From assembly GCA_976226885.1 (NCBI GenBank), contig OZ320319.1, positions 49,910,001 through 49,974,000 of the forward strand: DNA of 64,000 nt. The letters are read 5' to 3'. Of the stretch, positions 1 through 64,000 are shown piece after piece. The position numbers and the translations under genes were made by a program. Within the stretch, counting starts at the first letter, position 1, and the number at the start of each line of letters is the position of its first letter. Source of the stretch: Iphione sp. A-MEVVRFRX5 (taxonomy: Eukaryota). The notes beneath the pieces are model-generated. The model was not told the origin of the DNA, did not search any database, and saw nothing but the letters and a program-made list of their open reading frames with translations.

Positions 1-22058: not shown

Positions 22059-23411
22059 CCTATGTAAAAAAATAAATAGTAATTATTATAACATATCCAA
22101 GAATAACAGCTCAACTAGATAATTATATATTTCTTTATATTCACTACAGGAGATGAGTACCACTACTGTGTAAAGAGACATGTGAACAATCCCATGACAA
22201 AAGAGTTCTCAGGTAAGTTTACTTTGATTGAATTACATTGAGTCAAAGAAGACTTAATATACTCACCTTTTGAGATTCATCAGGTGAAGAAGATAACGAG
22301 TAAATACTCTCCATGTCATCTCGCGGTACATTGAAATTTTGTGGAGCAGGCACATCGGAAGATACCTACAGTAGAATTAACAGGATACGTTTATTTATAC
22401 CAACATCAAATCAATATGACCAGTAATATGTACCTTTTCATAGTGATATTACATTTCACTAATTACACTGTTCTCTTACTTACAGTTGATTCCAGGAATT
22501 ACACTCACTTCAATATGTGACGTCCCTTGTCCTGTGGATTGCTTGGAAGTGCCAGGTTGTGAAATTGCATCAACTGATGATGGTAGCTCCATTGTCACCT
22601 ATGACAGAAAACACCCACTATAAATATTTTAGTCAATCATATATATATATATATATATAGAAACAACACTTCAAGCTATAACAATCAAAAGACTACAAAC
22701 TCACCTCATCATCTGTTAAGGGACTATAACGGATGTTAGCAACTACCGGAGTATTCATCTGTGACTCATGACGTCTGGTTATGTCTTCAAGAACAGTCAA
22801 ACCTTCCAGTGATTGAGATGGAGAAGATGAATCTTCATAGTCAACTAGACGACGACGCTTCTAGGGTGAATTCGTCCCTTCCTGTGACAATTCTTCCTGA
22901 GAGACAATACATCTCTTCTTAGAGGGAGAGGGACTATCCGGCGTCCACCTATCTTCATCATCCAATACTTTGCATATAGTGGTAGACAATCCATTGAAAG
23001 ACTGAGGGAGATCATGGGACTCATGAAGAAGTAGTGGTGTATTCTCTTCATTTTGTGATTGAGATAGCCCACCATATTGTGATTGATCAGGAGTGATGTG
23101 TAGAAAATTGTTCAGCAACTCCATCTAAATTCCAGAGGAATAAAATATGCATGCCAATAATACGAGTTCATCCAAATGATTAAACAAAAAGATTGTGTAA
23201 CTATATGGTCTTTGTCAGACAATATAGAATTATAAAAATGAATTAGGCTTACCTCATCCTTAGATAGTTTGTTCCTTTCTAACTCTTGTCTTCTTTCGAT
23301 CACAATCGGATTGTCTTGAAGATTCTTTGAAGTCGCCCATGTCTCAAGTTCTTCTAAGTTGGTAAAAGCAGCAACCTGCTTTCGTAGAATATTAAGCAAA
23401 GCTTGGGCCAT
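22059..23411 (-). CDS. Multi-exon N-terminal leader spliced onto pPolB (exons 23411-23253, 23124-22705, 22598-22509, 22365-22267, then 22059 onward); one in-frame TAG at 22861-22863
   Basis: All four introns have GTAAGC or GTGAGT donors, pyrimidine-rich AG acceptors and phase 0, and the product is in frame with ATG 22047. Confidence 0.7.
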
Positions 23412-23933
23412 TGTATAACAAGACGAAGACCCAAGTGATCAGATCATATGAGACAGCTGTATATATAGTCCAGTCTTACCCGCTAGACATAGCAAATACC
23501 CTTGACATCAGACACTTGAACAGTTTTAAATTTCACCCACCAACCCACCCTTCAATCAATTTTGGACATGTACGGACATGATCATGTATGTAATCCCTCA
23601 GAGTAATTTAATTAAGAGAGGAAGCTTGCGATTTAGACGTTTTTATTTCAATGACTCTCTTCCACAGATCCAATTCAATCGATTCTGCAATAAACATAAT
23701 GTTTGGTATAGATCAAAATAACCGAAGGTGTGGAGGACTACGAACGTCATTCCTTCAGAACATTCAAGGTCACTTCTCAGGTTTCACACTTGAGGATGAC
23801 GCTGTCTGCTCACTCTGAAAGATAAAAAAAACATGATTGACAGGTGATAGAATAACATTTGCTTTACATATCAAAAAGTGTATAAATCATTGTGATGGGA
23901 TACAATTTTAAGCATTCCTTTATATCCTAAAAA

Positions 23934-24797
23934 CTAATATACTGCAGACAACATTATCATACTGACCTGTTCTTTAGTGCGTTCCAGCTTCTCTAACAGA
24001 CGATCAATATCAGCCTCAGCGACGCCATACCAGGTACAGAACATATTGCCTGGTTGACCATAGTTCCGGACCTCAAAGCGCCTCTTCTGTAGGATTTCAT
24101 CTGCTAGATGATCTTTCAGACTGTTGGGGAGAGGAAGAGTGGTAATGGCCTTGCGTGTTTTGCGCACCCTGTTAGTTTCGTTGACAAGATCACGCAGATA
24201 AGAAGCACAGCATACAGAGGAAAAGACACTGTGTGAATCGGAAGAGTCCTCATCGCTTTCGTCTTCGAATATGGCGACAAAATCATCTCCAACTTCAAAC
24301 AGCTCATCACCTACCGTATCTTCAATCTCGCCGTTCTCCCCTTCCAAGGCGAATCTTATGTCAGGCTTAGGTATATTCCACCATATAGCATTCAAGGCGG
24401 ATATACCAGCTTGCGTGAATAGACTCAAACGCTCATTAAACAGATTACTCCGAAGTACTTGCATACTCTTCTTAAACAACTGGAATATTTCAAGGGGGCA
24501 ATCTTTCAGTTGGTTGACCTCAGGCCCAATTACCATGCGATGCGCGGGTTCGCCAAGTTGACAAAGAAGACATCCACCTTCACCCTCTCGCACCAATTGC
24601 TGCCCAAACGTTGGCCTTCCAACTAAATCGGACATATGTACCTTACCGGTCTTCCAATCCCATTGAAAGTCGTCAAGGAATAGAATCATAACTCTGTGCA
24701 TATCTTCTTTAAGATGAAGATATATCTCAGGAAAAAATCTTTGACCATGAAGAATTGGATCATAATATTTCAGAACATATTTTCCTGCAAGATCCAT
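23934..24797 (-). CDS. Unknown 287-aa protein with a SOCS-box-like motif
   Basis: Intact ORF; CCASYLRDLV...AITTLPLPNSLKDHL resembles a BC-box plus the Cul5-box LPLP. Confidence 0.55.
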   Translation of the reverse strand: MDLAGKYVLKYYDPILHGQRFFPEIYLHLKEDMHRVMILFLDDFQWDWKTGKVHMSDLVGRPTFGQQLVREGEGGCLLCQLGEPAHRMVIGPEVNQLKDCPLEIFQLFKKSMQVLRSNLFNERLSLFTQAGISALNAIWWNIPKPDIRFALEGENGEIEDTVGDELFEVGDDFVAIFEDESDEDSSDSHSVFSSVCCASYLRDLVNETNRVRKTRKAITTLPLPNSLKDHLADEILQKRRFEVRNYGQPGNMFCTWYGVAEADIDRLLEKLERTKEQVSMIMLSAVY

Positions 24798-25886
24798 GAT
24801 GACTTTTCAACAGAGTGATAGAACAAGATGAGAACGCGCAGCTTCAAGGTCTTTATTATTTTTTCCCATGGATCTTCACATACTTAAAAGATGAGATTTA
24901 TAACACCTTGACAGCATTATCTACTTCTCGACACCTTTGTGTTCCCATTTAAGTTTGGGAAAAGTAAACTTTACAAAGTGATCAGGGACATTCGAATAGG
25001 TTTGCATCCCTATAAGTTCTATTCAAGTGAAAAGACGTGATAACAAAGAGGTGTGAAACGCATCCAATCAAGTGGAGATGAAAAAATCGGTTCGTGTTCA
25101 GACAAGTACATCTTGATCATAGATAAGAGAAGAGGACGTGTTCAGACACATTATCTCACTTCAAATAGATTGTGAAAGAAACCGCCGACATTCCGACATT
25201 CCGACATTCCAGACGTGAGAGGGAGAGAGAGAGAGAGATTATCTTTTGTTTAATTGTTGGATCCCTAAAAAGGGATCCAGTCAAAAATTACTGCGTTATC
25301 CTGAGTGGCTGCGGCTCTCGTCGTCGATGTCACCAGTTTTTGAAATGATACGCACCTTTTGGGATGCCATGATCCGAACCTATGTCTCATTTTGTTGAAC
25401 TTTATATGAAAATAAGAGATGCGTAAATGGTGTTTCATTCACATGCTGATGACAAGTGGAGACTAATATTTTCAAATATTCATTTGGGTCTATGGAAAAT
25501 AACCACTTACCAAACAGAAAATTAATATGTAACATTTTAATCTTAGTATGGGAGCAATACACATTTATTTCAAGCAATGTCTCAAGAAATGAGTTCAAGA
25601 GACACGTCAGACATACATAGATCACGTCAGATGCCATCTTCAGGGAAAACGAAGACAACGCTGATGCCATCTGGTGTTGAACTGATGAGTCATAACTATC
25701 GTCTGCCGTAACCCTTGTCATAAGCGGGGACTTTCTCCCTTATCTAAGTAGGTCGAGTAGCGCCCACTTGTTATCATCTCGTTTCTTTTTTCTTATCTAA
25801 ATAGGTCAAGTACCGCACATCTATTATCATCTCATAATCACCTTATCTATGTTGGTCAAGTGATTAGCACTCGGTGACCTTTCTGT

Positions 25887-25925
25887 ACTAAAGGGGTCTG
25901 GGGTTAGTTACCTTACCATACTACT
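25887..25925 (-). repeat. Polinton right TIR core (39 bp)
   Basis: Exact reverse complement of 908-946, followed by TSD TATATT. Confidence 0.95.
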
Positions 25926-27193
25926 TATATTTAGGGTTAATTCATTAGACAGTGAAGGAACAACAATAGCTCCATTGTGGTAGTGAAAAAGGAAGTACTT
26001 TTATTACTTTTAGTACTAGTTATGAGAGTTTCTGGGCTAGCCCAGTTGCAACCCATGGCAAAGCCCACTATAAGTCTTCCTTAGCCTCCTGACAGTAAAG
26101 TTTCTTCCATACAATGCTACATGTGAGATTCTTTTAGTCTCTATTTCCAGATAATTGTATGGTTGTCTACATTAATCTCTTGTTCACTCTTCGTTGCCTT
26201 CGAATGTTACCACCAAAAATACCAAAGAGAATAGGCACATTCTGATGTTCCTCCCGATTGTAATTTTCCTCAGCAATAAACAACAGGCAAGTGAACAGGT
26301 CTGAAAATTTTAGTGGAGTAGAAATAATATTCTTCAGAGGCAACAGAGTACTGTCAACCCAATGGTTGATTTGCATAATAGAGTCTTTGCCTGCACCCAA
26401 TACAACGATGCATGTTTTCCCATGACCCAGATTCAGCCAATATGCACACAGAGCGGGAAACCCATGGTTCTACAAACAATACACACATGGCAGGTCTGCT
26501 AAACTGCAGATAGAGGGTGATCTTTCTCAAACAATTATAGAAAAACTATAACAGATTGGAGAAAACCATTATGCATGTGTGTAGATAATATTTTAAAGTT
26601 CACTTGCCCAAAGTATGAAGTATTTCTACTCAGAAGTGAGAAAATGGCAGCAGTGGAAAGATCACTGTTTTTAGGTAGCACTCAGTGCAGACTGTCACTA
26701 GCATGTTGAGGCAGTGCGGAACTGGGTCGGGTTCCACTGCACCCTCTGATGTGAGCAGAAGAGTCCATACAGATTCTAGCAGTCGCATCAGAGAGCATTG
26801 TAGCAGCTGCATATTCCTTGGTGTGTCCCGGTGAATGATATTAGGGTCATATTACTATAATTTAAGCTTGATCATAAAAACTTGTCAAAATTACATGAAA
26901 TAATTTTTGTACATATTGTGGTGTGCATGCGGGGTTGTACATGCAGGGTACTTCCTGGGGAGAGGAACTTAGCACTTTGCGATCTCCCAGAGAAGAAGAG
27001 GATTCCTCCATGGAGAGTGCAGAAAAAGGACAAACCCCGCACATTCCTGGGGCGGGGTAGCCCCATACAACCCCTCACCCCGGAGTGGGGCCACCCCACA
27101 CACTCTCTCGCCCCAGAGTGGGGCAGGAGCCCACATCCCTGCACCCCAGAGTGTGGCAACTGCACAGAATAACCAGGGGGGGGGGATAGTGCC

Positions 27194-30100
27194 ATGACCC
27201 AGCATCTTCTGATTGGAGGAGGAAGAATCAAACTCAGAGAGGAGGAGGGTACTGGAAATGAAGAAAGCAAAGAGGAAGGCAACTCAGGTGACAACGAGGA
27301 GGGTGTGGGGGTAGGCGACCAAGGAACTAATCCACCTAGGAGAGATACCACCCTCCCTATTCAAAGGCCTGGCACAAGCATTGATGACCGGAATGAGGAA
27401 GCCACCATACACCAGGGCACCCCAAGGAAGAACAATACCAAGCCAGAGCAGTACAACAGCACCACTCCACTCATGGATTACATTCAGCACTTTGAGTGGG
27501 TAGCTTCGGCAAACCAGTGGAATGATTGGGAGAAAGCACTGCAGATAAGCATCAACCTTAGGAAGTCAGTCCGGGTGATCCTAAGGACCGAGGCTTGGGA
27601 TGAATCAGATCCGCAGGCATACCAGAAACTACTGAAGCTATTAAAGAGAAGATTTATGTCCAAGGACCAGGCGGGACTATTCGAGCAGCAATTGGAAAGT
27701 CGATGCAAGACCAAGGAAGAAGACCTAGATCAGTTTGCAGAAGAGATTGAAAGGCTGGTGCGTCAGGTCTACCCAGAGGCCGAAGGCCCATGGTTGGACT
27801 GGATGTGCTGCAAATACTTCACCAGGGTACTGTGGGACAAATGAGTGAGGAAACAAGTCACCTTGAGCAAGGCTACAACCTTCCAAGGGGTGCTGTCACA
27901 GGCACTCCTGGCAGACTCTTTCTACCGGGCTGAAGAAGAGCAGGGAGGACCCCATCGGGTGCGTGCTGTGAGAGAAGAAGGAGATACCAACCTTGCTGTG
28001 GTCGTCTCTGCTTCTCGGCCAGGGAATGGTGCTGCATTAGAATGAATTGAGAAGCTCCTGCAACAACTTTTGATGCCAAAGGAGACAAGCGAACCAAAGA
28101 AGCCAAGACAGTGGAGTAAGAAAGGAAAGTGTTACTTCTGTAATGAACCTGGTCATTTCAAGAGGGATTGCAAGAAATTCAAGGCCTATCAGGCGGAAAA
28201 CGTGGACCCACCTGCCCCAGAGAAGTAGGGCAGGCGAAGTCAACTGCAGGGGGTGACGAGTGGCCTGAACACCTAACTGTGTCATTTAACGGTTCAGACC
28301 ATACACATCAGTTACAAGCTAGAAGAGATAACATCATCAAGGGCTGGAGCTTATCCAGTCGGCTTCAGGGGATTTCTGTGGAATGGCTGGTGGATACAGG
28401 AGCCTCAGTGACTGTCTTGTCAGACAGGGTGTTTAAGCAAGTAAGGGGATTTCCCCTGCAACCACATCAAGGGTGAGTGTTGTGTGCCAATGGAAAACCA
28501 CTGGAAGTACTGGGTGAGGTACAAATGGGAGTGGACTTCGGACAGATCCGCCTACCTGTGACGGCCAGAGTAAGGATCATAGAGGCAGATAGCCTGCTCA
28601 GACTGGACAACTTGACTCGATGGGAGGCAGCTGTGCACACCAGAACTGGAGAAATAGCAGTATGTCTCCCAAGACAAAGGAAACCGAGCCTTCCTACAGG
28701 ATTCCCTGGTGGTCGAAGGACATTGTCAGTAAGTTCTTCCCGTAAGGCTACAAGGTATGGGAGAGACAGATGATATCGTGATCAAAGGGTTCCCAGCTTT
28801 TGAAGAGAAGTCGACACTATGCATAGTAGCAACTGTATTAGGAGGACAGAACGACGACCTGGGACTACTGGCCTGTAATCGCGGTGAAAAAGGCATGCGT
28901 ATCTACCAGAGAACCTACGTGGGGGTGGTATCTATGCTGGTTCTGAGGGAGAAGAAGGCAGAGGAGGTGTTGAATGCTGTCGAGGCAGAGCTTTTGGCTG
29001 AAGAGCAGGAAGAGGCAATCCAACTGCTGCTGAAGACACTTCCTGAGGAAATAACAGATTTAGAGAAGGAGCTGATGCATCAGTTATTATGGAAGTACCG
29101 TGGGGCCATTCAGACGCCATCAGGACCTGTGGGATGCACTAGCCTAATCAGTCATCAAATAGAAACCCAAGGGCATACACCAATCTGACAAAGGACCTGT
29201 TGCATCCCCCGTGATAAAAGGCCTCTGGTCCGAGCGGAGGTGAAAAAGATGCTCAACAAGGGAGTGTTGGAACCCTTGACCAGCCCATGGGCATCCCCAA
29301 TAGTGCTAGGGAAAAAGAAAGATGGGGGTGTCAGGTTCTGTGTGGATTACCGGAAACTCAATGGGTGCACGAAGAAGGACACATACCCCTTGCCCAGAAT
29401 TGATGACCATCCCAATAATCATGAGAAGACTGTTGTGTGCACCACCGAGGGACTTTATCAGTTTAAAGTCATGCCATTTGGCCTCTGTAATGCACCATCA
29501 ACATTTGAGAGGCTAATGGAAGCTATTCTGAGAGGGTTGGTAGAGGATAAATGTCTTATCTACCTGGATGATGTCATTATTCTGGGTCAATCAGTGGAAG
29601 ACAGCTGTGTGAATCTGGCCAAAGTATTGGAACGGTTCCAAGAAGCAGGTCTACGCATCAAGCCGTCAAAGTGCCAGCTCTGCCAAAGGAGGGTGCAGTG
29701 CCTAGGACACAAAGGTTTGGAAGAAGGGGTGTCTCCTGACCTGGAGAAGATGAGCACCATTGCGGACTGGCCCACCCCCGTTGCCTGGAAGAAGTGTGAA
29801 GTTTCCTAGGACTAACGTCTTACTACCGGAGTTTCATACAAAACTTTGCCAATGTAGCATCCCCCCTCATCAGCCTGATGGAGAAGGGTGTGGTGTTTTG
29901 CTGGGGACAGCAATGTGAAACTGCCTTCCAATCATTGAAGAGGAGTCTTTGCAGTGCTCCCATCCTTGCATATCCTCAACCCCTTGGAGCCCTATGCCTG
30001 GACACTGACACATCCCTGGTAGGGGTGGGAGCCATCCTCAGTCAGGAACAGGAAGGAATGGAGAGAGTGACTGCTTAAGCCAGCCGATGCTTGTTGAAGC

Positions 30101-31453
30101 CTGAACACAATTATTGTATGATCTGTCAAGAGTTGTTAGCTGTAGTTTGGGCATTGAGGAAGTTCAGACACTACTTGGGGTCCCAGGAGGTGCAGATAAT
30201 AACCGACCATGACTCTCTGAAGTAGTTGTGTCGGTTCCGTGAACCAGAGGGACAGTTAGCGTGATGGTTAGAAGAAATATTCTGTTGCAGCTTCACTATC
30301 ATCCATCTTCCGGGAAGAAAGCCCAGAAACGTAGATGGCCTTTAACGCGCCGGCAGTGTGGACGAATGGAAGAAGGTATTAAGAGTGAAGAAGTGGTCCA
30401 TCAGTTGGAGCTGCGGAGCCGGGATGATCCTCTGGGCATAGAAGAGGCCACCATAGAAGGGGTACCTTGTGAGATCCTGACCTGGTTGAAGGACCAGAGC
30501 GGTGAGAAACCTGCAATCCACAAACAACACGGATGGGAAGAGAGGAAGCTACTAGCCAAGTTAGAATGGTTGGAAGAGGACAATGACAAGCTGATCAGGC
30601 TCTGGGAGCTGGAAGATGGATGGCGGCTGCAGCAGTGTTAGGTACCTCGAAGTCTGTGTCAGAAGGTCTGGGAAGCGGTGCATGTGGGGCCCATGGGAGG
30701 CCACCTTGCCCCTGAGAAGACCTTGTGAGTGCTGCGACTGGAGTATTTCTGGCAAGGGCAGCGTTGGCCATTACCTGCTGGGGGAGAAGATGTCAGGAAT
30801 GTCAACAACGCAAGCCATCAGGGGCGAGTCGTGGGAAACTGCTTCAGAAGAGTGGGGTGGAAGAGCCCTAGTCCCTGGTTGTGGTGCATGTCCTGGGGCC
30901 CCTCCCAAGAATGGAGCGGAGGACTTGCTATGTATTGGTAATTGTGGATCACTTCACAAAATGGGCAGAAGCATTTCCCCTGGAGCAGGCGAATGCAGAG
31001 ACCACTGCCAACGTCCTCTTGAGAGAAGTAATTTGCAGATTTGGACCTCCCTGTACCATCCATTCAAACCAAGGAAGAAACTTCAAGAGTCAGCTAGTGG
31101 CCACTGCGCTAAAGAAGATGGGAGTGCAGAAGACAAGGACCACGCCCTATAATCCCCAAAACGACGGGGTAATGGAACAACTAAATAGGACACTGTTAGC
31201 TATGTTAGCTACTGCCTGTGAGGATGCACAAGAAGAGTGGGATCTGCAACTACCTTAAGTCATTGCAGCTTATTGGGCAACTCCGCACGGAAGCACGGGA
31301 TGCACCCCTAACTGGCTGATGATGCAAAGAGAGACTACTCTGCCAGTGGAAGCTATGTACGGGGGGCCAGAACCCCTTAGCCAAGATCTGGTGTCTTATG
31401 CTGCTGAGCTGCAAGACCAGGCTCAGAAAGCCTACTGAAAAGTAGCTGTTCTG
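27194..31453 (+). mobile_element. Decayed Ty3/Gypsy element A, gag-pro-RT-RH-IN (5' part)
   Basis: gag KPEQY...DYIQHFEWVASANQW; CCHC CYFCNEPGHFKRDC (about 28130-28171); protease LVDTGAS; RT WASPIV...YLDDV; RH DTSLVGVGAIL; IN VDHFTKW...SNQG...EQLNRTL. Many stops and frameshifts. Confidence 0.92.
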
Positions 31454-31697
31454 TTAGCCCTATCCCGACCAACACTGGGCGGATCGATCGAATTCGATCG
31501 ATCCATTTGGGTCTATTAGTCACGTGATTAAAGTTATTGTAAAAAATGTTTTTGTGAGTATTATGGTTGAATAAGTATTAAAGTATGTCAAACTGCAAAA
31601 ATAAGTAATAATTTATAAAAATTTAATATTTAAAAGGGTTACTAAGGAGTTGCTATCCAAGACTAGGGAAGGTCTGAAGTAAGGTCTCTCCAGGGCC

Positions 31698-34194
31698 ATG
31701 GGTAGGCCTACAAGGGCATCGGCTGGAAAAGCCAAAATAGCCATTGCAAGAAGCCTGAATTGTAAAAGAAGGAAGATAGACATTGTTGAAGATGTGGAAG
31801 AGTGTTTTGAGGATGAAATTGATGAGGAAATGTCAGGAAATTCAGGTGAAGATGATGATATGTACGAGGACGTTGATGGCCCAGATGATGGTGGAGGTGA
31901 TGGAAACTCGAGAGGTCTGTCGAAACGGTAAGTAACAGAACTTTACAAATCTATTTGTATATATTTATCATAATTTTATGATATTGATAGTGAAAATGTA
32001 TATATACAATGATAATTGATGTTTTTCCAGATAATGTACGTCTAGGGAATTAAAAAAAATATGTGAGGAATTGCCCCAAGGAGGATTCGAACCGATGTAA
32101 AAGCAATGTAAACGAGTTGTACCATATGCTGTACCGACTGTACCATTGAAGTCAGTCACTATAAAGTTACATATTGTAAATCTATATATTGCAGATTCAA
32201 GACCTATGGAGATGCTGATGTGTTGCCCAAGGTGCAGCCATTCAAACCACAACGTCCTGCAGGTCCTCATATTGGAGAATGTGGTACAAGAGCAAAGGGG
32301 AAGAAATTCACCTCACCACTAGATTTCTTCAAGCTGTTCTTCAGTGATGCCATAGTGGAAATGATTCGTGACAATTCCAACAAATATGCTCAGATGCATA
32401 TACAGAACAAAAGTACATATGCTGGTGCTGATGGCAAGTGGGAAGATATTACAAGTGATGAAATCCACAGATTCATAGGCATGGTGCTCTTCATGGGGAT
32501 CATCAGGCTGCCCGACCTACCCAGATATTTCTCCTATGCTACCCTTTATGCTGGAGGATGGGCTAGAAGGTTCTTAGCAAGGCTAAGGTCAGTGTCGTTC
32601 AATAACCCAGTAATGATATTTACTTGTATAATATTGCACAATCTATCCATTTGTAATTCCTCAGATACATGTGTACATCTGTTTTTATGTAATTGTATAT
32701 TATTCTTACAGGCTGAAGGCTATCATGGGGATGCTCCATGTGAGCGATCCAGAGTCAGAAAATAAAGATGACAAGCTGACAAAAGTACAGCCCATCATAG
32801 AGCACATGAAGAGATGTTGCAAAGAGTATTACCAGCCTGGGAGAGACCTCTCCATAGATGAAAGAATGGTGAGGTCAAAAGGACGAACACCCATCACTCA
32901 GTTCATGCCCAACAAGCCAGCACGGTTTGGTCTGAAGTTATGGTGTCTCTGTGATGCTGACAACGGATATACAGTAGATTTTAAGTGAGTGTGTTCATAA
33001 CTATTTTTGATATTACATAATTATAATTTCAGTGAGATGTCATTGTCTGAACTTTTTTGAATCTGTTTTTGCCTGAACTGTTCCTCAGACAACATGCATT
33101 TATGTTTCAGTGTCTACACTGGAAGGAGGCAGCGGCCAAGCAGCAATGGTCTAGGCTATGATGTCTGCACAGAACTGCTCCAGAACTACCAACATCAGGG
33201 CTACCACACCTTCTGCGATAATTTCTTCACCTCCATGTCTCTTGTTGTTGCTTTGAGGTCACAAGGAATCTACATGTGTGGTACCACTCTTCCTCATTGT
33301 CGTGGGTTCCCCAAATAATTCAAAAATAAAACATGGTGCAAGAAGGTAGGAAGGGGTGCCATGAGATTCACCAGGAGCAATAATGTACTGTGTTTGCAGT
33401 GGAAGGACAGGAAACCCGTATGTGTGCTCAGTTCATTCCACAAAGGTACAGATTATGTCATGGTAAAGAGGAGAAGTAAGAACAAGGATGGAGTCTACCA
33501 GCAGCTGACTTTGAAGAAACCCATAGCGATTGACGACTACAATAAAAAGATGGGAGGAGTTGATCTTTCCGATCAGCTCATCGAGGCGTACAACATCTTG
33601 CTCAAGACCCACAGATGGTGGAAAACAATTTTCTACCATCTGATTGATGTAGCCACAGTCAACAGCTTCATTCTGTTCCGTCAGTGGCAAAAGATGCACC
33701 CCTCAGAGAAGGCCCTCAGGAGGAAGAAATGTGAGTCTCTTCCATTAGGACAGTACCACAATGCTCCTTCAGTGACTGAAGAAATAAGCAACCACATTCA
33801 TAAATTTTATGCAATATCTTCATTTAATACAGCAATTAATGATAACTCTTATGCAATTCCAGCTTACTCACACCTGCATTTCCGTGAGGAATTGATGAGA
33901 CAATTGGCCGGCATTACCGACGACGAGGACATCCCTGTGGGCAACAACCCAAGGAGGATCACCCCTTCCAGTTCCTACCATGTCAACCACTACCCTGAAC
34001 ATGCTGGTGTCAGAAGGAATTGCAGGGTATGTTACATCGAGATGCAGAGAGAAGTGAAGGCAATCCTGAAGTGCAGTCATCCAGACTGTGGAGTTCATCT
34101 CTGCATCACTGGGGCCAAGAACTGCTTCCAGATCTGGCACAGTCCGGAGTTCGATGAGAAGAGGAGCAAACCCTACACTATCAGCCATCCATGA
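31698..34194 (+). CDS. piggyBac transposase, 5 exons (31698-31927, 32195-32587, 32712-32984, 33111-33730, 33863-34194), one in-frame TAA at 33316-33318
   Basis: Catalytic SIDERM, CDNFFTS and MGGVDLSD motifs plus a C-terminal Cys-rich domain. All four GT-AG introns are phase-compatible. Confidence 0.9.
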
Positions 34195-34197
34195 AGC

Positions 34198-34675
34198 CTA
34201 CTTGACCTTTGGGTACTTGATGACAGACATCTCCTCCAGTGTGACGTGATAGACCTGTTATAATGAGAAAAGTAAATCATTAGGCATATCAGTAAAGCAT
34301 TTATGAGATATTTTGATCGCAATATGTTCCACTGATAATTTATTGGAGGAACTTACATGGGGCTGATGTTCATATTGTGCATCGTAGTGGCTTTCAGGTT
34401 CATCTCTGAACCTATCTCTCACAGCCTGACGGATCTCCAGGGGAAACGTATATGTCTTGTAGCCTGGGCCTAGTTTCCCACAAAACTGTAAGGAGAGAAT
34501 GTGCCTCACATTAAATAATGCCTGTCTTTCACAAGTTCACTTTTGTCAATTTATTTGTTGAATATATAATATATATAATTCACACACCTTCGCAGCAATC
34601 CATAGCTTCTTGAAAATTTCCTGTTTGGATGCACCTTTCTCCAGGATGTCTATCAGCCCAAGTGGCACTTCAAGG
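34198..34675 (-). CDS. 3' exons of a second, convergent spliced gene inside the piggyBac (unknown function)
   Basis: Three exons joined by phase-0 GT-AG introns: ...LEKGASKQEIFKKLWIAAK / FCGKLGPGYKTYTFPLEIRQAVRDRF...HQPH / VYHVTLEEMSVIKYPKVK-stop. Confidence 0.6.
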
Positions 34676-35612
34676 CTAGTGATGTAAGAGCAAAATGGTT
34701 ACTGACGTAATCATGTACATACATAAATTTCTGAATAATTACATCTGCACAAATATGCAATATTCAAAATTTAATTCTTCCACATAGCATGTAGTGGTAC
34801 TGCTCAATTAATCACTTCTTTGGCATTATCTCCACCGAGGTAATTGAGAGACAACAAATAAGACTCACACATGTTCCCAGATACAAGTCACAACCATGAC
34901 GTAATTCACTCGTGTTATGTCGGAAGCATGCACGTGCATTTTCCCATGTTTTCTCATAAATATATATTCATTTGTTATTGACAATATGCCATTTTTAATC
35001 TATATCCATTATTTCAACTTACCCCCTCGATATGAATGCATTCCTTACTTCTTCCATCATGAATTCAGTAGAAATACAGTTGTGATGCGGCTATAGGAGT
35101 GATCCGCACTGCGCTGCACGATGCAAGCTGTGACGTCACGGCAAGATTCATGGTATTTTCATTTTTTTTTATATTAACCTTACATATACGATCACTGAAT
35201 GTATCCATGAAGCCCATACATTATTATTTCAGACATAAGTGCATTAAAATCAATAATAAACTTCACTACCCCCATACGGTCTAGACAGTCATGCTTCGCA
35301 TTGTTGCTTCTTGTTGACGTAAGCCCGTGACGTCAAAGACAGCGGCAGACATCTCCGCATTTGGTAGTTGATTTCTCTTCACAAACATGACGTACAGACA
35401 TAATTTGTATATCAAAATGTACAGAATCACCTCAGGAATAATTCATCTGCAGCCATCATACCTCCAGGTACAATATTTCCTATCATAAAATCCAAGTAAC
35501 TCTTCGTGACGTAACTTTTTGTTATTTTTTTTAGTGTGACGTCACACTTTATTTCACTTCCATGAACCACGAATCATGATAATATTAACTAAAAAGTATG
35601 TATTAATGATCT

Positions 35613-36819
35613 TTTTAGTTTAAGGAAGACTTTTCCGGTCTCTAGTGTGGGATTACTTGCAAATGAAGAAACTAGCCACACTGGGATGGGTTTTCACCCT
35701 TTTATTGAGGATTATGCACGAGGGGCATGAATTCTCAACCTGGCAGTAAAGTTATGTGGCAATATATCCTTTCTGGTAGAGGAGTTGTCTACTGTCAGAG
35801 GTTCCACTTAATAAAAATGAATTATGCTTATGTGTTGGTGTTTTGACTAATAAAATGATGCAGCTTACTGAGTTGGTGTTTTTCTCCTATGTCTGAACCT
35901 GGGTCAGCCTAGTAGATGTAGAAATGGCTTGGATGGCTTCAAGGTCCCTCTGGTGGTGATGTTCAGCTGTCTGTTCCCAGATCAGATCTGTCTGAGTGGG
36001 TCAGATGTGGCTGCTTTTAAAGGGCCTGGACTCTGTGCTAATGAGGGAGGGAATCAATCAGACCTTTTGGCAAAGGTACACCCTCTGTCCAAGGGTAGAC
36101 CTTCTGCAAAAGGTACCTTTCTGCAAAGGCATGATGTAATATAGAGTATTGACCCAATGTGGTATGGGGGGAGGGGAGGCTGGTAAATCAGACCTTTTGC
36201 TAAAGGTAGGAGAGAACCTTTTGTCAAAGGTGTAGGGGTGGGGACCTTTTGTCAAAGGTGTATATAGAGTATTGATCTAATATGGTATGGGGGAGGGGAG
36301 ACTGGTAAATCAGACCTTTTGCTAAAGGTAGGAGAGAACCTTTCGTCAAAGGTATAAGGGGGACCTTTTGTCAAAGGTGTAGAGGTGGGGACCTTTTGTC
36401 AAAGGTGTAGGGGAACCTTTTGACAAAGGTATGAGGGGAACCTTTCAGAAAAGGTGTGAGAGGGGGGGGGACCTTTTGCTAAAGGTGTAGGGGGATCTTT
36501 TGCCAAAGGTATAGGGGAACCTTTTTACAAAGGTGTGGAGGGAACCTTTTGCTAAAGGTGTAGGGGGACCTTTCGCCAAAGGTATAGGGGAACCTTTTGG
36601 CAAAGGTATGGAGGGAACCTTTTGGTAAAGGTATGGAGGGAACCTTTTGCTAAAGGTGTAGGGGGACCTTTTGCTAAAGGTGTGGGGGGGAACCTTTCGC
36701 TAAAGGTATAGGGGGACCTTTTGGCAAAGGTATGGAGGGAACCTTTTTCTAAAGGTGTGAGTTATGATTGAGACTGGATTTCTCTGATGGGGAATTTTTG
36801 AAGAGTTGATAACTTAACA
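35613..36819 (-). repeat. Gypsy B 3' LTR (1207 bp)
   Basis: Direct repeat of 57841-58948. Begins TGTTAAG and ends CTAAAA on the minus strand; preceded by the PPT AGGAGGG (36820-36826). Confidence 0.95.
36060..36757. repeat. LTR U3 array of about 25 palindromic units ACCTTT-N4-AAAGGT (about 24-25-bp period)
   Basis: Counted by eye; the 5' LTR copy (about 58288-58885) has about 4 fewer units. Confidence 0.9.
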
Positions 36820-37470
36820 CCCTCCTAAGAACCGAAAAAGATGTGTTGCCACTACACCAATTTCCCTTTTCGGGTGAACTGCCAAGTCAGAGGAGTCATG
36901 CTTTAGAATACAGGAAACTTATCAGATGAGGAGGTCACTCGCTTTTATGGAGCCTCCTTTACCTTACATACCAGTGATTACATTGTTGGGCATACTGTTA
37001 AGTCATGTCTTAAAATCCAGGAAAGTTATCATATGAGGAGGTTGCTCGCTTTTATGGAGCTTCCTTTACCTTACATACCAGTGATACATCATCTATATAG
37101 TGAGAGAGTAAAATACAAGGAGTTTTAATCTCGCTCGCTTTTATGGAGCGATTACTAATGATACCAATAATAATTGTATTTAGTAATTGATCAACCACCA
37201 AGATACATCTAGATAAGACAACAGTTTTCTTATATGCATTTCTGAGCCTTTTACCTGTTTTGGACACTGTTTTGTCTAGTATTGAGCCGTATATGTTTAC
37301 ATGTTTACAAGGTTACCTACAAAGCATTATATAGAGGGTCTAACTACCATAATAATCATGTTCCCATCCGTTTCTTAGAGTCAATCGGAATTATGCATCT
37401 TAATGTCTTTAGAAAAAGTCACCAGAGGCCAGGCTTTTGGTGGATCCAGCATGAGTGGGACCAAAGAAAT

Positions 37471-40094
37471 TTATAATCTTATTCTGTATCTTTGGGGTCG
37501 GGCTGGTGTCACCGAGGCTGGCTCTTCAATTACTTTAGCAACATCAAGTTTTCGGAGAAGGTCGCCGTATGAGGGTGGAGCAGATATTTCTGACTCTGCC
37601 TTTGGGGGAGGGTTGCCAGGTAATGGTGGACAGGTGGGGACTGAGGGAAGTTCCGGATAGATTCCATTCTGAAGTGGTTGGGCCCAACCCTGCTGTCCCA
37701 AGATCACTGTCTGGGAGGGGAGGTCTGGAATTACGCTCATGAGATTGTTAATATGTCTTCCCTTCCAAAGAGGCACATGCACCACTGCGGGAAGCGTAAC
37801 CTTACGGGTTGAAATGTGATCTGTTCGGTAGAGGGGGTTGGAGTACGTAAGGTGAATAGAATAAGAAAGCCAATGCTTCTGTGCCGAGATAGAGGTGACC
37901 TTGGAAACCAGAAAGGTGGTAGAGGGGAGTGCATTATTCCGGAATTCATGAAGAAGGAGGGTGGTGTGGTCCTGAGGCTTTCCTATTTTAAGAAGAATTC
38001 TGAATCCTGGGGGGGATGGGACAGGGCCTGTTCTTGGAGATCTGTGCGTAACAAGTTTGAACACTGTTTGGAGGAATTTGCTCAGAGCCCAAATGCAAAA
38101 TAAAACACTGGCCATCACTTGCATAGTATCCACATGGTCAAAGGTTACTACAATATCTGGTTCAGGCGATGGAGTTGGCTTAGGGGTTGGTCCTAGAATT
38201 ACTGGGGCTGCATGGGTGAGTTTGGAAAGGGATATGAAGAAGGTGATTTTGTTGACTTTCTGTAAAAGAATAAACAGGAAGCCAGCAAGGATCATAGTCA
38301 CTATGGAGTGTACTGAATTCCATACCCAGATGACGGGGCTAGCTATCCCTTGGGCTCGGGAATATAGCCAAGTAGGCCAATGCGCCATTGATCTATCTCT
38401 TTCAATTGCTGCCTGTCTTGCTCTGGCTATATCGTTGGCTACTTTTGTAAGGGCTATACCTGTATTTTTGGGGAGTGATCAGGATAGATTTAGGGAGAGT
38501 TCATCATCGAGTTGTATATTAAAGAAGAATGACTGATTATAGGTAGAGGAAGCTGTGAGGTTGGGAAAGGAAAGGTTAAAGGCTAAGGCTACTGCTAAGT
38601 TAATACTGTGTATAGGGATTTCTACTTGTGTTCTGTTGCAAGCGCTATATGACCGCTTCATGTATGGGCCTACATGGAGGGTGCAATTGCATTCAGGGGT
38701 ATAGGTGCATAAAGGGCAATCTAGGACCTGCTCTTTCCTAGACATTTTGTATGTACCTTGGCTGGCCCTGCTGATATGAGGAAAGTGTCTCCTAAATCTT
38801 TTACATAAGGGGTCATGGGGGAATCGGGGTGCACTGTGAATTGACAGACTTCTTGGGATGGGCATTCTGGTGAGAAGAAGAGGGTTGCTGAACAAAAGGA
38901 TACTGGATCATCATTAACTGGTGGAAGTGACTCGCATGTCAGGACATCATGTCCTCGGCAGCGAGAGATGTCCTGGTCTGATAATTCAATGAAGGAGCGC
39001 TGGTTCTGTGAGATAGAAATATATGCTGGCATGTTTTGTATGTGGGTGTATCCTTGTGTTTTGGTTGCAGAGAAGGGTGTGTTAAAAGAGTGTATGCGGT
39101 AGAGGTCGTGTATGTCTTTTGGAGTTCCCACAGGGACGGCAAGGTGTAAAAACAGTACATTTTCAGTGTACATGAATTGTGCGAGGGCATGCTCGTAATA
39201 AAATGTAGGGTCTCCAACTAGCACTTTTTCTCTTCCCTGTAACTTCTTCTGAACGTTGTGAAGCCCTACTCTTACCTGGTTTGGTGAGACTAAAGCTCCT
39301 GGAAGTTTGCCTACTATTAGATCTCTGATACCTGATGTGAATTTGAGATACTGTTCCCTAAGATCATGCAGATGTATAATTTTTAAGGTGAGCATAGTGA
39401 TGTATGATTGAAGGTGGTATTCAAGGTCGATGTCCTGGGATTGGTTTATTAAGATTTTTCTCAGCTGTTTATTAACCTGCGCTGCACGATGTACTGACTG
39501 TAGTATTGCATCATTCTGGTATTGAATCTGCTGGGTTAAAGTTTGGATGGCTATATTAGTTGTATTTGCCAACATTGAGAGTTGAGTTCTAATGGCATGT
39601 AATTGTTCTGGACCTACTTGTGCTGCCAGAATATCTACTTTGTGTGAGACTTCATTAACATCACCCTCTGTGGCTGTGCCAATGAGGAATTTAGAGGCGT
39701 CTCCCAAAAATCCGAACCATGCTCTTGGCTGTCTACCTACTGTTTGTGATACTGGTGCCATCAGAAGTGAATTAAGTTGGTTTTCCTCATGTCTAACTGT
39801 GTGAAAAAGATCTTGATAGTACATGTTCATATCCCTTATGAGGATTTCTAAGGTACGGCAGGATGGTCGGCGAGTGCATGGGAGCTGGTCCTGTCGTCCA
39901 AATGTCGACATTTTTCTTTGAAGAAATGGTGCTGGTCTAGGGATGACGAAGAGTAGGTCAATGCTTCTTGCATTGGCAAGGAGTGGGTTGGGAACTTTCT
40001 CATATATGACTCCAAGGTTTTGCCGAAGGACATAATTTGTAGGGTGTGTACCAGGGATGACGAAAATGAGGAGCAGCAGGACGAGCCCTTCCAT
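37471..40094 (-). CDS. env: Env, baculovirus F / errantivirus-like class I fusion protein; frameshift at about 38735 and in-frame TGA at 38479-38481
   Basis: Signal peptide, furin-type RQPR (39723-39734) followed by the fusion peptide AWFGFLGDASKFLIGTATEGDV, heptad region, Cys-rich region and TM segments. Confidence 0.88.
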
Positions 40095-40256
40095 GCTGAC
40101 CTGGAATGATATGGTTTAGTTCTTAGGTGAGAATCCTGATTTGATCCGTTTATGTTTTATAATACGTTTTAGAGATTATATTAAAACCAGCCCTCCTGGG
40201 TGATGGGAGAGAAATTATTCTACCACTGAATAACAAGAAGAGTACAAGTGTTGTTT

Positions 40257-42434
40257 TCAAGGCTTTATTATGTCACACTCCAGGCCGAAGAGTGATCTAG
40301 CAAGGGCTTCCTCCATAGCCTGCTGCGCTGCCCGCAAGTTACGTAAGTGCCCGACGTGGTGGCGTTGGGCACGTAGTGCGAGCACGCACAAATAGTTCCA
40401 CTGTTTGTGGTCACCAGCTGGGATGGGTGGGTGATACCCATTCTCCAAAAATTGGACTAACCAGCCCCGGACGCTTTCTGTTGTATTGGGCTGAGTCAGC
40501 CTTAGAGAAAGCGATGTACTCACCCGGGGGGTAAGGTCCAATATGGAGTCCATGAGGAGTGTGGGTGCCGTGGACCAGTTTTGCAGCATGTGGTGCTGCT
40601 GTGTGCCGTCAGGTGCGTGACCCGACCCGAACTGGATGTGGGGTTGGCTTCTGAGTGGCACGCAGGGCTGGTCGTTGGTATGTTGTGTGAGACACCGCAC
40701 ACATATCTTGCGGCGCTCCAGTTCCTTCTGTAGGTGGTTGAGGAAGGCCGCCTCTACCTCTTTAGCTTTATAGGGCCGGTCGGGGTAGTGTGAGCGGAAA
40801 ATGCGCGCATGCTCCTTACCTCGGAGAGTGTCGAGTCCCGGGAGATAATTTGTAATCTCGTGACCCGGTTGCCACATGAGGAGGGGGTGGGAGTTTTGAT
40901 GGGGGGGTTGTGCGGGTGGAGGGAGAAGGGGGAGGTTATTCCTGGGGATTCGACCAAGTCGCGGGATATTTAGGGTCCTGTTAAGGTGTTTCCGACTAGT
41001 ATGGGGGGTGTGGTGGTTTTCTAGCTGTGGGAGTTCATCTTCAGAGGAGGGGGGGTTATCAGTTTTGTTCAGGGCCGCTGGTTGGTCTTCATCAGATTCT
41101 GATGCTAGGGGAGTGCGTCGGTGGCGCCTAGCGGGGGCTGTGGTCTCGTCGTCCGAGTCACTGGCGGGTGCTGGACGGCGGCGGCTGGGGAGGGTCGGTC
41201 GTGTGTCTGTGGCAGGGCTGTGAGGGTGGAGAGGAGTGTCAGCCCTAGGGCTGTTCGCCTCCTTCTCCTGGGTGTCAGGGATGATCGGGGTGTCCAGTTG
41301 GAGCCGGTAGGGGTCCTGATCAGTGGAGGTGGAGGGCTGGGGGGAGAGGGGGCAAGTGGTGAGGGCATTGAGAAGGGCTTCTGAGGGTAGGAAGGAGGAT
41401 GGATCAGCCGTGGAGGTGGAGGGTTGAGGGGAGAGAGGGTGAGTGGTGAGGGCGTTGAGAAGGGCTTCCGACGGTAAGAAGTAGGACGGGTCGGCTGTGG
41501 AGGTGGAGGGTTGAGGGGAGAGGGGGCGAGTGGTGGGGGTATTGAGAGGAGCTTCCGAAGGTAGGAAGGAGGACAGGTCGGCTGTGGAGGTGGAGGGTTG
41601 AGGGGAGAGGGGGCAAGTGGTGAGGGCATTGAGAAGGGCTTCCGACGGTAAGAAGGAGGACGGGTCGGCTGTGGAGGTGGAGGGTTGAGGGGAGAGGGGG
41701 CGAGAGGTGGGGGTATTGAGAGGAGCTTCCGAAGGTAGGAATGAGGACAGGTCAGCTGTGGAGGTGGAGGGTTGAGGGGAGAGGGGGCGAGAGGTGGGGG
41801 TATTGAGAGGAGCTTCTGAAGGTAGGAAGGAGGAAAATGGATTCACATTGGATGTGGATGGGTGGGAGGAATGAGTGAGGGGGGAGGAGCCAGATGCATC
41901 TGCGGGAGACGAGAAGGCTAGACCCACTTTGGGTGCATCATTTTGGGGGATGAGGGTATTAGTGGGGGCTGTGGGGAGAGGGTTGGTGGTTAATGGGCTT
42001 GCTGGTAGGGAGGGGGGGTTTGTGGGGACTGCTGGAGACGTGGAATTCTGGGGGAGGGGGGAGGCTCGGCCAATAGTGGTGGTTGTGCCTGGTTGGGGGG
42101 GAGCAGGGTTGGTAGTGTTATTGGGACCTTTGTGTGTCAGGGGAGGGAAAGAGGATGGAGTAGCTGTTGGTTTGCTCAGCTTAGGAGAGGGGGGGTGTGT
42201 TTGGCCAGCAGTGATGGAGGGTTCTGAGGGGGGGGTGGAAGATGGGTCCGGTTGGGTGGGGGGTATAGGAGTAGGGGTCATTGTGGGATCCGAGTTGTGA
42301 TTTGTCACCCTCTCCATTAGCCTGACCATGTCGCGCATGAGGCCCACAAATGCTGTGCCGGAGCTGGTGAAAGCGTTTCTGACCGCCTTCTCAGCCTCGG
42401 TGAGGAGGGCTTCGGATAGTGTGCGGCCGGCCAT
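40257..42434 (-). CDS. 725-aa accessory protein: Pro/Ser/Thr-rich, 6 x 29-aa repeats, C-terminal CxxC-x3-H-x5-C module
   Basis: Intact ORF with an AG acceptor 2 nt before the ATG; CVRCLTQHTNDQPC. Confidence 0.75.
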   Translation of the reverse strand: MAGRTLSEALLTEAEKAVRNAFTSSGTAFVGLMRDMVRLMERVTNHNSDPTMTPTPIPPTQPDPSSTPPSEPSITAGQTHPPSPKLSKPTATPSSFPPLTHKGPNNTTNPAPPQPGTTTTIGRASPLPQNSTSPAVPTNPPSLPASPLTTNPLPTAPTNTLIPQNDAPKVGLAFSSPADASGSSPLTHSSHPSTSNVNPFSSFLPSEAPLNTPTSRPLSPQPSTSTADLSSFLPSEAPLNTPTSRPLSPQPSTSTADPSSFLPSEALLNALTTCPLSPQPSTSTADLSSFLPSEAPLNTPTTRPLSPQPSTSTADPSYFLPSEALLNALTTHPLSPQPSTSTADPSSFLPSEALLNALTTCPLSPQPSTSTDQDPYRLQLDTPIIPDTQEKEANSPRADTPLHPHSPATDTRPTLPSRRRPAPASDSDDETTAPARRHRRTPLASESDEDQPAALNKTDNPPSSEDELPQLENHHTPHTSRKHLNRTLNIPRLGRIPRNNLPLLPPPAQPPHQNSHPLLMWQPGHEITNYLPGLDTLRGKEHARIFRSHYPDRPYKAKEVEAAFLNHLQKELERRKICVRCLTQHTNDQPCVPLRSQPHIQFGSGHAPDGTQQHHMLQNWSTAPTLLMDSILDLTPRVSTSLSLRLTQPNTTESVRGWLVQFLENGYHPPIPAGDHKQWNYLCVLALRAQRHHVGHLRNLRAAQQAMEEALARSLFGLECDIIKP
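41323..41840 (-). repeat. Coding tandem repeat, 6 x 87 bp (SFLPSEAPLNTPTSRPLSPQPSTSTADLS)
   Basis: GTGGAGGTGGAGGG recurs at 41323, 41410, 41497, 41584, 41671 and 41758. Confidence 0.95.
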
Positions 42435-44009
42435 GACTGAATGCTGTGCAGTGTGGCTGGAATGGTATGTAATGTGCTTATCATGAAAAAGGTATTGCAG
42501 TACAGTGTCTGTTGTCTTTGTGACCTGAGGAGGGCTTCGTGGTGTTTGATTGTAATGGTTATAATATCGTACAGATGCAGTTATCCTATGAACTTTTTTA
42601 TAAACGTTGTGAGTAATTTGAAGTCCATTTATATTGATGGGAAAGGATCTAATAAGGTGCCAAATTTATAGGGGGGGGAACATAACAGGACATTTTAAAT
42701 GGGAGGGATTGAGAAAGATACAGAATGTAATGGGGAAAAATATAATGGTACTGCTTCTCAAATGGGGAGGGTTTGCAGGAAGGGGCAGAATTGAGGGACA
42801 CTGAAGGGCTACTTTTAAGGTGGAAAGAGTGTAAAAAGGTACTGAATTCAATGGGGGAGGGTGTGAAATGGACAGCAATTCGATGGAGAGAGATGTGGAA
42901 TGTGCAGAATTCAATGGAAAAAGACATCAAAATAATACTTGGAATGGGGGGTGCAAATTAAATGGGGATAAGGTGAAGCTTAGGGGCACTTACTAGTTTG
43001 TTCTGAGGAAGAAATCTGTGATGTGAAGATGTACAGGCTGAATATCCTTTCTGATATATTTTGTCCTGCCTTTTTCCTCTCTTTGAGATAAAAAGTGCCT
43101 GGTGGGGGGAAGGCTAATGTGGTGTCCAAGGTGTAGGCCTAGGTAGAAGTGGGGCTGGGACAGTATAGATGGTGACTTTTATATGAAACATGTGAGCAGT
43201 GGTTGTATTGAGGTCTTTATTATCTCTTTGTAACATATTGTACGCATTGATTAGCATGCTTTTATGTGAAACGTTTTGGGTCTTAGAATCTCTGACTTTT
43301 AACAAAGCTGCTGTTCTTGTTTGGTACCCTTTTATGTGAAAACGTTGGGTCTTTGTAAATGTAACTGACTCTTATTCCTAACACAGATGCTCACGCCATC
43401 CTGTTGACTACTATTGTTCACTTAACCGTCATGTTTTCGGCTGTGTGCACTCCTGCCACCTCGTCTCGTTCGTAGTCTGAACAAAAGACACTGTGTTCGC
43501 GCTAGGCAACATGTTTCCTGGCCACTCGCCACATTGTTTCGTCTATAATTCTGACAAAAGACGACGTGTTTGCGCTAAGCGCCACGTTTTTCGGGCGTAC
43601 ATACGTACGCGTGGCTTCATGTTTTTGGTTATTTCATACCATACAGCATTAATTGTTAGGGTTTTTGTCAATTTTTGATTCGACGACAACAGCTTTACGG
43701 CCGTACGCACGAACATACGTACGCGCAGCATCATGTCGACTTCAATCCAAGAATTATGCTTACTTTGTCTCTTTATTCGTCCAAAAACCCTTAGTTTCGA
43801 TTCATCTAAGGGACTTATCCCTTAGTTTCATACCAAAAAGCATTAATTCAGGGTTTTTGTCTATAATTTCGACTCGACAACGCCACAATTCGACCTTATC
43901 CTGGTACCCTTTCCTCGATTTCGTACGAACTTAAGGTATGGGAACCAGAACGAATGTTACTTCCGGTTTGCGGCGTAGTTGTCGAGCATCGATGTTCTTC
44001 CTGAATATA

Positions 44010-44600
44010 ATCAGATTTTAAGAAAAAGCCCAGGCAGTTTCGGCCGAAAACTCAGGTGAATTCGTCAAAACCCAGGTATAATCATCCGAAAATCCGGGAA
44101 ACTCAGGTGAGTTCGTCCGAAAAGCATCAAAACTGAGGTAATTTCGTCTGAAAATCCGGGGAAACTGAGGTATTTTGTGTGAACATTTGCGAAACTGAGG
44201 TAATTTTGATTGAGTTTTGACCAAACTGAGACATTTTTGTGTGAAATTTGGAAAACTTGGGTAAATTTGTGTGAGAATTGCCAAAATCTAGGGGTTTTTG
44301 TGTGAGTTATGACAAAACTTGGGTAAATTTGTGTGAAATATTGCAAAATCTATGGGTTTTTGTGTGAGTTATGACAAAATCTGGGTAAATTGTATGAATT
44401 TTGACAGAAACTTATGGGTTTTTGTATGAGTTTTGATGAAATCTGGGTAAATTTGTATGAAATTTTGGCAAAATGTATGGGTTTTGTATGAGTTTTTGAA
44501 GAATCAGGGTAAATTGGTATAAAATTTGGCAAAAACTTATGGGTTTTTGTACGAGTTTACCGGCAAAGTGTGGGTAAATTTGTATGAGATTTGGCCAAAT
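44010..44600. repeat. Degenerate non-coding minisatellite, about 25-31-bp units
   Basis: AAAACTCAGGTGAATTCGTC-type units grade into alternating AAAACTTGGGTAAATTTGTGTGA and AAAATCTATGGGTTTTTGTGTGAG units. Confidence 0.8.
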
Positions 44601-44838
44601 TCGGGGACCTTGGTGGATACGAATACTTTTAGTTGAATAAAGACGTCTTTTGCTGATTAGGAATGTTTTTAATAACCCTGAGCATAGACATATGACAGAA
44701 AGAGGAGAGGATTCTTTTGCAATTATGCTATGAAAATGTCCTTTTGTAGTAGAATATTTATGACTCTCTATGAGAGGGATGAACGCCACTGTCTGTTTGT
44801 TCCTTATTCTTAGTGTTTGTGCATATATACATATATTT

Positions 44839-45375
44839 TCAGTCCTTGTCCTTTTGGTGGCGTGGTGAACGTGGAATCCCCGCTGCAATGATGTTCATTT
44901 CTGGGGTATGAGAGGAGTAGCAAGATGTGTAGGTGAGTACTCCCTTCATTGCCACTGCCTTATGACGGTCAGCAGAGGGGGATATGATTGGGATGTGCTG
45001 GTAACTGTGTAGTGTCACCATGACAAGGGTGTCCCATGCGGGCAGGAAGTGTGTTGGGAGGTTTGGCTCCTTACGGGTGTGAAAATAGTTTGTAACCAGT
45101 TGTATCACCCCTAGTTGTACAAGGGTGCAGTTTAGGTTAAAGAACCGCCCCTCCTGCCAAGTGGGTAGGATGACTCCCATGTGAGTGTCAGTTAGTCGTG
45201 CCAGTCTGTCTAGCATCCAGAATCTTTCCAAGGGGGTTATGTCAGGGTGCCGGATCCCTGTTTTCTGGCCAAATAATACGCTAATGAGGGCGGGATCACA
45301 GTCTGCAAGGGTAGGCTTGTCTCCTTACAGAATGGATTGGGCCCTTCTTGTAGCTCCGGTGTAACGTCCCATCAT
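44839..45375 (-). CDS. Accessory paralog 4 (178 codons, in-frame TAA at 45325-45327)
   Basis: MMGRYTG...SIL*GDKPTLADCDP...GIRHPDITPLERF...PAWD; same length as paralog 3 and colinear with it. Confidence 0.75.
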
Positions 45376-45759
45376 GACCTGGAGTAAGAGTGATTTAGAG
45401 AATAACAACTCCTTGCTTAGGGAATTCTGGGTGTGGAGGGTGGATGGGTGGGGAGTGGCCTGAAGACCAGTGCGGTCATAAGGTGTGTGGATTCTAAACC
45501 AAAGCATCATAGGGGGGTGGGTGCATGGGCCTAGGCGGAGGGGGTTGGCAGAGGGTCGGGGCACCTAGGGGGTTTTTACGTCAGTTTTTGATGACCATTA
45601 GGGTTGGCCTGTGTAAGGTGTTGTGTGAATCCTGGGTAGGTTTTTGGCAAAACTCAGTAGAGACATTAACTGTTGGTAGATTTGTGGTTTGTGAATAATT
45701 TTATCGTCACTTCTGTAGAATGTCAGTCATATGTTGAGATAATAAATAATGTCCGGTAT

Positions 45760-46296
45760 CTAATCCCAGATTTCTAGGTCTGGTGGTGTGATGGGTCTAC
45801 CCGCCGTTAGGAGGTTACTGTGTAGCAGTGTGGGCGTGTAGCAGTGCACGTATGCACGTACTGCTTGTATGGCCGCCTCTCTGTGGGGCTTCCAGTTGTA
45901 GGGGCCGATTGGCCAGCGCTGAAAGTGGTTCAGCATGACCATTACAAGGGCATCCCAGGCAGGTAGAAAATGTTCTGGTAGGTTCGGCTCCCTTTGTGTC
46001 TGACAGTATGTTACCAATAGTTGAACCAGGCTTATCTGCACAAGGGGAGAGTCCAGATTGAAGAATTGGTTTCCCTGATAGCCGGGAAGGACGATTCCCG
46101 TGTAGGTATCTGTTGTGTAAGCCAGCCTGTTGAGCATAAGGAATCGTTCCAGGGGCGTGATATCAGGGTGGCGGAGGCCTGTTCTCTGTCCAAAAAGTGC
46201 ATTGACGAGGACCGGTTCGCAATCCACAAGGCTCGGTTTAATGCCCTGTAGTACAGCTTAGGCTCTCGTGGTGGTTCTAACGTAGCGACCAGTCAT
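45760..46296 (-). CDS. Accessory paralog 3 (178 codons, in-frame TAA at 46258-46260)
   Basis: MTGRYVRTTTRA*AVLQGIKPSLVDCEP...GLRHPDITPLERF...PAWD...REAA. Confidence 0.78.
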
Positions 46297-46454
46297 GTCC
46301 TGAAGTAGATATTTGAGAGTCATATTAAACTTCTGTGGGTGGTGTCTAAGGTCTAGAGGAATGATGGGTGGAGGGGGGGGGGGTTTGAGAATTGAGGATG
46401 GGATTTCAGGGAATCTTGTTACCTATGTTACTGGCATATGCTGAGGGTTCCTCT

Positions 46455-47009
46455 CTAAGGGATGTTTGTGGTTGTATCCCATTCATTGTCATCATAGGTG
46501 GGTGTTGGGGGGTACAGGCCCGCGTATAAGAGGTTGTGGTTAACCATGTGTGTAGCTGAAGTTTTTTGCATATATGCGCACAACCCTTTTACTGCAGCCT
46601 CCCGCACGTGGTCTGTGGCCTGTGATAGTCGGGATGTCATCCGCAGGGCTCTGAAGGCCTCTACGGCTAACTGGTCCCATACTGGACAGAGGTGTGCTGG
46701 GAGAAGTGGTTCTTGTGCAGTCCTGAGGTAACGGGCGAGGACCCGTACGATAGATAGCTGCACCAAGAGTGAGCCTAGGTTTAGGAGTGTTCGTTTCCAG
46801 GGGAGAACAACTGCCCCAAGGGAGTCAATACGGCTCGCAAGGTGTTGCAGTAGCTCATAGCGCCGAAAGGGTGTGACCCTAGGATGACGTAGGCCCCTAT
46901 CAGGCTGGTAGAGACCCAGGGTCAGACGTGATATGCAGTCCTCGATCTCAGGCATTGCTCCATCTTGAAGTTCCCGAAGTCGGGTGGATACTTCGTCATA
47001 AGTATTCAT
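46455..47009 (-). CDS. Accessory paralog 2 (184 aa)
   Basis: DRGLRHPRVT...PVWD...REAAVKGL. Confidence 0.82.
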   Translation of the reverse strand: MNTYDEVSTRLRELQDGAMPEIEDCISRLTLGLYQPDRGLRHPRVTPFRRYELLQHLASRIDSLGAVVLPWKRTLLNLGSLLVQLSIVRVLARYLRTAQEPLLPAHLCPVWDQLAVEAFRALRMTSRLSQATDHVREAAVKGLCAYMQKTSATHMVNHNLLYAGLYPPTPTYDDNEWDTTTNIP

Positions 47010-48932
47010 TTTCTGCAGAGGAAGGGTAGAGATCTTATATCTGGCATGGTGGATGAGAGTTTAGGGGGGTAGCTATCCATGGGCGGGGGTTAATTAGTTG
47101 CTACCGAGGTTCTCTCTCCAAGGAGATCAGGGGTGGGGGTCTTTTTATACTTCTGATATTACTCGGTAGGTTAAGGTCATAAGGAAGCTTTTTGGTGTGG
47201 GTGTTTGGGGTCATTAGTGGCCAGCCTTAACCCAGGGATCGGGGTTGTTTAGATGAGGTCATTTGTTTACATGATAACAGCTGTGGTCTGGCAAAAGGGT
47301 GTTGGAGGAAAAGACGTGGCCGGAATGCACGCGTGTCTTTGGCCGCGGGTGATTGAGTTGATCATTTGAGAAGGGGCAGCAAGAGAGGGCAGTCTAGCAA
47401 GGTCACAAAGGAGAAAAAGGATTATGGACAAAGGACCAAGTTGTTGGGAATTAGTGACTGCCATGATGGCGGCATTGGTGCTTGGCATGCATAGGAACGT
47501 AATCAAGGAGGATATTCCTTTGGAGGGTAAGTTTTACTTTTTTCACCCAGGTAACTTTTTCTGAGAAGGGGGGAAGGATGAGGGGCCCTGCTACGCTCTG
47601 TCAGGCCAATGGGTAGTGGGAAGTGAGGTGGGGGCTGCCACTTTTACTTTGGTGATAGTTGTTATTAATGCTGCCTTGCTAATTCATCCCCTATTACTTT
47701 TTGCAGAAGTTGTGGTGATCCCGAATGCTGGGAGCGGGATTTGTAGGCAGCGTGTAACCAGCGAGGTGCCAGATAGGACAGACCGAGAGGCTGCCTGATC
47801 TCTGGGCCGTATCGGATGTGTGTGATCCCGGTGGTTTTGTAGTAGCCTAGTTTTGGGATGCTTTCTCAATATTAATAGTGTGCCGTATGGAGAATAAATA
47901 TTTTTTGTAAACCTGTGTCTCTTTTTTTGTTTTTTGTTTTTGTTTGAGTTGCCGCTATGAAACAGGAGTTATTAGATCGTATTGCCGAGGTTCTATAATT
48001 TTCTTCCTTAAGATGTGTACCATTCATAGAAAGTCAAGAGTCTTCTTGATGCCAATAGTTTATTACCATAAAGCCCATTAATAACTCTTCTACATTTGTT
48101 TATATTTGACTACAGTATGATTTTGGTTATTCAAATGTCTACGTAGAGGTATATCGGATCCTGCCACCATAAATGTTTATAAGTGTTATACGTTGAGTAC
48201 TTTGATAATACACATAGAATTGCATATATGTTGATAATATTTCCAAAGAGAGTAGCCATGCTCCTACTTTTACAGTGTCCTTCAGTCTCGCATTATTGGT
48301 ATGGAGACATCTGACATCACTATCGGAGGAACTTCACTGCCTTGACTCCGACCATGTGGCTACCTTCTGGGAGAAGGGCTGTGTTGGTAAGTGTCGCCCC
48401 ATCTTGCGGTGGGGTGTTCGCGTCGGGTCACAGATGGTGGCCAGGTGTCTCCTTTCGCACGGAGTGACTCCCGATTGGGCTAGTGTTTCTAACCACATAA
48501 TGAGTCCTTTCACCATTTACTAATTCTACAGTCACTACAATGTTTTTCTTGGGTGGTCTTGTTGTCCAGGGGCGTTCCAGGCTTGTCAGTGAGAGCTCAT
48601 TCAGGACTCTGTGCTACGTGGAGATTCAAATTCCCATTCCTGTTCCACGGGGACGGGTAGGACGGGGCGTTTGGATCTGATGGCCTCAGTTGATGAGAGC
48701 CTGGCGGCCGGAGAGTCGACTGCCAGTAGAACGGGGTGTTTGCACCTGACGATGTCGGTTGATGGGCGTTTGGCGTCCTGAGAGTTGGGGACCAGTCGGG
48801 TGGGGCTCTGGTATGTTGTTCCGGTGCGCTGGGTGGGTTTGCGTTTCCTGTGCCATCTGGGAGTGTGAGAGCGACGACTGGGAGTTTGGTGAGTCCCAAC
48901 TTCTCGGGAGACGGTATTGCGGCGTTTGGGCG

Positions 48933-49652
48933 TCAAAGATCAGTCTGAGCAGGGACTGGATTCTCCTCTGGAACGGGTTGGTGAGGCGGCTCGTGAACGG
49001 GTAGGCCTGGCGGGACGGGGGGGGTGATATCCCGGGAGGATGAGATATCCCTCTGGGGTGAGCCATCCCCGCGGGGTGAAGTATCCCGTCGGGGCGAGAT
49101 ATTCCCGCGAGATGGGGTATCTTGGCGGCGTGGGTAGTGCGCCTTGGGGGATCGGTACAGGTTGGCTGCCAAAATGTCCATGCGTGCAGGTATATGGGAG
49201 GTCCTCTTCATGTATTTCCCGAGGGCTCTCACGGCTGCTTCTCTGGCCTGACTCGTGGCCAGAGAGAGCCCGACAGTGGATCGGAACTCTGCAAGGGCCA
49301 CTGTCACTAGACTGTCCCAAGCGGGGTAGTACTTGGGCAGCATAGGAGGTGTCTGATGGTCCTTGAAGTAGGCCATGAGCATGTCGTCCACCGTAAGCTG
49401 GGCCATTGGGTATTCTAGGTCGTAGAAGTTGCCTTTCCAAGGGTGAAGCACTGCGCCCGTTGCTTCTACGGTGTAGGAAAGGTGCCACATGAGCTCGTGT
49501 CGATACCCGTCTGTGACTCTGGGGTGGCGGAGCCCTCTGTCGGACTTGAAGAGCTCGGGGGTAAAGGCCGGCATGCAGTCTCCTGGGATCGGCAGCGCCC
49601 CTTGGAGAAGGAGTGACTGCTGCTCTCGGATTTTCACATACCGGCCTGCCAT
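48933..49652 (-). CDS. Accessory paralog 1 (239 aa, with an R/S/P-rich tail)
   Basis: MAGRY...DRGLRHPRVT...PAWD...REAAVRAL, followed by ISPR/TSPR repeats. Confidence 0.82.
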   Translation of the reverse strand: MAGRYVKIREQQSLLLQGALPIPGDCMPAFTPELFKSDRGLRHPRVTDGYRHELMWHLSYTVEATGAVLHPWKGNFYDLEYPMAQLTVDDMLMAYFKDHQTPPMLPKYYPAWDSLVTVALAEFRSTVGLSLATSQAREAAVRALGKYMKRTSHIPARMDILAANLYRSPKAHYPRRQDTPSRGNISPRRDTSPRGDGSPQRDISSSRDITPPVPPGLPVHEPPHQPVPEENPVPAQTDL

Positions 49653-50339
49653 AACCTGCGAATGTTGAGATAGAGAGAGATGTGAGAGATCTCTTCAACT
49701 ATTCGTAGGATTTTGAGAAGGGCCATACTACAAAAGATAGAGAGGGGTGCATGTTTTGCTAATCCCAGGTTCTCATGGGTGGGGTTTCTTGTGACGCCCA
49801 GTATTTCTATTGGGGGTTTCGTATCTCTAGGGGGGGTTCAAGCCACCAAGATGAAAGCTCCCAAATGGAGGTTTCTACAAAGGGAGTGCCTTTTGGGAGA
49901 AGGGTGAGCTACTAACTCTATGGGTGAGGTGAGAATCAGACTGGATTAGTGCAGGGCAAGACGAGTCTTGGATGGCGGCCCCTTTATTTTGAAGCCCTGT
50001 CGGCAAGCCTTAGGAGTTATGCTGGGGATCTTTTGTGGTGAGTGTTTGTGTTGATTGCAGGTGTGAGGTCAGATACTGCAAACTACCTTGGGGGTCTGTG
50101 TATAAGCCTCCTATTGACTCCTCACTCAGGGCAGAGGTAGCTAATCTCTGCTACTGTCTTTGAGTCATGTACCTTTTTCGCTTGGAGGTAGGGGAGTAAC
50201 CAGATTTGAGAAAAGGCAAATTACTAGGCACTGTACATGTGGGTTGGCTTCTTTCTGGTAGCCTCTTTTTCCTATTTTCCTTCATGAAGAAGGGCTTTAT
50301 TGATGAGTGTGGACTCCTTCATCCAATTCTAAATTCTTT

Positions 50340-50675
50340 AACGGGGGAAATAAAAGATACTTCCCCTTCCTACCTACGTGAAGGTAGGGCGGCACGCCTG
50401 GGTGTACGATACGTCGATGCTTCCTTATTACGTTTGAGGGTTTGCGATTGCTTACTTTACCTGCTTTAATTGGAAGGGAATCCTTCAGTACGGGGGAGAT
50501 AAGAGTGGCCTCCCCTTCCTACCTGTGTGAAGGTAGGGCAGCATGCTGAGGTTTGTGATATCTTTCGGAGCAGGATTCTACCATTTTGTCCCTTGGAAGG
50601 ACTCCCTTCATGAACGGGGGAGATGAGGATTGTCTCCCCTTCCTACCTACGTGGAGGTAGGGTGGCATGCCAGGA
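50340..50675 (-). repeat. Three dispersed direct repeats, each with a conserved 7-bp hairpin
   Basis: CCCCTTCCTACCT-N6-AGGTAGGG at about 50363, 50512 and 50636. Confidence 0.85.
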
Positions 50676-51026
50676 GGTACTATATCTCATAGTCCTGTTT
50701 ACCTCATTTTACTTCCTTACTTTAAGCTGCGTACATGTGCATGTGGACGTCCATTCATATGTTCGTATAACTTTTAGATTCCTCTTCTTATTCTTGTTCA
50801 ACATTGTGGGCTTTTTGCCTGTACTCCTGCATTATAATCAAGGGGAGGGGTCATAATGGCTCTGATGGGAGCACATCTTCCCTGCAAGATCTTGCCTTTT
50901 TATCTGTTGTTTTTAGAATTACGCCTTTCTCTTAGAGGTGTTCCCACCTTGGTTCTTTGGAATAACATTACTTATAGGAAAAAAAGGGGGGTTGCTGAAG
51001 GGTCTGACAAGGGTTCTCTTGCCGTC

Positions 51027-54000
51027 TTAGGTTTTCTTCCCTTTGCGCCTTGTTTGCAGAAGAGACGTCCAGGTGGCAGCGTCCCACCACCGTTTCGGCC
51101 TCCTCTTAGTACGCTGTGGTCGGATTACCTTTTGGGGACATACTGGGGGTTGGTTGATGGTATTGGATTCCGAAGAGTTTGGATTAGGCCCGATGATGAC
51201 CTTAGTGTCTTTTCCAGGGTGATCTTGGTTGGCTTGTTCTATTATGATCTTGTCTGGGTTGGGAGGTAAGTTGAGGCGCTCCAGTCTCACAACAGGGTCA
51301 AGTTCACTTAGGCCCGCCTCTGTCTGACGTGGGCGTCGGGGGGCAATAGGGGGATGAACTTGTATCTTGAGGGGATGCCCGGGTCTTAGCTGCTGAAGGG
51401 GGTCATCCCCTATTTTATCAGAGAATGCATCTTGAGCTTTGCTTTGTGAGCGTGTTACGGGTCCCTCTGTTTGTGTTCTGGGGGTTTCTGGTATTACAGG
51501 CATGGAGAACTCTGAGGGGCCCTCAGATTCTTCTTCAGAAAGGGCAGGGGACTCACTGGAAGATTTAGAGTCTGAGAGCGGGGGAGAAGTGGGAGAATTG
51601 GACCGAGATGGAGCTGGGGTTTCAGGGTCTTCACTCGATACATCTTGGGTTGTTGGATGGCTTGCATTGTGGACTGATCTTATAATAGGGTGGGTACGTT
51701 CATGTAAACTTTGTGAGGTAGAGGGAGTCTCAAGGGGAGGACCCTCATTCTGAAAGGGGGATGAGGCATTTGAGGCAGGTGATATGTCATCTTCAGGGAA
51801 TTCCTCGTTGGTGCTAGGGATAGCAGATATAGTTTTCTTTAGCCTGCTGATGGTTACTGGTCTGGCCAGATGTCTTTTAGTTTGAAGGCATTTCAAAAAG
51901 ACAGTAGAGTCAGTCTGAAATCGGGTAATGGCATAAGGTCCATGGTAGACCTTGGCCAGTTTCAGTTTGAGTGAGCTGTCCTTTAATTTAGGCATGTATA
52001 CCCATACTACATCACCCACCTGGAGATCCGGCTTATAGGTGTGCTCATCATGTCTTGCCTTCATGGCTAGGGCATATTTCTCAGAAGTCTTTTGTGCAGC
52101 CTGATGAGCTTCTTGTTGGGCCTGCAGGTGGGCCCCGAATCTTTGTCGTGTGTCCATTAATTCATCTTCGGAAATGGGAATGGAGTTCATTTCGGGACGG
52201 CGGGGTTCATACCCGTTTAGGAGGAGATAGGGGGTCTGGCCTGTGCGGGTGGCCTTTGTGGTGTTTAGAGCAAAACATATTCCAGGGAGGTAACAATCCC
52301 AGTTGTTTTGGTCTTTGCTAACATAATTTCCCAAGACAGTCAGAAGCGAGCGGTTGGCCCGCTCGACCAAGCCTGAGGTCTGGGGATGACCTGCCGTAGC
52401 AAATTTCTGTTTGATTCCGTTTTTCCTACAATAATTCATAAATCTATCTGAGATGAAGGCTGAACCATTATCTGAGACTATAGTATTGACTACACCAAAA
52501 CGGTAAACAATATGTTCTTTAAATTTAGAAATAAGAGTATCTGCTCGGAGATCAACTTGTGCCCATGCTACTAGGAATCTGCTATAGTAGTCTACTATGG
52601 TAATGATATGTCGGTTTCCTCTCTTGGTGAGGGGGAGTCTTTCGATGGCATCCATATTAATGGTATGCCATGGTGCTGGCGTTGGATCTCTCAAGGTTAG
52701 AGGGGGTCTTATAGGGCGTGTCATACGTTTGGTTTCGGAACATTTGATACAAGTGGCGCAATACTCGTGCACATCTTTGCTCATTCCAGACCAAAAGAGT
52801 GACTCTCTCATTCTGGTAAGCATTTTTACTGGGCCCAGGTGTCCTGCATGTGGAGGGTCATGATTCTGTTGGAGAAATTGTTCCCTAAGTCCCATGGGGA
52901 CAATAAGTCTGACATTTGTTCTGGCATTAGGTCCAGTGGTTGATGACATTCTAAAGAGAAGCCTTTTATAAAGAAAATAGTCTTCTTCATGGAGCAGAAT
53001 TTCATGCGCCAGTTTGTCGTCCTTTGGGCGTATCCCATATTTGATGAATCCAACTGTCTGCTGACAGAAGGTATCATCTTTTTGCTCCTTAAGAAGATCT
53101 TCAATGGGTATGTGTGATGAGTTTAGATGTTTCTCTGCCCCAGAGTGAAGGACAAATTGTCTTTCTCTTCTCTTACGGTGCTTAGGTTTGTTAAGAAATT
53201 GGGGAGTCCCTGACTTACTGGTGGTATGAATAGCGTTTGCTTCTAAGGGCTTAAGCTTTTTATCTCTGGGTTTCCTGCTGGGAGGAGGACAGGGAGGCTC
53301 TTTGTCAGGAGGGGTGTCGAGCCGAGAGAGGGCATCGGGGACATAATTGGAGGTCCCTGCTACATGTTGGACAATGTAGTCAAACCGTTGGAGGAATTCC
53401 ATCCATCGGATAACTCGGCTCTCTTTATGCTCTAAGGATTTTGTAACTAAGATATGAACGAGAGGGTTATGGTCAGTTTGGATGGTGAACTTGGCTCCTT
53501 CTAAATAAACTTGCCAGTGCTTGACTGCGTAAAAGACAGCAGCCATTTCCTTGTCTGTCGTGGAGTAATTAAGCTGGGCTCCTTGAAAGGCTTTAGCCCA
53601 GTAGGCTATTGGTCTAAGATTTCCTTCCCAGTCTTTTTGTGACAAGCTGGCGCCCATTCCATAGTTACTGGCATCAGTGGCCAAAAAGAATTCATCATTA
53701 AAGTTTGGGTAAAGAAGAAACTGTTCATCGGTCAGGGCTTCCTTAAGTGTTTGGTATGCTTCCTCTTGTTCAGGTCCCCAGAAGAATTTTGTACTCTTTC
53801 TTGATAAGTCATAGAGGGGTTTGGCTTTAAGGCCATAGCTGGGGATAAATTTTCTATAATAGCCAGTCATTCCTAAGAATCGGCGTACCTGGCGGACTGT
53901 GGTTGGAGTATTCATTTCTTTTATTTTCTGAGTATTGTCAGGAGAGGGTTTAATGCCTTCAGTGGTTATAATGTGACCTAAGAACTTGACTTCTGAGTGC

Positions 54001-56213
54001 CCTATCTCACATTTATGAGGGTTTGAGTTTAAGTCCTGCCTCGATTAATTGGTCAAAGACTTCTCCAAGGTCCTGCATATGTTGCTCAAATGTGGGTGAA
54101 AAGACTACTATGTCATCCATATATGCCAAACAGATTTTATACTTTAATCCTGACAGAACTAAATCCACTACACTTTGAAAGGATGCTGGAGAATTTTTAA
54201 GACCCATAGGCATAGTTTTGTAGCGGTATTTTCCTGAAGGGGTGAGGAAGGCTGTTTTATCCCTGTCCTCATCACGAATAGGGATCTGATGGAAGCCCAT
54301 CTCTAAGTCCATTACAGAAAGAAATTTAGGTTTGGTGTGCCCGATTGCGTCTATAGTATCATCTACCCTGGGGATAGTAAACATCTGTGTGACCGTTTGT
54401 GTATTTAGATTTCTATAGTCAACTACTAATCTGAACTTTCCATTAGGTTTTGGCACTAGAAAGGCTGGGCTAGCCCATGGGCCGTCCCCTGCTCTTTCCA
54501 GTATATCTTTTTCTTCCTGATCTGCTACTATTTTGTCAAGTTCCTCCCTCATTCGGGGGGACATGCGGAAGGGTTGTGCCTGTGTTGGGAAGTGGTCTGG
54601 TTTTAATTCAATCCTATGCTCTACCAAGTGGGTTCTTCCTATGTCTCCCTGTAAGACGAATGCTTCTCTCTTGGATAAGAGGAGATTGTGACAAATTGCC
54701 TTTTGTTCATGGGTGAAATTGGAATTAGATAGGTCAACTGGTATATTCAAAGAATTGGTGTTGAGGGAATTTATTTGTGTCTGTGCAGGCATGATGTTTG
54801 TATAGGGGTTTCCCTTTGTAAAAGTTCCTACTCGAAATCCTTTCTTTAGCTGTTCTGGGCGGGAGGAGTAATTTAAAACAGAATAGGGATACGGTTGTCT
54901 ACAACCTTCACAATAGCTTCCTTATTGGTTCTAAGGTTTCGGGGGGTCGATGACAAGGTGTCCGTATACAGGCCTTCGTAGGGGTCTAGGGAATCCCCCT
55001 TCCCAAGGATCTGTCCCCATAAGAGGGTTTCTGTTCCAGGTTGAAGGAGTATATCCTCAGGAAGGGCGACAGAGTATTGGGTAGGGGTTTTAAGGCCAAA
55101 GGAGAGGTTCATGGAAAATTGATGCAAAAATGATCGACCTAGGATGATGTCATAGGAAAGTCCAGGAACCACGTGTAGGGAAACAGGGTAGGTACTATCA
55201 TCAATGGGGATGGGCAGGTGAACTGTCCAGGGAGATCGGGAGACTGTCCCATTAGCCATAACACATTCTGTTTTAGAGGGGGAAAGGCGTATGGGGGCCC
55301 CACCATCTTTTAACTGGTTAAGGGCTTTTAGGCTCATACAGCAACCTTCCGCTCCTGTGTCTACAAGGGCTGTGAACACAAGGCCTTCTATAGGGATTTT
55401 GGTAGTGCTATTGCCTGTCAATGAATGGCGAATCAACTCCCCATCACCAGTGGTAGTTTTACTCGTTCTAGATAAAAGGATCCCTTGGTTAGGTACATGC
55501 CGTGATTGGGCAACAATAGAAAAAATTTCTTTGGTTTTTGGAGGGAAGTTAAAGTCCATATAGAGCTGGTGATGTTCTATTTCTTCAGGGAGGATCCAAT
55601 GCTCAACATGCAGAGGACAGGCAGGCACCCTATTACATCTAGGTTTAAGTGTTTCTCTATTGACTTCCCTACTCCAGTATGAGACCTGTCTTGTTACACA
55701 TGCTTCTAAGGTTCCACAGTTTGGAACATCACAGGTACCATTCTGGTGTTCTAATATTCTCCAATGTAACAATGTAAGTACATGATATTCTAAACTATTA
55801 ATACATAAATTATCAACAATTGCACAATCACATTTCATTTGGATAGATAAATCAGGCTTAAGCTCAGAAATGCATATACATCGGTTAGGACAATGAGTAC
55901 AATCAAAACGTATACCTCTATGACCATTGTGGACTTCTACCATATGGTCCACAGTCTTAGCTTGAGTCTTTTTCTGGGAGGGCTTCCCTGGGCAGAGAGG
56001 ATGTGATTTCAGCGTTGTATATACAAGGTTCTTAACCCAACCCAAGTTTTCCTCGGGTAGACGAGGGTAAGGTTTAGATAAGATTATACACAAAAATTTC
56101 TTCCCCGGTTCAGGTGAACTGGAGTCCTTAAGGTTTACATTGGTCCCTTCGTCTGTCCGGGATGTCAGTGACTCCCAATACTTGGGTGATTTGGGAGTCT
56201 GGTCTAGTTTCCC
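51027..56213 (-). CDS. pol: Gypsy B pol (Cys/His-rich domain, protease, RT, RNase H, integrase); 1-bp frameshifts at about 54875 and 54020
   Basis: LVDTGAE; WASPAFLV...YMDDIVV; LATDASNYG...DALSR; HHCC; DAIE/SDNG/ERANR; GPY. Confidence 0.95.
56170..56213 (-). promoter_or_regulatory. -1 programmed ribosomal frameshift signal (G_GGA_AAC, 7-nt spacer, 9-bp hairpin)
   Basis: The in-frame heptamer (56207-56213) lies directly before the gag TAG. Stem GACTCCCAA/TTGGGAGTC. The -1 frame is open into ORF 54873-56093. Confidence 0.85.
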
Positions 56214-57795
56214 AGGTGGGGGAAATTGGCCCCACTGTAGCGATCATGGTCCCCACGGGTCCGTTCTATGGGGCGGTTTCTGGGGGCGCCTCTATCTTCC
56301 CATGGCTGCGGGGGAAGACGTCTCAGTGGTTGAGGAGAGGCGGACCGGTAGGGCTGGGATTGAGGGCCCCTATTACGAGGAGGGTGATACTTTTGCTGAG
56401 TGTTTTGGGGATATTGGGGCCTTCTCCCCCGTGGTCCTCTCCCTCTTTCAGAGCGTTGTGGAGGAGGGCGGGCACGTTCTTCCATGTCCCGTCTCTTGGT
56501 GCGACATTCCCTAGCATAGTGTCCCCTTTTCTGGCAATAATAGCATGTTAGGTTGGACTCAGGAGGTAAAGGATCTGAGACTGGTTGGGTTATGTTGGGA
56601 GGGGGACGGGTGGTACCCCCAATTGTTCTCAAGGTGACTGCTGCTATCTCACTGGGGAGTTCTTTCATTAGTTCCCTTTTAAGGGCATCTACTACTGCCT
56701 CCATTTTTGAGATCCTTTTACGAAACCCTCCCTGGGCATGCCATGCTTCTCTGGCATCCTGGACTGCCTTATCAAAAAGGGGACTGTCCGCACCTTCATA
56801 GATTCCCTTAATTCTGGGAGTATATTTTCCATAAAAATTCTTCCTGCCAGCTCATCACTATCATGTCCTGCAGCTACACAAACTTTCATGAGCCTATCTG
56901 CAAACTCAGAGGGATGTTCATCTGGTCTCTGCTTAGTGGCACGAAGCCTATCACCCAGTTCTATTGGGGGCGGTCCCTTTTGTTCTATCAAGAATTTCCT
57001 TAGCTCATCCCAAGTGGGGTGAGCCTCTATATAAAGGTGGGCAGTACGGGGGAGGAAGGCTCGAGCCTTTCGGTAGCAATATTCTTTCCAGCCATCCCGT
57101 GCTGCTCCACCCTGTCCTCCCTCTTGAGGATTAGGATTCTCTTCCCCATAGATGTCCTTAATGTAGTCTTCATACTGGTGTACCCAGTCTACTACTTGAT
57201 AGGGGTCAGAGGGGAACATACCTGGTCGTTTAGGCATAATAGTCAGTCTTTTAGCAAATGCTTCAATCATACCCTCATCTGCCATGTTTCTTAATGCACG
57301 TTGCCCTTCCCTGACATTTATAAGGTTACCACTTACTGGTTGTTGAGTCGGGTAGGATGGTGTAGGCTGGGGTGTACGCGTTGGCGGCTGTCGTGATGGG
57401 CCTGGTTGGGGCTGATGGAGCTCTAGTGACTGTCTGGAGGTAGAAGGATGTGGCTCTGGTAGAAGTAGAGTCCTATGTGGGCCTGGTTGAAGGACCGATG
57501 ATGGTGCCCGGGGTGTTGTAGTGGCTGGAGATGAAGGGGATGTTGGGCCTTGTTGTGGAAGACTAGGAGGAGTGGACCACGCTGTGGGCGAAGTTGACCG
57601 TCCTGGTGGCGAGAAGGATGGACGTCGCTGGCTTGGAGTGACTGGTAGTTGCAGGGGCGTCCGAGGAAGGCTGGTTGAAGATTTACCAGATGAGATGCGC
57701 CCTCTTTCTTGAGACCTGCCTTGTCGGGTGGCACTGGAGGTGAGCCTGTGCTTGGCAGTGAGACTTCTCGTGGTAGGTCGGGAGATATGAGCCAT
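56204..57795 (-). CDS. gag: Gypsy B gag (P/S-rich N-terminus, capsid, CCHC); 1-bp frameshift at about 56775
   Basis: LRATKQRPDEHPSEFADRL is capsid-like; CYYCQKRGHYAREC zinc knuckle. Confidence 0.9.
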
Positions 57796-57823
57796 GCACT
57801 AGTACTGCCAGGTGGTGAAGTTA

Positions 57824-57839
57824 CCCGGGTTCTCCACCA
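57824..57839 (-). promoter_or_regulatory. Primer-binding site, tRNA-Ala-like
   Basis: TGGTGGAGAACCCGGG starts 1 nt after the 5' LTR; the first 10 nt are complementary to a tRNA-Ala 3' end (UUCUCCACCA). Confidence 0.6.
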
Positions 57840-57840
57840 G

Positions 57841-58948
57841 TTTTAGTTTAAGGAAGACTTTTCCGGTCTCTAGTGTGGGATTACTTGCAAATGAAGAAAC
57901 TAGCCACACTGGGATGGGTATTCACCTTTTTATTGAGGATTATGCATGAGGGGCATGAATCCTCAACCTGGCAGTAAAGTTATGTGGCAATATATCTTTT
58001 CTGGTAGAGGAGTTGTCTACTGTCAGAGGTTCCACTTAATAAAAATGAATTATGCTTATGTGTTGGTGTTTTGACTAATAAAATGATGCAGCTTACTGAG
58101 TTGGTGTTTTTCTCCTATGTCTGAACCTGGGTCAGCCTAGTAGATGTAGAAATGGCTTGGATGGCTTCAAGGTCCCTCTGGTGGTGATGTTCAGCTGTCT
58201 GTTCCCAGATCAGATCTGTCTGAGTGGGTCAGATGTGGCTGCTTTTAAAGGGCCTGGACTCTATGCTAATGAGGGAGGGAATCAATCAGACCTTTTGGCA
58301 AAGGTACACCCTCTGTCCAAGGGTAGACCTTCTGCAAAAGGTACCTTTCTGCAAAGGTATGATGTAATATAGAGTATTGACCCAATGTGGTATGGGGGGA
58401 GGGGAGGCTGGTAAATCAGACCTTTTGCTAAAGGTAGGAGAGAACCTTTTGTCAAAGGTGTAGGGGTGGGGACCTTTTGTCAAAGGTGTATATAGAGTAT
58501 TGATCTAATATGGTATGGGGGAGGGGAGACTGGTAAATCAGACCTTTTGCTAAAGGTAGGAGAGAACCTTTCGTCAAAGGTATAAGGGGGACCTTTTGTC
58601 AAAGGTGTAGAGGTGGGGACCTTTTGTCAAAGGTGTAGGGGAACCTTTTGACAAAGGTATGAGGGGAACCTTTCAGAAAAGGTGTGAGAGGGGGGGGACC
58701 TTTTGCTAAAGGTGTGGAGGGAACCTTTTGCTAAAGGTGTAGGGGGACCTTTTGCCAAAGGTATAGGAGAACCTTTTGGCAAAGGTATGGAGGGAACCTT
58801 TTGGTAAAGGTATGGAGGGAACCTTTCGCTAAAGGTATAGGGGGACCTTTTGGCAAAGGTATGGAGGGAACCTTTTTCTAAAGGTGTGAGTTATGATTGA
58901 GACTGGATTTCTCTGATGGGGAATTTTTGAAGAGTTGATAACTTAACA
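57841..58948 (-). repeat. Gypsy B 5' LTR (1108 bp)
   Basis: About 7 substitutions relative to the 3' LTR, plus a 99-bp difference in the internal repeat array. AATAAA at about 57929-57934 (minus strand). Confidence 0.95.
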
Positions 58949-59088
58949 ATCTCCAATTTGTACTCATCATTTTGATATATATATTTCCAATATCCAACAC
59001 ATACAGGCTTCAAAATCAATGAATTACTTTGTTAAGGGCTGTTGGTGACGTCAAATGACGCCATTCGACTCGGTCGGGATAGGGTTAG

Positions 59089-59330
59089 GGCAAGTGGCCC
59101 AGCATCAGTCCGACTGGTATGACAGCAAGGTGAGACTCTAGCATCTACAGGAGGGGGACTTGGTCTGGTTGTTCCAGCCCTTGAAGAAGCTAGGAAGAAT
59201 GCCCAAGCTGGAGAGATGGTTGACGGGCCCTTGGAAGGTGGAGAGGAAGTTATCTGCTGTCGTCTTCAGGATAAAGAAGTAGAAATCCATAAAGATAGTC
59301 CATGGTGACTTGCTGAAGGTAGCTCATCGA
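59089..59330 (+). pseudogene. Continuation of Gypsy A integrase (GPY/F-type C-terminal domain)
   Basis: Removing 31458-59088 gives the in-frame KVAVLLGQVAQHQSDWYDSK...EGDLVWL...PKLERWLTGPWKV. Confidence 0.85.
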
Positions 59331-59941
59331 GTGGAAGAGGGGGAGGAACTAGCCCATGTGGGAATGCTGCTGAAATGAAGCTCAACCAAGGAAGAAGATG
59401 TTAAGCAAGTGTGGTTTGCTGGAAGAGTGCTTGTGGTCCGAATACGACTGTCGAATAAGAAGCCTGGCGCATTGGAGAAGCTACCAGTGCAGGGGACGAG
59501 CTCAGCACCACACACAGGGAAGAGCATAAACCAAGTTCATCTGTGCAGGATGCAAGTATCAGGATTAGTGGAGAAGACAAGTGTGAAGAGTTTCCAGCCA
59601 GTAAAATGAACTTATCACTGCTCATGGGGAAAGGTCAGTGTGTATTGCAAGGAACAGATTCGTTTGCCGCATGACTCGGCAATGGCCATGCTGTTCCCTG
59701 ATGCACAAGGTGAAGTTGGGGTCCTGCCACTGTACGGAAAGGGACAGAAGCAGAAAATTGGGAATGTTGGGGTGCTGCTATCATACGGAAATCAGGTGAA
59801 CTGCATAGGGACCACGACAGCGGCACCCCCTCGTGAATGCGGGGGAAAACTACAGAACTGAGAGGCGAATTCAAGGATCCTCCAGATGTGGTTAACGAGG
59901 AATTTGAGCTCCTCGGTGCCATTATTGGTGAAGAAAGATAA

Positions 59942-60505
59942 TGTAATTTGCGTGTTTACTTTCCCATTTGGAGTAATCCAACTATTGTGTACTGCTGTAC
60001 TGCCTTGACTATCCTGCTAGTATTCCAGTGTAGCTCCCTCTTAGTATCCACCCCTAGTGGTAAGTCCAAGTGGGTTTGTTCGGCTTAGCATTCCCAAAGC
60101 AACAAGTTCCACTCAAGAGATCCAAGTGCAGACTGTTTTATTGGCCACACAGGGCCCTTATTTATACTAAACCAGCATGTCATGTGACCAACAGTGATGT
60201 CAACAATGTATCTAGTCATGGAATAAAATGGATACAACATCCCAAGTGTAGTTTCTCTTCACCAATCAGCTTAAAGCAAGTAGTTACAATATAGCAGATG
60301 CCTGGGAATCCAGGGTCCAAGGTCACCTCTACCATCAAAATTGCCTACGGTACCGTAGCCGTCCCTATCCACGGGGTTCATCAAGTACATTATGATATGA
60401 AATGCCTACGGGACCGTAGCTGTTAGTAACTCCAGGGTTCACAAAGTACACTCCTCGACAATCTCGCTATGGTACCGCAGGCAACACCGACCTTACGCTT
60501 CTACA
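59942..60505 (-). repeat. 3' LTR of a third LTR element C (564 bp, TGTA...TACA)
   Basis: Minus-strand PPT AAAGAGGGGAGAG (60506-60518) abuts TGTAG. TATAAATA at about 60160-60166 and AATAAA at 60137-60142 (minus strand). Confidence 0.7.
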
Positions 60506-63273
60506 CTCTCCCCTCTTTAAAACACATCTCAGGGGAGTAGACATGCAGTCAACCGCAATTACAGTGTTGCACCGCCTAGACCTGGGTAGAGGAATGCATC
60601 TCACATAATCCCCATAGGGGATTATTACTTACATCACTACAGATAAGAGTGGCGTCCCATCATGCCACCTGACATTCATAATCACAGTTAATCCAACCAG
60701 GTCCTCAACGACAAATTGATTTGAGGTAACTAATCACAGTAATAACAACCACAGTCCTTATCACAGCTAACTTTCTCCATCTGACTTCTTGGGTATACAC
60801 AAAACATCTTTTTGGGGCTAGGGGTGCCCTTCATTTTCTGTTCATCAGCAGGAACAATGCAAAATCGATGTAAGACTACTAATCACAGTAACAATATCAA
60901 TCACAGTAAGAATCAAGTAACAACCACAGTCTCTTAATCACAGCTAGCTAGCCTTCCGGTCTGACTTCTTGAATATGTATAATCTCTTAATCACAGCTAG
61001 CTAGCCTTCCGGTCTGACTTCTTGAATATGTATACCAAACATCTTTTTGGGGGCTACAGGTGCCCTTCGTTTTACCGACCAACAGCAGTGGCAACATCTT
61101 GCAACAGCTGAGAGGAAGAACATCTACAGTCTCTTGATCACAGCTAACTCCGCAACGTATATCACAGCTAGCCTTCCAGTCTGATTTCCTGGATAGGTAC
61201 ACCAAACATCCTGGTCCCCGTAGGGGCCCACACTACCTAGCAAGAACAGCGCTCATATATTTTTTTGAGGGAAAGAGACCTCCCCTGTCACCGTAACATC
61301 TTGTGGTACCTAATATACCTTAGCCCCCATCGGAGACATCAACACCACAATAACACAATTACTTCCATATCATACAGAGCCTCATATATACACCTAACAA
61401 TCTGATGAGGCTTCTCCCACCTCACTCTCGGGCAACCAGTTCGGTAACGTAATTAGTCTGTCTACCTAGCTGGCCCGGTCAGGGTCAGCCTCCGACTCCG
61501 TCGTCGTAGAGACCGGGACGGTGAGAGGCGCTGGGACGGTGAGAGGCGCTCCCACCTAGGAGGGGGCCACACGATCGAAGCAGGCAGCCGGACTGGGCTT
61601 GGTTGCGGGTGGTGTCTCATTGTCGCCACATGGGGCGGAACCAGGCCGCCCAGTACATCTCGCACCCGCTCAGCGATCCTCGGGCGACGGTGCGGTGACA
61701 GGACATACTGGGCCAGTCGCGTCAGATGCCCATCTCCAAGAGCTGCCGGACTGGGGACTGGTTCCGCTGCGATCCCGTCGCCGTCTAGCGTTGAACCATC
61801 AGGCTCGGCGTCGTCCAGCTCGTGGTCATCCCCTCTGCAGTCTCGCTCCTGGTATACGCCGGAGGTCCCAGGTTGGGGACCTTCCTCGCCGTCATCCGAC
61901 TCGATGTCGCTCGCCCCCACTGGACGAGCAGGGGGGGTGGAGGGCCCCCCTTCGGCCTCGTGGGAAGGTGGACCAAGGGCCACTGGGGGGGGTTGCAGGT
62001 CTACGGCGGGTGCCGTGGGCTCGGGGTGGTGAATGGTCGGAGGTGGGGCCGGAGCTGCCTCCTGTGGTATCGACAGGGGGTCGCATAGATCACACCGGCG
62101 CCCACCCCCGGGCGGTGCAGCTCTCCGGGGTGCGTCGGCAAGAAGGGTTTCGGCTTCTCCCTCTCCCATAGGCTCCCCTTGCAGCCTCCATGCACGGGCC
62201 GCAAGCAATATGCTGGTCAACTCATCGTCGGGGGCGGTTACAACATGTCCCCCCTCCTGGGCCTGCTCATGTAGCACCCGATACTCCTTTTCTGTCAGGC
62301 CCAGTTGCACGGCCCAGGCATGATAATGTCGTTGATGGGAGGCCCAATAATACTCATCTGAGATTTTGCTGGGGCACCATAAACACAACATTGGCCTTGC
62401 CCGTTTCTGTTTCTTCAGGTGATATTCCTGGACATGACGTTCAATGGATTCCCCCGGGTAAAACGGACGTGGAACAACACACCGGTGACATATGGTAACA
62501 TCCGCAGGCAGCTTACGTTTAGACTTCAACGTCGTCGGCAGTTTGGGGTGATCCACCTTTTCGCGGGTCATCTCGGGGCAACTCAGCAGCCCAAGGCTGC
62601 CTACGGGACCGTAGCGGGGGGGAGCCAGTCAAAGTCACTCTAAGTGTAAATCGTCTACTGGACCGTAGGGGAGATAGCACAATCGGTGAGGTATCGCAAT
62701 AACACAGGTGTTAACCTTACCTCTGGAACTCACAGTCTTACTAGCAAGTCCCTACGGTGCCGTAGTAGGAAGGCCGGGTCACACGTTGCCTACGGGGCCG
62801 TAGGGGAGGCGATCGTCTGCAACATCACTGTATCGTTCTTCCCCGGCGTTCTGGCACGGTGGCTCCCTCCAAAAGACTTTGTTCCACATCTATGTATGTC
62901 ATGGGTCATGGGTGCTACTCAATTCCTCTTCTCACAGGCTCCTCCTTAGCATAATTACCAATTTTCCAAGACCGAAAACACATCACGCTTCGTGGTAGGA
63001 TCCAAAACGAGGCTGGGCGGATGTTTTGGTTCGCCGCTTCCGGCCTACGGGACCGTAGCCGAATAGTCTTCACAAACTGTCTTTCTTTCCCCCGCCTACG
63101 GTTCCTTAGGCATCCTCCCATCTCGATTGTTGTTCTATAATCATTTTAGATATTTCCATACCTGACTTTCCTGTTTTAATTCCTCCCAATCGTCATAGCG
63201 TCCGCCTACGGTGCCGTAGGCACTTGTCGTGACCCTTTTTGCGTCGTTATCCACCCGGCTACGGGACCGTAGT
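60343..63273. promoter_or_regulatory. 11 dispersed palindromes (G)CCTACGG-NN-CCGTAG(C/G)
   Basis: Copies at 60343, 60404, 60466 (LTR) and about 62599, 62655, 62751, 62788, 63043, 63094, 63204, 63258. Confidence 0.85.
61462..62571 (-). CDS. Two-finger C2H2-type zinc-finger protein with an acidic/Pro-rich tail
   Basis: CHRC-x14-HVQEYH and CLWC-x12-HQRHYH; acidic SDDGEE/DDHELDDAE region; basic C-terminus. Confidence 0.7.
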   Translation of the reverse strand: MTREKVDHPKLPTTLKSKRKLPADVTICHRCVVPRPFYPGESIERHVQEYHLKKQKRARPMLCLWCPSKISDEYYWASHQRHYHAWAVQLGLTEKEYRVLHEQAQEGGHVVTAPDDELTSILLAARAWRLQGEPMGEGEAETLLADAPRRAAPPGGGRRCDLCDPLSIPQEAAPAPPPTIHHPEPTAPAVDLQPPPVALGPPSHEAEGGPSTPPARPVGASDIESDDGEEGPQPGTSGVYQERDCRGDDHELDDAEPDGSTLDGDGIAAEPVPSPAALGDGHLTRLAQYVLSPHRRPRIAERVRDVLGGLVPPHVATMRHHPQPSPVRLPASIVWPPPRWERLSPSQRLSPSRSLRRRSRRLTLTGPAR

Positions 63274-64000
63274 CGATCCAATTCCCGCGTTGTCCCTATA
63301 TAAGCCAGTGCACGTCGTGACTTGGCGTCAGTTTCACTTCAGGCGCTTAGCAGTGAACACAGGCTTTTCTCTTCTGCCATGGAGATTTGGGGCTCCTATG
63401 ACCTGGGCAAGCTATCCAGCTACCCTCCTACTGAGGATAGGTATGCAAGCAGGTGATCCTCTTGACAGCTGATCAGGCTGGAACTGGTTAGCCATTCTTG
63501 TTGGAGTTGGAGTTCTCTTACCAGTTGTCTTCAGGTTCCATGCTTCTCCTCCTGGGCCGGGAGACTCAGGTGAGTTAGGTTTTTTTTTTTTTTTTTTTTG
63601 CACTCACCTCCGTCTTCTCTCTCCTTCATTCTAGGGGGGCGGTTCCAGATCCCTACTTCCGTCACCTCGACATTGCCACCCCGGGTCCGACAGTGCGGGT
63701 TTATGGGTTGTATGGTATCTTAGACAACCCTCTGTACATCCCGTCTCCCGGCCACGTCCGTCTGTTCGGGCCCGAGCACGTCATTGATGTCACCATCCAT
63801 CCCGCTGGACCAGAGGAGCCTCCTCTACCGCAGGTGTTTGACCCATGGTGGGCCAATCATCATCAGGACCGGGTTTCGCCCGACCTCGGGGTGGCTGACG
63901 TGGACGCCACCCTGCAGAGCTGCTCTGACTCCTCCCAAGACGGCGTAGAGGGGTACATGGCCGTGCCCTGGGGCCCATCTTCCTTGCCCCTTCTTCCATC

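Follow-up and report, generated by a model that had tools for sequence, protein, structure and literature searches.

A giant env-carrying Ty3/gypsy element of Iphione sp. with an array of paralogous accessory genes that may act against host silencing

The genome of Iphione sp. A-MEVVRFRX5 harbors a retrovirus-like element that appears to belong to a giant, env-carrying lineage of Ty3/gypsy elements. In the window, the 64,000-nucleotide stretch of contig OZ320319.1 that was analysed, the element occupies positions 35613-58948 on the minus strand (23,336 bp; Table 1). Between pol and env, it carries five accessory ORFs that are identifiable as paralogs of a single domain family of ~175 residues. 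The reading we prefer, to which we attach about even credence as a whole, is that this is a copy of a giant Ty3/gypsy element whose five A-family paralogs are expressed from spliced subgenomic RNAs, as predicted, and likely act in trans against host silencing.

Table 1. Features of the element, from its 5' end to its 3' end; positions are those of the window
Feature	Position	Strand	Remarks
TSD ATCT, right copy	58949-58952		4 bp
5' LTR	57841..58948	-	1,108 bp; starts TG, ends AA
Primer-binding site	57822..57839	-	18-nt complement of the 3' terminus of host tRNA-Ala(AGC)
gag	56204..57795	-	one CCHC knuckle (Pfam zf-CCHC)
Predicted splice donor in gag	57331..57336	-	Val-Ser codons GTA AGT, phase 0
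pol	51027..56243	-	Cys/His-rich domain, protease, RT, RNase H, integrase, low-complexity tail
Cys/His-rich domain	55533..55925	-	upstream of protease, conserved
Overlapping stop-free frame over A1	48940..49698	-	stop-free in 4/4 families
A1	48933..49652	-	A domain and Arg/Ser/Pro-rich tail; tail frame-broken in window copy
A2	46455..47009	-	184 aa, unbroken
A3	45760..46296	-	early stop in window copy
A4	44839..45375	-	early stop in window copy
Non-coding 31/62-bp tandem array	44085..44599		~70% conserved
B	40257..42434	-	725 aa; Pro/Ser/Thr-rich repeats (87-bp unit x6) and C-terminal domain
AATAAA, predicted internal polyadenylation signal	40264..40269	-	end of B
Internal hairpin (loop AGTG[GT]NA), T-tract and polypurine-tract-like module	40191..40233	-	before env
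env, class I F-type	37471..40094	-	signal peptide, furin-like site, two hydrophobic segments, long C-terminal part
3' hairpin, T-tract and polypurine tract	36820..36857	-	loop as in internal module
3' LTR	35613..36819	-	1,207 bp
TSD ATCT, left copy	35609-35612		4 bp

The element displays the hallmarks of Ty3/gypsy LTR elements, namely paired LTRs, a short TSD, a tRNA primer site and a polypurine tract. Its 21-kb interior lies between LTRs of 1.1-1.2 kb (0.7-1.6 kb across the lineage) which, in this element's own family, terminate in TG...AA, not TG...CA. The two LTRs differ by 7 mismatches in 857 bp when a variable repeat is left out, the count of its 24/25-bp units being unequal between the 5' and 3' LTRs. 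These data bear out the preliminary description of a 23.3-kb element with LTRs ~99% identical outside a VNTR and, with ATCT on both sides, an intact TSD; the structured repeats it mentioned are also there, at 44085-44599, inside B at 41323-41834, and within the LTRs. The same description called the element young: the insertion is indeed recent, but the copy has since decayed and is not coding-intact. Six genes (gag, pol, env, A1, A3 and A4) are broken, and only A2 and B are unbroken. Compared with its siblings, pol is in three frame pieces; gag is split over two frames, whereas four siblings (C1, C10 and two on C11) have a single 531-codon frame, and env is in three pieces, whereas relatives have one frame of ~900 codons.

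The Pfam matches of pol are of the gypsy type (PF13975, PF00078, PF17917/17919, PF17921 and PF00665); the order protease-RT-RNase H-integrase after gag is, by itself, compatible with Bel/Pao or Retroviridae too. The RT tree took in unnamed database proteins at 35-42% identity, and the RT-RNase H region has a dN/dS of 0.02-0.05. A search for homologs of the Cys/His-rich domain that precedes the protease found none. The bridge between RNase H and integrase, of ~150 aa, is by eye compatible with the 'mini' domain of ancient errantiviruses. The env gene, which is separate and last in order after pol, matches Pfam Baculo_F (E 6.5e-10 and 2.3e-9) and has the furin-like site RQPR, in keeping with the gag-pol and F-like env originally reported.

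Between the end of pol (51027) and the start of env (40094) lie 10,933 bp, in agreement with the earlier estimate of about 11 kb, and this interval is native to the element. It had been considered that the 40.2-51-kb segment could be a nested insertion absent from siblings; this is contradicted by two retrieved siblings that are colinear with the window copy end to end (C1:91379040-91403149 and C11:26269800-26292930; 91-97% across the interval) and by the order gag-pol-A(1-4)-B-env, common to 17 of the 21 LTR-bounded relatives examined (15-35 kb). B, whole or in part, also lies upstream of env at all 13 loci picked by env similarity alone. The number of A genes per element varies from 1 to 5, plus B; in basal families it is one, and this A gene lacks the tail. 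In the window copy, the five accessory ORFs fill 41% of the interval; the remaining 59% is non-coding, and this part diverges fast between families. Larger relatives carry additional antisense GDSL-like paralogs.

The five accessory ORFs of the preliminary description are present, but rather than five different genes, they are paralogs of one family. A1-A4 show 29-36% mutual identity, and the C-terminal domain of B, which contains a CxxC, is a distant A paralog (profile match to A 97.2%, E 3.4e-11). In the tree, A1, A2 and A3/A4 each form a supported group across families. The predicted fold of A2 is all-helical (pLDDT 89), the A-domain prediction being confident with just 33 sequences, and comparisons with Pfam, PDB sequences and folds yielded no homolog or fold match for the A and B proteins. 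Isoelectric points in the A family are 6.5-9.8, and the A domain is not strongly basic; only A1 has an Arg/Ser/Pro tail, which includes a basic cluster. The A alignment contains no evident signal peptide or membrane segment. The accessory genes are subject to purifying selection, with dN/dS of 0.08-0.25 in 16 of 22 comparisons; in the other 6, synonymous sites are saturated and pS greatly exceeds pN. Values so far below 1 show no arms-race signature.

An open, tail-less A gene is also present in six copies of a 14-kb DNA transposon of the CMC/EnSpm type in the same genome. Transposons of this type have terminal inverted repeats starting with CAC and TSDs of 2-3 bp. Here, the ends are CACAG...CTGTG (both seen in 5 of the 6 copies and one end in the sixth), both copies checked have a 2-bp target duplication, and a 723-codon frame matches Plavaka (E 0.0075) and DUF4218 (E 0.015), each failing the cut-off. 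The A gene of the transposon has a dN/dS of 0.25-0.39 (p<0.01 in 3/3 pairs), against 0.14-0.17 for the transposase; selection on A is the weaker of the two, and its signal could stem in part from slow decay after capture. Because a DNA transposon involves no reverse transcription, packaging or envelope, a virion role is a poor fit for A, and the retention of A in such a transposon favors a host-directed role. Our best guess for this role is anti-silencing, that is, the A gene likely helps mobile DNA to counter host silencing. The VANC proteins set a precedent for transposon-borne anti-silencing proteins with tandem-repeat targets (excerpts of PMC5735166 and PMC6719617). Against anti-silencing, no sequence or fold match assigns a biochemical role to the A domain, and the tail and basic cluster of A1 would suit an RNA regulator.

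The putative RNA-level signals form a second body of evidence. A splice acceptor is predicted 3 nt ahead of the ATG of A1, and an acceptor at most 9 nt before the ATG is found for 26/29 gene starts, compared with 304/2,826 other ATGs and 56/714 non-coding ATGs, counts that are not independent because the rule was fixed after viewing the sequences and the genes are related. The GTA AGT donor predicted in gag is invariant and in phase 0 in all 8 families inspected (where GTA accounts for 28% of Val and AGT for 12% of Ser codons) and in 5/5 further copies, and is lost in one sibling copy. Since some acceptors lie at a distance from the ATG that is out of phase with this donor (15 A genes in phase and 5 out, B out in 4/4), a single donor would not suffice for all messages. 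An AATAAA lies near the stop of B in 11/11 copies inspected. The internal polypurine tract, located at 0.8-0.9 of the genome and not at its centre, is identical to the 3' tract at 17-20 of 20 positions in basal families and is degenerate in the window element's own family (best 13/20). The hairpin shows changes on both sides in 4 of 5 pairs and is 96% paired, against 30-56% in slid controls. The 31/62-bp array retains its conservation although synonymous sites in that family are near saturation. The lentivirus/foamy-like complexity originally suggested holds in part: predicted multi-acceptor splicing, the overlapping frame and the internal polypurine module do resemble complex retroviruses, but comparisons with Pfam, PDB sequences and folds linked the accessory proteins to none of the regulators of lenti-, spuma- or deltaretroviruses (Tat/Rev/Nef/Tas/Bet/Tax), to which they may still be remotely related, and one expanded family that also occurs in a DNA transposon fits host-directed counter-defence better than a Rev or Tas role.

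Under the anti-silencing reading, the full-length RNA, primed by tRNA-Ala, would be translated as Gag and, via a frameshift, as Gag-Pol, whereas the donor in gag, or an unmapped leader donor, would be joined to one acceptor per downstream gene. The A and B messages may end at the AATAAA after B, with env and genomic RNA continuing to the 3' LTR. On a template of 15-35 kb, plus-strand synthesis could have an additional starting point in the second hairpin-T-tract-polypurine module before env. With Env, particles would be able to infect from cell to cell. The least certain parts are that the A domain would be a protein-binding module blocking a host silencing or innate-defence factor, and that the A array would grow and shrink by tandem duplication, accordion-like.

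It is also possible, if unlikely, that the A proteins are Rev/CERV-like RNA regulators that export the 22-34-kb unspliced RNA with its five or six acceptors and internal poly(A) signal, perhaps through contacts with the conserved hairpins or with non-coding arrays. The many acceptors and the internal AATAAA would create the need for such a protein, A1 combines its Arg/Ser/Pro-rich tail and basic cluster with an overlapping frame, the hairpins and 31/62-bp arrays are conserved, and CERV of Cer1 is a protein of this kind produced from a spliced mRNA (excerpt of PMC10309623). However, the DNA transposon keeps a tail-less A, and the hairpin module and the LTR palindrome were both looked for inside its ends and not found; basal families also make do with one tail-less A, and it is difficult to see why an export factor would come in five paralogs.

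We assign a low probability to Tas/Tax-like or VANC-like sequence-specific DNA-binding activators that would act on U3 palindromes or internal tandem arrays. The U3 of the 5' LTR contains 19 copies of a 6+4+6 palindrome, related ACC(T/C)T-N6-A(A/G)GGT arrays occur in the LTRs of 4 of 8 families, internal arrays are conserved, and VANC targets are tandem repeats (excerpt of PMC5735166). Nevertheless, the LTR motif is missing from the A-carrying DNA transposon, the conservation of the U3 motif alongside diverging A paralogs is in line with a host factor, and neither the isoelectric points nor the fold comparison, where a DNA-binding match was not found, speaks for such activators.

Nef, Vpu and fish retroviral cyclins are analogues for manipulators of host physiology (cell cycle, apoptosis or membrane traffic), a role that, along with aid to particle assembly or entry, we consider quite improbable for A. 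The helical A domain is of a protein-binding type, B contains a long mucin-like Pro/Ser/Thr region, and the GDSL-like cargo of the larger relatives is membrane-linked in rotifer elements (excerpt of PMC5408684), but a particle role cannot explain the retention of A by a DNA transposon, and the A alignment gives no sign of secretion or membrane insertion. Passive cargo or a nested insertion with non-functional ORFs, at which the large, fast-diverging non-coding share and the broken A1, A3 and A4 might hint, is hardly credible in the face of colinear siblings, an order kept in 17/21 copies, purifying selection, conserved predicted acceptors and an A fold confident from so few sequences.

The lineage puts to the test how large a genome can be reverse-transcribed and packaged, and it is a case of complex-retrovirus features emerging among gypsy elements. 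The A family consists of small proteins, predicted to be well folded and without known relative, that are kept by two unrelated transposon classes. With them, the old question of whether animal transposons encode proteins that suppress host silencing can be put to a direct test. Just three such anti-silencing mechanisms, all from plants, were known to a 2019 review (excerpt of PMC6719617). The broadest formulation is tentative, and we doubt it more than we believe it: an active 15-35-kb invertebrate ERV lineage, among the largest reverse-transcribing genomes known, would use complex-retrovirus-style splicing to express an accordion-like array of anti-silencing genes with a new fold. The protein would be able to move between transposon classes and would be the first silencing suppressor encoded by animal transposons to occur in both a retrovirus-like element and a DNA transposon.

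Among known systems, the 'ancient errantiviruses' that Chary and Hayashi described (eLife 2026; PMC13524379), particularly annelid ones with a tRNA-Ala primer site, share the gag-pol-env order, a non-insect host, the Ala primer site and an Env of F type that has a furin site and a hydrophobic peptide; the env found here is likewise a separate gene after pol that encodes a glycoprotein F homolog with signal peptide, furin site and hydrophobic segments. Annelid elements with an Ala primer site make up 6 rows among the first 30 of 167 'ala' places and measure ~9-12 kb LTR to LTR (PMC13524379, supplementary file 1). The window lineage differs in its 15-35 kb, accessory array, Cys/His domain before the protease and duplicated polypurine module. 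The metazoan survey left out regions >10 kb, LTR pairs >14 kb apart and pol-env gaps >1 kb, or 3-5 kb in manual extension (PMC13524379), and these limits filter out elements of 15-35 kb. As far as the papers covered go, the lineage may be undescribed, as the preliminary description proposed. Insect errantiviruses (gypsy, ZAM and Idefix clades) have insect hosts and Ser/Lys/Leu primer sites (PMC13524379); this assignment is rejected given the Ala primer site and the TTAGGG arrays at host contig ends.

Planarian Burro and plant Ogre also exceed 20 kb, reaching 30 kb or more, with extra coding capacity, and Burro has env homology, whereas foamy-like fish ERVs reach 17 kb (excerpt of PMC6431247). 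In the same excerpt, Burro encodes its domains in a single polyprotein of ~4,900 aa, in which the env part sits between those of gag and pol, and Ogre, whose 11-13-kb interior has 1-2 extra ORFs, owes its size to 1.9-6.5-kb LTRs (PMC6431247). The window lineage, with its shorter LTRs, is large owing to the separate genes and the spacers arrayed between pol and env; Burro is rejected because env here is separate and last, and Ogre because of the animal host, the LTR length and the 21-kb interior. Cer1 of C. elegans, also an invertebrate LTR element, makes its novel regulator CERV from a spliced RNA (excerpt of PMC10309623), such RNA being predicted here; it has one regulator in place of an expanded array. 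The comparison with CERV is at the level of published descriptions, and the searches with the A proteins detected no similarity to any known protein. Bdelloid rotifer LTR elements share extra ORFs downstream of pol, common to unrelated mobile elements, and, with the larger relatives of the window element, GDSL-like cargo, but carry single ORF3 enzymes shared among retroelements (excerpt of PMC5408684). Here, in contrast, the shared family has no known fold, forms tandem paralogs and occurs in both a retrovirus-like element and a DNA transposon.

VANC of the Arabidopsis VANDAL transposons is likewise a transposon-carried accessory protein accompanied by tandem arrays in non-coding parts (excerpts of PMC5735166 and PMC6719617). 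No homology to it was detected, and its function has been tested in plant DNA transposons, whereas that of A is proposed from sequence in an animal. Factors of the VANC type bind the tandem motifs of their element sequence-specifically, and silencing marks are lost. Complex retroviruses (lentiviruses and spumaviruses) regulate multiply spliced RNAs through an encoded trans-factor and have short genes behind their own acceptors, an overlapping frame and a second polypurine tract. The window lineage resembles them in the last three respects, the acceptors being predicted, and differs in that no homology to their regulators was detected, pol is gypsy-type and env F-type, the genome is two to three times larger, and the accessory genes all belong to one family.

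The copy on the minus strand of the window is an LTR element with env, and its array of accessory genes is under selection, varies in number and is common to a DNA transposon. The architecture is near certain: alignment and Pfam bear out the preliminary description of a 23.3-kb element with paired LTRs, a target site duplication, gag-pol and an F-type env. The two LTRs, 1,108 and 1,207 bp long, contain unequal numbers of a 24/25-bp repeat unit; apart from this array, they show 7 differences across 857 positions, with their last 133 bases identical, and a 4-bp duplication flanks the element. Pfam recognizes a zinc knuckle, protease, RT, RNase H, integrase and a baculovirus-F-type env. An 18-nt primer site, one base past the 5' LTR, pairs with the host tRNA-Ala(AGC); the pattern matching this primer occurs at 24 sites genome-wide, and all 5 inspected are tRNA-Ala(AGC) genes. 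The pol-env interval spans 10,933 bp, 41% of it coding, and Rfam gives no match at gathering score within 35600-59000. The element had also been called young, which holds for the LTRs but not for coding intactness: A2 and B are intact in the assembled copy, but breaks interrupt gag, pol, env, A1, A3 and A4.

In most families, the LTR terminus is AA instead of the customary CA, which the two longest copies do have. The Cys/His-rich domain before the protease is 55-90% identical over 9 aligned copies, was not seen in the three database Pol proteins inspected, and has no Pfam, Atlas or longer-protein match. Env continues for about 280 residues beyond its first membrane segment, including a second hydrophobic segment and a C-terminal domain that is conserved (55-78% identity between families), with no Pfam match. 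Among the neighbours, the cluster at the left of the window is likely a Maverick/Polinton element. The whole genome contains 44 innexin matches, 11 of them full-length in one frame, and has TTAGGG repeats; a connexin search gave no match, but neither did its control. Such a gene content suggests that the host is not a chordate and is probably a lophotrochozoan.

Features of the element, its surroundings and related loci (window positions unless a contig, C, or a fetched locus, L, is named)
Feature	Position	Strand	Remarks
Whole element	58948 to 35613	-	23,336 bp
LTR ends	35613, 57841		AA
Cys/His-rich domain	55533-55925	-	before protease
Env C-terminal extension	37471-38478	-	
Integrase + chromodomain, A32-like ATPase, adenoviral-type protease, NADAR domain, C2H2 protein	~7300-25000		
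Decayed unrelated gypsy-like element	~27200-31300	+	left of element
piggyBac-type transposase fragment (DDE_Tnp_1_7)	33319-34194	+	left of element
388-codon GC-rich ORF	61462-62628	-	no Pfam match at E 1
Extra divergent A paralog	L010:6285-6875		older copy
GDSL/SGNH-like protein	L052:8277-9083	+	
CMC/EnSpm-type transposon	C22:24635335-24649612		single open A gene
CMC/EnSpm-type transposon	C1:82766488-82780464		single open A gene
CMC/EnSpm-type transposon	C11:31489106-31503086		single open A gene
CMC/EnSpm-type transposon	C22:25748469-25763180		single open A gene
CMC/EnSpm-type transposon	C11:23224235-23238115		single open A gene
CMC/EnSpm-type transposon	C4:14535043 onward		single open A gene

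The interval between pol and env had been taken for a native part of the element, and the sibling copies uphold this view. Among the six best DNA matches that were fetched, the siblings on contigs C1 and C11 match the element colinearly from end to end at 91-97%, each with its own LTR pair and target duplication, which rules out a nested insertion as the source of the interval; of the remaining four matches, one breaks off after A4 and the others are incomplete or interrupted. The segment 42800-43600, a gap in the first BLAST, does align piecewise at 75-88%. The 94 matches of an env search fall into classes of about 98, 88, 81, 75 and 49% identity. Among all fetched loci, which were picked by env, A or B similarity and are not a random sample, 21 copies of 15.2-35.3 kb have both LTRs; the order gag-pol-A(n)-B-env is found in 17 of these, the other 4 being deleted or interrupted. 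All 13 loci picked by env alone have B, whole or in part, ahead of env. The number of A genes varies from one to four per copy, with five in some older copies; in some older copies of the window's subgroup (loci L010, L013 and L018), an extra divergent A paralog lies directly upstream of B. The lineage was mobile recently, given that LTR pair identity is 99.9-100% in 9 of the 21 copies and that in several copies gag, pol and env are each a single open frame. In the RNase H-integrase tree, thirteen elements form one clade (99/100). The best match to a Pol protein in the database reaches 42% identity. The primer-site junction is found at 1,065 places, an upper bound on copies with a 5' end.

Two copies, of 34.3 and 35.3 kb, have 19.5 kb in common at 94% and are about 70% identical across 9 kb of spacer, in which no transposon ORF was found; a nested piece may reside inside another 35.3-kb copy. 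Relatives of 35.3, 34.3 and 20.8 kb, some head to tail, lie near contig ends inside TTAGGG arrays (L051-L053, L100 and L116 on C23; L111-L115 at the start of C11; L034-L036 at the start of C13), a setting that may reflect a target preference or a safe haven. The 27-35-kb families carry, in the pol-env spacer, one to three antisense GDSL/SGNH-like paralogs (Pfam E 0.036, below the cut-off), with homologs in 8 fetched locus groups; these are absent from the window's family.

The accessory ORFs, of which at least five had been reported, are present as five paralogs of one family rather than five separate gene kinds. A1-A4 are 29-36% identical among themselves; B, 725 residues long, has Pro/Ser/Thr repeats and, after them, a domain that matches A by profile (97.2%, E 3.4e-11). 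AlphaFold2 yields confident all-helical models for both A2 (pLDDT 89.1, 33 sequences) and the B domain (pLDDT 89.2, 12 sequences). Between families, dN/dS by pairwise counting, with the window's B in place of the broken C11 copy, is 0.08-0.25 for the accessory genes in 16 of 22 comparisons (6 are saturated), compared with 0.07-0.15 for env and 0.02-0.05 for RT-RNase H. In an unrooted tree of 27 of the 33 aligned rows (6 short or degraded ones left out) plus 3 transposon rows, A1, A2 and A3/A4 each cluster across families (100/99, 96/95 and 99/99, respectively), and therefore the duplications are older than the split of those families.

Several predicted signals bear on expression and replication. 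Of the 29 starts of A genes and env (B starts being outside the count), 26 have a pyrimidine tract with YAG at most 9 nt before the ATG, a rule set after the sequences were inspected; the figures are 304 of 2,826 for other ATGs and 56 of 714 for those in spacers. The Val-Ser of gag is encoded by GTA AGT, in phase 0, in all 8 families and 5 of 5 further copies, and is lost in one sibling; in pol, GTA makes up 28% of Val codons and AGT 12% of Ser codons. The acceptor phase is compatible with this predicted gag donor (57336) in 15 of 20 A genes and 0 of 4 B genes, which calls for a second donor or for independent starts; no conserved splice donor was found in the LTR or leader. In all 4 families, a second frame of A1 runs for 170 codons without a stop, against an expected 5-6 stops each (P about 0.001-0.002 per family, the families not being independent), and the same frame contains 3-9 stops in 9 other paralogs. 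An AATAAA lies where B ends in 11 of 11 copies. In 8 of 8 families, a module of hairpin (loop AGTG[GT]NA), T-tract and polypurine tract is duplicated, one copy preceding env and the other the 3' LTR; 4 of the hairpin's 5 pairs have changes on both sides, the structure being derived from these same sequences. Over 20 bases, the internal polypurine tract agrees with the 3' one at 17-20 in 7 basal copies, and the window's subgroup reaches 15 at most.

The accessory family has a second carrier. An A2 search of the genome gave at least 150 matches; of 13 lower-identity ones examined, 7 belong to the element's own relatives and the other 6 map inside a transposon of 14 kb (loci L092-L099, L117-L119, L135-136, L141-142 and L153-154). 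The ends of this transposon are inverted (CACAG...CTGTG), presumably of the CACTA type, and accompanied by a 2-bp duplication; its frame of 723 codons matches Plavaka and DUF4218 weakly. It lacks gag, pol, env and LTRs and shows no similarity to the retroviral families at the DNA level. All six of its A genes are open, each with its own predicted acceptor. The transposon A gene is under purifying selection (dN/dS 0.25-0.39, p 0.001-0.008; transposase 0.14-0.17). In the unrooted tree, the transposon A genes group in a single clade that falls within the range of retroviral A genes; its sister relation to A1 has a support of only 83/77. A was probably transferred from the retrovirus-like lineage to the transposon.

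No homolog of A was found among 8,000 scored candidates, nor in PDB sequences, metagenome contigs or viral contigs. Among 1.84 billion representatives there is a single weak match (E 1.7e-5, 30 positions), which is sited in a tandem-repeat protein and was taken as chance. These blanks are weak evidence because the collections searched are poor in animal transposon ORFs. The Atlas returned only generic helical repeats at low recognition, and Foldseek nothing at E<=0.001 in its PDB and viral sets. The best VIA fold match of A, NusB (Z 4.1, rmsd 3.4, 84 aligned), is tied with unrelated rows, and the B domain reached Z 2.4 at best; the fold-search blanks establish neither a new nor a different fold. 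Of the proposed lentivirus/foamy-like regulatory complexity, the predicted acceptors, overlapping frame and duplicated polypurine module stand as sequence signals; these fold, profile and sequence searches name no relative of the accessory proteins.

By established retroelement biology, reverse transcription would be primed by the tRNA, Gag-Pol made via a frameshift, downstream genes expressed from spliced messages, and spread between cells mediated by Env. Any function assigned to the accessory family is a guess, though a testable one. We give about even chances to a trans-acting role in which A products would counter host silencing, because a gene that serves a retroelement as well as a cut-and-paste transposon should target what the two share, the silencing or defence of the host. 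A Rev/CERV-like export factor is unlikely as the family's root function, given that export or packaging would not be a target that these two carriers have in common; A1 itself has a basic tail and an overlapping frame and may nevertheless have been recruited to an RNA-regulatory job. A DNA-binding activator is improbable, and roles in the host cell or the particle are the least probable of these readings. The counter-silencing role can be set beside VANC, treated in extracts of PMC5735166 and PMC6719617, and the export role beside CERV (extract of PMC10309623).

No description of an element of such plan was found in the open literature, Repbase, Dfam and subscription journals being outside its scope. 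Extracts of earlier work cover Burro, Ogre and the 17-kb foamy-like fish elements (PMC6431247), extra ORFs common to different elements (PMC5408684) and internal env promoters (PMC4402516). In its operation, the element resembles an env-carrying Ty3/gypsy element, and the nearest in plan, going by the sections of PMC13524379 consulted, are the 'ancient errantiviruses'. According to these sections, that survey left out regions above 10 kb and LTR pairs above 14 kb, and its annelid F-env elements with Ala primer sites are about 9-12 kb (first 30 of 167 'ala' places).

Follow-up and report, generated by a model that had tools for sequence, protein, structure and literature searches.

Complex vertebrate retroviruses are distinguished by accessory genes expressed through splicing, avian retroviruses carry a splice donor inside gag, and env-carrying Gypsy elements have been described as three-gene elements. 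The "ancient errantiviruses" are env-carrying Ty3/gypsy elements of non-insect animals, annelids included (PMC13524379). That survey, the broadest one, admitted POL-ENV gaps of at most 1000 nt, regions of at most 10 kb, and LTR distances of at most 14 kb, so that elements like the one described here would mostly have been filtered out; the accessible part of its main text never mentions splicing. The env mRNA of Tor3a offers a precedent, being spliced from a donor close to where gag begins, according to the accessible part of PMC4402516. Here we describe Gypsy B, a 23.3-kb element within a 64,000-nt stretch of Iphione sp. DNA (the window), in which five extra ORFs (A–E) precede env and lie in the 11 kb between pol and env.

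Architecture and class of Gypsy B

Gypsy B is of the Ty3/Gypsy type; its env is F-type, and its primer site is for tRNA-Ala (Table 1). Its pol domains follow the order PR-RT-RH-IN (Pfam), and it has the paired LTRs, tRNA primer site, polypurine tract, and short target duplication of that class; the nearest matches to its RT (66%, 53%, and so on) are unnamed. The LTRs end in TG...AA rather than TG...CA, differ by 7 mismatches over 688 nt of their unique part, and are flanked by a 4-bp duplication, AGAT (58949-58952 and 35609-35612). A −1 frameshift site for Gag-Pol is conserved. Transcription is predicted to start about 25 to 30 nt downstream of the TATA-like box, and the 3′-LTR copy of AATAAA (35701-35706) would terminate genomic and env RNA. 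The gag-pol-env layout with an F-type envelope agrees with a broad-sense errantivirus (F-type or gB-type envelope): the Baculo_F profile scores above cut-off both in the window copy and in an open 894-aa relative, env in open relatives being 894 to 898 aa long. We rejected membership in the Retroviridae, given the Baculo_F type of env and RNase H profiles of LTR-retrotransposon type.

Table 1 Features of Gypsy B in the window, in transcriptional order.
Feature	Position	Strand	Remarks
5′ LTR	57841..58948	(-)	TG...AA ends; U3 with ~24.5-nt tandem repeats
TATA-like box, LTR promoter	58243..58249	(-)	about -400 from PBS; retained in 9/11 copies
LTR poly(A) signal	57929..57934	(-)	AATAAA in 11/11 copies
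Primer-binding site, tRNA-Ala(AGC)	57822..57839	(-)	18 nt
gag with zinc knuckle	56204..57795	(-)	broken across two frames in window copy
gag leader, modeled common first exon	57337..57795	(-)	153 low-complexity codons
Candidate splice donor, A/GTAAGT	57331..57336	(-)	phase 0 in gag
pol, PR-RT-RH-IN	51027..56243	(-)	three frames in window copy
Acceptor (first exon base 49655) and ORF A (ATG 49652)	48933..49657	(-)	
Acceptor (47012) and ORF B (ATG 47009)	46455..47014	(-)	
Acceptor (46299) and ORF C (ATG 46296)	45760..46301	(-)	
Acceptor (45378) and ORF D (ATG 45375)	44839..45380	(-)	
Acceptor and ORF E (ATG 42434)	40257..42458	(-)	725 aa
Internal poly(A)-like signal, AATAAA and U/GU-rich tract	40264-40269 (AATAAA)	(-)	
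Small conserved stem-loop before env	40215-40233	(-)	3′ of internal AATAAA
Acceptor (40100) and F-type env (ATG 40094)	37471..40102	(-)	three pieces in window copy
Polypurine tract	36820-36826	(-)	
3′ LTR	35613-36819	(-)	

A candidate splice donor within gag

An earlier note on this DNA had proposed that one 5′ donor is spliced to at least six acceptors, with GTAAGC in the LTR (58096) and GTAAGT in gag (57336) as candidate donors; all eight motifs it quoted, six acceptors and two donors, lie where it had placed them. The gag candidate precedes an internal strong-context ATG (57285) by 51 nt, and GTAAGT recurs at this same distance in 18/18 copies of four diverged families, which are related, so that copies are not independent observations for this or any other donor or acceptor count. 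It is in phase 0 in 15 of the 18 copies, the remaining three having leader indels, and is unchanged in all 11 aligned copies though their flanks diverge. Matches from family 3 have GT at this site in 100/100 cases and the full GTAAGT in 98/100. The LTR candidate is confined to the window copy and the two copies closest to it (3/11) and is absent from the sister subfamily; we rejected it (58091..58096, minus strand) as the main donor. A third donor-like word, GGTAAC at 57824, was also discarded, its resemblance to a donor arising because it is part of the 18-nt primer-binding site.

Both codons at the gag donor (GTA, AGT) are identical across the four families, silent positions included; in RT, conserved four-fold codons are identical in 13/71 cases and six-fold codons in 7/50. 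At the protein level, the residues encoded at the donor and beyond it show partial conservation (V-S-x-x-L/F), which may account for part of the invariance. The leader upstream has a weak ATG context (T at −3 in 18/18 copies), and no further ATG lies between its start and the donor: four representatives contain no internal ATGs, against 3.1, 2.4, 1.9, and 3.6 expected. Its dN/dS of 0.22 to 0.28 indicates that the leader is under purifying selection.

Candidate acceptors and accessory ORFs

Acceptor-like motifs were compared with 350 control sense-strand ATGs between the LTRs, where a YAG ends 2 to 6 nt upstream in 62 (18%) and at exactly 3 nt in 12 (3.4%). A strict rule (YAG, at least 18 nt free of AG, and at least 60% pyrimidine) is passed by 7 of these 350, one being the second Met of ORF D, and by none of 20 starts of long ORFs in the rest of the window, 4 of which have any YAG. 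The acceptors of ORFs A–D satisfy this rule; the previously proposed E site (AG-free 5 nt, 55% pyrimidine) and the env acceptor of the window copy (19 nt, 50%) fail. In the C-rich 3′ half, another 49 YAG sites would qualify as acceptors by a rule based on sequence only. Counting A–D, E, and env as three events, a hand calculation puts chance occurrence at about 0.18^3 = 0.006.

The YAG stands 3 nt before the ATG in 12/12 copies of ORF A and 5/5 of ORF C, and the AG of ORF D is retained in 11/11. The spacing of "exactly 3 nt" holds for these three ORFs; B has it in 5/12 copies and a 2-nt spacing in 7/12. An upstream deletion removed the B acceptor in two degraded copies (L014, L016). The sister subfamily lacks ORF C and, at ORF D, has a U-tract and a branch-like CTAAC motif. 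The acceptors are also present in families 3 and 4, and ATGs linked to acceptors have a purine at −3. Estimates of dN/dS were 0.26 for A, 0.13 for B, 0.15 for D, and 0.19 for the C-terminal part of E; all accessory ORFs show purifying selection. The window copy itself has premature stops at codon 13 of C and codon 17 of D.

ORFs A–D are paralogues (pairwise identity, 30–51%), and their 3-nt spacing is therefore partly inherited, one acceptor-plus-ORF cassette having been duplicated; related families in this one genome carry one, two, three, and four such paralogues. Inheritance of this kind, combined with coincidence, could in principle explain the motifs altogether, YAG-RNN-ATG being a start context, as the nearby YAG at 18% of ordinary ATGs allows, and GTAAGT encoding a Val-Ser protease site, the peptide there being one that we take to resemble retroviral protease sites. 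We regard this as extremely improbable. Between two of the families, at a dS of about 1 to 2 (neutral divergence), the acceptors are retained, their noncoding AGs and pyrimidine tracts persisting while spacer bases vary; E and env are unrelated to A–D; neither donor codon varies at its silent positions in the four families; and five selected ORFs plus env would lack a route to translation were there neither splicing nor internal promoters.

An acceptor directly 5′ of each ATG is also the usual signature of leader trans-splicing, by which, as in operons, a spliced leader would resolve a polycistronic RNA. We give this very little credence for Gypsy B: the host is an annelid by its mitochondrial gene order, and Dimorphilus is reported to lack spliced leaders and operons, "similar to other annelids" (PMC7854359). 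A leader trans-spliced operon was accordingly rejected, the cis donor in gag being conserved and the host being an annelid with no leaders on report.

ORF E, which contains an 87-nt repeat, encodes a protein rich in Pro, Ser, and Thr; its C-terminal domain is conserved, and the ESM Atlas gave no usable match to that domain. A role in the nucleus, regulating the export or processing of RNA, is a doubtful guess. The ORF E acceptor proposed earlier (42436) is subfamily-specific. With the AG that is conserved in the alignment, the exon would instead begin at 42456, 22 nt rather than 2 nt upstream of the ATG, with 42443 and 42436 as alternatives. At env, the acceptor TCATTNCAG stands at −6 in 14/14 copies.

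These offsets bear on a more elaborate splicing pattern, with extra donors (at the U5 end or inside A–E), doubly spliced or fused products, and Gag-leader fusions as the main proteins. A phase-0 donor with offsets of −3 (A, C, D) and −6 (env) preserves the frame, and purifying selection acts on the leader. Donor-like words do occur near the U5 end in families 2 and 3, but at nonhomologous positions. Sister-subfamily B and the second paralogue of family 4 (both −2) are out of frame with the donor, as is the conserved E site in all families examined, and each out-of-frame ORF retains a strong ATG. In family 4, the clearest E acceptor lies about 82 nt upstream of the next ATG, with another ATG preceding it; such distance from any ATG would suit the elaborate pattern, which we nonetheless judge quite unlikely. 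The position of this family-4 site is not accounted for by a one-donor model.

Searches for homologues of A–D returned none in Pfam or word-index searches, by profile against 1.84 billion proteins, among PDB sequences (best E 0.26), or in viral contigs, and only weak helical-repeat look-alikes in the ESM Atlas. A structure model (pLDDT 86) gave a best fold match of Z 3.6 (rmsd 4.2 over 90 residues) and no match in a viral library at E ≤ 0.001; these collections contain few annelid repeats, and their blanks denote neither absence nor a new fold. The same family, with its acceptor, is carried by a CACTA-like DNA transposon. This element has the CAC...GTG inverted ends and 2-bp target duplication of CACTA/EnSpm-like elements (both ends in three copies, the left end in a fourth), and a 723-aa antisense frame, a possible CMC-type transposase, with Plavaka and DUF4218 matches below cut-off. 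A tree of the family revealed no direction of exchange between Gypsy and the TIR element. Because a nonenveloped DNA transposon carries the family too, A–D might be guessed to oppose host silencing or to have chromatin, not the particle, as their target, a tentative idea that makes the family a candidate anti-silencing factor.

Between E and env, the internal AATAAA lies 39 to 59 nt upstream of the stem-loop in 12/14 copies, spanning all four families. The stem-loop was considered as a tRNA remnant and rejected, the three genomic matches examined not being tRNAs, and Rfam yielded nothing for it. Its loop is TCAGT, an initiator-like core conserved 128 to 185 nt upstream of env, which raises the alternative that each ORF, or env at least, has an internal promoter and a short 5′-UTR intron ending at the observed acceptor; the gag donor would then serve one product only, or just suppress 5′ LTR polyadenylation. 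The internal promoter of foamy viruses is an analogue, and the A–D family keeps its acceptor in a DNA transposon, where the gag donor is unusable. The accessible parts of two papers also describe an internal promoter for Tor3b/4b env (PMC4402516) and U1-dependent suppression of 5′ LTR polyadenylation by the donor in HIV-1 and foamy viruses (PMC12789967). However, the TATA-like words that the window copy has upstream of B and env are lost in the sister subfamily, the variable AATAAA-to-TCAGT distance is unlike fixed TATA-initiator spacing, the hairpin that holds TCAGT covaries, and no GTAAG donor-like word 3′ of pol recurs in the four families when position lists, rather than alignments, are compared. 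We consider internal promoters unlikely, if the least improbable of the alternatives.

Proposed expression and comparison with known systems

We therefore favor, as the probable reading of these sequences, one donor, alternative acceptors, and leaky scanning past a weak upstream ATG. One LTR promoter would yield a single primary transcript, which if unspliced would serve as genomic RNA and as mRNA for Gag and Gag-Pol. The single, slightly suboptimal gag donor would be joined to one of six acceptors (A, B, C, D, E, env). The first exon of each spliced mRNA would then contribute a sole long-ORF ATG in weak context, and ribosomes scanning past it would initiate at the strong ATG just downstream of the junction. 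Offsets divisible by three, as at A, C, D, and env and, in the window subfamily, at B, would also permit a Gag-leader fusion. Accessory mRNAs would probably terminate at the putative internal poly(A) site, with env and genomic RNA reading through to the 3′ LTR. The earlier proposal of one donor and at least six acceptors thus gains from the conservation of donor and acceptors and loses its E site and LTR donor; splicing itself we infer.

A donor-spanning query found no spliced retro-copies among the 40 best-scored of 796 genomic candidates; in family 3, the 40 scored of 898 were all full-length, and no genomic match to the family-3 leader end had anything other than GT after it. None of the deletion break points in three copies coincides with a splice site. 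Rare spliced retro-copies with an altered leader end may exist.

If splicing holds, genome complexity arose separately in a Gypsy lineage, and tandem copying of an acceptor-plus-ORF cassette is a visible route to it. Gypsy B offers exact, testable predicted junctions, as well as an orphan protein family that is abundant, subject to purifying selection, and common to a retroelement and a DNA transposon. A joint reading would go further: an invertebrate Ty3/Gypsy element independently evolved a full complex-retrovirus transcription unit, with a gag-internal donor, up to six acceptors, two poly(A) sites, and genes added by cassette duplication; the duplicated protein is an undescribed helical fold, exchanged with DNA transposons and anti-silencing; and some proteins, Env in particular, are Gag-leader fusions. 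Taken whole, this reading seems to us less likely than not.

The following comparisons rest on the accessible parts of the papers cited. Gypsy B resembles the ancient errantiviruses in its gag-pol-env order, PR-RT-RH-IN domains, F-type env, LTRs, tRNA primer site, and many young copies, but differs in the 11 kb and five extra ORFs from pol to env (PMC13524379). Elements longer than 20 kb or with extra post-pol ORFs are known, namely Burro, Ogre, rotifer elements (PMC6431247), and mdg1-group sORF2 (PMC13486581); however, Burro packs its extras into one polyprotein, Ogre has one or two extra ORFs and very long LTRs (PMC6431247), and sORF2 is a single small fusogen never found together with env (PMC13486581). 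Tor3a of Oikopleura makes one spliced product from a noncanonical donor (PMC4402516), whereas the donor of Gypsy B is canonical, lies 153 codons into gag, and would serve up to six acceptors. Cer1 of Caenorhabditis elegans is likewise a Gypsy element with a spliced accessory protein, CERV, a consensus acceptor 5′ of its ATG, and an intron-containing genomic RNA that must be exported; CERV, however, is encoded in five exons and has sequence in common with Gag, in contrast to the separate, duplicated, single-exon ORFs between pol and env of Gypsy B (PMC10309623). Searches of the main texts of openly accessible papers turned up no annelid Gypsy element with several spliced accessory ORFs. Gypsy B is a new, complex variant among env-carrying Gypsy elements, one that would work like a complex retrovirus without belonging to the Retroviridae. 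With the lentiviruses, deltaretroviruses, and foamy viruses, it would share one promoter, one major donor, several acceptors, and accessory genes 3′ of pol, and it is set apart from them by its Ty3/Gypsy pol, its baculovirus-F-type env, accessory genes that are tandemly duplicated and unrelated to known ones, and a putative internal poly(A) site before env (PMC12789967).

The element, its relatives and its accessory genes

This element belongs among the Ty3/Gypsy elements that carry env. Its LTRs (both approximately 1.1–1.2 kb) are accompanied by a 4-bp target duplication, a polypurine tract and an 18-nt primer site matching host tRNA-Ala(AGC) genes; their unique parts differ at 7 of 688 bases, and the insertion is therefore young. 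Pfam matches (zinc knuckle, protease, RT, RNase H and integrase) follow the Ty3/Gypsy order, env is of the baculovirus-F type, and a GGGAAAC slippery site lies at the gag end in four of four families. The window copy has gag, pol and env broken across frames and early stops in C and D; open frames for these same genes were found in other copies. The repeats after the pol stop are candidates for a role in RNA export or packaging.

Searches of the host's own genome returned many relatives, and the regions around 24 were fetched (12 + 6 + 6). Twenty hold Gypsy copies and four a different element. The Gypsy copies form four families: the window's, with A, B, C, D, E and env; a sister subfamily with A, B, D, E and env; and two others (families 3 and 4) with one and two paralogues, respectively. 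Three internally deleted derivatives (L065, L056/L055 and L062) lack pol, or E and env, but still have the LTRs, leader and donor together with some of the accessory genes. A–D are paralogues (30–51% identity); their tree supports A, B and C/D groups, the branching order of these groups being without support. Between the window family and its sister (dS 0.7–2.3), dN/dS was 0.26 for A, 0.13 for B, 0.15 for D, 0.19 for the E C-terminus, 0.09 for env and 0.03 for RT. Judged by these low ratios, the extra ORFs are real genes, and there must be some way for them to be translated. The cysteine–histidine motif of E and the basic clusters upstream of it suggest zinc and nucleic-acid binding.

The A–D family is abundant in the genome (at least 150 matches, scored among 4267 candidates). 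Modeled from 17 sequences, it is confidently predicted to be mostly helical (pLDDT 86, pTM 0.82), and fold searches with the predicted structure returned no match. A second carrier, a TIR element whose inverted ends are CAC...GTG and which has 2-bp duplications, an antisense transposase-like frame and a further low-complexity ORF (406–426 aa), is present in about nine copies of near-identical score among the matches listed. Its family member (38–48% identical) has a strong acceptor at −3; the tree does not support a direction of exchange between Gypsy and TIR elements.

Features of the element, the second carrier of the A–D family and the rest of the window (L-numbers, genomic loci)
Feature	Position	Strand	Remarks
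LTR element	58948 to 35613 (23.3 kb)	−	
U3 tandem units	58395–58925, 36167–36760		~24.5 nt, each an imperfect palindrome; number unequal between 5′ and 3′ LTR
Three ~78-nt repeats	50334–50684	−	internal inverted repeat; directly after pol stop
31-nt tandem array	44129–44626		between D and E; also a repeat in sister subfamily
87-nt coding repeat	41236–41921		within ORF E
C-x2-C-x3-H-x5-C motif	about 40700–40760	−	conserved C-terminal domain of ORF E
AATAAA, GU-rich tract, covarying stem-loop	40215–40269	−	between E and env
CACTA/EnSpm-like TIR element, ~14 kb	L075:7209 to L077:2090		also L093–L095, L096–L098, L108–L109
Polinton/Maverick-like gene cluster	about 7300–24800	−	A32-like ATPase (weak), C2H2 protein, 930-aa frame, unannotated ORFs
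Its integrase with chromodomain	14049–15227	−	
Second Gypsy-like element, broken	27173–31258	+	RT at 29189–29809
piggyBac-type DDE_Tnp_1_7 transposase fragment	32112–34194	+	
369-aa ORF	61462–62628	−	GC-rich sequence beyond 5′ LTR; no Pfam match

Candidate splice signals in gag and upstream of the downstream ORFs

The earlier note proposed that one donor, in the LTR (58096, GTAAGC) or in gag (57336, GTAAGT), is alternatively joined to at least six acceptors. The LTR candidate, present in just 3 of 11 copies, was dropped, whereas the gag candidate was unchanged in all 11 aligned copies with diverging flanks. The latter was found in 18/18 copies across all families, each time 51 nt upstream of an internal ATG; in 15 of these it is in phase 0. 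The set comprises those fetched copies in which the primer site and the leader ATG are both present, leaving outside one primer-site match lacking that ATG and one family-4 copy lacking the region. Among family 3 matches with at most two mismatches, the GT was kept in 100/100 and the hexamer in 98/100. Identical codons are uncommon at conserved RT residues of four representatives (13/71 four-fold and 7/50 six-fold sites), so that both donor codons would stay identical by chance with a probability of ~0.03 (hand calculation from the RT rates). Against a donor, the residues encoded at this site show partial conservation at the protein level, and GT is preceded by A where the consensus is G. A donor-like word at 57824 was rejected as the end of the primer site.

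All motifs quoted in the earlier note, for the acceptors of A–E and env and for both donors, were found where it had placed them. An AG-free zone of at least 18 nt with at least 60% pyrimidine precedes A–D, 7 of 350 other sense-strand ATGs and 0 of 20 control ORF starts; the proposed E site and env lack it in the window copy. YAG lies 2–6 nt upstream of 62 of those 350 ATGs, and exactly 3 nt upstream of 12. The acceptor AG is kept in 12/12 copies for A (at −3), 12/12 for B (five at −3, seven at −2; not counting two degraded loci, L014 and L016, with a deletion upstream of B), 5/5 for C and 11/11 for D. Because A–D are paralogues, their shared spacing does not represent four independent events; with a 3-nt spacing, the G of AG|G could also serve as the purine at −3 that makes a start context strong. 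In the sister subfamily the U-tract upstream of D is longer and accompanied by a branch-like word, CTAAC; the paralogues of families 3 and 4 are preceded by pyrimidine tracts with YAG at −3, −3 and −2. Six bases 5′ of the env ATG, TCATTNCAG is present in 14/14 copies, which represent all four families; the six bases in between vary. For E, the −2 site first proposed occurs only in the window's subfamily; the aligned AG lies 22 nt upstream of the ATG in the window, making 42456 the first exon base, and other copies have it at −5 or −8. The best E acceptor of family 4 is ~82 nt upstream of the next ATG, which the model does not explain.

With the donor narrowed to the gag site and the E site moved, the original interpretation is partly supported: this conservation strongly implies that the element is spliced, and coincidence is scarcely credible. 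Internal promoters driving the downstream ORFs, for which Tor3b/4b env is described as a precedent in the relevant passages of PMC4402516, are unlikely; the TATA-like words upstream of B and env are not conserved. The host mitochondrial contig carries its genes all on the same strand, arranged as nad2-cox1-cox2-cox3 ... nad6-cob-atp6-nad5-nad4L-nad4-rRNAs-nad1-nad3. We take this to be the annelid ground pattern, and hence the host to be an annelid. Since annelids are reported, in the part of PMC7854359 concerned, to lack leader trans-splicing, and a cis donor is conserved, we consider that route highly improbable.

Translation and 3′ ends of the predicted mRNAs

The leader, from the first gag ATG to the donor, spans 243–465 nt and is under selection (dN/dS 0.22–0.28); in undamaged copies its length is divisible by three. 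It holds no further ATG in any of four representatives (1.9–3.6 expected in each). At −3, its own ATG has T in 18/18 copies and the acceptor-linked ATGs a purine. Ribosomes would pass the leader ATG by leaky scanning and start at the acceptor-linked ATG. Sister-subfamily B, E and one paralogue of family 4 do not share the donor's reading frame, which makes leaky scanning the simplest reading that fits all cases. For A, C, D and env, in-frame Gag-leader fusions are possible; a more intricate splicing pattern that yields fusions as the main products is unlikely, somewhat more so than internal promoters.

Between E and env, AATAAA and then a U/GU-rich tract lie 39–59 nt 5′ of a small stem-loop in 12 of 14 copies, from all four families; of the element's non-coding 70-nt windows, 32 of 534 contain AATAAA. 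Both-sided changes at 3 of 12 predicted pairs among eight related sequences give modest support for the structure, whose loop may resemble a tRNA D-loop. We read AATAAA and its tract as a putative internal poly(A) site, which would end the accessory mRNAs.

Comparison with known systems

A survey covering Ty3/Gypsy elements that carry env limited the pol–env gap to 1000 nt, and its main text does not discuss splicing (PMC13524379); the relevant passages of PMC12460157 add nothing on annelids. As described in parts of the respective sources, Tor3a (PMC4402516), Cer1/CERV (PMC10309623) and sORF2 (PMC13486581) are precedents with a single product, and Burro and Ogre reach large size by other means (PMC6431247). 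The present element is predicted to function like a complex retrovirus, without itself being one.

What the first reader, a model, noticed from the sequence alone, without database searches (positions are those of the whole stretch)
44839..49652. Family of four tandem paralogous accessory genes of unknown fold in an LTR retroelement
Seen: four ORFs of 178-239 codons share M-x-GRY (three of four), DC, G(L/I)RHPx(V/I)T, R-x-x-(L/M)-x-x-x-L, G-x-(V/I)-L, P-x-LP, P(A/V)WD-x-L and REAA-like blocks. Paralogs 3 and 4 are both 537 nt, and each has one TAA at a position that is Gln in a sister copy. DNA divergence is high, so the expansion is old and was retained. I recognise no known domain. Inference: a diversified antagonist family (for example against piRNA or innate restriction factors), analogous to Vif/Vpr/Vpx-type expansions. 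This is the best candidate here for an undescribed system.
Basis: partly seen in the sequence, partly recalled or inferred. Interest (0 to 1): 0.9.

Follow-up and report, generated by a model that had tools for sequence, protein, structure and literature searches.

The report
Accessory gene array in giant retroelement
A dead 23-kb retrovirus-like element in an animal genome carries, between its polymerase and envelope genes, four old duplicated genes for a small helical protein with no known relatives, which look like accessory genes of the kind known mainly from complex vertebrate retroviruses.

Summary
Four minus-strand ORFs (239, 184, 178 and 178 codons; 44839-49652) are true paralogues (pairwise BLASTP E 2e-34 to 9e-41). 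Two are intact and two carry one internal stop each.

They lie inside one 23,336-bp LTR element (35613-58948, minus strand). It has 96%-identical LTRs, a 4-bp target duplication, gag with a CCHC knuckle, PR-RT-RNaseH-IN, and a baculovirus-F-type env. This is an env-carrying Ty3/gypsy (errantivirus-like) provirus with about 11 kb between pol and env.

Synonymous sites between the paralogues are saturated, while replacement sites are conserved. The duplications therefore far predate this insertion and evolved under protein-level constraint.

Each paralogue start codon sits exactly 3 nt after a pyrimidine tract plus CAG. A fifth ORF and env have the same arrangement. I read these as splice acceptors for alternatively spliced subgenomic mRNAs; no transcript data confirm this.

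No relative was found: Pfam and PDB gave nothing, and a profile search of 1.84 billion proteins gave one marginal hit. Structure models are of low confidence (mostly helical) and match no fold.

The "host-defence antagonist" reading is untested. This copy is decayed. Verdict: real, an orphan accessory-gene array in a complex invertebrate-type retroelement. It is a new variant of a known kind, and its function is unknown.

The parts
35613..58948 (-). Whole LTR retroelement (23,336 bp; internal region 21,021 bp)
   Evidence: LTR pair 96.2% identical. Ends read. GC skew is positive over almost all of 36-59 kb.
57841..58948 (-). 5' LTR (1,108 bp), with 24-25-nt tandem repeats, a TATA-like box and AATAAA at 57929-57934
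35613..36819 (-). 3' LTR (1,207 bp; more copies of the 24-nt repeat than the 5' LTR), AATAAA at 35701-35706
58949..58952 (-). Target-site duplication AGAT, upstream copy
35609..35612 (-). Target-site duplication AGAT, downstream copy
57822..57839 (-). Primer-binding site (starts TGG one base after the 5' LTR). It overlaps a donor-like site CGG|GTAACT whose last exon base is 57825, upstream of the gag ATG.
   Evidence: The tRNA was not identified (no tRNA gene in the window). Donor use is inferred.
36820..36826 (-). Polypurine tract abutting the 3' LTR
51027..57795 (-). gag-pol (broken): gag, CCHC zinc knuckle, aspartic protease, RT, RNase H, integrase, plus a long C-terminal tail. It is split over five ORF pieces in three frames, which makes four frame changes; at most one could be a programmed gag/pol shift. 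Against uninterrupted relatives there are 1-2 frame switches and 0-1 stop within PR-IN.
   Evidence: Pfam hits; counts
50334..50684 (-). Three copies of a ~78-nt unit, each predicted to form two adjacent 7-bp hairpins in the sense RNA. It lies between pol and the first paralogue.
   Evidence: 3 pairs with compensatory change among the copies; no Rfam match
48933..49652 (-). Paralogue P1, 239 codons, intact. Core of ~170 residues plus a Ser/Pro/Arg/Asp-rich repetitive tail. CAG at 49656-49658, 3 nt before the ATG.
46455..47009 (-). Paralogue P2, 184 codons, intact. CAG at 47013-47015, 3 nt before the ATG.
45760..46296 (-). Paralogue P3, 178 codons, one internal stop, no frameshift. CAG at 46300-46302, 3 nt before the ATG.
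44839..45375 (-). Paralogue P4, 178 codons, one internal stop, no frameshift. CAG at 45379-45381, 3 nt before the ATG.
44085..44615 (.). 31/62-nt tandem-repeat array just 3' of P4. The adjoining 43300-44100 has the opposite GC skew and may be a later nested insertion.
40257..42434 (-). ORF725, a fifth accessory ORF, intact. It has a Pro/Ser/Thr-rich region with 5.9 copies of an 87-nt repeat and an acceptor-like CAG 2 nt before the ATG. Its C-terminal end resembles the paralogue profile weakly, so it may be a very diverged fifth member.
   Evidence: hhalign E 1.5e-3, probability 17%; 2 of 2000 shuffles reach its score; no homologues
37471..40094 (-). env region (broken). The N-terminal part has a signal peptide, a basic cleavage site followed by a hydrophobic peptide, and a Baculo_F match. 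The hydrophobic anchor segments lie in another frame. An acceptor-like YAG sits 1-6 nt before the ATG.
   Evidence: Pfam PF12259, E 6e-10, 38.7 bits against a cut-off of 24.1. Assigning the 3' part to env is inferred.

Best explanation
The four ORFs are an old tandem array of accessory genes belonging to a giant, env-carrying Ty3/gypsy (errantivirus-like) endogenous retrovirus. They occupy the interval between pol and env.

Proposed working:
1. The 5' LTR drives one long genomic RNA.
2. A splice donor in the untranslated leader (candidate just upstream of the gag ATG) is joined alternatively to one of six acceptors.
3. Each acceptor lies 1-6 nt before the start codon of P1, P2, P3, P4, ORF725 or env.
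4. All mRNAs end at the 3' LTR poly(A) signal, and each translates the first long ORF after its junction.

The paralogue products are soluble, mostly alpha-helical domains of roughly 160 residues, with no signal peptide or membrane segment. They act in trans for the element. Diversification into four (perhaps five) versions is most simply explained by each version binding a different or fast-changing partner. Host restriction or silencing factors are the leading guess. Control of the element's own RNA splicing or export is the second.

Shown here: paralogy, position inside the element, protein-level purifying selection, conservation of the acceptor-like motif, and orphan status.

Inferred: splicing, expression and every statement about function.

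This particular copy is dead.
For: - Paralogy.
- One insertion unit: LTRs 96.2% identical, identical 4-bp flanks AGAT, PBS and PPT in place.
- Retroelement identity: CCHC, protease, RVT_1, RNase H, integrase and Baculo_F above Pfam cut-offs.
- The paralogues share the coding strand and the C>G bias of gag-pol-env, unlike other genes in the window.
- No direct or inverted repeats flank the array, so nothing marks it as a nested transposon.
- Age and constraint: pS 0.69-0.81 against pN 0.34-0.52. Codon-position identity is 0.44-0.67 at positions 1 and 2 and 0.29-0.43 at position 3. LTR divergence is only 3.8%.
- Acceptors: all four starts have pyrimidine tract-CAG-NNN-ATG. In the 100 nt upstream, almost nothing else is conserved. 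CAGNNNATG occurs at 2.8% of ATGs on this strand. A pyrimidine-rich YAG 1-3 nt upstream occurs at 7.8% of ATGs but at 6 of 6 post-pol ORF starts.
- A donor-like site lies in the leader before the gag ATG.
- No minus-strand AATAAA follows P2, P3 or P4 before the next gene.
- Precedent: env mRNAs of such elements are spliced from a donor near the start of gag to an acceptor just before env (PMC4402516). Cer1 encodes a novel regulator on a spliced mRNA (PMC10309623).
Against: - There are no transcript data, so splicing is a sequence-pattern inference. 31% of ATGs on this strand have some YAG within 8 nt upstream.
- The four acceptor motifs are not independent, because the genes are duplicates.
- A TATA-like box lies about 120 nt upstream of P2, and internal promoters for env are known in Tor elements (PMC4402516).
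- Only one decayed copy was examined.
- A profile search of 1.84 billion representative proteins gave one marginal hit. Conservation outside this copy is therefore unshown, and the array could be a lineage-specific capture from an unsampled host gene.
- The structure models are of low confidence (pLDDT 49 and 53).
- Nothing bears directly on function.
Confidence: 0.6

Rival explanations
1. Captured cargo. A host gene (or small host gene family) was transduced into the element and is carried along without serving the element's life cycle.
For: [quoted passage not shown] The paralogues are somewhat more C-rich and less A-rich than pol. Host TE-poor gene sets of the unknown host may be missing from the databases searched.
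Against: No cellular homologue was found among 1.84 billion representatives or in the 5.8-billion-cluster collection. Four copies diverged to synonymous saturation while staying in one element, on one strand, each keeping an acceptor-like motif directly before its ATG. Passive cargo in a reverse-transcribed genome would be expected to be lost or to decay.
Confidence: 0.12
2. Same genes, different expression. Each paralogue is transcribed from its own internal promoter rather than by alternative splicing of the LTR transcript.
For: There is a TATA-like box about 120 nt upstream of the P2 ATG. Spacers of 0.4-1.9 kb lie between the genes. Some Tor elements have an internal promoter for env (PMC4402516), and that paper also notes internal promoters for some accessory genes of complex retroviruses.
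Against: The only feature conserved upstream of all four starts, apart from a short C-run further upstream, is the pyrimidine tract plus CAG 3 nt before the ATG. No shared promoter-like block is seen. No poly(A) signal follows P2, P3 or P4.
Confidence: 0.2
3. The array belongs to another mobile element that inserted into the provirus after integration. It is not part of the retroelement.
For: The internal region is unusually long (21 kb). At least one stretch (43300-44100) has the opposite strand composition, and AT-rich and tandem-repeat stretches lie in the spacers.
Against: The array has the strand and C>G bias of the element. No terminal direct or inverted repeats flank it. No transposase or other TE signature is found in it. 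ORF725 and env downstream share the same start-codon context.
Confidence: 0.06
4. Same genes, different role. The paralogues are regulators of the element's own RNA (splicing balance, nuclear export or packaging of the unspliced genome), acting on the triple double-hairpin element. They would not be antagonists of host defence.
For: An element with six alternative acceptors must protect unspliced RNA. Cer1 needs a novel spliced-mRNA-encoded phosphoprotein for export of its genomic RNA (PMC10309623). Three structured hairpin units lie in the segment removed from every proposed subgenomic mRNA. P1 has a Ser/Pro/Arg/Asp-rich repetitive tail, and both intact copies are basic to neutral (pI 7.8-9.2).
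Against: One regulator would suffice, and four or five diverged copies are not explained. No RNA-binding domain is detected. The hairpins have no Rfam match and only three copies to judge covariation from.
Confidence: 0.2
5. Not genes at all: chance ORFs in a stop-poor, C-rich strand, or decayed duplicates of non-coding sequence.
For: The strand is stop-poor. A 252-codon ORF overlaps P1 in another frame. Two of the four copies carry stops.
Against: Significant protein-level similarity with saturated third positions and conserved first and second positions cannot arise without selection on the protein.
Confidence: 0.02

Closest known systems
Env-carrying Ty3/gypsy elements of metazoans ('errantiviruses', F-type env; Chary & Hayashi, eLife 2026, PMC13524379)
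   Same: LTRs, short target duplication, PBS and PPT; gag, PR-RT-RNaseH-IN in Ty3/gypsy order; a baculovirus/paramyxovirus F-type envelope gene 3' of pol.
   Different: Those elements are described as three-ORF GAG-POL-ENV units. The survey accepted at most 1,000 nt between POL and ENV and at most 10 kb overall, so an element like this one could not have been picked up. Here about 10.9 kb and five extra ORFs lie between pol and env, and the element is 23.3 kb. The nearest pol proteins found are only 42-43% identical.
Accessory genes of complex vertebrate retroviruses
   Same: Small ORFs 3' of pol, each directly preceded by an acceptor-like site. They are duplicated and diverged within the viral genome and have no enzymatic signature.
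   Different: No sequence or fold likeness came back from Pfam, PDB or the viral structure library. The carrier is a Ty3/gypsy element, not a member of Retroviridae. There are four (perhaps five) members rather than two. Splicing and any host target are unshown.
CERV of the C. elegans Ty3/gypsy element Cer1 (PMC10309623)
   Same: A novel protein with no known relatives, encoded by an LTR retrotransposon and expressed from a spliced mRNA. It shows that invertebrate Ty3/gypsy elements can have retrovirus-like regulatory genes.
   Different: CERV is a single gene with a shown role in genomic RNA export. Here there is a paralogous array of unknown role. No comparison of sequences was possible, because no tool returned CERV as a hit.
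LTR retrotransposons with captured extra ORFs (bdelloid rotifers, PMC5408684) and giant LTR elements such as Burro, Ogre and fish foamy-like ERVs (PMC6431247)
   Same: Extra coding capacity beyond gag-pol(-env). The internal region exceeds the 20-kb 'giant' threshold used in PMC6431247.
   Different: The rotifer ORF3s and the Burro extras have recognisable domains (GDSL esterase, DEDDy exonuclease, dUTPase, BCL-2-like, MATH and others), and in Burro they are mostly fused into one polyprotein. Here the extras are separate cistrons, orphan in sequence, and tandemly duplicated.

Membership tests
Env-carrying Ty3/gypsy LTR retroelement (errantivirus-like, Metaviridae) | Two LTRs flanked by a short target-site duplication, with a PBS after the 5' LTR and a PPT before the 3' LTR | tested here: met
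   LTRs 96.2% identical. AGAT on both flanks, TGG-starting PBS and purine tract. The primer tRNA was not identified.
Env-carrying Ty3/gypsy LTR retroelement (errantivirus-like, Metaviridae) | gag plus pol with domain order PR-RT-RNaseH-IN | tested here: met
   zf-CCHC, gag-asp_proteas/RVP, RVT_1, RT_RNaseH, Integrase_H2C2 and rve, all above Pfam cut-offs and in that order on the minus strand
Env-carrying Ty3/gypsy LTR retroelement (errantivirus-like, Metaviridae) | Class I fusion glycoprotein gene of F type 3' of pol | tested here: met
   PF12259 Baculo_F, 38.7 bits against a cut-off of 24.1. Signal peptide and basic cleavage site followed by a hydrophobic peptide. The gene is broken in this copy.
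Env-carrying Ty3/gypsy LTR retroelement (errantivirus-like, Metaviridae) | Compact three-ORF layout (pol-env gap at most ~1 kb and unit at most 10 kb, as operationally defined in PMC13524379) | tested here: not met
   About 10.9 kb and five ORFs lie between the pol stop (51027) and the env ATG (40094). The element is 23.3 kb.
Lentiviral accessory proteins Vif / Vpr / Vpx | Sequence membership in the Pfam families of those proteins | tested here: not met
   No Pfam family at E <= 0.01, and nothing related at E <= 10 for any paralogue
Lentiviral accessory proteins Vif / Vpr / Vpx | Shared fold | tested here: inconclusive
   Models have pLDDT 49-53. Best Foldseek E is 0.42 against PDB and 0.57 against viral models, and no retroviral accessory protein is among the top 50 hits listed for either library.
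Lentiviral accessory proteins Vif / Vpr / Vpx | Expression from spliced subgenomic mRNA using an acceptor just upstream of the ORF | tested here: inconclusive
   The acceptor-like motif is conserved before all four ATGs. No transcript evidence is available.
Lentiviral accessory proteins Vif / Vpr / Vpx | Binding and neutralising a host restriction factor | not testable with these tools
   No functional data
Transduced cellular gene | Detectable homologues encoded outside retroelements | tested here: not met
   One marginal hit in 1.84 billion representatives: P0001, 133 aa, E 3e-4, a 41-column motif-level match on metagenome contigs under 1.6 kb. The word-seeded search gave none. Caveat: the host genome may not be in the collections.
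RhoGAP domain (weak Pfam lead for P2 only) | Score above the Pfam gathering threshold, shared by the paralogues | tested here: not met
   13.1 bits against a cut-off of 24.5, E 0.087, one paralogue only. No RhoGAP chain appears in PDB sequence searches with the profile, P1 or P2.
Retroelement Gag/capsid-derived duplicate | Similarity to the element's own gag | tested here: not met
   hhalign of the paralogue profile against gag: E 0.54, probability 0.1%

The most novel reading that the evidence does not exclude
A lineage of invertebrate Ty3/gypsy endogenous retroviruses independently evolved the 'complex retrovirus' plan. That plan comprises a multiply spliced genome with five accessory cistrons, a structured RNA element confined to the unspliced genome, and a tandemly diversified, structurally new protein family whose members each neutralise a different host defence component (for example parts of the piRNA or another silencing pathway).
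Probability: 0.2. Interest if true: 0.85.

Novelty: new variant of a known kind. Interest (0 to 1): 0.6.

Why it matters
Accessory-gene programmes are a hallmark of complex vertebrate retroviruses. Env-carrying Ty3/gypsy elements of invertebrates are described as simple gag-pol-env units, and the largest survey used size and gap filters that would exclude an element like this one.

A retained, anciently duplicated accessory family with its own splice acceptors would show that retroviral "complexity" arose more than once. It would add a protein family with no known relatives. It would also give a handle on which host pathways such elements have to deal with. In addition, it argues for re-scanning animal genomes without a pol-env distance limit.

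Tried and rejected
- Pfam for all four paralogues, ORF725 and the ORFs 3' of env, at E <= 0.01 and E <= 10: nothing coherent.
- Weak RhoGAP hit of P2: below cut-off, one copy only, not echoed in PDB searches. Rejected.
- PDB sequence searches with the profile, P1 and P2: nothing meaningful.
- Word-seeded search of 5.8 billion clusters with P2 and with the ORF725 C-terminus: no hits.
- Profile search of 1.84 billion representatives: one marginal hit, P0001. It has two copies of a ~40-residue motif, sits on tiny metagenome contigs, scores hhalign probability 52%, and has no DNA-level counterpart in the window. I treat it as unproven.
- Two AlphaFold runs on the four-sequence alignment: pLDDT 49 and 53. 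They agree only on a mostly helical secondary structure. Foldseek against PDB and BFVD: no match.
- Paralogues derived from gag: rejected.
- Extra copies elsewhere in the window, including the other TEs: none.
- Nested-transposon origin: no flanking repeats.
- Rfam over the element: no family.
- tRNA genes to identify the primer: none.
- Host identity: not established. Named pol relatives come from scattered invertebrates, fish and plants at 45% identity or less.

Full report
**What is there**

On the minus strand, the ORF listing shows intact ORFs of 239 codons (P1, 48933-49652) and 184 codons (P2, 46455-47009). It also shows two further 537-nt reading frames: P3 at 45760-46296 and P4 at 44839-45375. 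Each of these two is interrupted by a single internal stop and by no frameshift.

The four are clearly homologous. BLASTP gives E 2e-34 for P1-P2, 3e-25 for P2-P3 and 9e-41 for P3-P4, at 30-51% identity, with 16 invariant alignment columns. tblastn against the whole window finds these four and no more. The window has no N runs, and I saw nothing human-like in it.

**Context**

The array lies inside one LTR retroelement on the minus strand, 35613-58948 (23,336 bp).
- The LTRs are 57841-58948 and 35613-36819. They are 96.2% identical over about 1,050 bp and differ in the copy number of a 24-25-nt tandem repeat.
- Both LTRs start with TG.
- The same four bases, AGAT, flank the element on both sides.
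- A TGG-starting primer-binding site follows the 5' LTR after one base.
- A purine tract abuts the 3' LTR.

The whole 23-kb unit, array included, therefore integrated as one piece.

Pfam identifies a CCHC knuckle, an aspartic protease, RVT_1, RNase H, the integrase zinc-binding and core domains, and a Baculo_F (F-type fusion glycoprotein) gene near the 3' end. That makes the element an env-carrying Ty3/gypsy element, the group that Chary & Hayashi call errantiviruses and find across Metazoa (PMC13524379).

The nearest pol proteins in the 5.8-billion-cluster collection are only 42-43% identical. Named hits are scattered over invertebrates, fish and plants. The other content of the window is a Maverick/Polinton-like element, piggyBac pieces and another RT fragment, which fits an animal genome.

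**State of this copy**

- gag-pol is split over five ORF pieces in three frames. That is four frame changes, of which at most one could be a programmed shift.
- Aligned against three uninterrupted pol relatives, the PR-IN part shows 1-2 frame switches and 0-1 stop.
- The open N-terminal part of env has a signal peptide, a basic cleavage site and the Baculo_F match. The hydrophobic anchor segments are in another frame. I infer at least one frame change and one stop, but this is not confirmed by homology.
- P3 and P4 have one stop each. P1, P2 and ORF725 are open.

With 3.8% LTR divergence, this is an old, dead provirus. The stops in P3 and P4 are most simply part of that decay.

**Are the paralogues part of the element, and were they functional?**

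- They share the strand and the C-over-G bias that runs from LTR to LTR. Other genes in the window are C-poor.
- No direct or inverted repeats bracket the array.
- Between paralogues, synonymous differences are saturated (pS 0.69-0.81) while non-synonymous ones are lower (pN 0.34-0.52).
- Identity is 0.44-0.67 at codon positions 1 and 2, against 0.29-0.43 at position 3. These figures were computed on the uninterrupted pieces only.

The duplications are therefore vastly older than this insertion. The array passed through many replication cycles under selection on the proteins. That is the strongest argument that these are working genes of the element lineage, not chance ORFs or recent cargo.

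**Expression model**

In the 100 nt upstream of the four start codons, almost nothing aligns except a pyrimidine-rich tract, CAG, three bases and ATG. CAGNNNATG occurs at only 2.8% of ATGs on this strand of the element (10 of 358, four of them these).

ORF725 and env also have a YAG 1-6 nt before their ATG. A pyrimidine-rich YAG 1-3 nt upstream is seen at 7.8% of all ATGs but at six of six post-pol ORF starts.

A donor-like site (7 of 9 consensus positions) lies in the leader, after the PBS start and before the gag ATG. A second lies 36 codons into gag, but it would put the paralogue ATGs out of frame with the gag ATG.

No minus-strand AATAAA follows P2, P3 or P4 before the next gene. Both LTRs have one.

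This is the arrangement by which env of such elements is known to be made: donor near the start of gag, acceptor just before env (PMC4402516). It is also how Cer1 makes its regulator CERV (PMC10309623). I therefore propose six alternatively spliced, 3'-co-terminal mRNAs.

Because each paralogue ORF lies wholly within one exon and the leader exon is non-coding, no exon joining was needed, and none was done. Splicing remains an inference. Internal promoters are the main rival; there is a TATA-like box about 120 nt before P2, and Tor elements set a precedent.

**What the proteins are**

- They have no signal peptide or clear membrane segment, and pI is 7.8-9.2.
- Two AlphaFold runs on the four-sequence alignment agree on five to seven helices in matching positions, but confidence is low (pLDDT 49 and 53).
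- Foldseek found nothing (best E 0.42 against PDB and 0.57 against BFVD).
- Pfam, PDB sequence searches and a word-seeded search found nothing.
- A full HMMER profile scan of 1.84 billion representatives gave a single marginal hit. P0001 is 133 aa, scores E 3e-4, and has two copies of a ~40-residue motif. It sits on metagenome contigs under 1.6 kb.
- P1 carries a Ser/Pro/Arg/Asp-rich repetitive tail.
- ORF725 starts with the same first residues as three of the paralogues. Its C-terminal ~55 residues score weakly against the paralogue profile (hhalign E 1.5e-3, probability 17%; 2 of 2000 shuffles reach its HMM score). It may be a fifth, very diverged member fused to a mucin-like repeat region. 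It too has no homologues.

**Function**

Nothing tests it.
- Best-supported statement: the paralogues are trans-acting accessory proteins of the element.
- Leading guess: diversified binders of host factors (restriction or silencing). Four or five diverged versions are hard to explain otherwise.
- Second guess: control of the element's own RNA. Supporting points are three structured double-hairpin units that lie in the segment removed from all proposed subgenomic mRNAs and the CERV precedent.

**Comparison and novelty**

- The published survey required at most 1 kb between POL and ENV and at most 10 kb overall (PMC13524379, methods), so it could not have found such elements.
- Extra ORFs in LTR elements are known from rotifers, Burro and fish foamy-like ERVs (PMC5408684, PMC6431247). 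Those have recognisable domains or are fused into polyproteins.
- With a 21-kb internal region, this element passes the 20-kb "giant" threshold of PMC6431247.
- A tandem array of orphan paralogous cistrons, each with its own acceptor-like site, is in my judgement a new variant of a known kind.

I did not fetch DNA around the nearest pol relatives (P0002, P0003) or around P0001. As a result, conservation of the array outside this copy is untested.

1. While weighing the weak RhoGAP hit, I recalled a short motif of that domain from memory in my reasoning.
2. My first notebook entry lists the bounds of the gag-pol ORF pieces as the ORF tool printed them, and these bracket the breaks. I left it as written.
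3. Tool calls on P3 and P4 necessarily referred to their uninterrupted pieces.

Noticed in passing
window 50334-50411, 50483-50560, 50607-50684 (minus strand sense): Three copies of a ~78-nt unit between pol and the first paralogue. Each is predicted to form two adjacent 7-bp hairpins, and three pairs show compensatory changes among the copies. There is no Rfam match. It lies in the part that would be intronic in every proposed subgenomic mRNA, so it is a candidate cis element of the unspliced genomic RNA.
   Followed up: partly
window 36314-36758 and 58542-58890 (both LTRs): Arrays of 14-18 tandem copies of a 24-25-nt unit with a palindromic core. Copy number differs between the two LTRs. This may be a binding-site or enhancer array.
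   Followed up: no
window 40257-42434 (minus): An intact 725-codon ORF between the paralogues and env, with 5.9 copies of an 87-nt (29-residue, Pro/Ser/Thr-rich) repeat. It has no homologues. Its C-terminus weakly resembles the paralogue profile, and it has the same first residues as three paralogues.
   Followed up: partly
window 43300-44615: A stretch with opposite GC skew (43300-44100), followed by a 31/62-nt tandem-repeat array (44085-44615) directly 3' of P4. This may be a later nested insertion or satellite inside the provirus.
   Followed up: no
window 47900-48330 (minus): An AT-rich stretch with an A-rich run and the only minus-strand AATAAA inside the array, in the long P1-P2 spacer. 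It may be a small nested insertion, which would explain why this spacer is much longer than the others.
   Followed up: no
window ~11400-22050 (minus): A Maverick/Polinton-like element: a family-B-DNA-polymerase-like ORF (17552-20437), an integrase-like ORF (14049-15239), a packaging-ATPase-like ORF (16146-16781), capsid-like and protease-like ORFs, and an adjacent C2H2 zinc-finger ORF (20707-22047). Apart from the zinc finger, the assignments come from reading the translations, not from a domain search.
   Followed up: no
window 32220-34194 (+) and 29240-29809 (+): Two pieces of a piggyBac-type transposase (DDE_Tnp_1_7) in separate ORFs, and a separate reverse-transcriptase fragment. These are further decayed mobile elements.
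   Followed up: no
window 51027-53915 (minus), C-terminal ~400 residues of the last pol ORF: A long, low-complexity, Pro/Ser-rich extension after the integrase core with no domain match. It is unusually long for a Ty3/gypsy integrase tail.
   Followed up: no
window 57947-57958 (minus), leader: Two upstream ATGs open a very short ORF that ends at the stop overlapping the LTR poly(A) signal. No long upstream ORF precedes the candidate leader donor.
   Followed up: no

Follow-up and report, generated by a model that had tools for sequence, protein, structure and literature searches.

The stretch of DNA analysed here, 64 kb long and referred to as the window, holds animal mobile elements in a nested arrangement (Table 1). 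Among the neighbours of the element under study, which we call element C, only element B carries the gag, the Gypsy-type PR-RT-RH-IN pol and the env that mark Ty3/gypsy elements, in which env is optional. The relatives of its pol are ~40% alike, and a search for relatives of its env gave 0 of 4701. According to the available part of the source, env-bearing Gypsy elements of this kind were not found in vertebrate genomes (PMC13524379). Element B may in this way lend support, of an indirect kind only, to an invertebrate host for element C. A search for tRNA genes returned none.

Element C starts at ~59.94 kb and runs off the end of the window, leaving its 3' 4 kb visible. Its gag and pol lie beyond the window, and assignment to a class needs pol. 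The best explanation of the visible part is an accessory-gene-bearing animal LTR element. We infer a minus-strand 3' LTR at the left boundary, present as a single visible copy; no second copy was found within the window. This one copy has the TG...CA ends, polypurine tract, TATA box and poly(A) signal of LTR retroelements. A tract of 13/13 purines is reached by 4 of the 4068 minus-strand TG sites, and the opposite LTR orientation scores 11/13. The start site is presumably near the CAGT, where consensus motifs would place it. Assignment to the plus strand, as the 3' LTR of the old Gypsy element A on the left, was judged less likely: the purine tract is weaker, the 5' end of element A has no matching LTR, and the palindromes described below are common to the LTR and the region on its right.

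Table 1. Features of the window (positions counted from its first letter).
Feature	Position	Strand	Details
Polinton-like element	~7-25 kb		
Gypsy element A, old and decayed	27-31.5 kb	+	integrase resumes near 59.09 kb
piggyBac-like element	ends at 31458 and 59072-59084		matching 13-letter ends
Element B, env-bearing Gypsy, 23 kb	35613-58948	-	inside the piggyBac-like element
Inferred 3' LTR of element C, 564 bp	59942-60505	-	TG...CA, 4-bp inverted ends
LTR core promoter and poly(A) signal	60134-60166	-	TATA 60166, AATAAA 60142, CAGT ~32 nt past TATA
Three U3 palindromes	60345-60480	.	60345, 60406 (exact); 60467 (2 mismatches); in a triplication with a 61-nt period, now decayed; inferred start 211-333 nt downstream
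Polypurine tract adjoining the LTR	60506-60518	-	13/13 purines before TG
3' untranslated region	60679-61201	.	separate degenerate repeat family (ATCACAG-containing); palindrome absent
Intact two-finger ORF, 369 aa	61462-62571	-	ATG 62571
Eight internal palindromes	62601-63272	.	62601, 62752, 62790, 63045, 63206, 63259 (exact); 62655, 63096 (1 mismatch each); CpG-rich island
Possible long sense-strand hairpin	63045-63272	-	pairs 63259 with 63045 and 63206 with 63096
TATA box and initiator	63297-63333	+	initiator A at 63330; nearest palindrome at 25 nt; directed away from the finger ORF
Probable antisense spliced gene	63330-64000	+	ATG 63379; donor candidates 63441, 63453 and 63570; acceptor 63634

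The two-finger C2H2 ORF described by the sequence-only reading, an earlier annotation of this DNA, proved to be real. An open frame of this length arose in 3 of 5000 composition-matched resamples. The predicted protein has the tandem Cx2C...Hx3-5H spacing with hydrophobic core positions, as finger 1 (Cx2Cx14Hx4H, aa 28-51) and finger 2 (Cx2Cx12Hx4H, aa 63-84), and none of 20000 shuffles of its first 134 aa produced such a pair. In all six frames of the window, the only other pair belongs to the Pfam-confirmed C2H2 protein of the Polinton. A basic N-terminus precedes the fingers (aa 28-84), which are followed by a helical segment, a Pro-rich tract (20/70), an acidic tract (18/50) and an Arg/Ser-Pro tail. 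These features support a transcription-factor-like layout.

Database searches gave external support for C2H2 fingers that was weak but consistent. Pfam assigned the ORF to no family even at E 10, and neither a Pfam family nor any such match pointed to homology with Tas. With phmmer, a single match was obtained among 1.84 billion representatives, a multi-C2H2 protein at E 1.5e-4. The best Atlas matches were nameless (0.94-0.95), with C2H2 families at 0.91-0.92, and the best hit of a PDB sequence search had an E of 0.28. Two single-sequence structure models were of low confidence (pLDDT 44.7 and 50.3); one of them shows beta-alpha-beta-alpha, with two beta-alpha units in all, and Foldseek found no fold match at E 0.001 in the PDB and viral libraries. 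The helix of finger 2 carries D, E, Y, Y and W, and such an acidic, aromatic helix is unusual for a DNA-reading finger. By the finger code, a CpG step would be the target of Arg at +6 in finger 1 together with Asp at -1 in finger 2, and each half-site of the palindrome contains a CpG. This pointer towards DNA reading and the contrary one from the helix of finger 2 are both weak. No protein relatives were found among 49 candidates, and neither these nor the 1.84 billion representatives held a true homologue. One locus on a viral contig was discarded as spurious, its 22-residue match lying outside the fingers.

The palindrome CTACGG-NN-CCGTAG occurs exactly at eight sites, compared to a shuffle mean of 0.00, and none of 100 shuffles reached eight. 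Allowing up to two mismatches brings the total to 11 (Table 1), compared to a shuffle mean of 0.72 and a maximum of 4, and again 0 of 100 shuffles reached the observed number. At the same tolerance no copy lies outside the two clusters in the 64 kb, so that the other 59 kb, with three other mobile elements, is free of it. The sequence-only reading had counted three sites in U3 and eight within 700 bp upstream of the ORF, and none elsewhere. Both counts, the 61-nt period in U3 and the confinement to these two regions were borne out, the internal sites lying 30-688 nt upstream of the ATG. Their uniformity was not: the U3 set comprises two exact sites and one degenerate site, and the internal set six exact sites and two with one mismatch. 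The site is thus indeed common to U3 and the ORF upstream region, and it behaves like a selected DNA site.

Several properties of the sites suggest selection. Among spacers of 0-7 tested, only a spacer of 2 occurs; six lone half-sites are found elsewhere in the window. In U3 the cores are alike at 12, 10 and 10 of 12 positions and the flanks at 24, 17 and 17 of 43. The flanks of the internal sites have a mean likeness of 0.26 in the same orientation (maximum 0.38, 28 pairs) and of 0.24 when inverted (maximum 0.42, 55 pairs). Since this is background identity, the internal sites are not plain duplications. In the sites, 19 of 22 CpGs are intact, and CpG o/e is 0.97 in the internal island compared to 0.52 for the window and 0.34-0.46 in Gypsy A, B and the LTR. 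Four arm deviations fall in three sites, and none is compensatory. Internal spacings of 51-54 nt occur three times, a marginal excess (P 0.036). An invariant arm with a fixed spacer and a free centre is the footprint of a dimeric DNA-binding protein, and hairpins tend to co-vary. Because the spacer is fixed, the flanks are at background, the CpGs are kept and compensatory changes are absent, the pattern fits a selected double-stranded-DNA binding site, which we regard as a candidate. As would be expected of the target of an element-encoded activator, the motif is family-specific and clustered in non-coding control regions. An inverted duplication of 63045-63272 was also considered and was ruled out, as the centres are not reverse-complemented and the inverted flanks are at background. 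Five spellings of the palindrome gave no match in the open-access literature, and a motif-pair scan of viral contigs gave none. Sixteen metagenome loci with motif pairs were unrelated repeats, 0 of 16 having BLAST likeness to element C or the ORF.

The promoter beside the internal cluster was identified by TATA and initiator consensus motifs. The pairing of TATA box and initiator at this distance is found at 1 of the 60 plus-strand TATA-consensus sites in the window, the one at 63297; on the minus strand it is found at 2 of 63, both outside element C. The sequence-only reading had noted a TATATA at 63297-63302 and proposed a foamy-type internal promoter for the finger ORF. The position was correct, but a canonical TATA box exists on the plus strand only, where it points away from the ORF; the minus-strand reading of this TATATA fails the consensus. 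The proposed promoter type was not supported in that form, since TATA box and initiator are antisense to the ORF, whereas the foamy internal promoter drives tas itself. For the palindrome cluster, a divergent control region is a likelier role than a promoter of the foamy type.

Given the TATA box and initiator on the plus strand, the best promoter beside the cluster would drive an antisense gene, which is probably spliced. A T-tract and a branch-like CTCAC precede the acceptor, and the open frame leaves the window. The donor at 63570 is one of four perfect plus-strand donors in the window, and the donors at 63441 and 63453 have a phase that fits the open frame running off the window. In the 121 visible codons, no Pfam family and no DNA-binding motif was seen, and the best Atlas match (0.87) was under the lead threshold. 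Between the TATA box and the finger ORF, 11 upstream ATGs lie on the minus strand. Donor-like sites on this strand are found at 63607 (8/9) and at 63161 and 62720 (7/9, as are 123 on the strand). The sequence allows a finger mRNA that starts divergently or is spliced from upstream. A sense reading of the internal TATA is weaker, and it is accompanied by the donors at 63161 and 62720.

Taken together, the regulatory anatomy of element C is real, well-defined and probably functional, and self-activation is a plausible reading of it. We consider it quite possible, at somewhat below an even chance, that the finger protein acts on both promoters by binding the palindrome, either activating or un-silencing them. 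In such a mechanism the palindrome would be the double-stranded-DNA site of a dimeric protein, selected both in U3 and in an internal control region, a CpG island flanked by two divergent accessory genes. The binder would be the element's own two-finger protein, with two fingers per 6-bp half-site and one protein on each half, and its Pro-rich and acidic tracts may recruit host co-activators or counter silencing. With eight internal sites compared to three in U3, one of them degenerate, a little protein could amplify the accessory genes first and the LTR next. The dimer, the binding, the activation and this order of events are all inferred.

This reading draws on the confinement of the sites to U3 and the ORF upstream region, on their fixed spacer, background flanks, kept CpGs and uncompensated arm deviations, on the TATA box and initiator 25 nt from the last site, on the tandem C2H2 spacing and factor-like layout of the protein, on its C2H2 matches in the Atlas and phmmer searches, and on the precedents of foamy Tas, VANC and TnpA, which act on clustered cognate motifs. 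Against it stand the missing Pfam match, the low-confidence models, the atypical second finger, the canonical promoter that faces away and the 11 upstream ATGs. A further counter-example is the 3'ORF of snakehead retrovirus, a proposed transactivator that was dispensable when tested, according to the available text (PMC12193657). The LTRs of element B hold 20-24 copies each of a different palindrome, which is found inside that element at 0 sites with up to one mismatch and at two scattered sites with two mismatches. U3 palindrome arrays thus need no internal twin, and they are not special to element C. That each family has its own palindrome is compatible both with an element protein that co-evolves and with host factors that differ. 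A wider proposal, which we make tentatively and hold to be rather unlikely, is that the lineage of element C evolved, independently, a switch of the complex-retrovirus type, in which a captured two-finger C2H2 protein dimerises on a family-specific palindrome in U3 and in a bidirectional internal promoter and activates or un-silences the accessory genes and then the LTR, the palindrome differing per family, as a comparison with element B would suggest. The probabilities that we attach to all readings are judgements and were not computed.

The palindrome may instead be read by a host transcription factor that acts as a dimer and keeps the LTR and the internal promoter in step in one tissue, with the finger protein otherwise employed or acting only as a co-activator on this host factor. 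HTLV Tax is a co-activator of this sort, working on a host factor at three U3 repeats. All the evidence for selection of the motif fits a host factor equally. The U3 array of element B without an internal copy, the atypical second finger and the missing Pfam match speak for one. In Oikopleura Tor, control is shared by LTR and internal promoter, and the available text reports no known element-encoded activator (PMC4402516). A host factor is less easily reconciled with a 12-letter site that is absent from the other 59 kb and, in five spellings, from the open-access literature, or with an intact factor-like ORF that directly adjoins the cluster, and we regard it as a real possibility, if a doubtful one. 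If the binder is another protein of the element, either the antisense gene product or that of a gene further upstream beyond the window, the canonical promoter beside the sites would drive a plus-strand gene, as in an autoregulated activator. The plant Retand antisense ORFs, for which DNA binding is predicted, offer a parallel in the text available (PMC11963269), but the visible antisense codons hold neither a family nor a DNA-binding motif. We consider this quite unlikely.

The palindromes could also act in RNA, with the repeats forming a sense-strand stem-loop (TAR- or RRE-like) that the finger protein binds to control elongation, splicing or export. The sequence-only reading had offered hairpins at the individual motifs as its alternative; these are not favoured, as compensatory change is absent and the LTR cluster resembles controls, and what may persist of that alternative is one longer hairpin on the sense strand. 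On the minus strand, 63030-63285 is more stable than motif-fixed controls, with 0 and 2 of 100 shuffles, and 0 and 0 of 200, as stable. The plus strand is less stable (0 and 21 of 100; 1 and 29 of 200). The hairpin is nested, with a 53/51-nt symmetry of spacing among the internal sites, starts ~30 nt downstream of the TATATA in its minus-strand reading and contains the donor-like 63161. The Arg/Ser-Pro tail and the precedent of CERV in Cer1, as given in the accessible text (PMC10309623), also suit an action on RNA. In contrast, the U3 cluster and 62590-62820 do not exceed their motif-fixed controls in stability (the same stability is reached by 33 to 100 of 100 shuffles), the hairpin region is one of three folded and was picked after the sites were seen, and its pairing partners switch in longer context. 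The arms never co-vary, the inferred LTR start is downstream of the U3 sites, and Rfam gave three matches on 35000-64000, every one below the gathering score. We find an RNA-level role unlikely. A fold of the half-site as a UNCG tetraloop was ruled out, as the half-sites fold without a flanking stem. Finally, the sites would have no regulatory meaning if they were old repeats homogenised by conversion, or if the LTR and the ORF region came from different nested elements. The locus is an insertion nest with a single visible LTR, and 9/9 asymmetric centres begin with G or T on the plus strand, as direct duplication leaves them. Yet the cores are near-invariant compared to flanks at background, the CpGs are kept, and the polypurine tract links the ORF side to the LTR, and we consider such an origin very improbable.

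Foamy viruses and the DNA transposons of plants are established cases in which an element encodes its own sequence-specific activator. The accessory ORFs of animal elements of the Ty3/gypsy type are mostly orphans, and no self-activator of such an element was seen in our searches of an open-access library. If self-activation of element C is true, transcriptional control in the manner of complex retroviruses has also arisen outside Retroviridae, and an accessory gene that was an orphan gains a function. Should the binder be a host factor, what is left is a neat case of enhancer motifs held in common. The parts are defined, with a candidate site of 14 bp, a candidate domain of 135 aa and two promoter fragments, both short.

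Internal promoters (PMC4402516), antisense accessory genes (PMC11963269) and orphan accessory ORFs (PMC5512871, PMC6431247, PMC5408684) are each already known, and the comparisons that follow refer to the available portions of the cited sources. Like element C, Oikopleura Tor is an animal LTR element with an internal promoter, whose regulatory sequences are thought to be common with the LTR; unlike in element C, that promoter drives env in sense, and the portion available describes no element-encoded activator (PMC4402516). The CERV protein of C. elegans Cer1 is likewise a nuclear regulatory accessory protein of an invertebrate LTR retrotransposon. In contrast to what we propose, it acts on RNA export, with no DNA palindrome reported in that portion of the text (PMC10309623). 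Plant Retand and Grande share with element C a long 3' region with tandem repeats and antisense ORFs that have their own promoter and predicted DNA binding, but they are of a plant lineage with a TRP28 domain, and a site shared by U3 and an internal region is not described in the accessible part (PMC11963269). Fish foamy-like ERVs and env-bearing Ty3/gypsy elements are also large LTR elements with orphan accessory ORFs (PMC5512871, PMC13524379, PMC6431247); as far as these sources extend, no domain or function is known for their ORFs.

In VANC of Arabidopsis VANDAL (PMC5735166) and TnpA of Spm (bioRxiv 10.64898/2026.08.24.746577), the motif is, as here, short, family-specific, clustered and non-coding. 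It arises in tandem repeats, is co-oriented and retains CpG around it, and element C likewise has a candidate element-encoded binder. VANC and TnpA come from DNA transposons of plants; their motifs are not palindromes, their folds differ, and their binding and demethylation are shown in the cited portions, whereas element C is an animal LTR element known from its sequence alone. Foamy Tas binds elements in the internal promoter and U3 in a feedback loop, and the internal promoter drives tas (PMC3798896). Any comparison with foamy viruses is confined to the 3' part of element C, its env, pol and class lying beyond what is visible. No sequence likeness was found between the two; in element C the fingers have C2H2 spacing, and the canonical internal TATA points in the direction opposite to the ORF. 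Foamy response elements are described as little conserved (PMC3798896), in contrast to the strict palindrome that occurs 11 times in element C. Tas dimerises (PMC3798896), and a dimer is what we propose for the palindrome of element C. As in foamy viruses (PMC3798896), the accessory ORF lies just upstream of the 3' LTR and encodes an acidic tract, and candidate response elements lie in U3 and upstream of the ORF. This layout, in U3 and beside the ORF, suggests that element C may produce the switch that turns it on, in the way of foamy viruses.

Element B, the env-bearing neighbour of the minus-strand LTR element C, lies inside a piggyBac-like element that interrupts the integrase of the old, decayed Gypsy A and is flanked by TTAG, not TTAA. 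Element B has a target duplication of 4 bp and LTRs of ~1.1 kb each, and the pair is 95.5% alike across 1048 nt. Its pol and env are separated by an orphan accessory region of ~11 kb, which also contains an 802-codon ORF with a CCHC-like motif at its end. No relatives of the element B env were found by search (0/4701). Two further ORFs lie in the Polinton-like element: one of mucin-like membrane-protein type and one weak SOCS-box ORF.

Features in the window
Feature	Position	Strand	Content
Polinton-like element	7278-24806		chromodomain integrase, C2H2 protein
piggyBac-like element	31458-59084		13-letter terminal inverted repeats
Element B, Ty3/gypsy, 23 kb	35613-58948	minus	env of baculovirus-F type
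ACCTTT-N4-AAAGGT array, element B U3	36062-36756 and 58290-58885		24 and 20 copies
31-nt repeats, element B	44085-44600		splice-donor-like words on the + strand (antisense)
Paralogous ORFs, element B accessory region	44.9-49.7 kb		four ORFs
Repeat unit, element B, directly after pol	50340-50680		three copies

The palindromes in the U3 of element B recur with a period of ~24-25 nt, and none was detected inside the element at up to 1 mismatch. Each unit of the post-pol repeat carries another palindrome, CCTACCT-N6-AGGTAGG, which shares ACCT/AGGT half-sites with the LTR palindrome at a different spacing.

In the probable antisense gene of element C, the intron donor and a branch-like word (63565-63610) are inverted repeats flanking a 22-nt T-tract, so that a strong minus-strand donor is also present at 63607. 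A 20-nt stretch of the 31-nt repeats of element B is 95% alike to the antisense donor of C at 63557-63576 (E 0.07). This likeness hints that both elements may carry antisense spliced genes.
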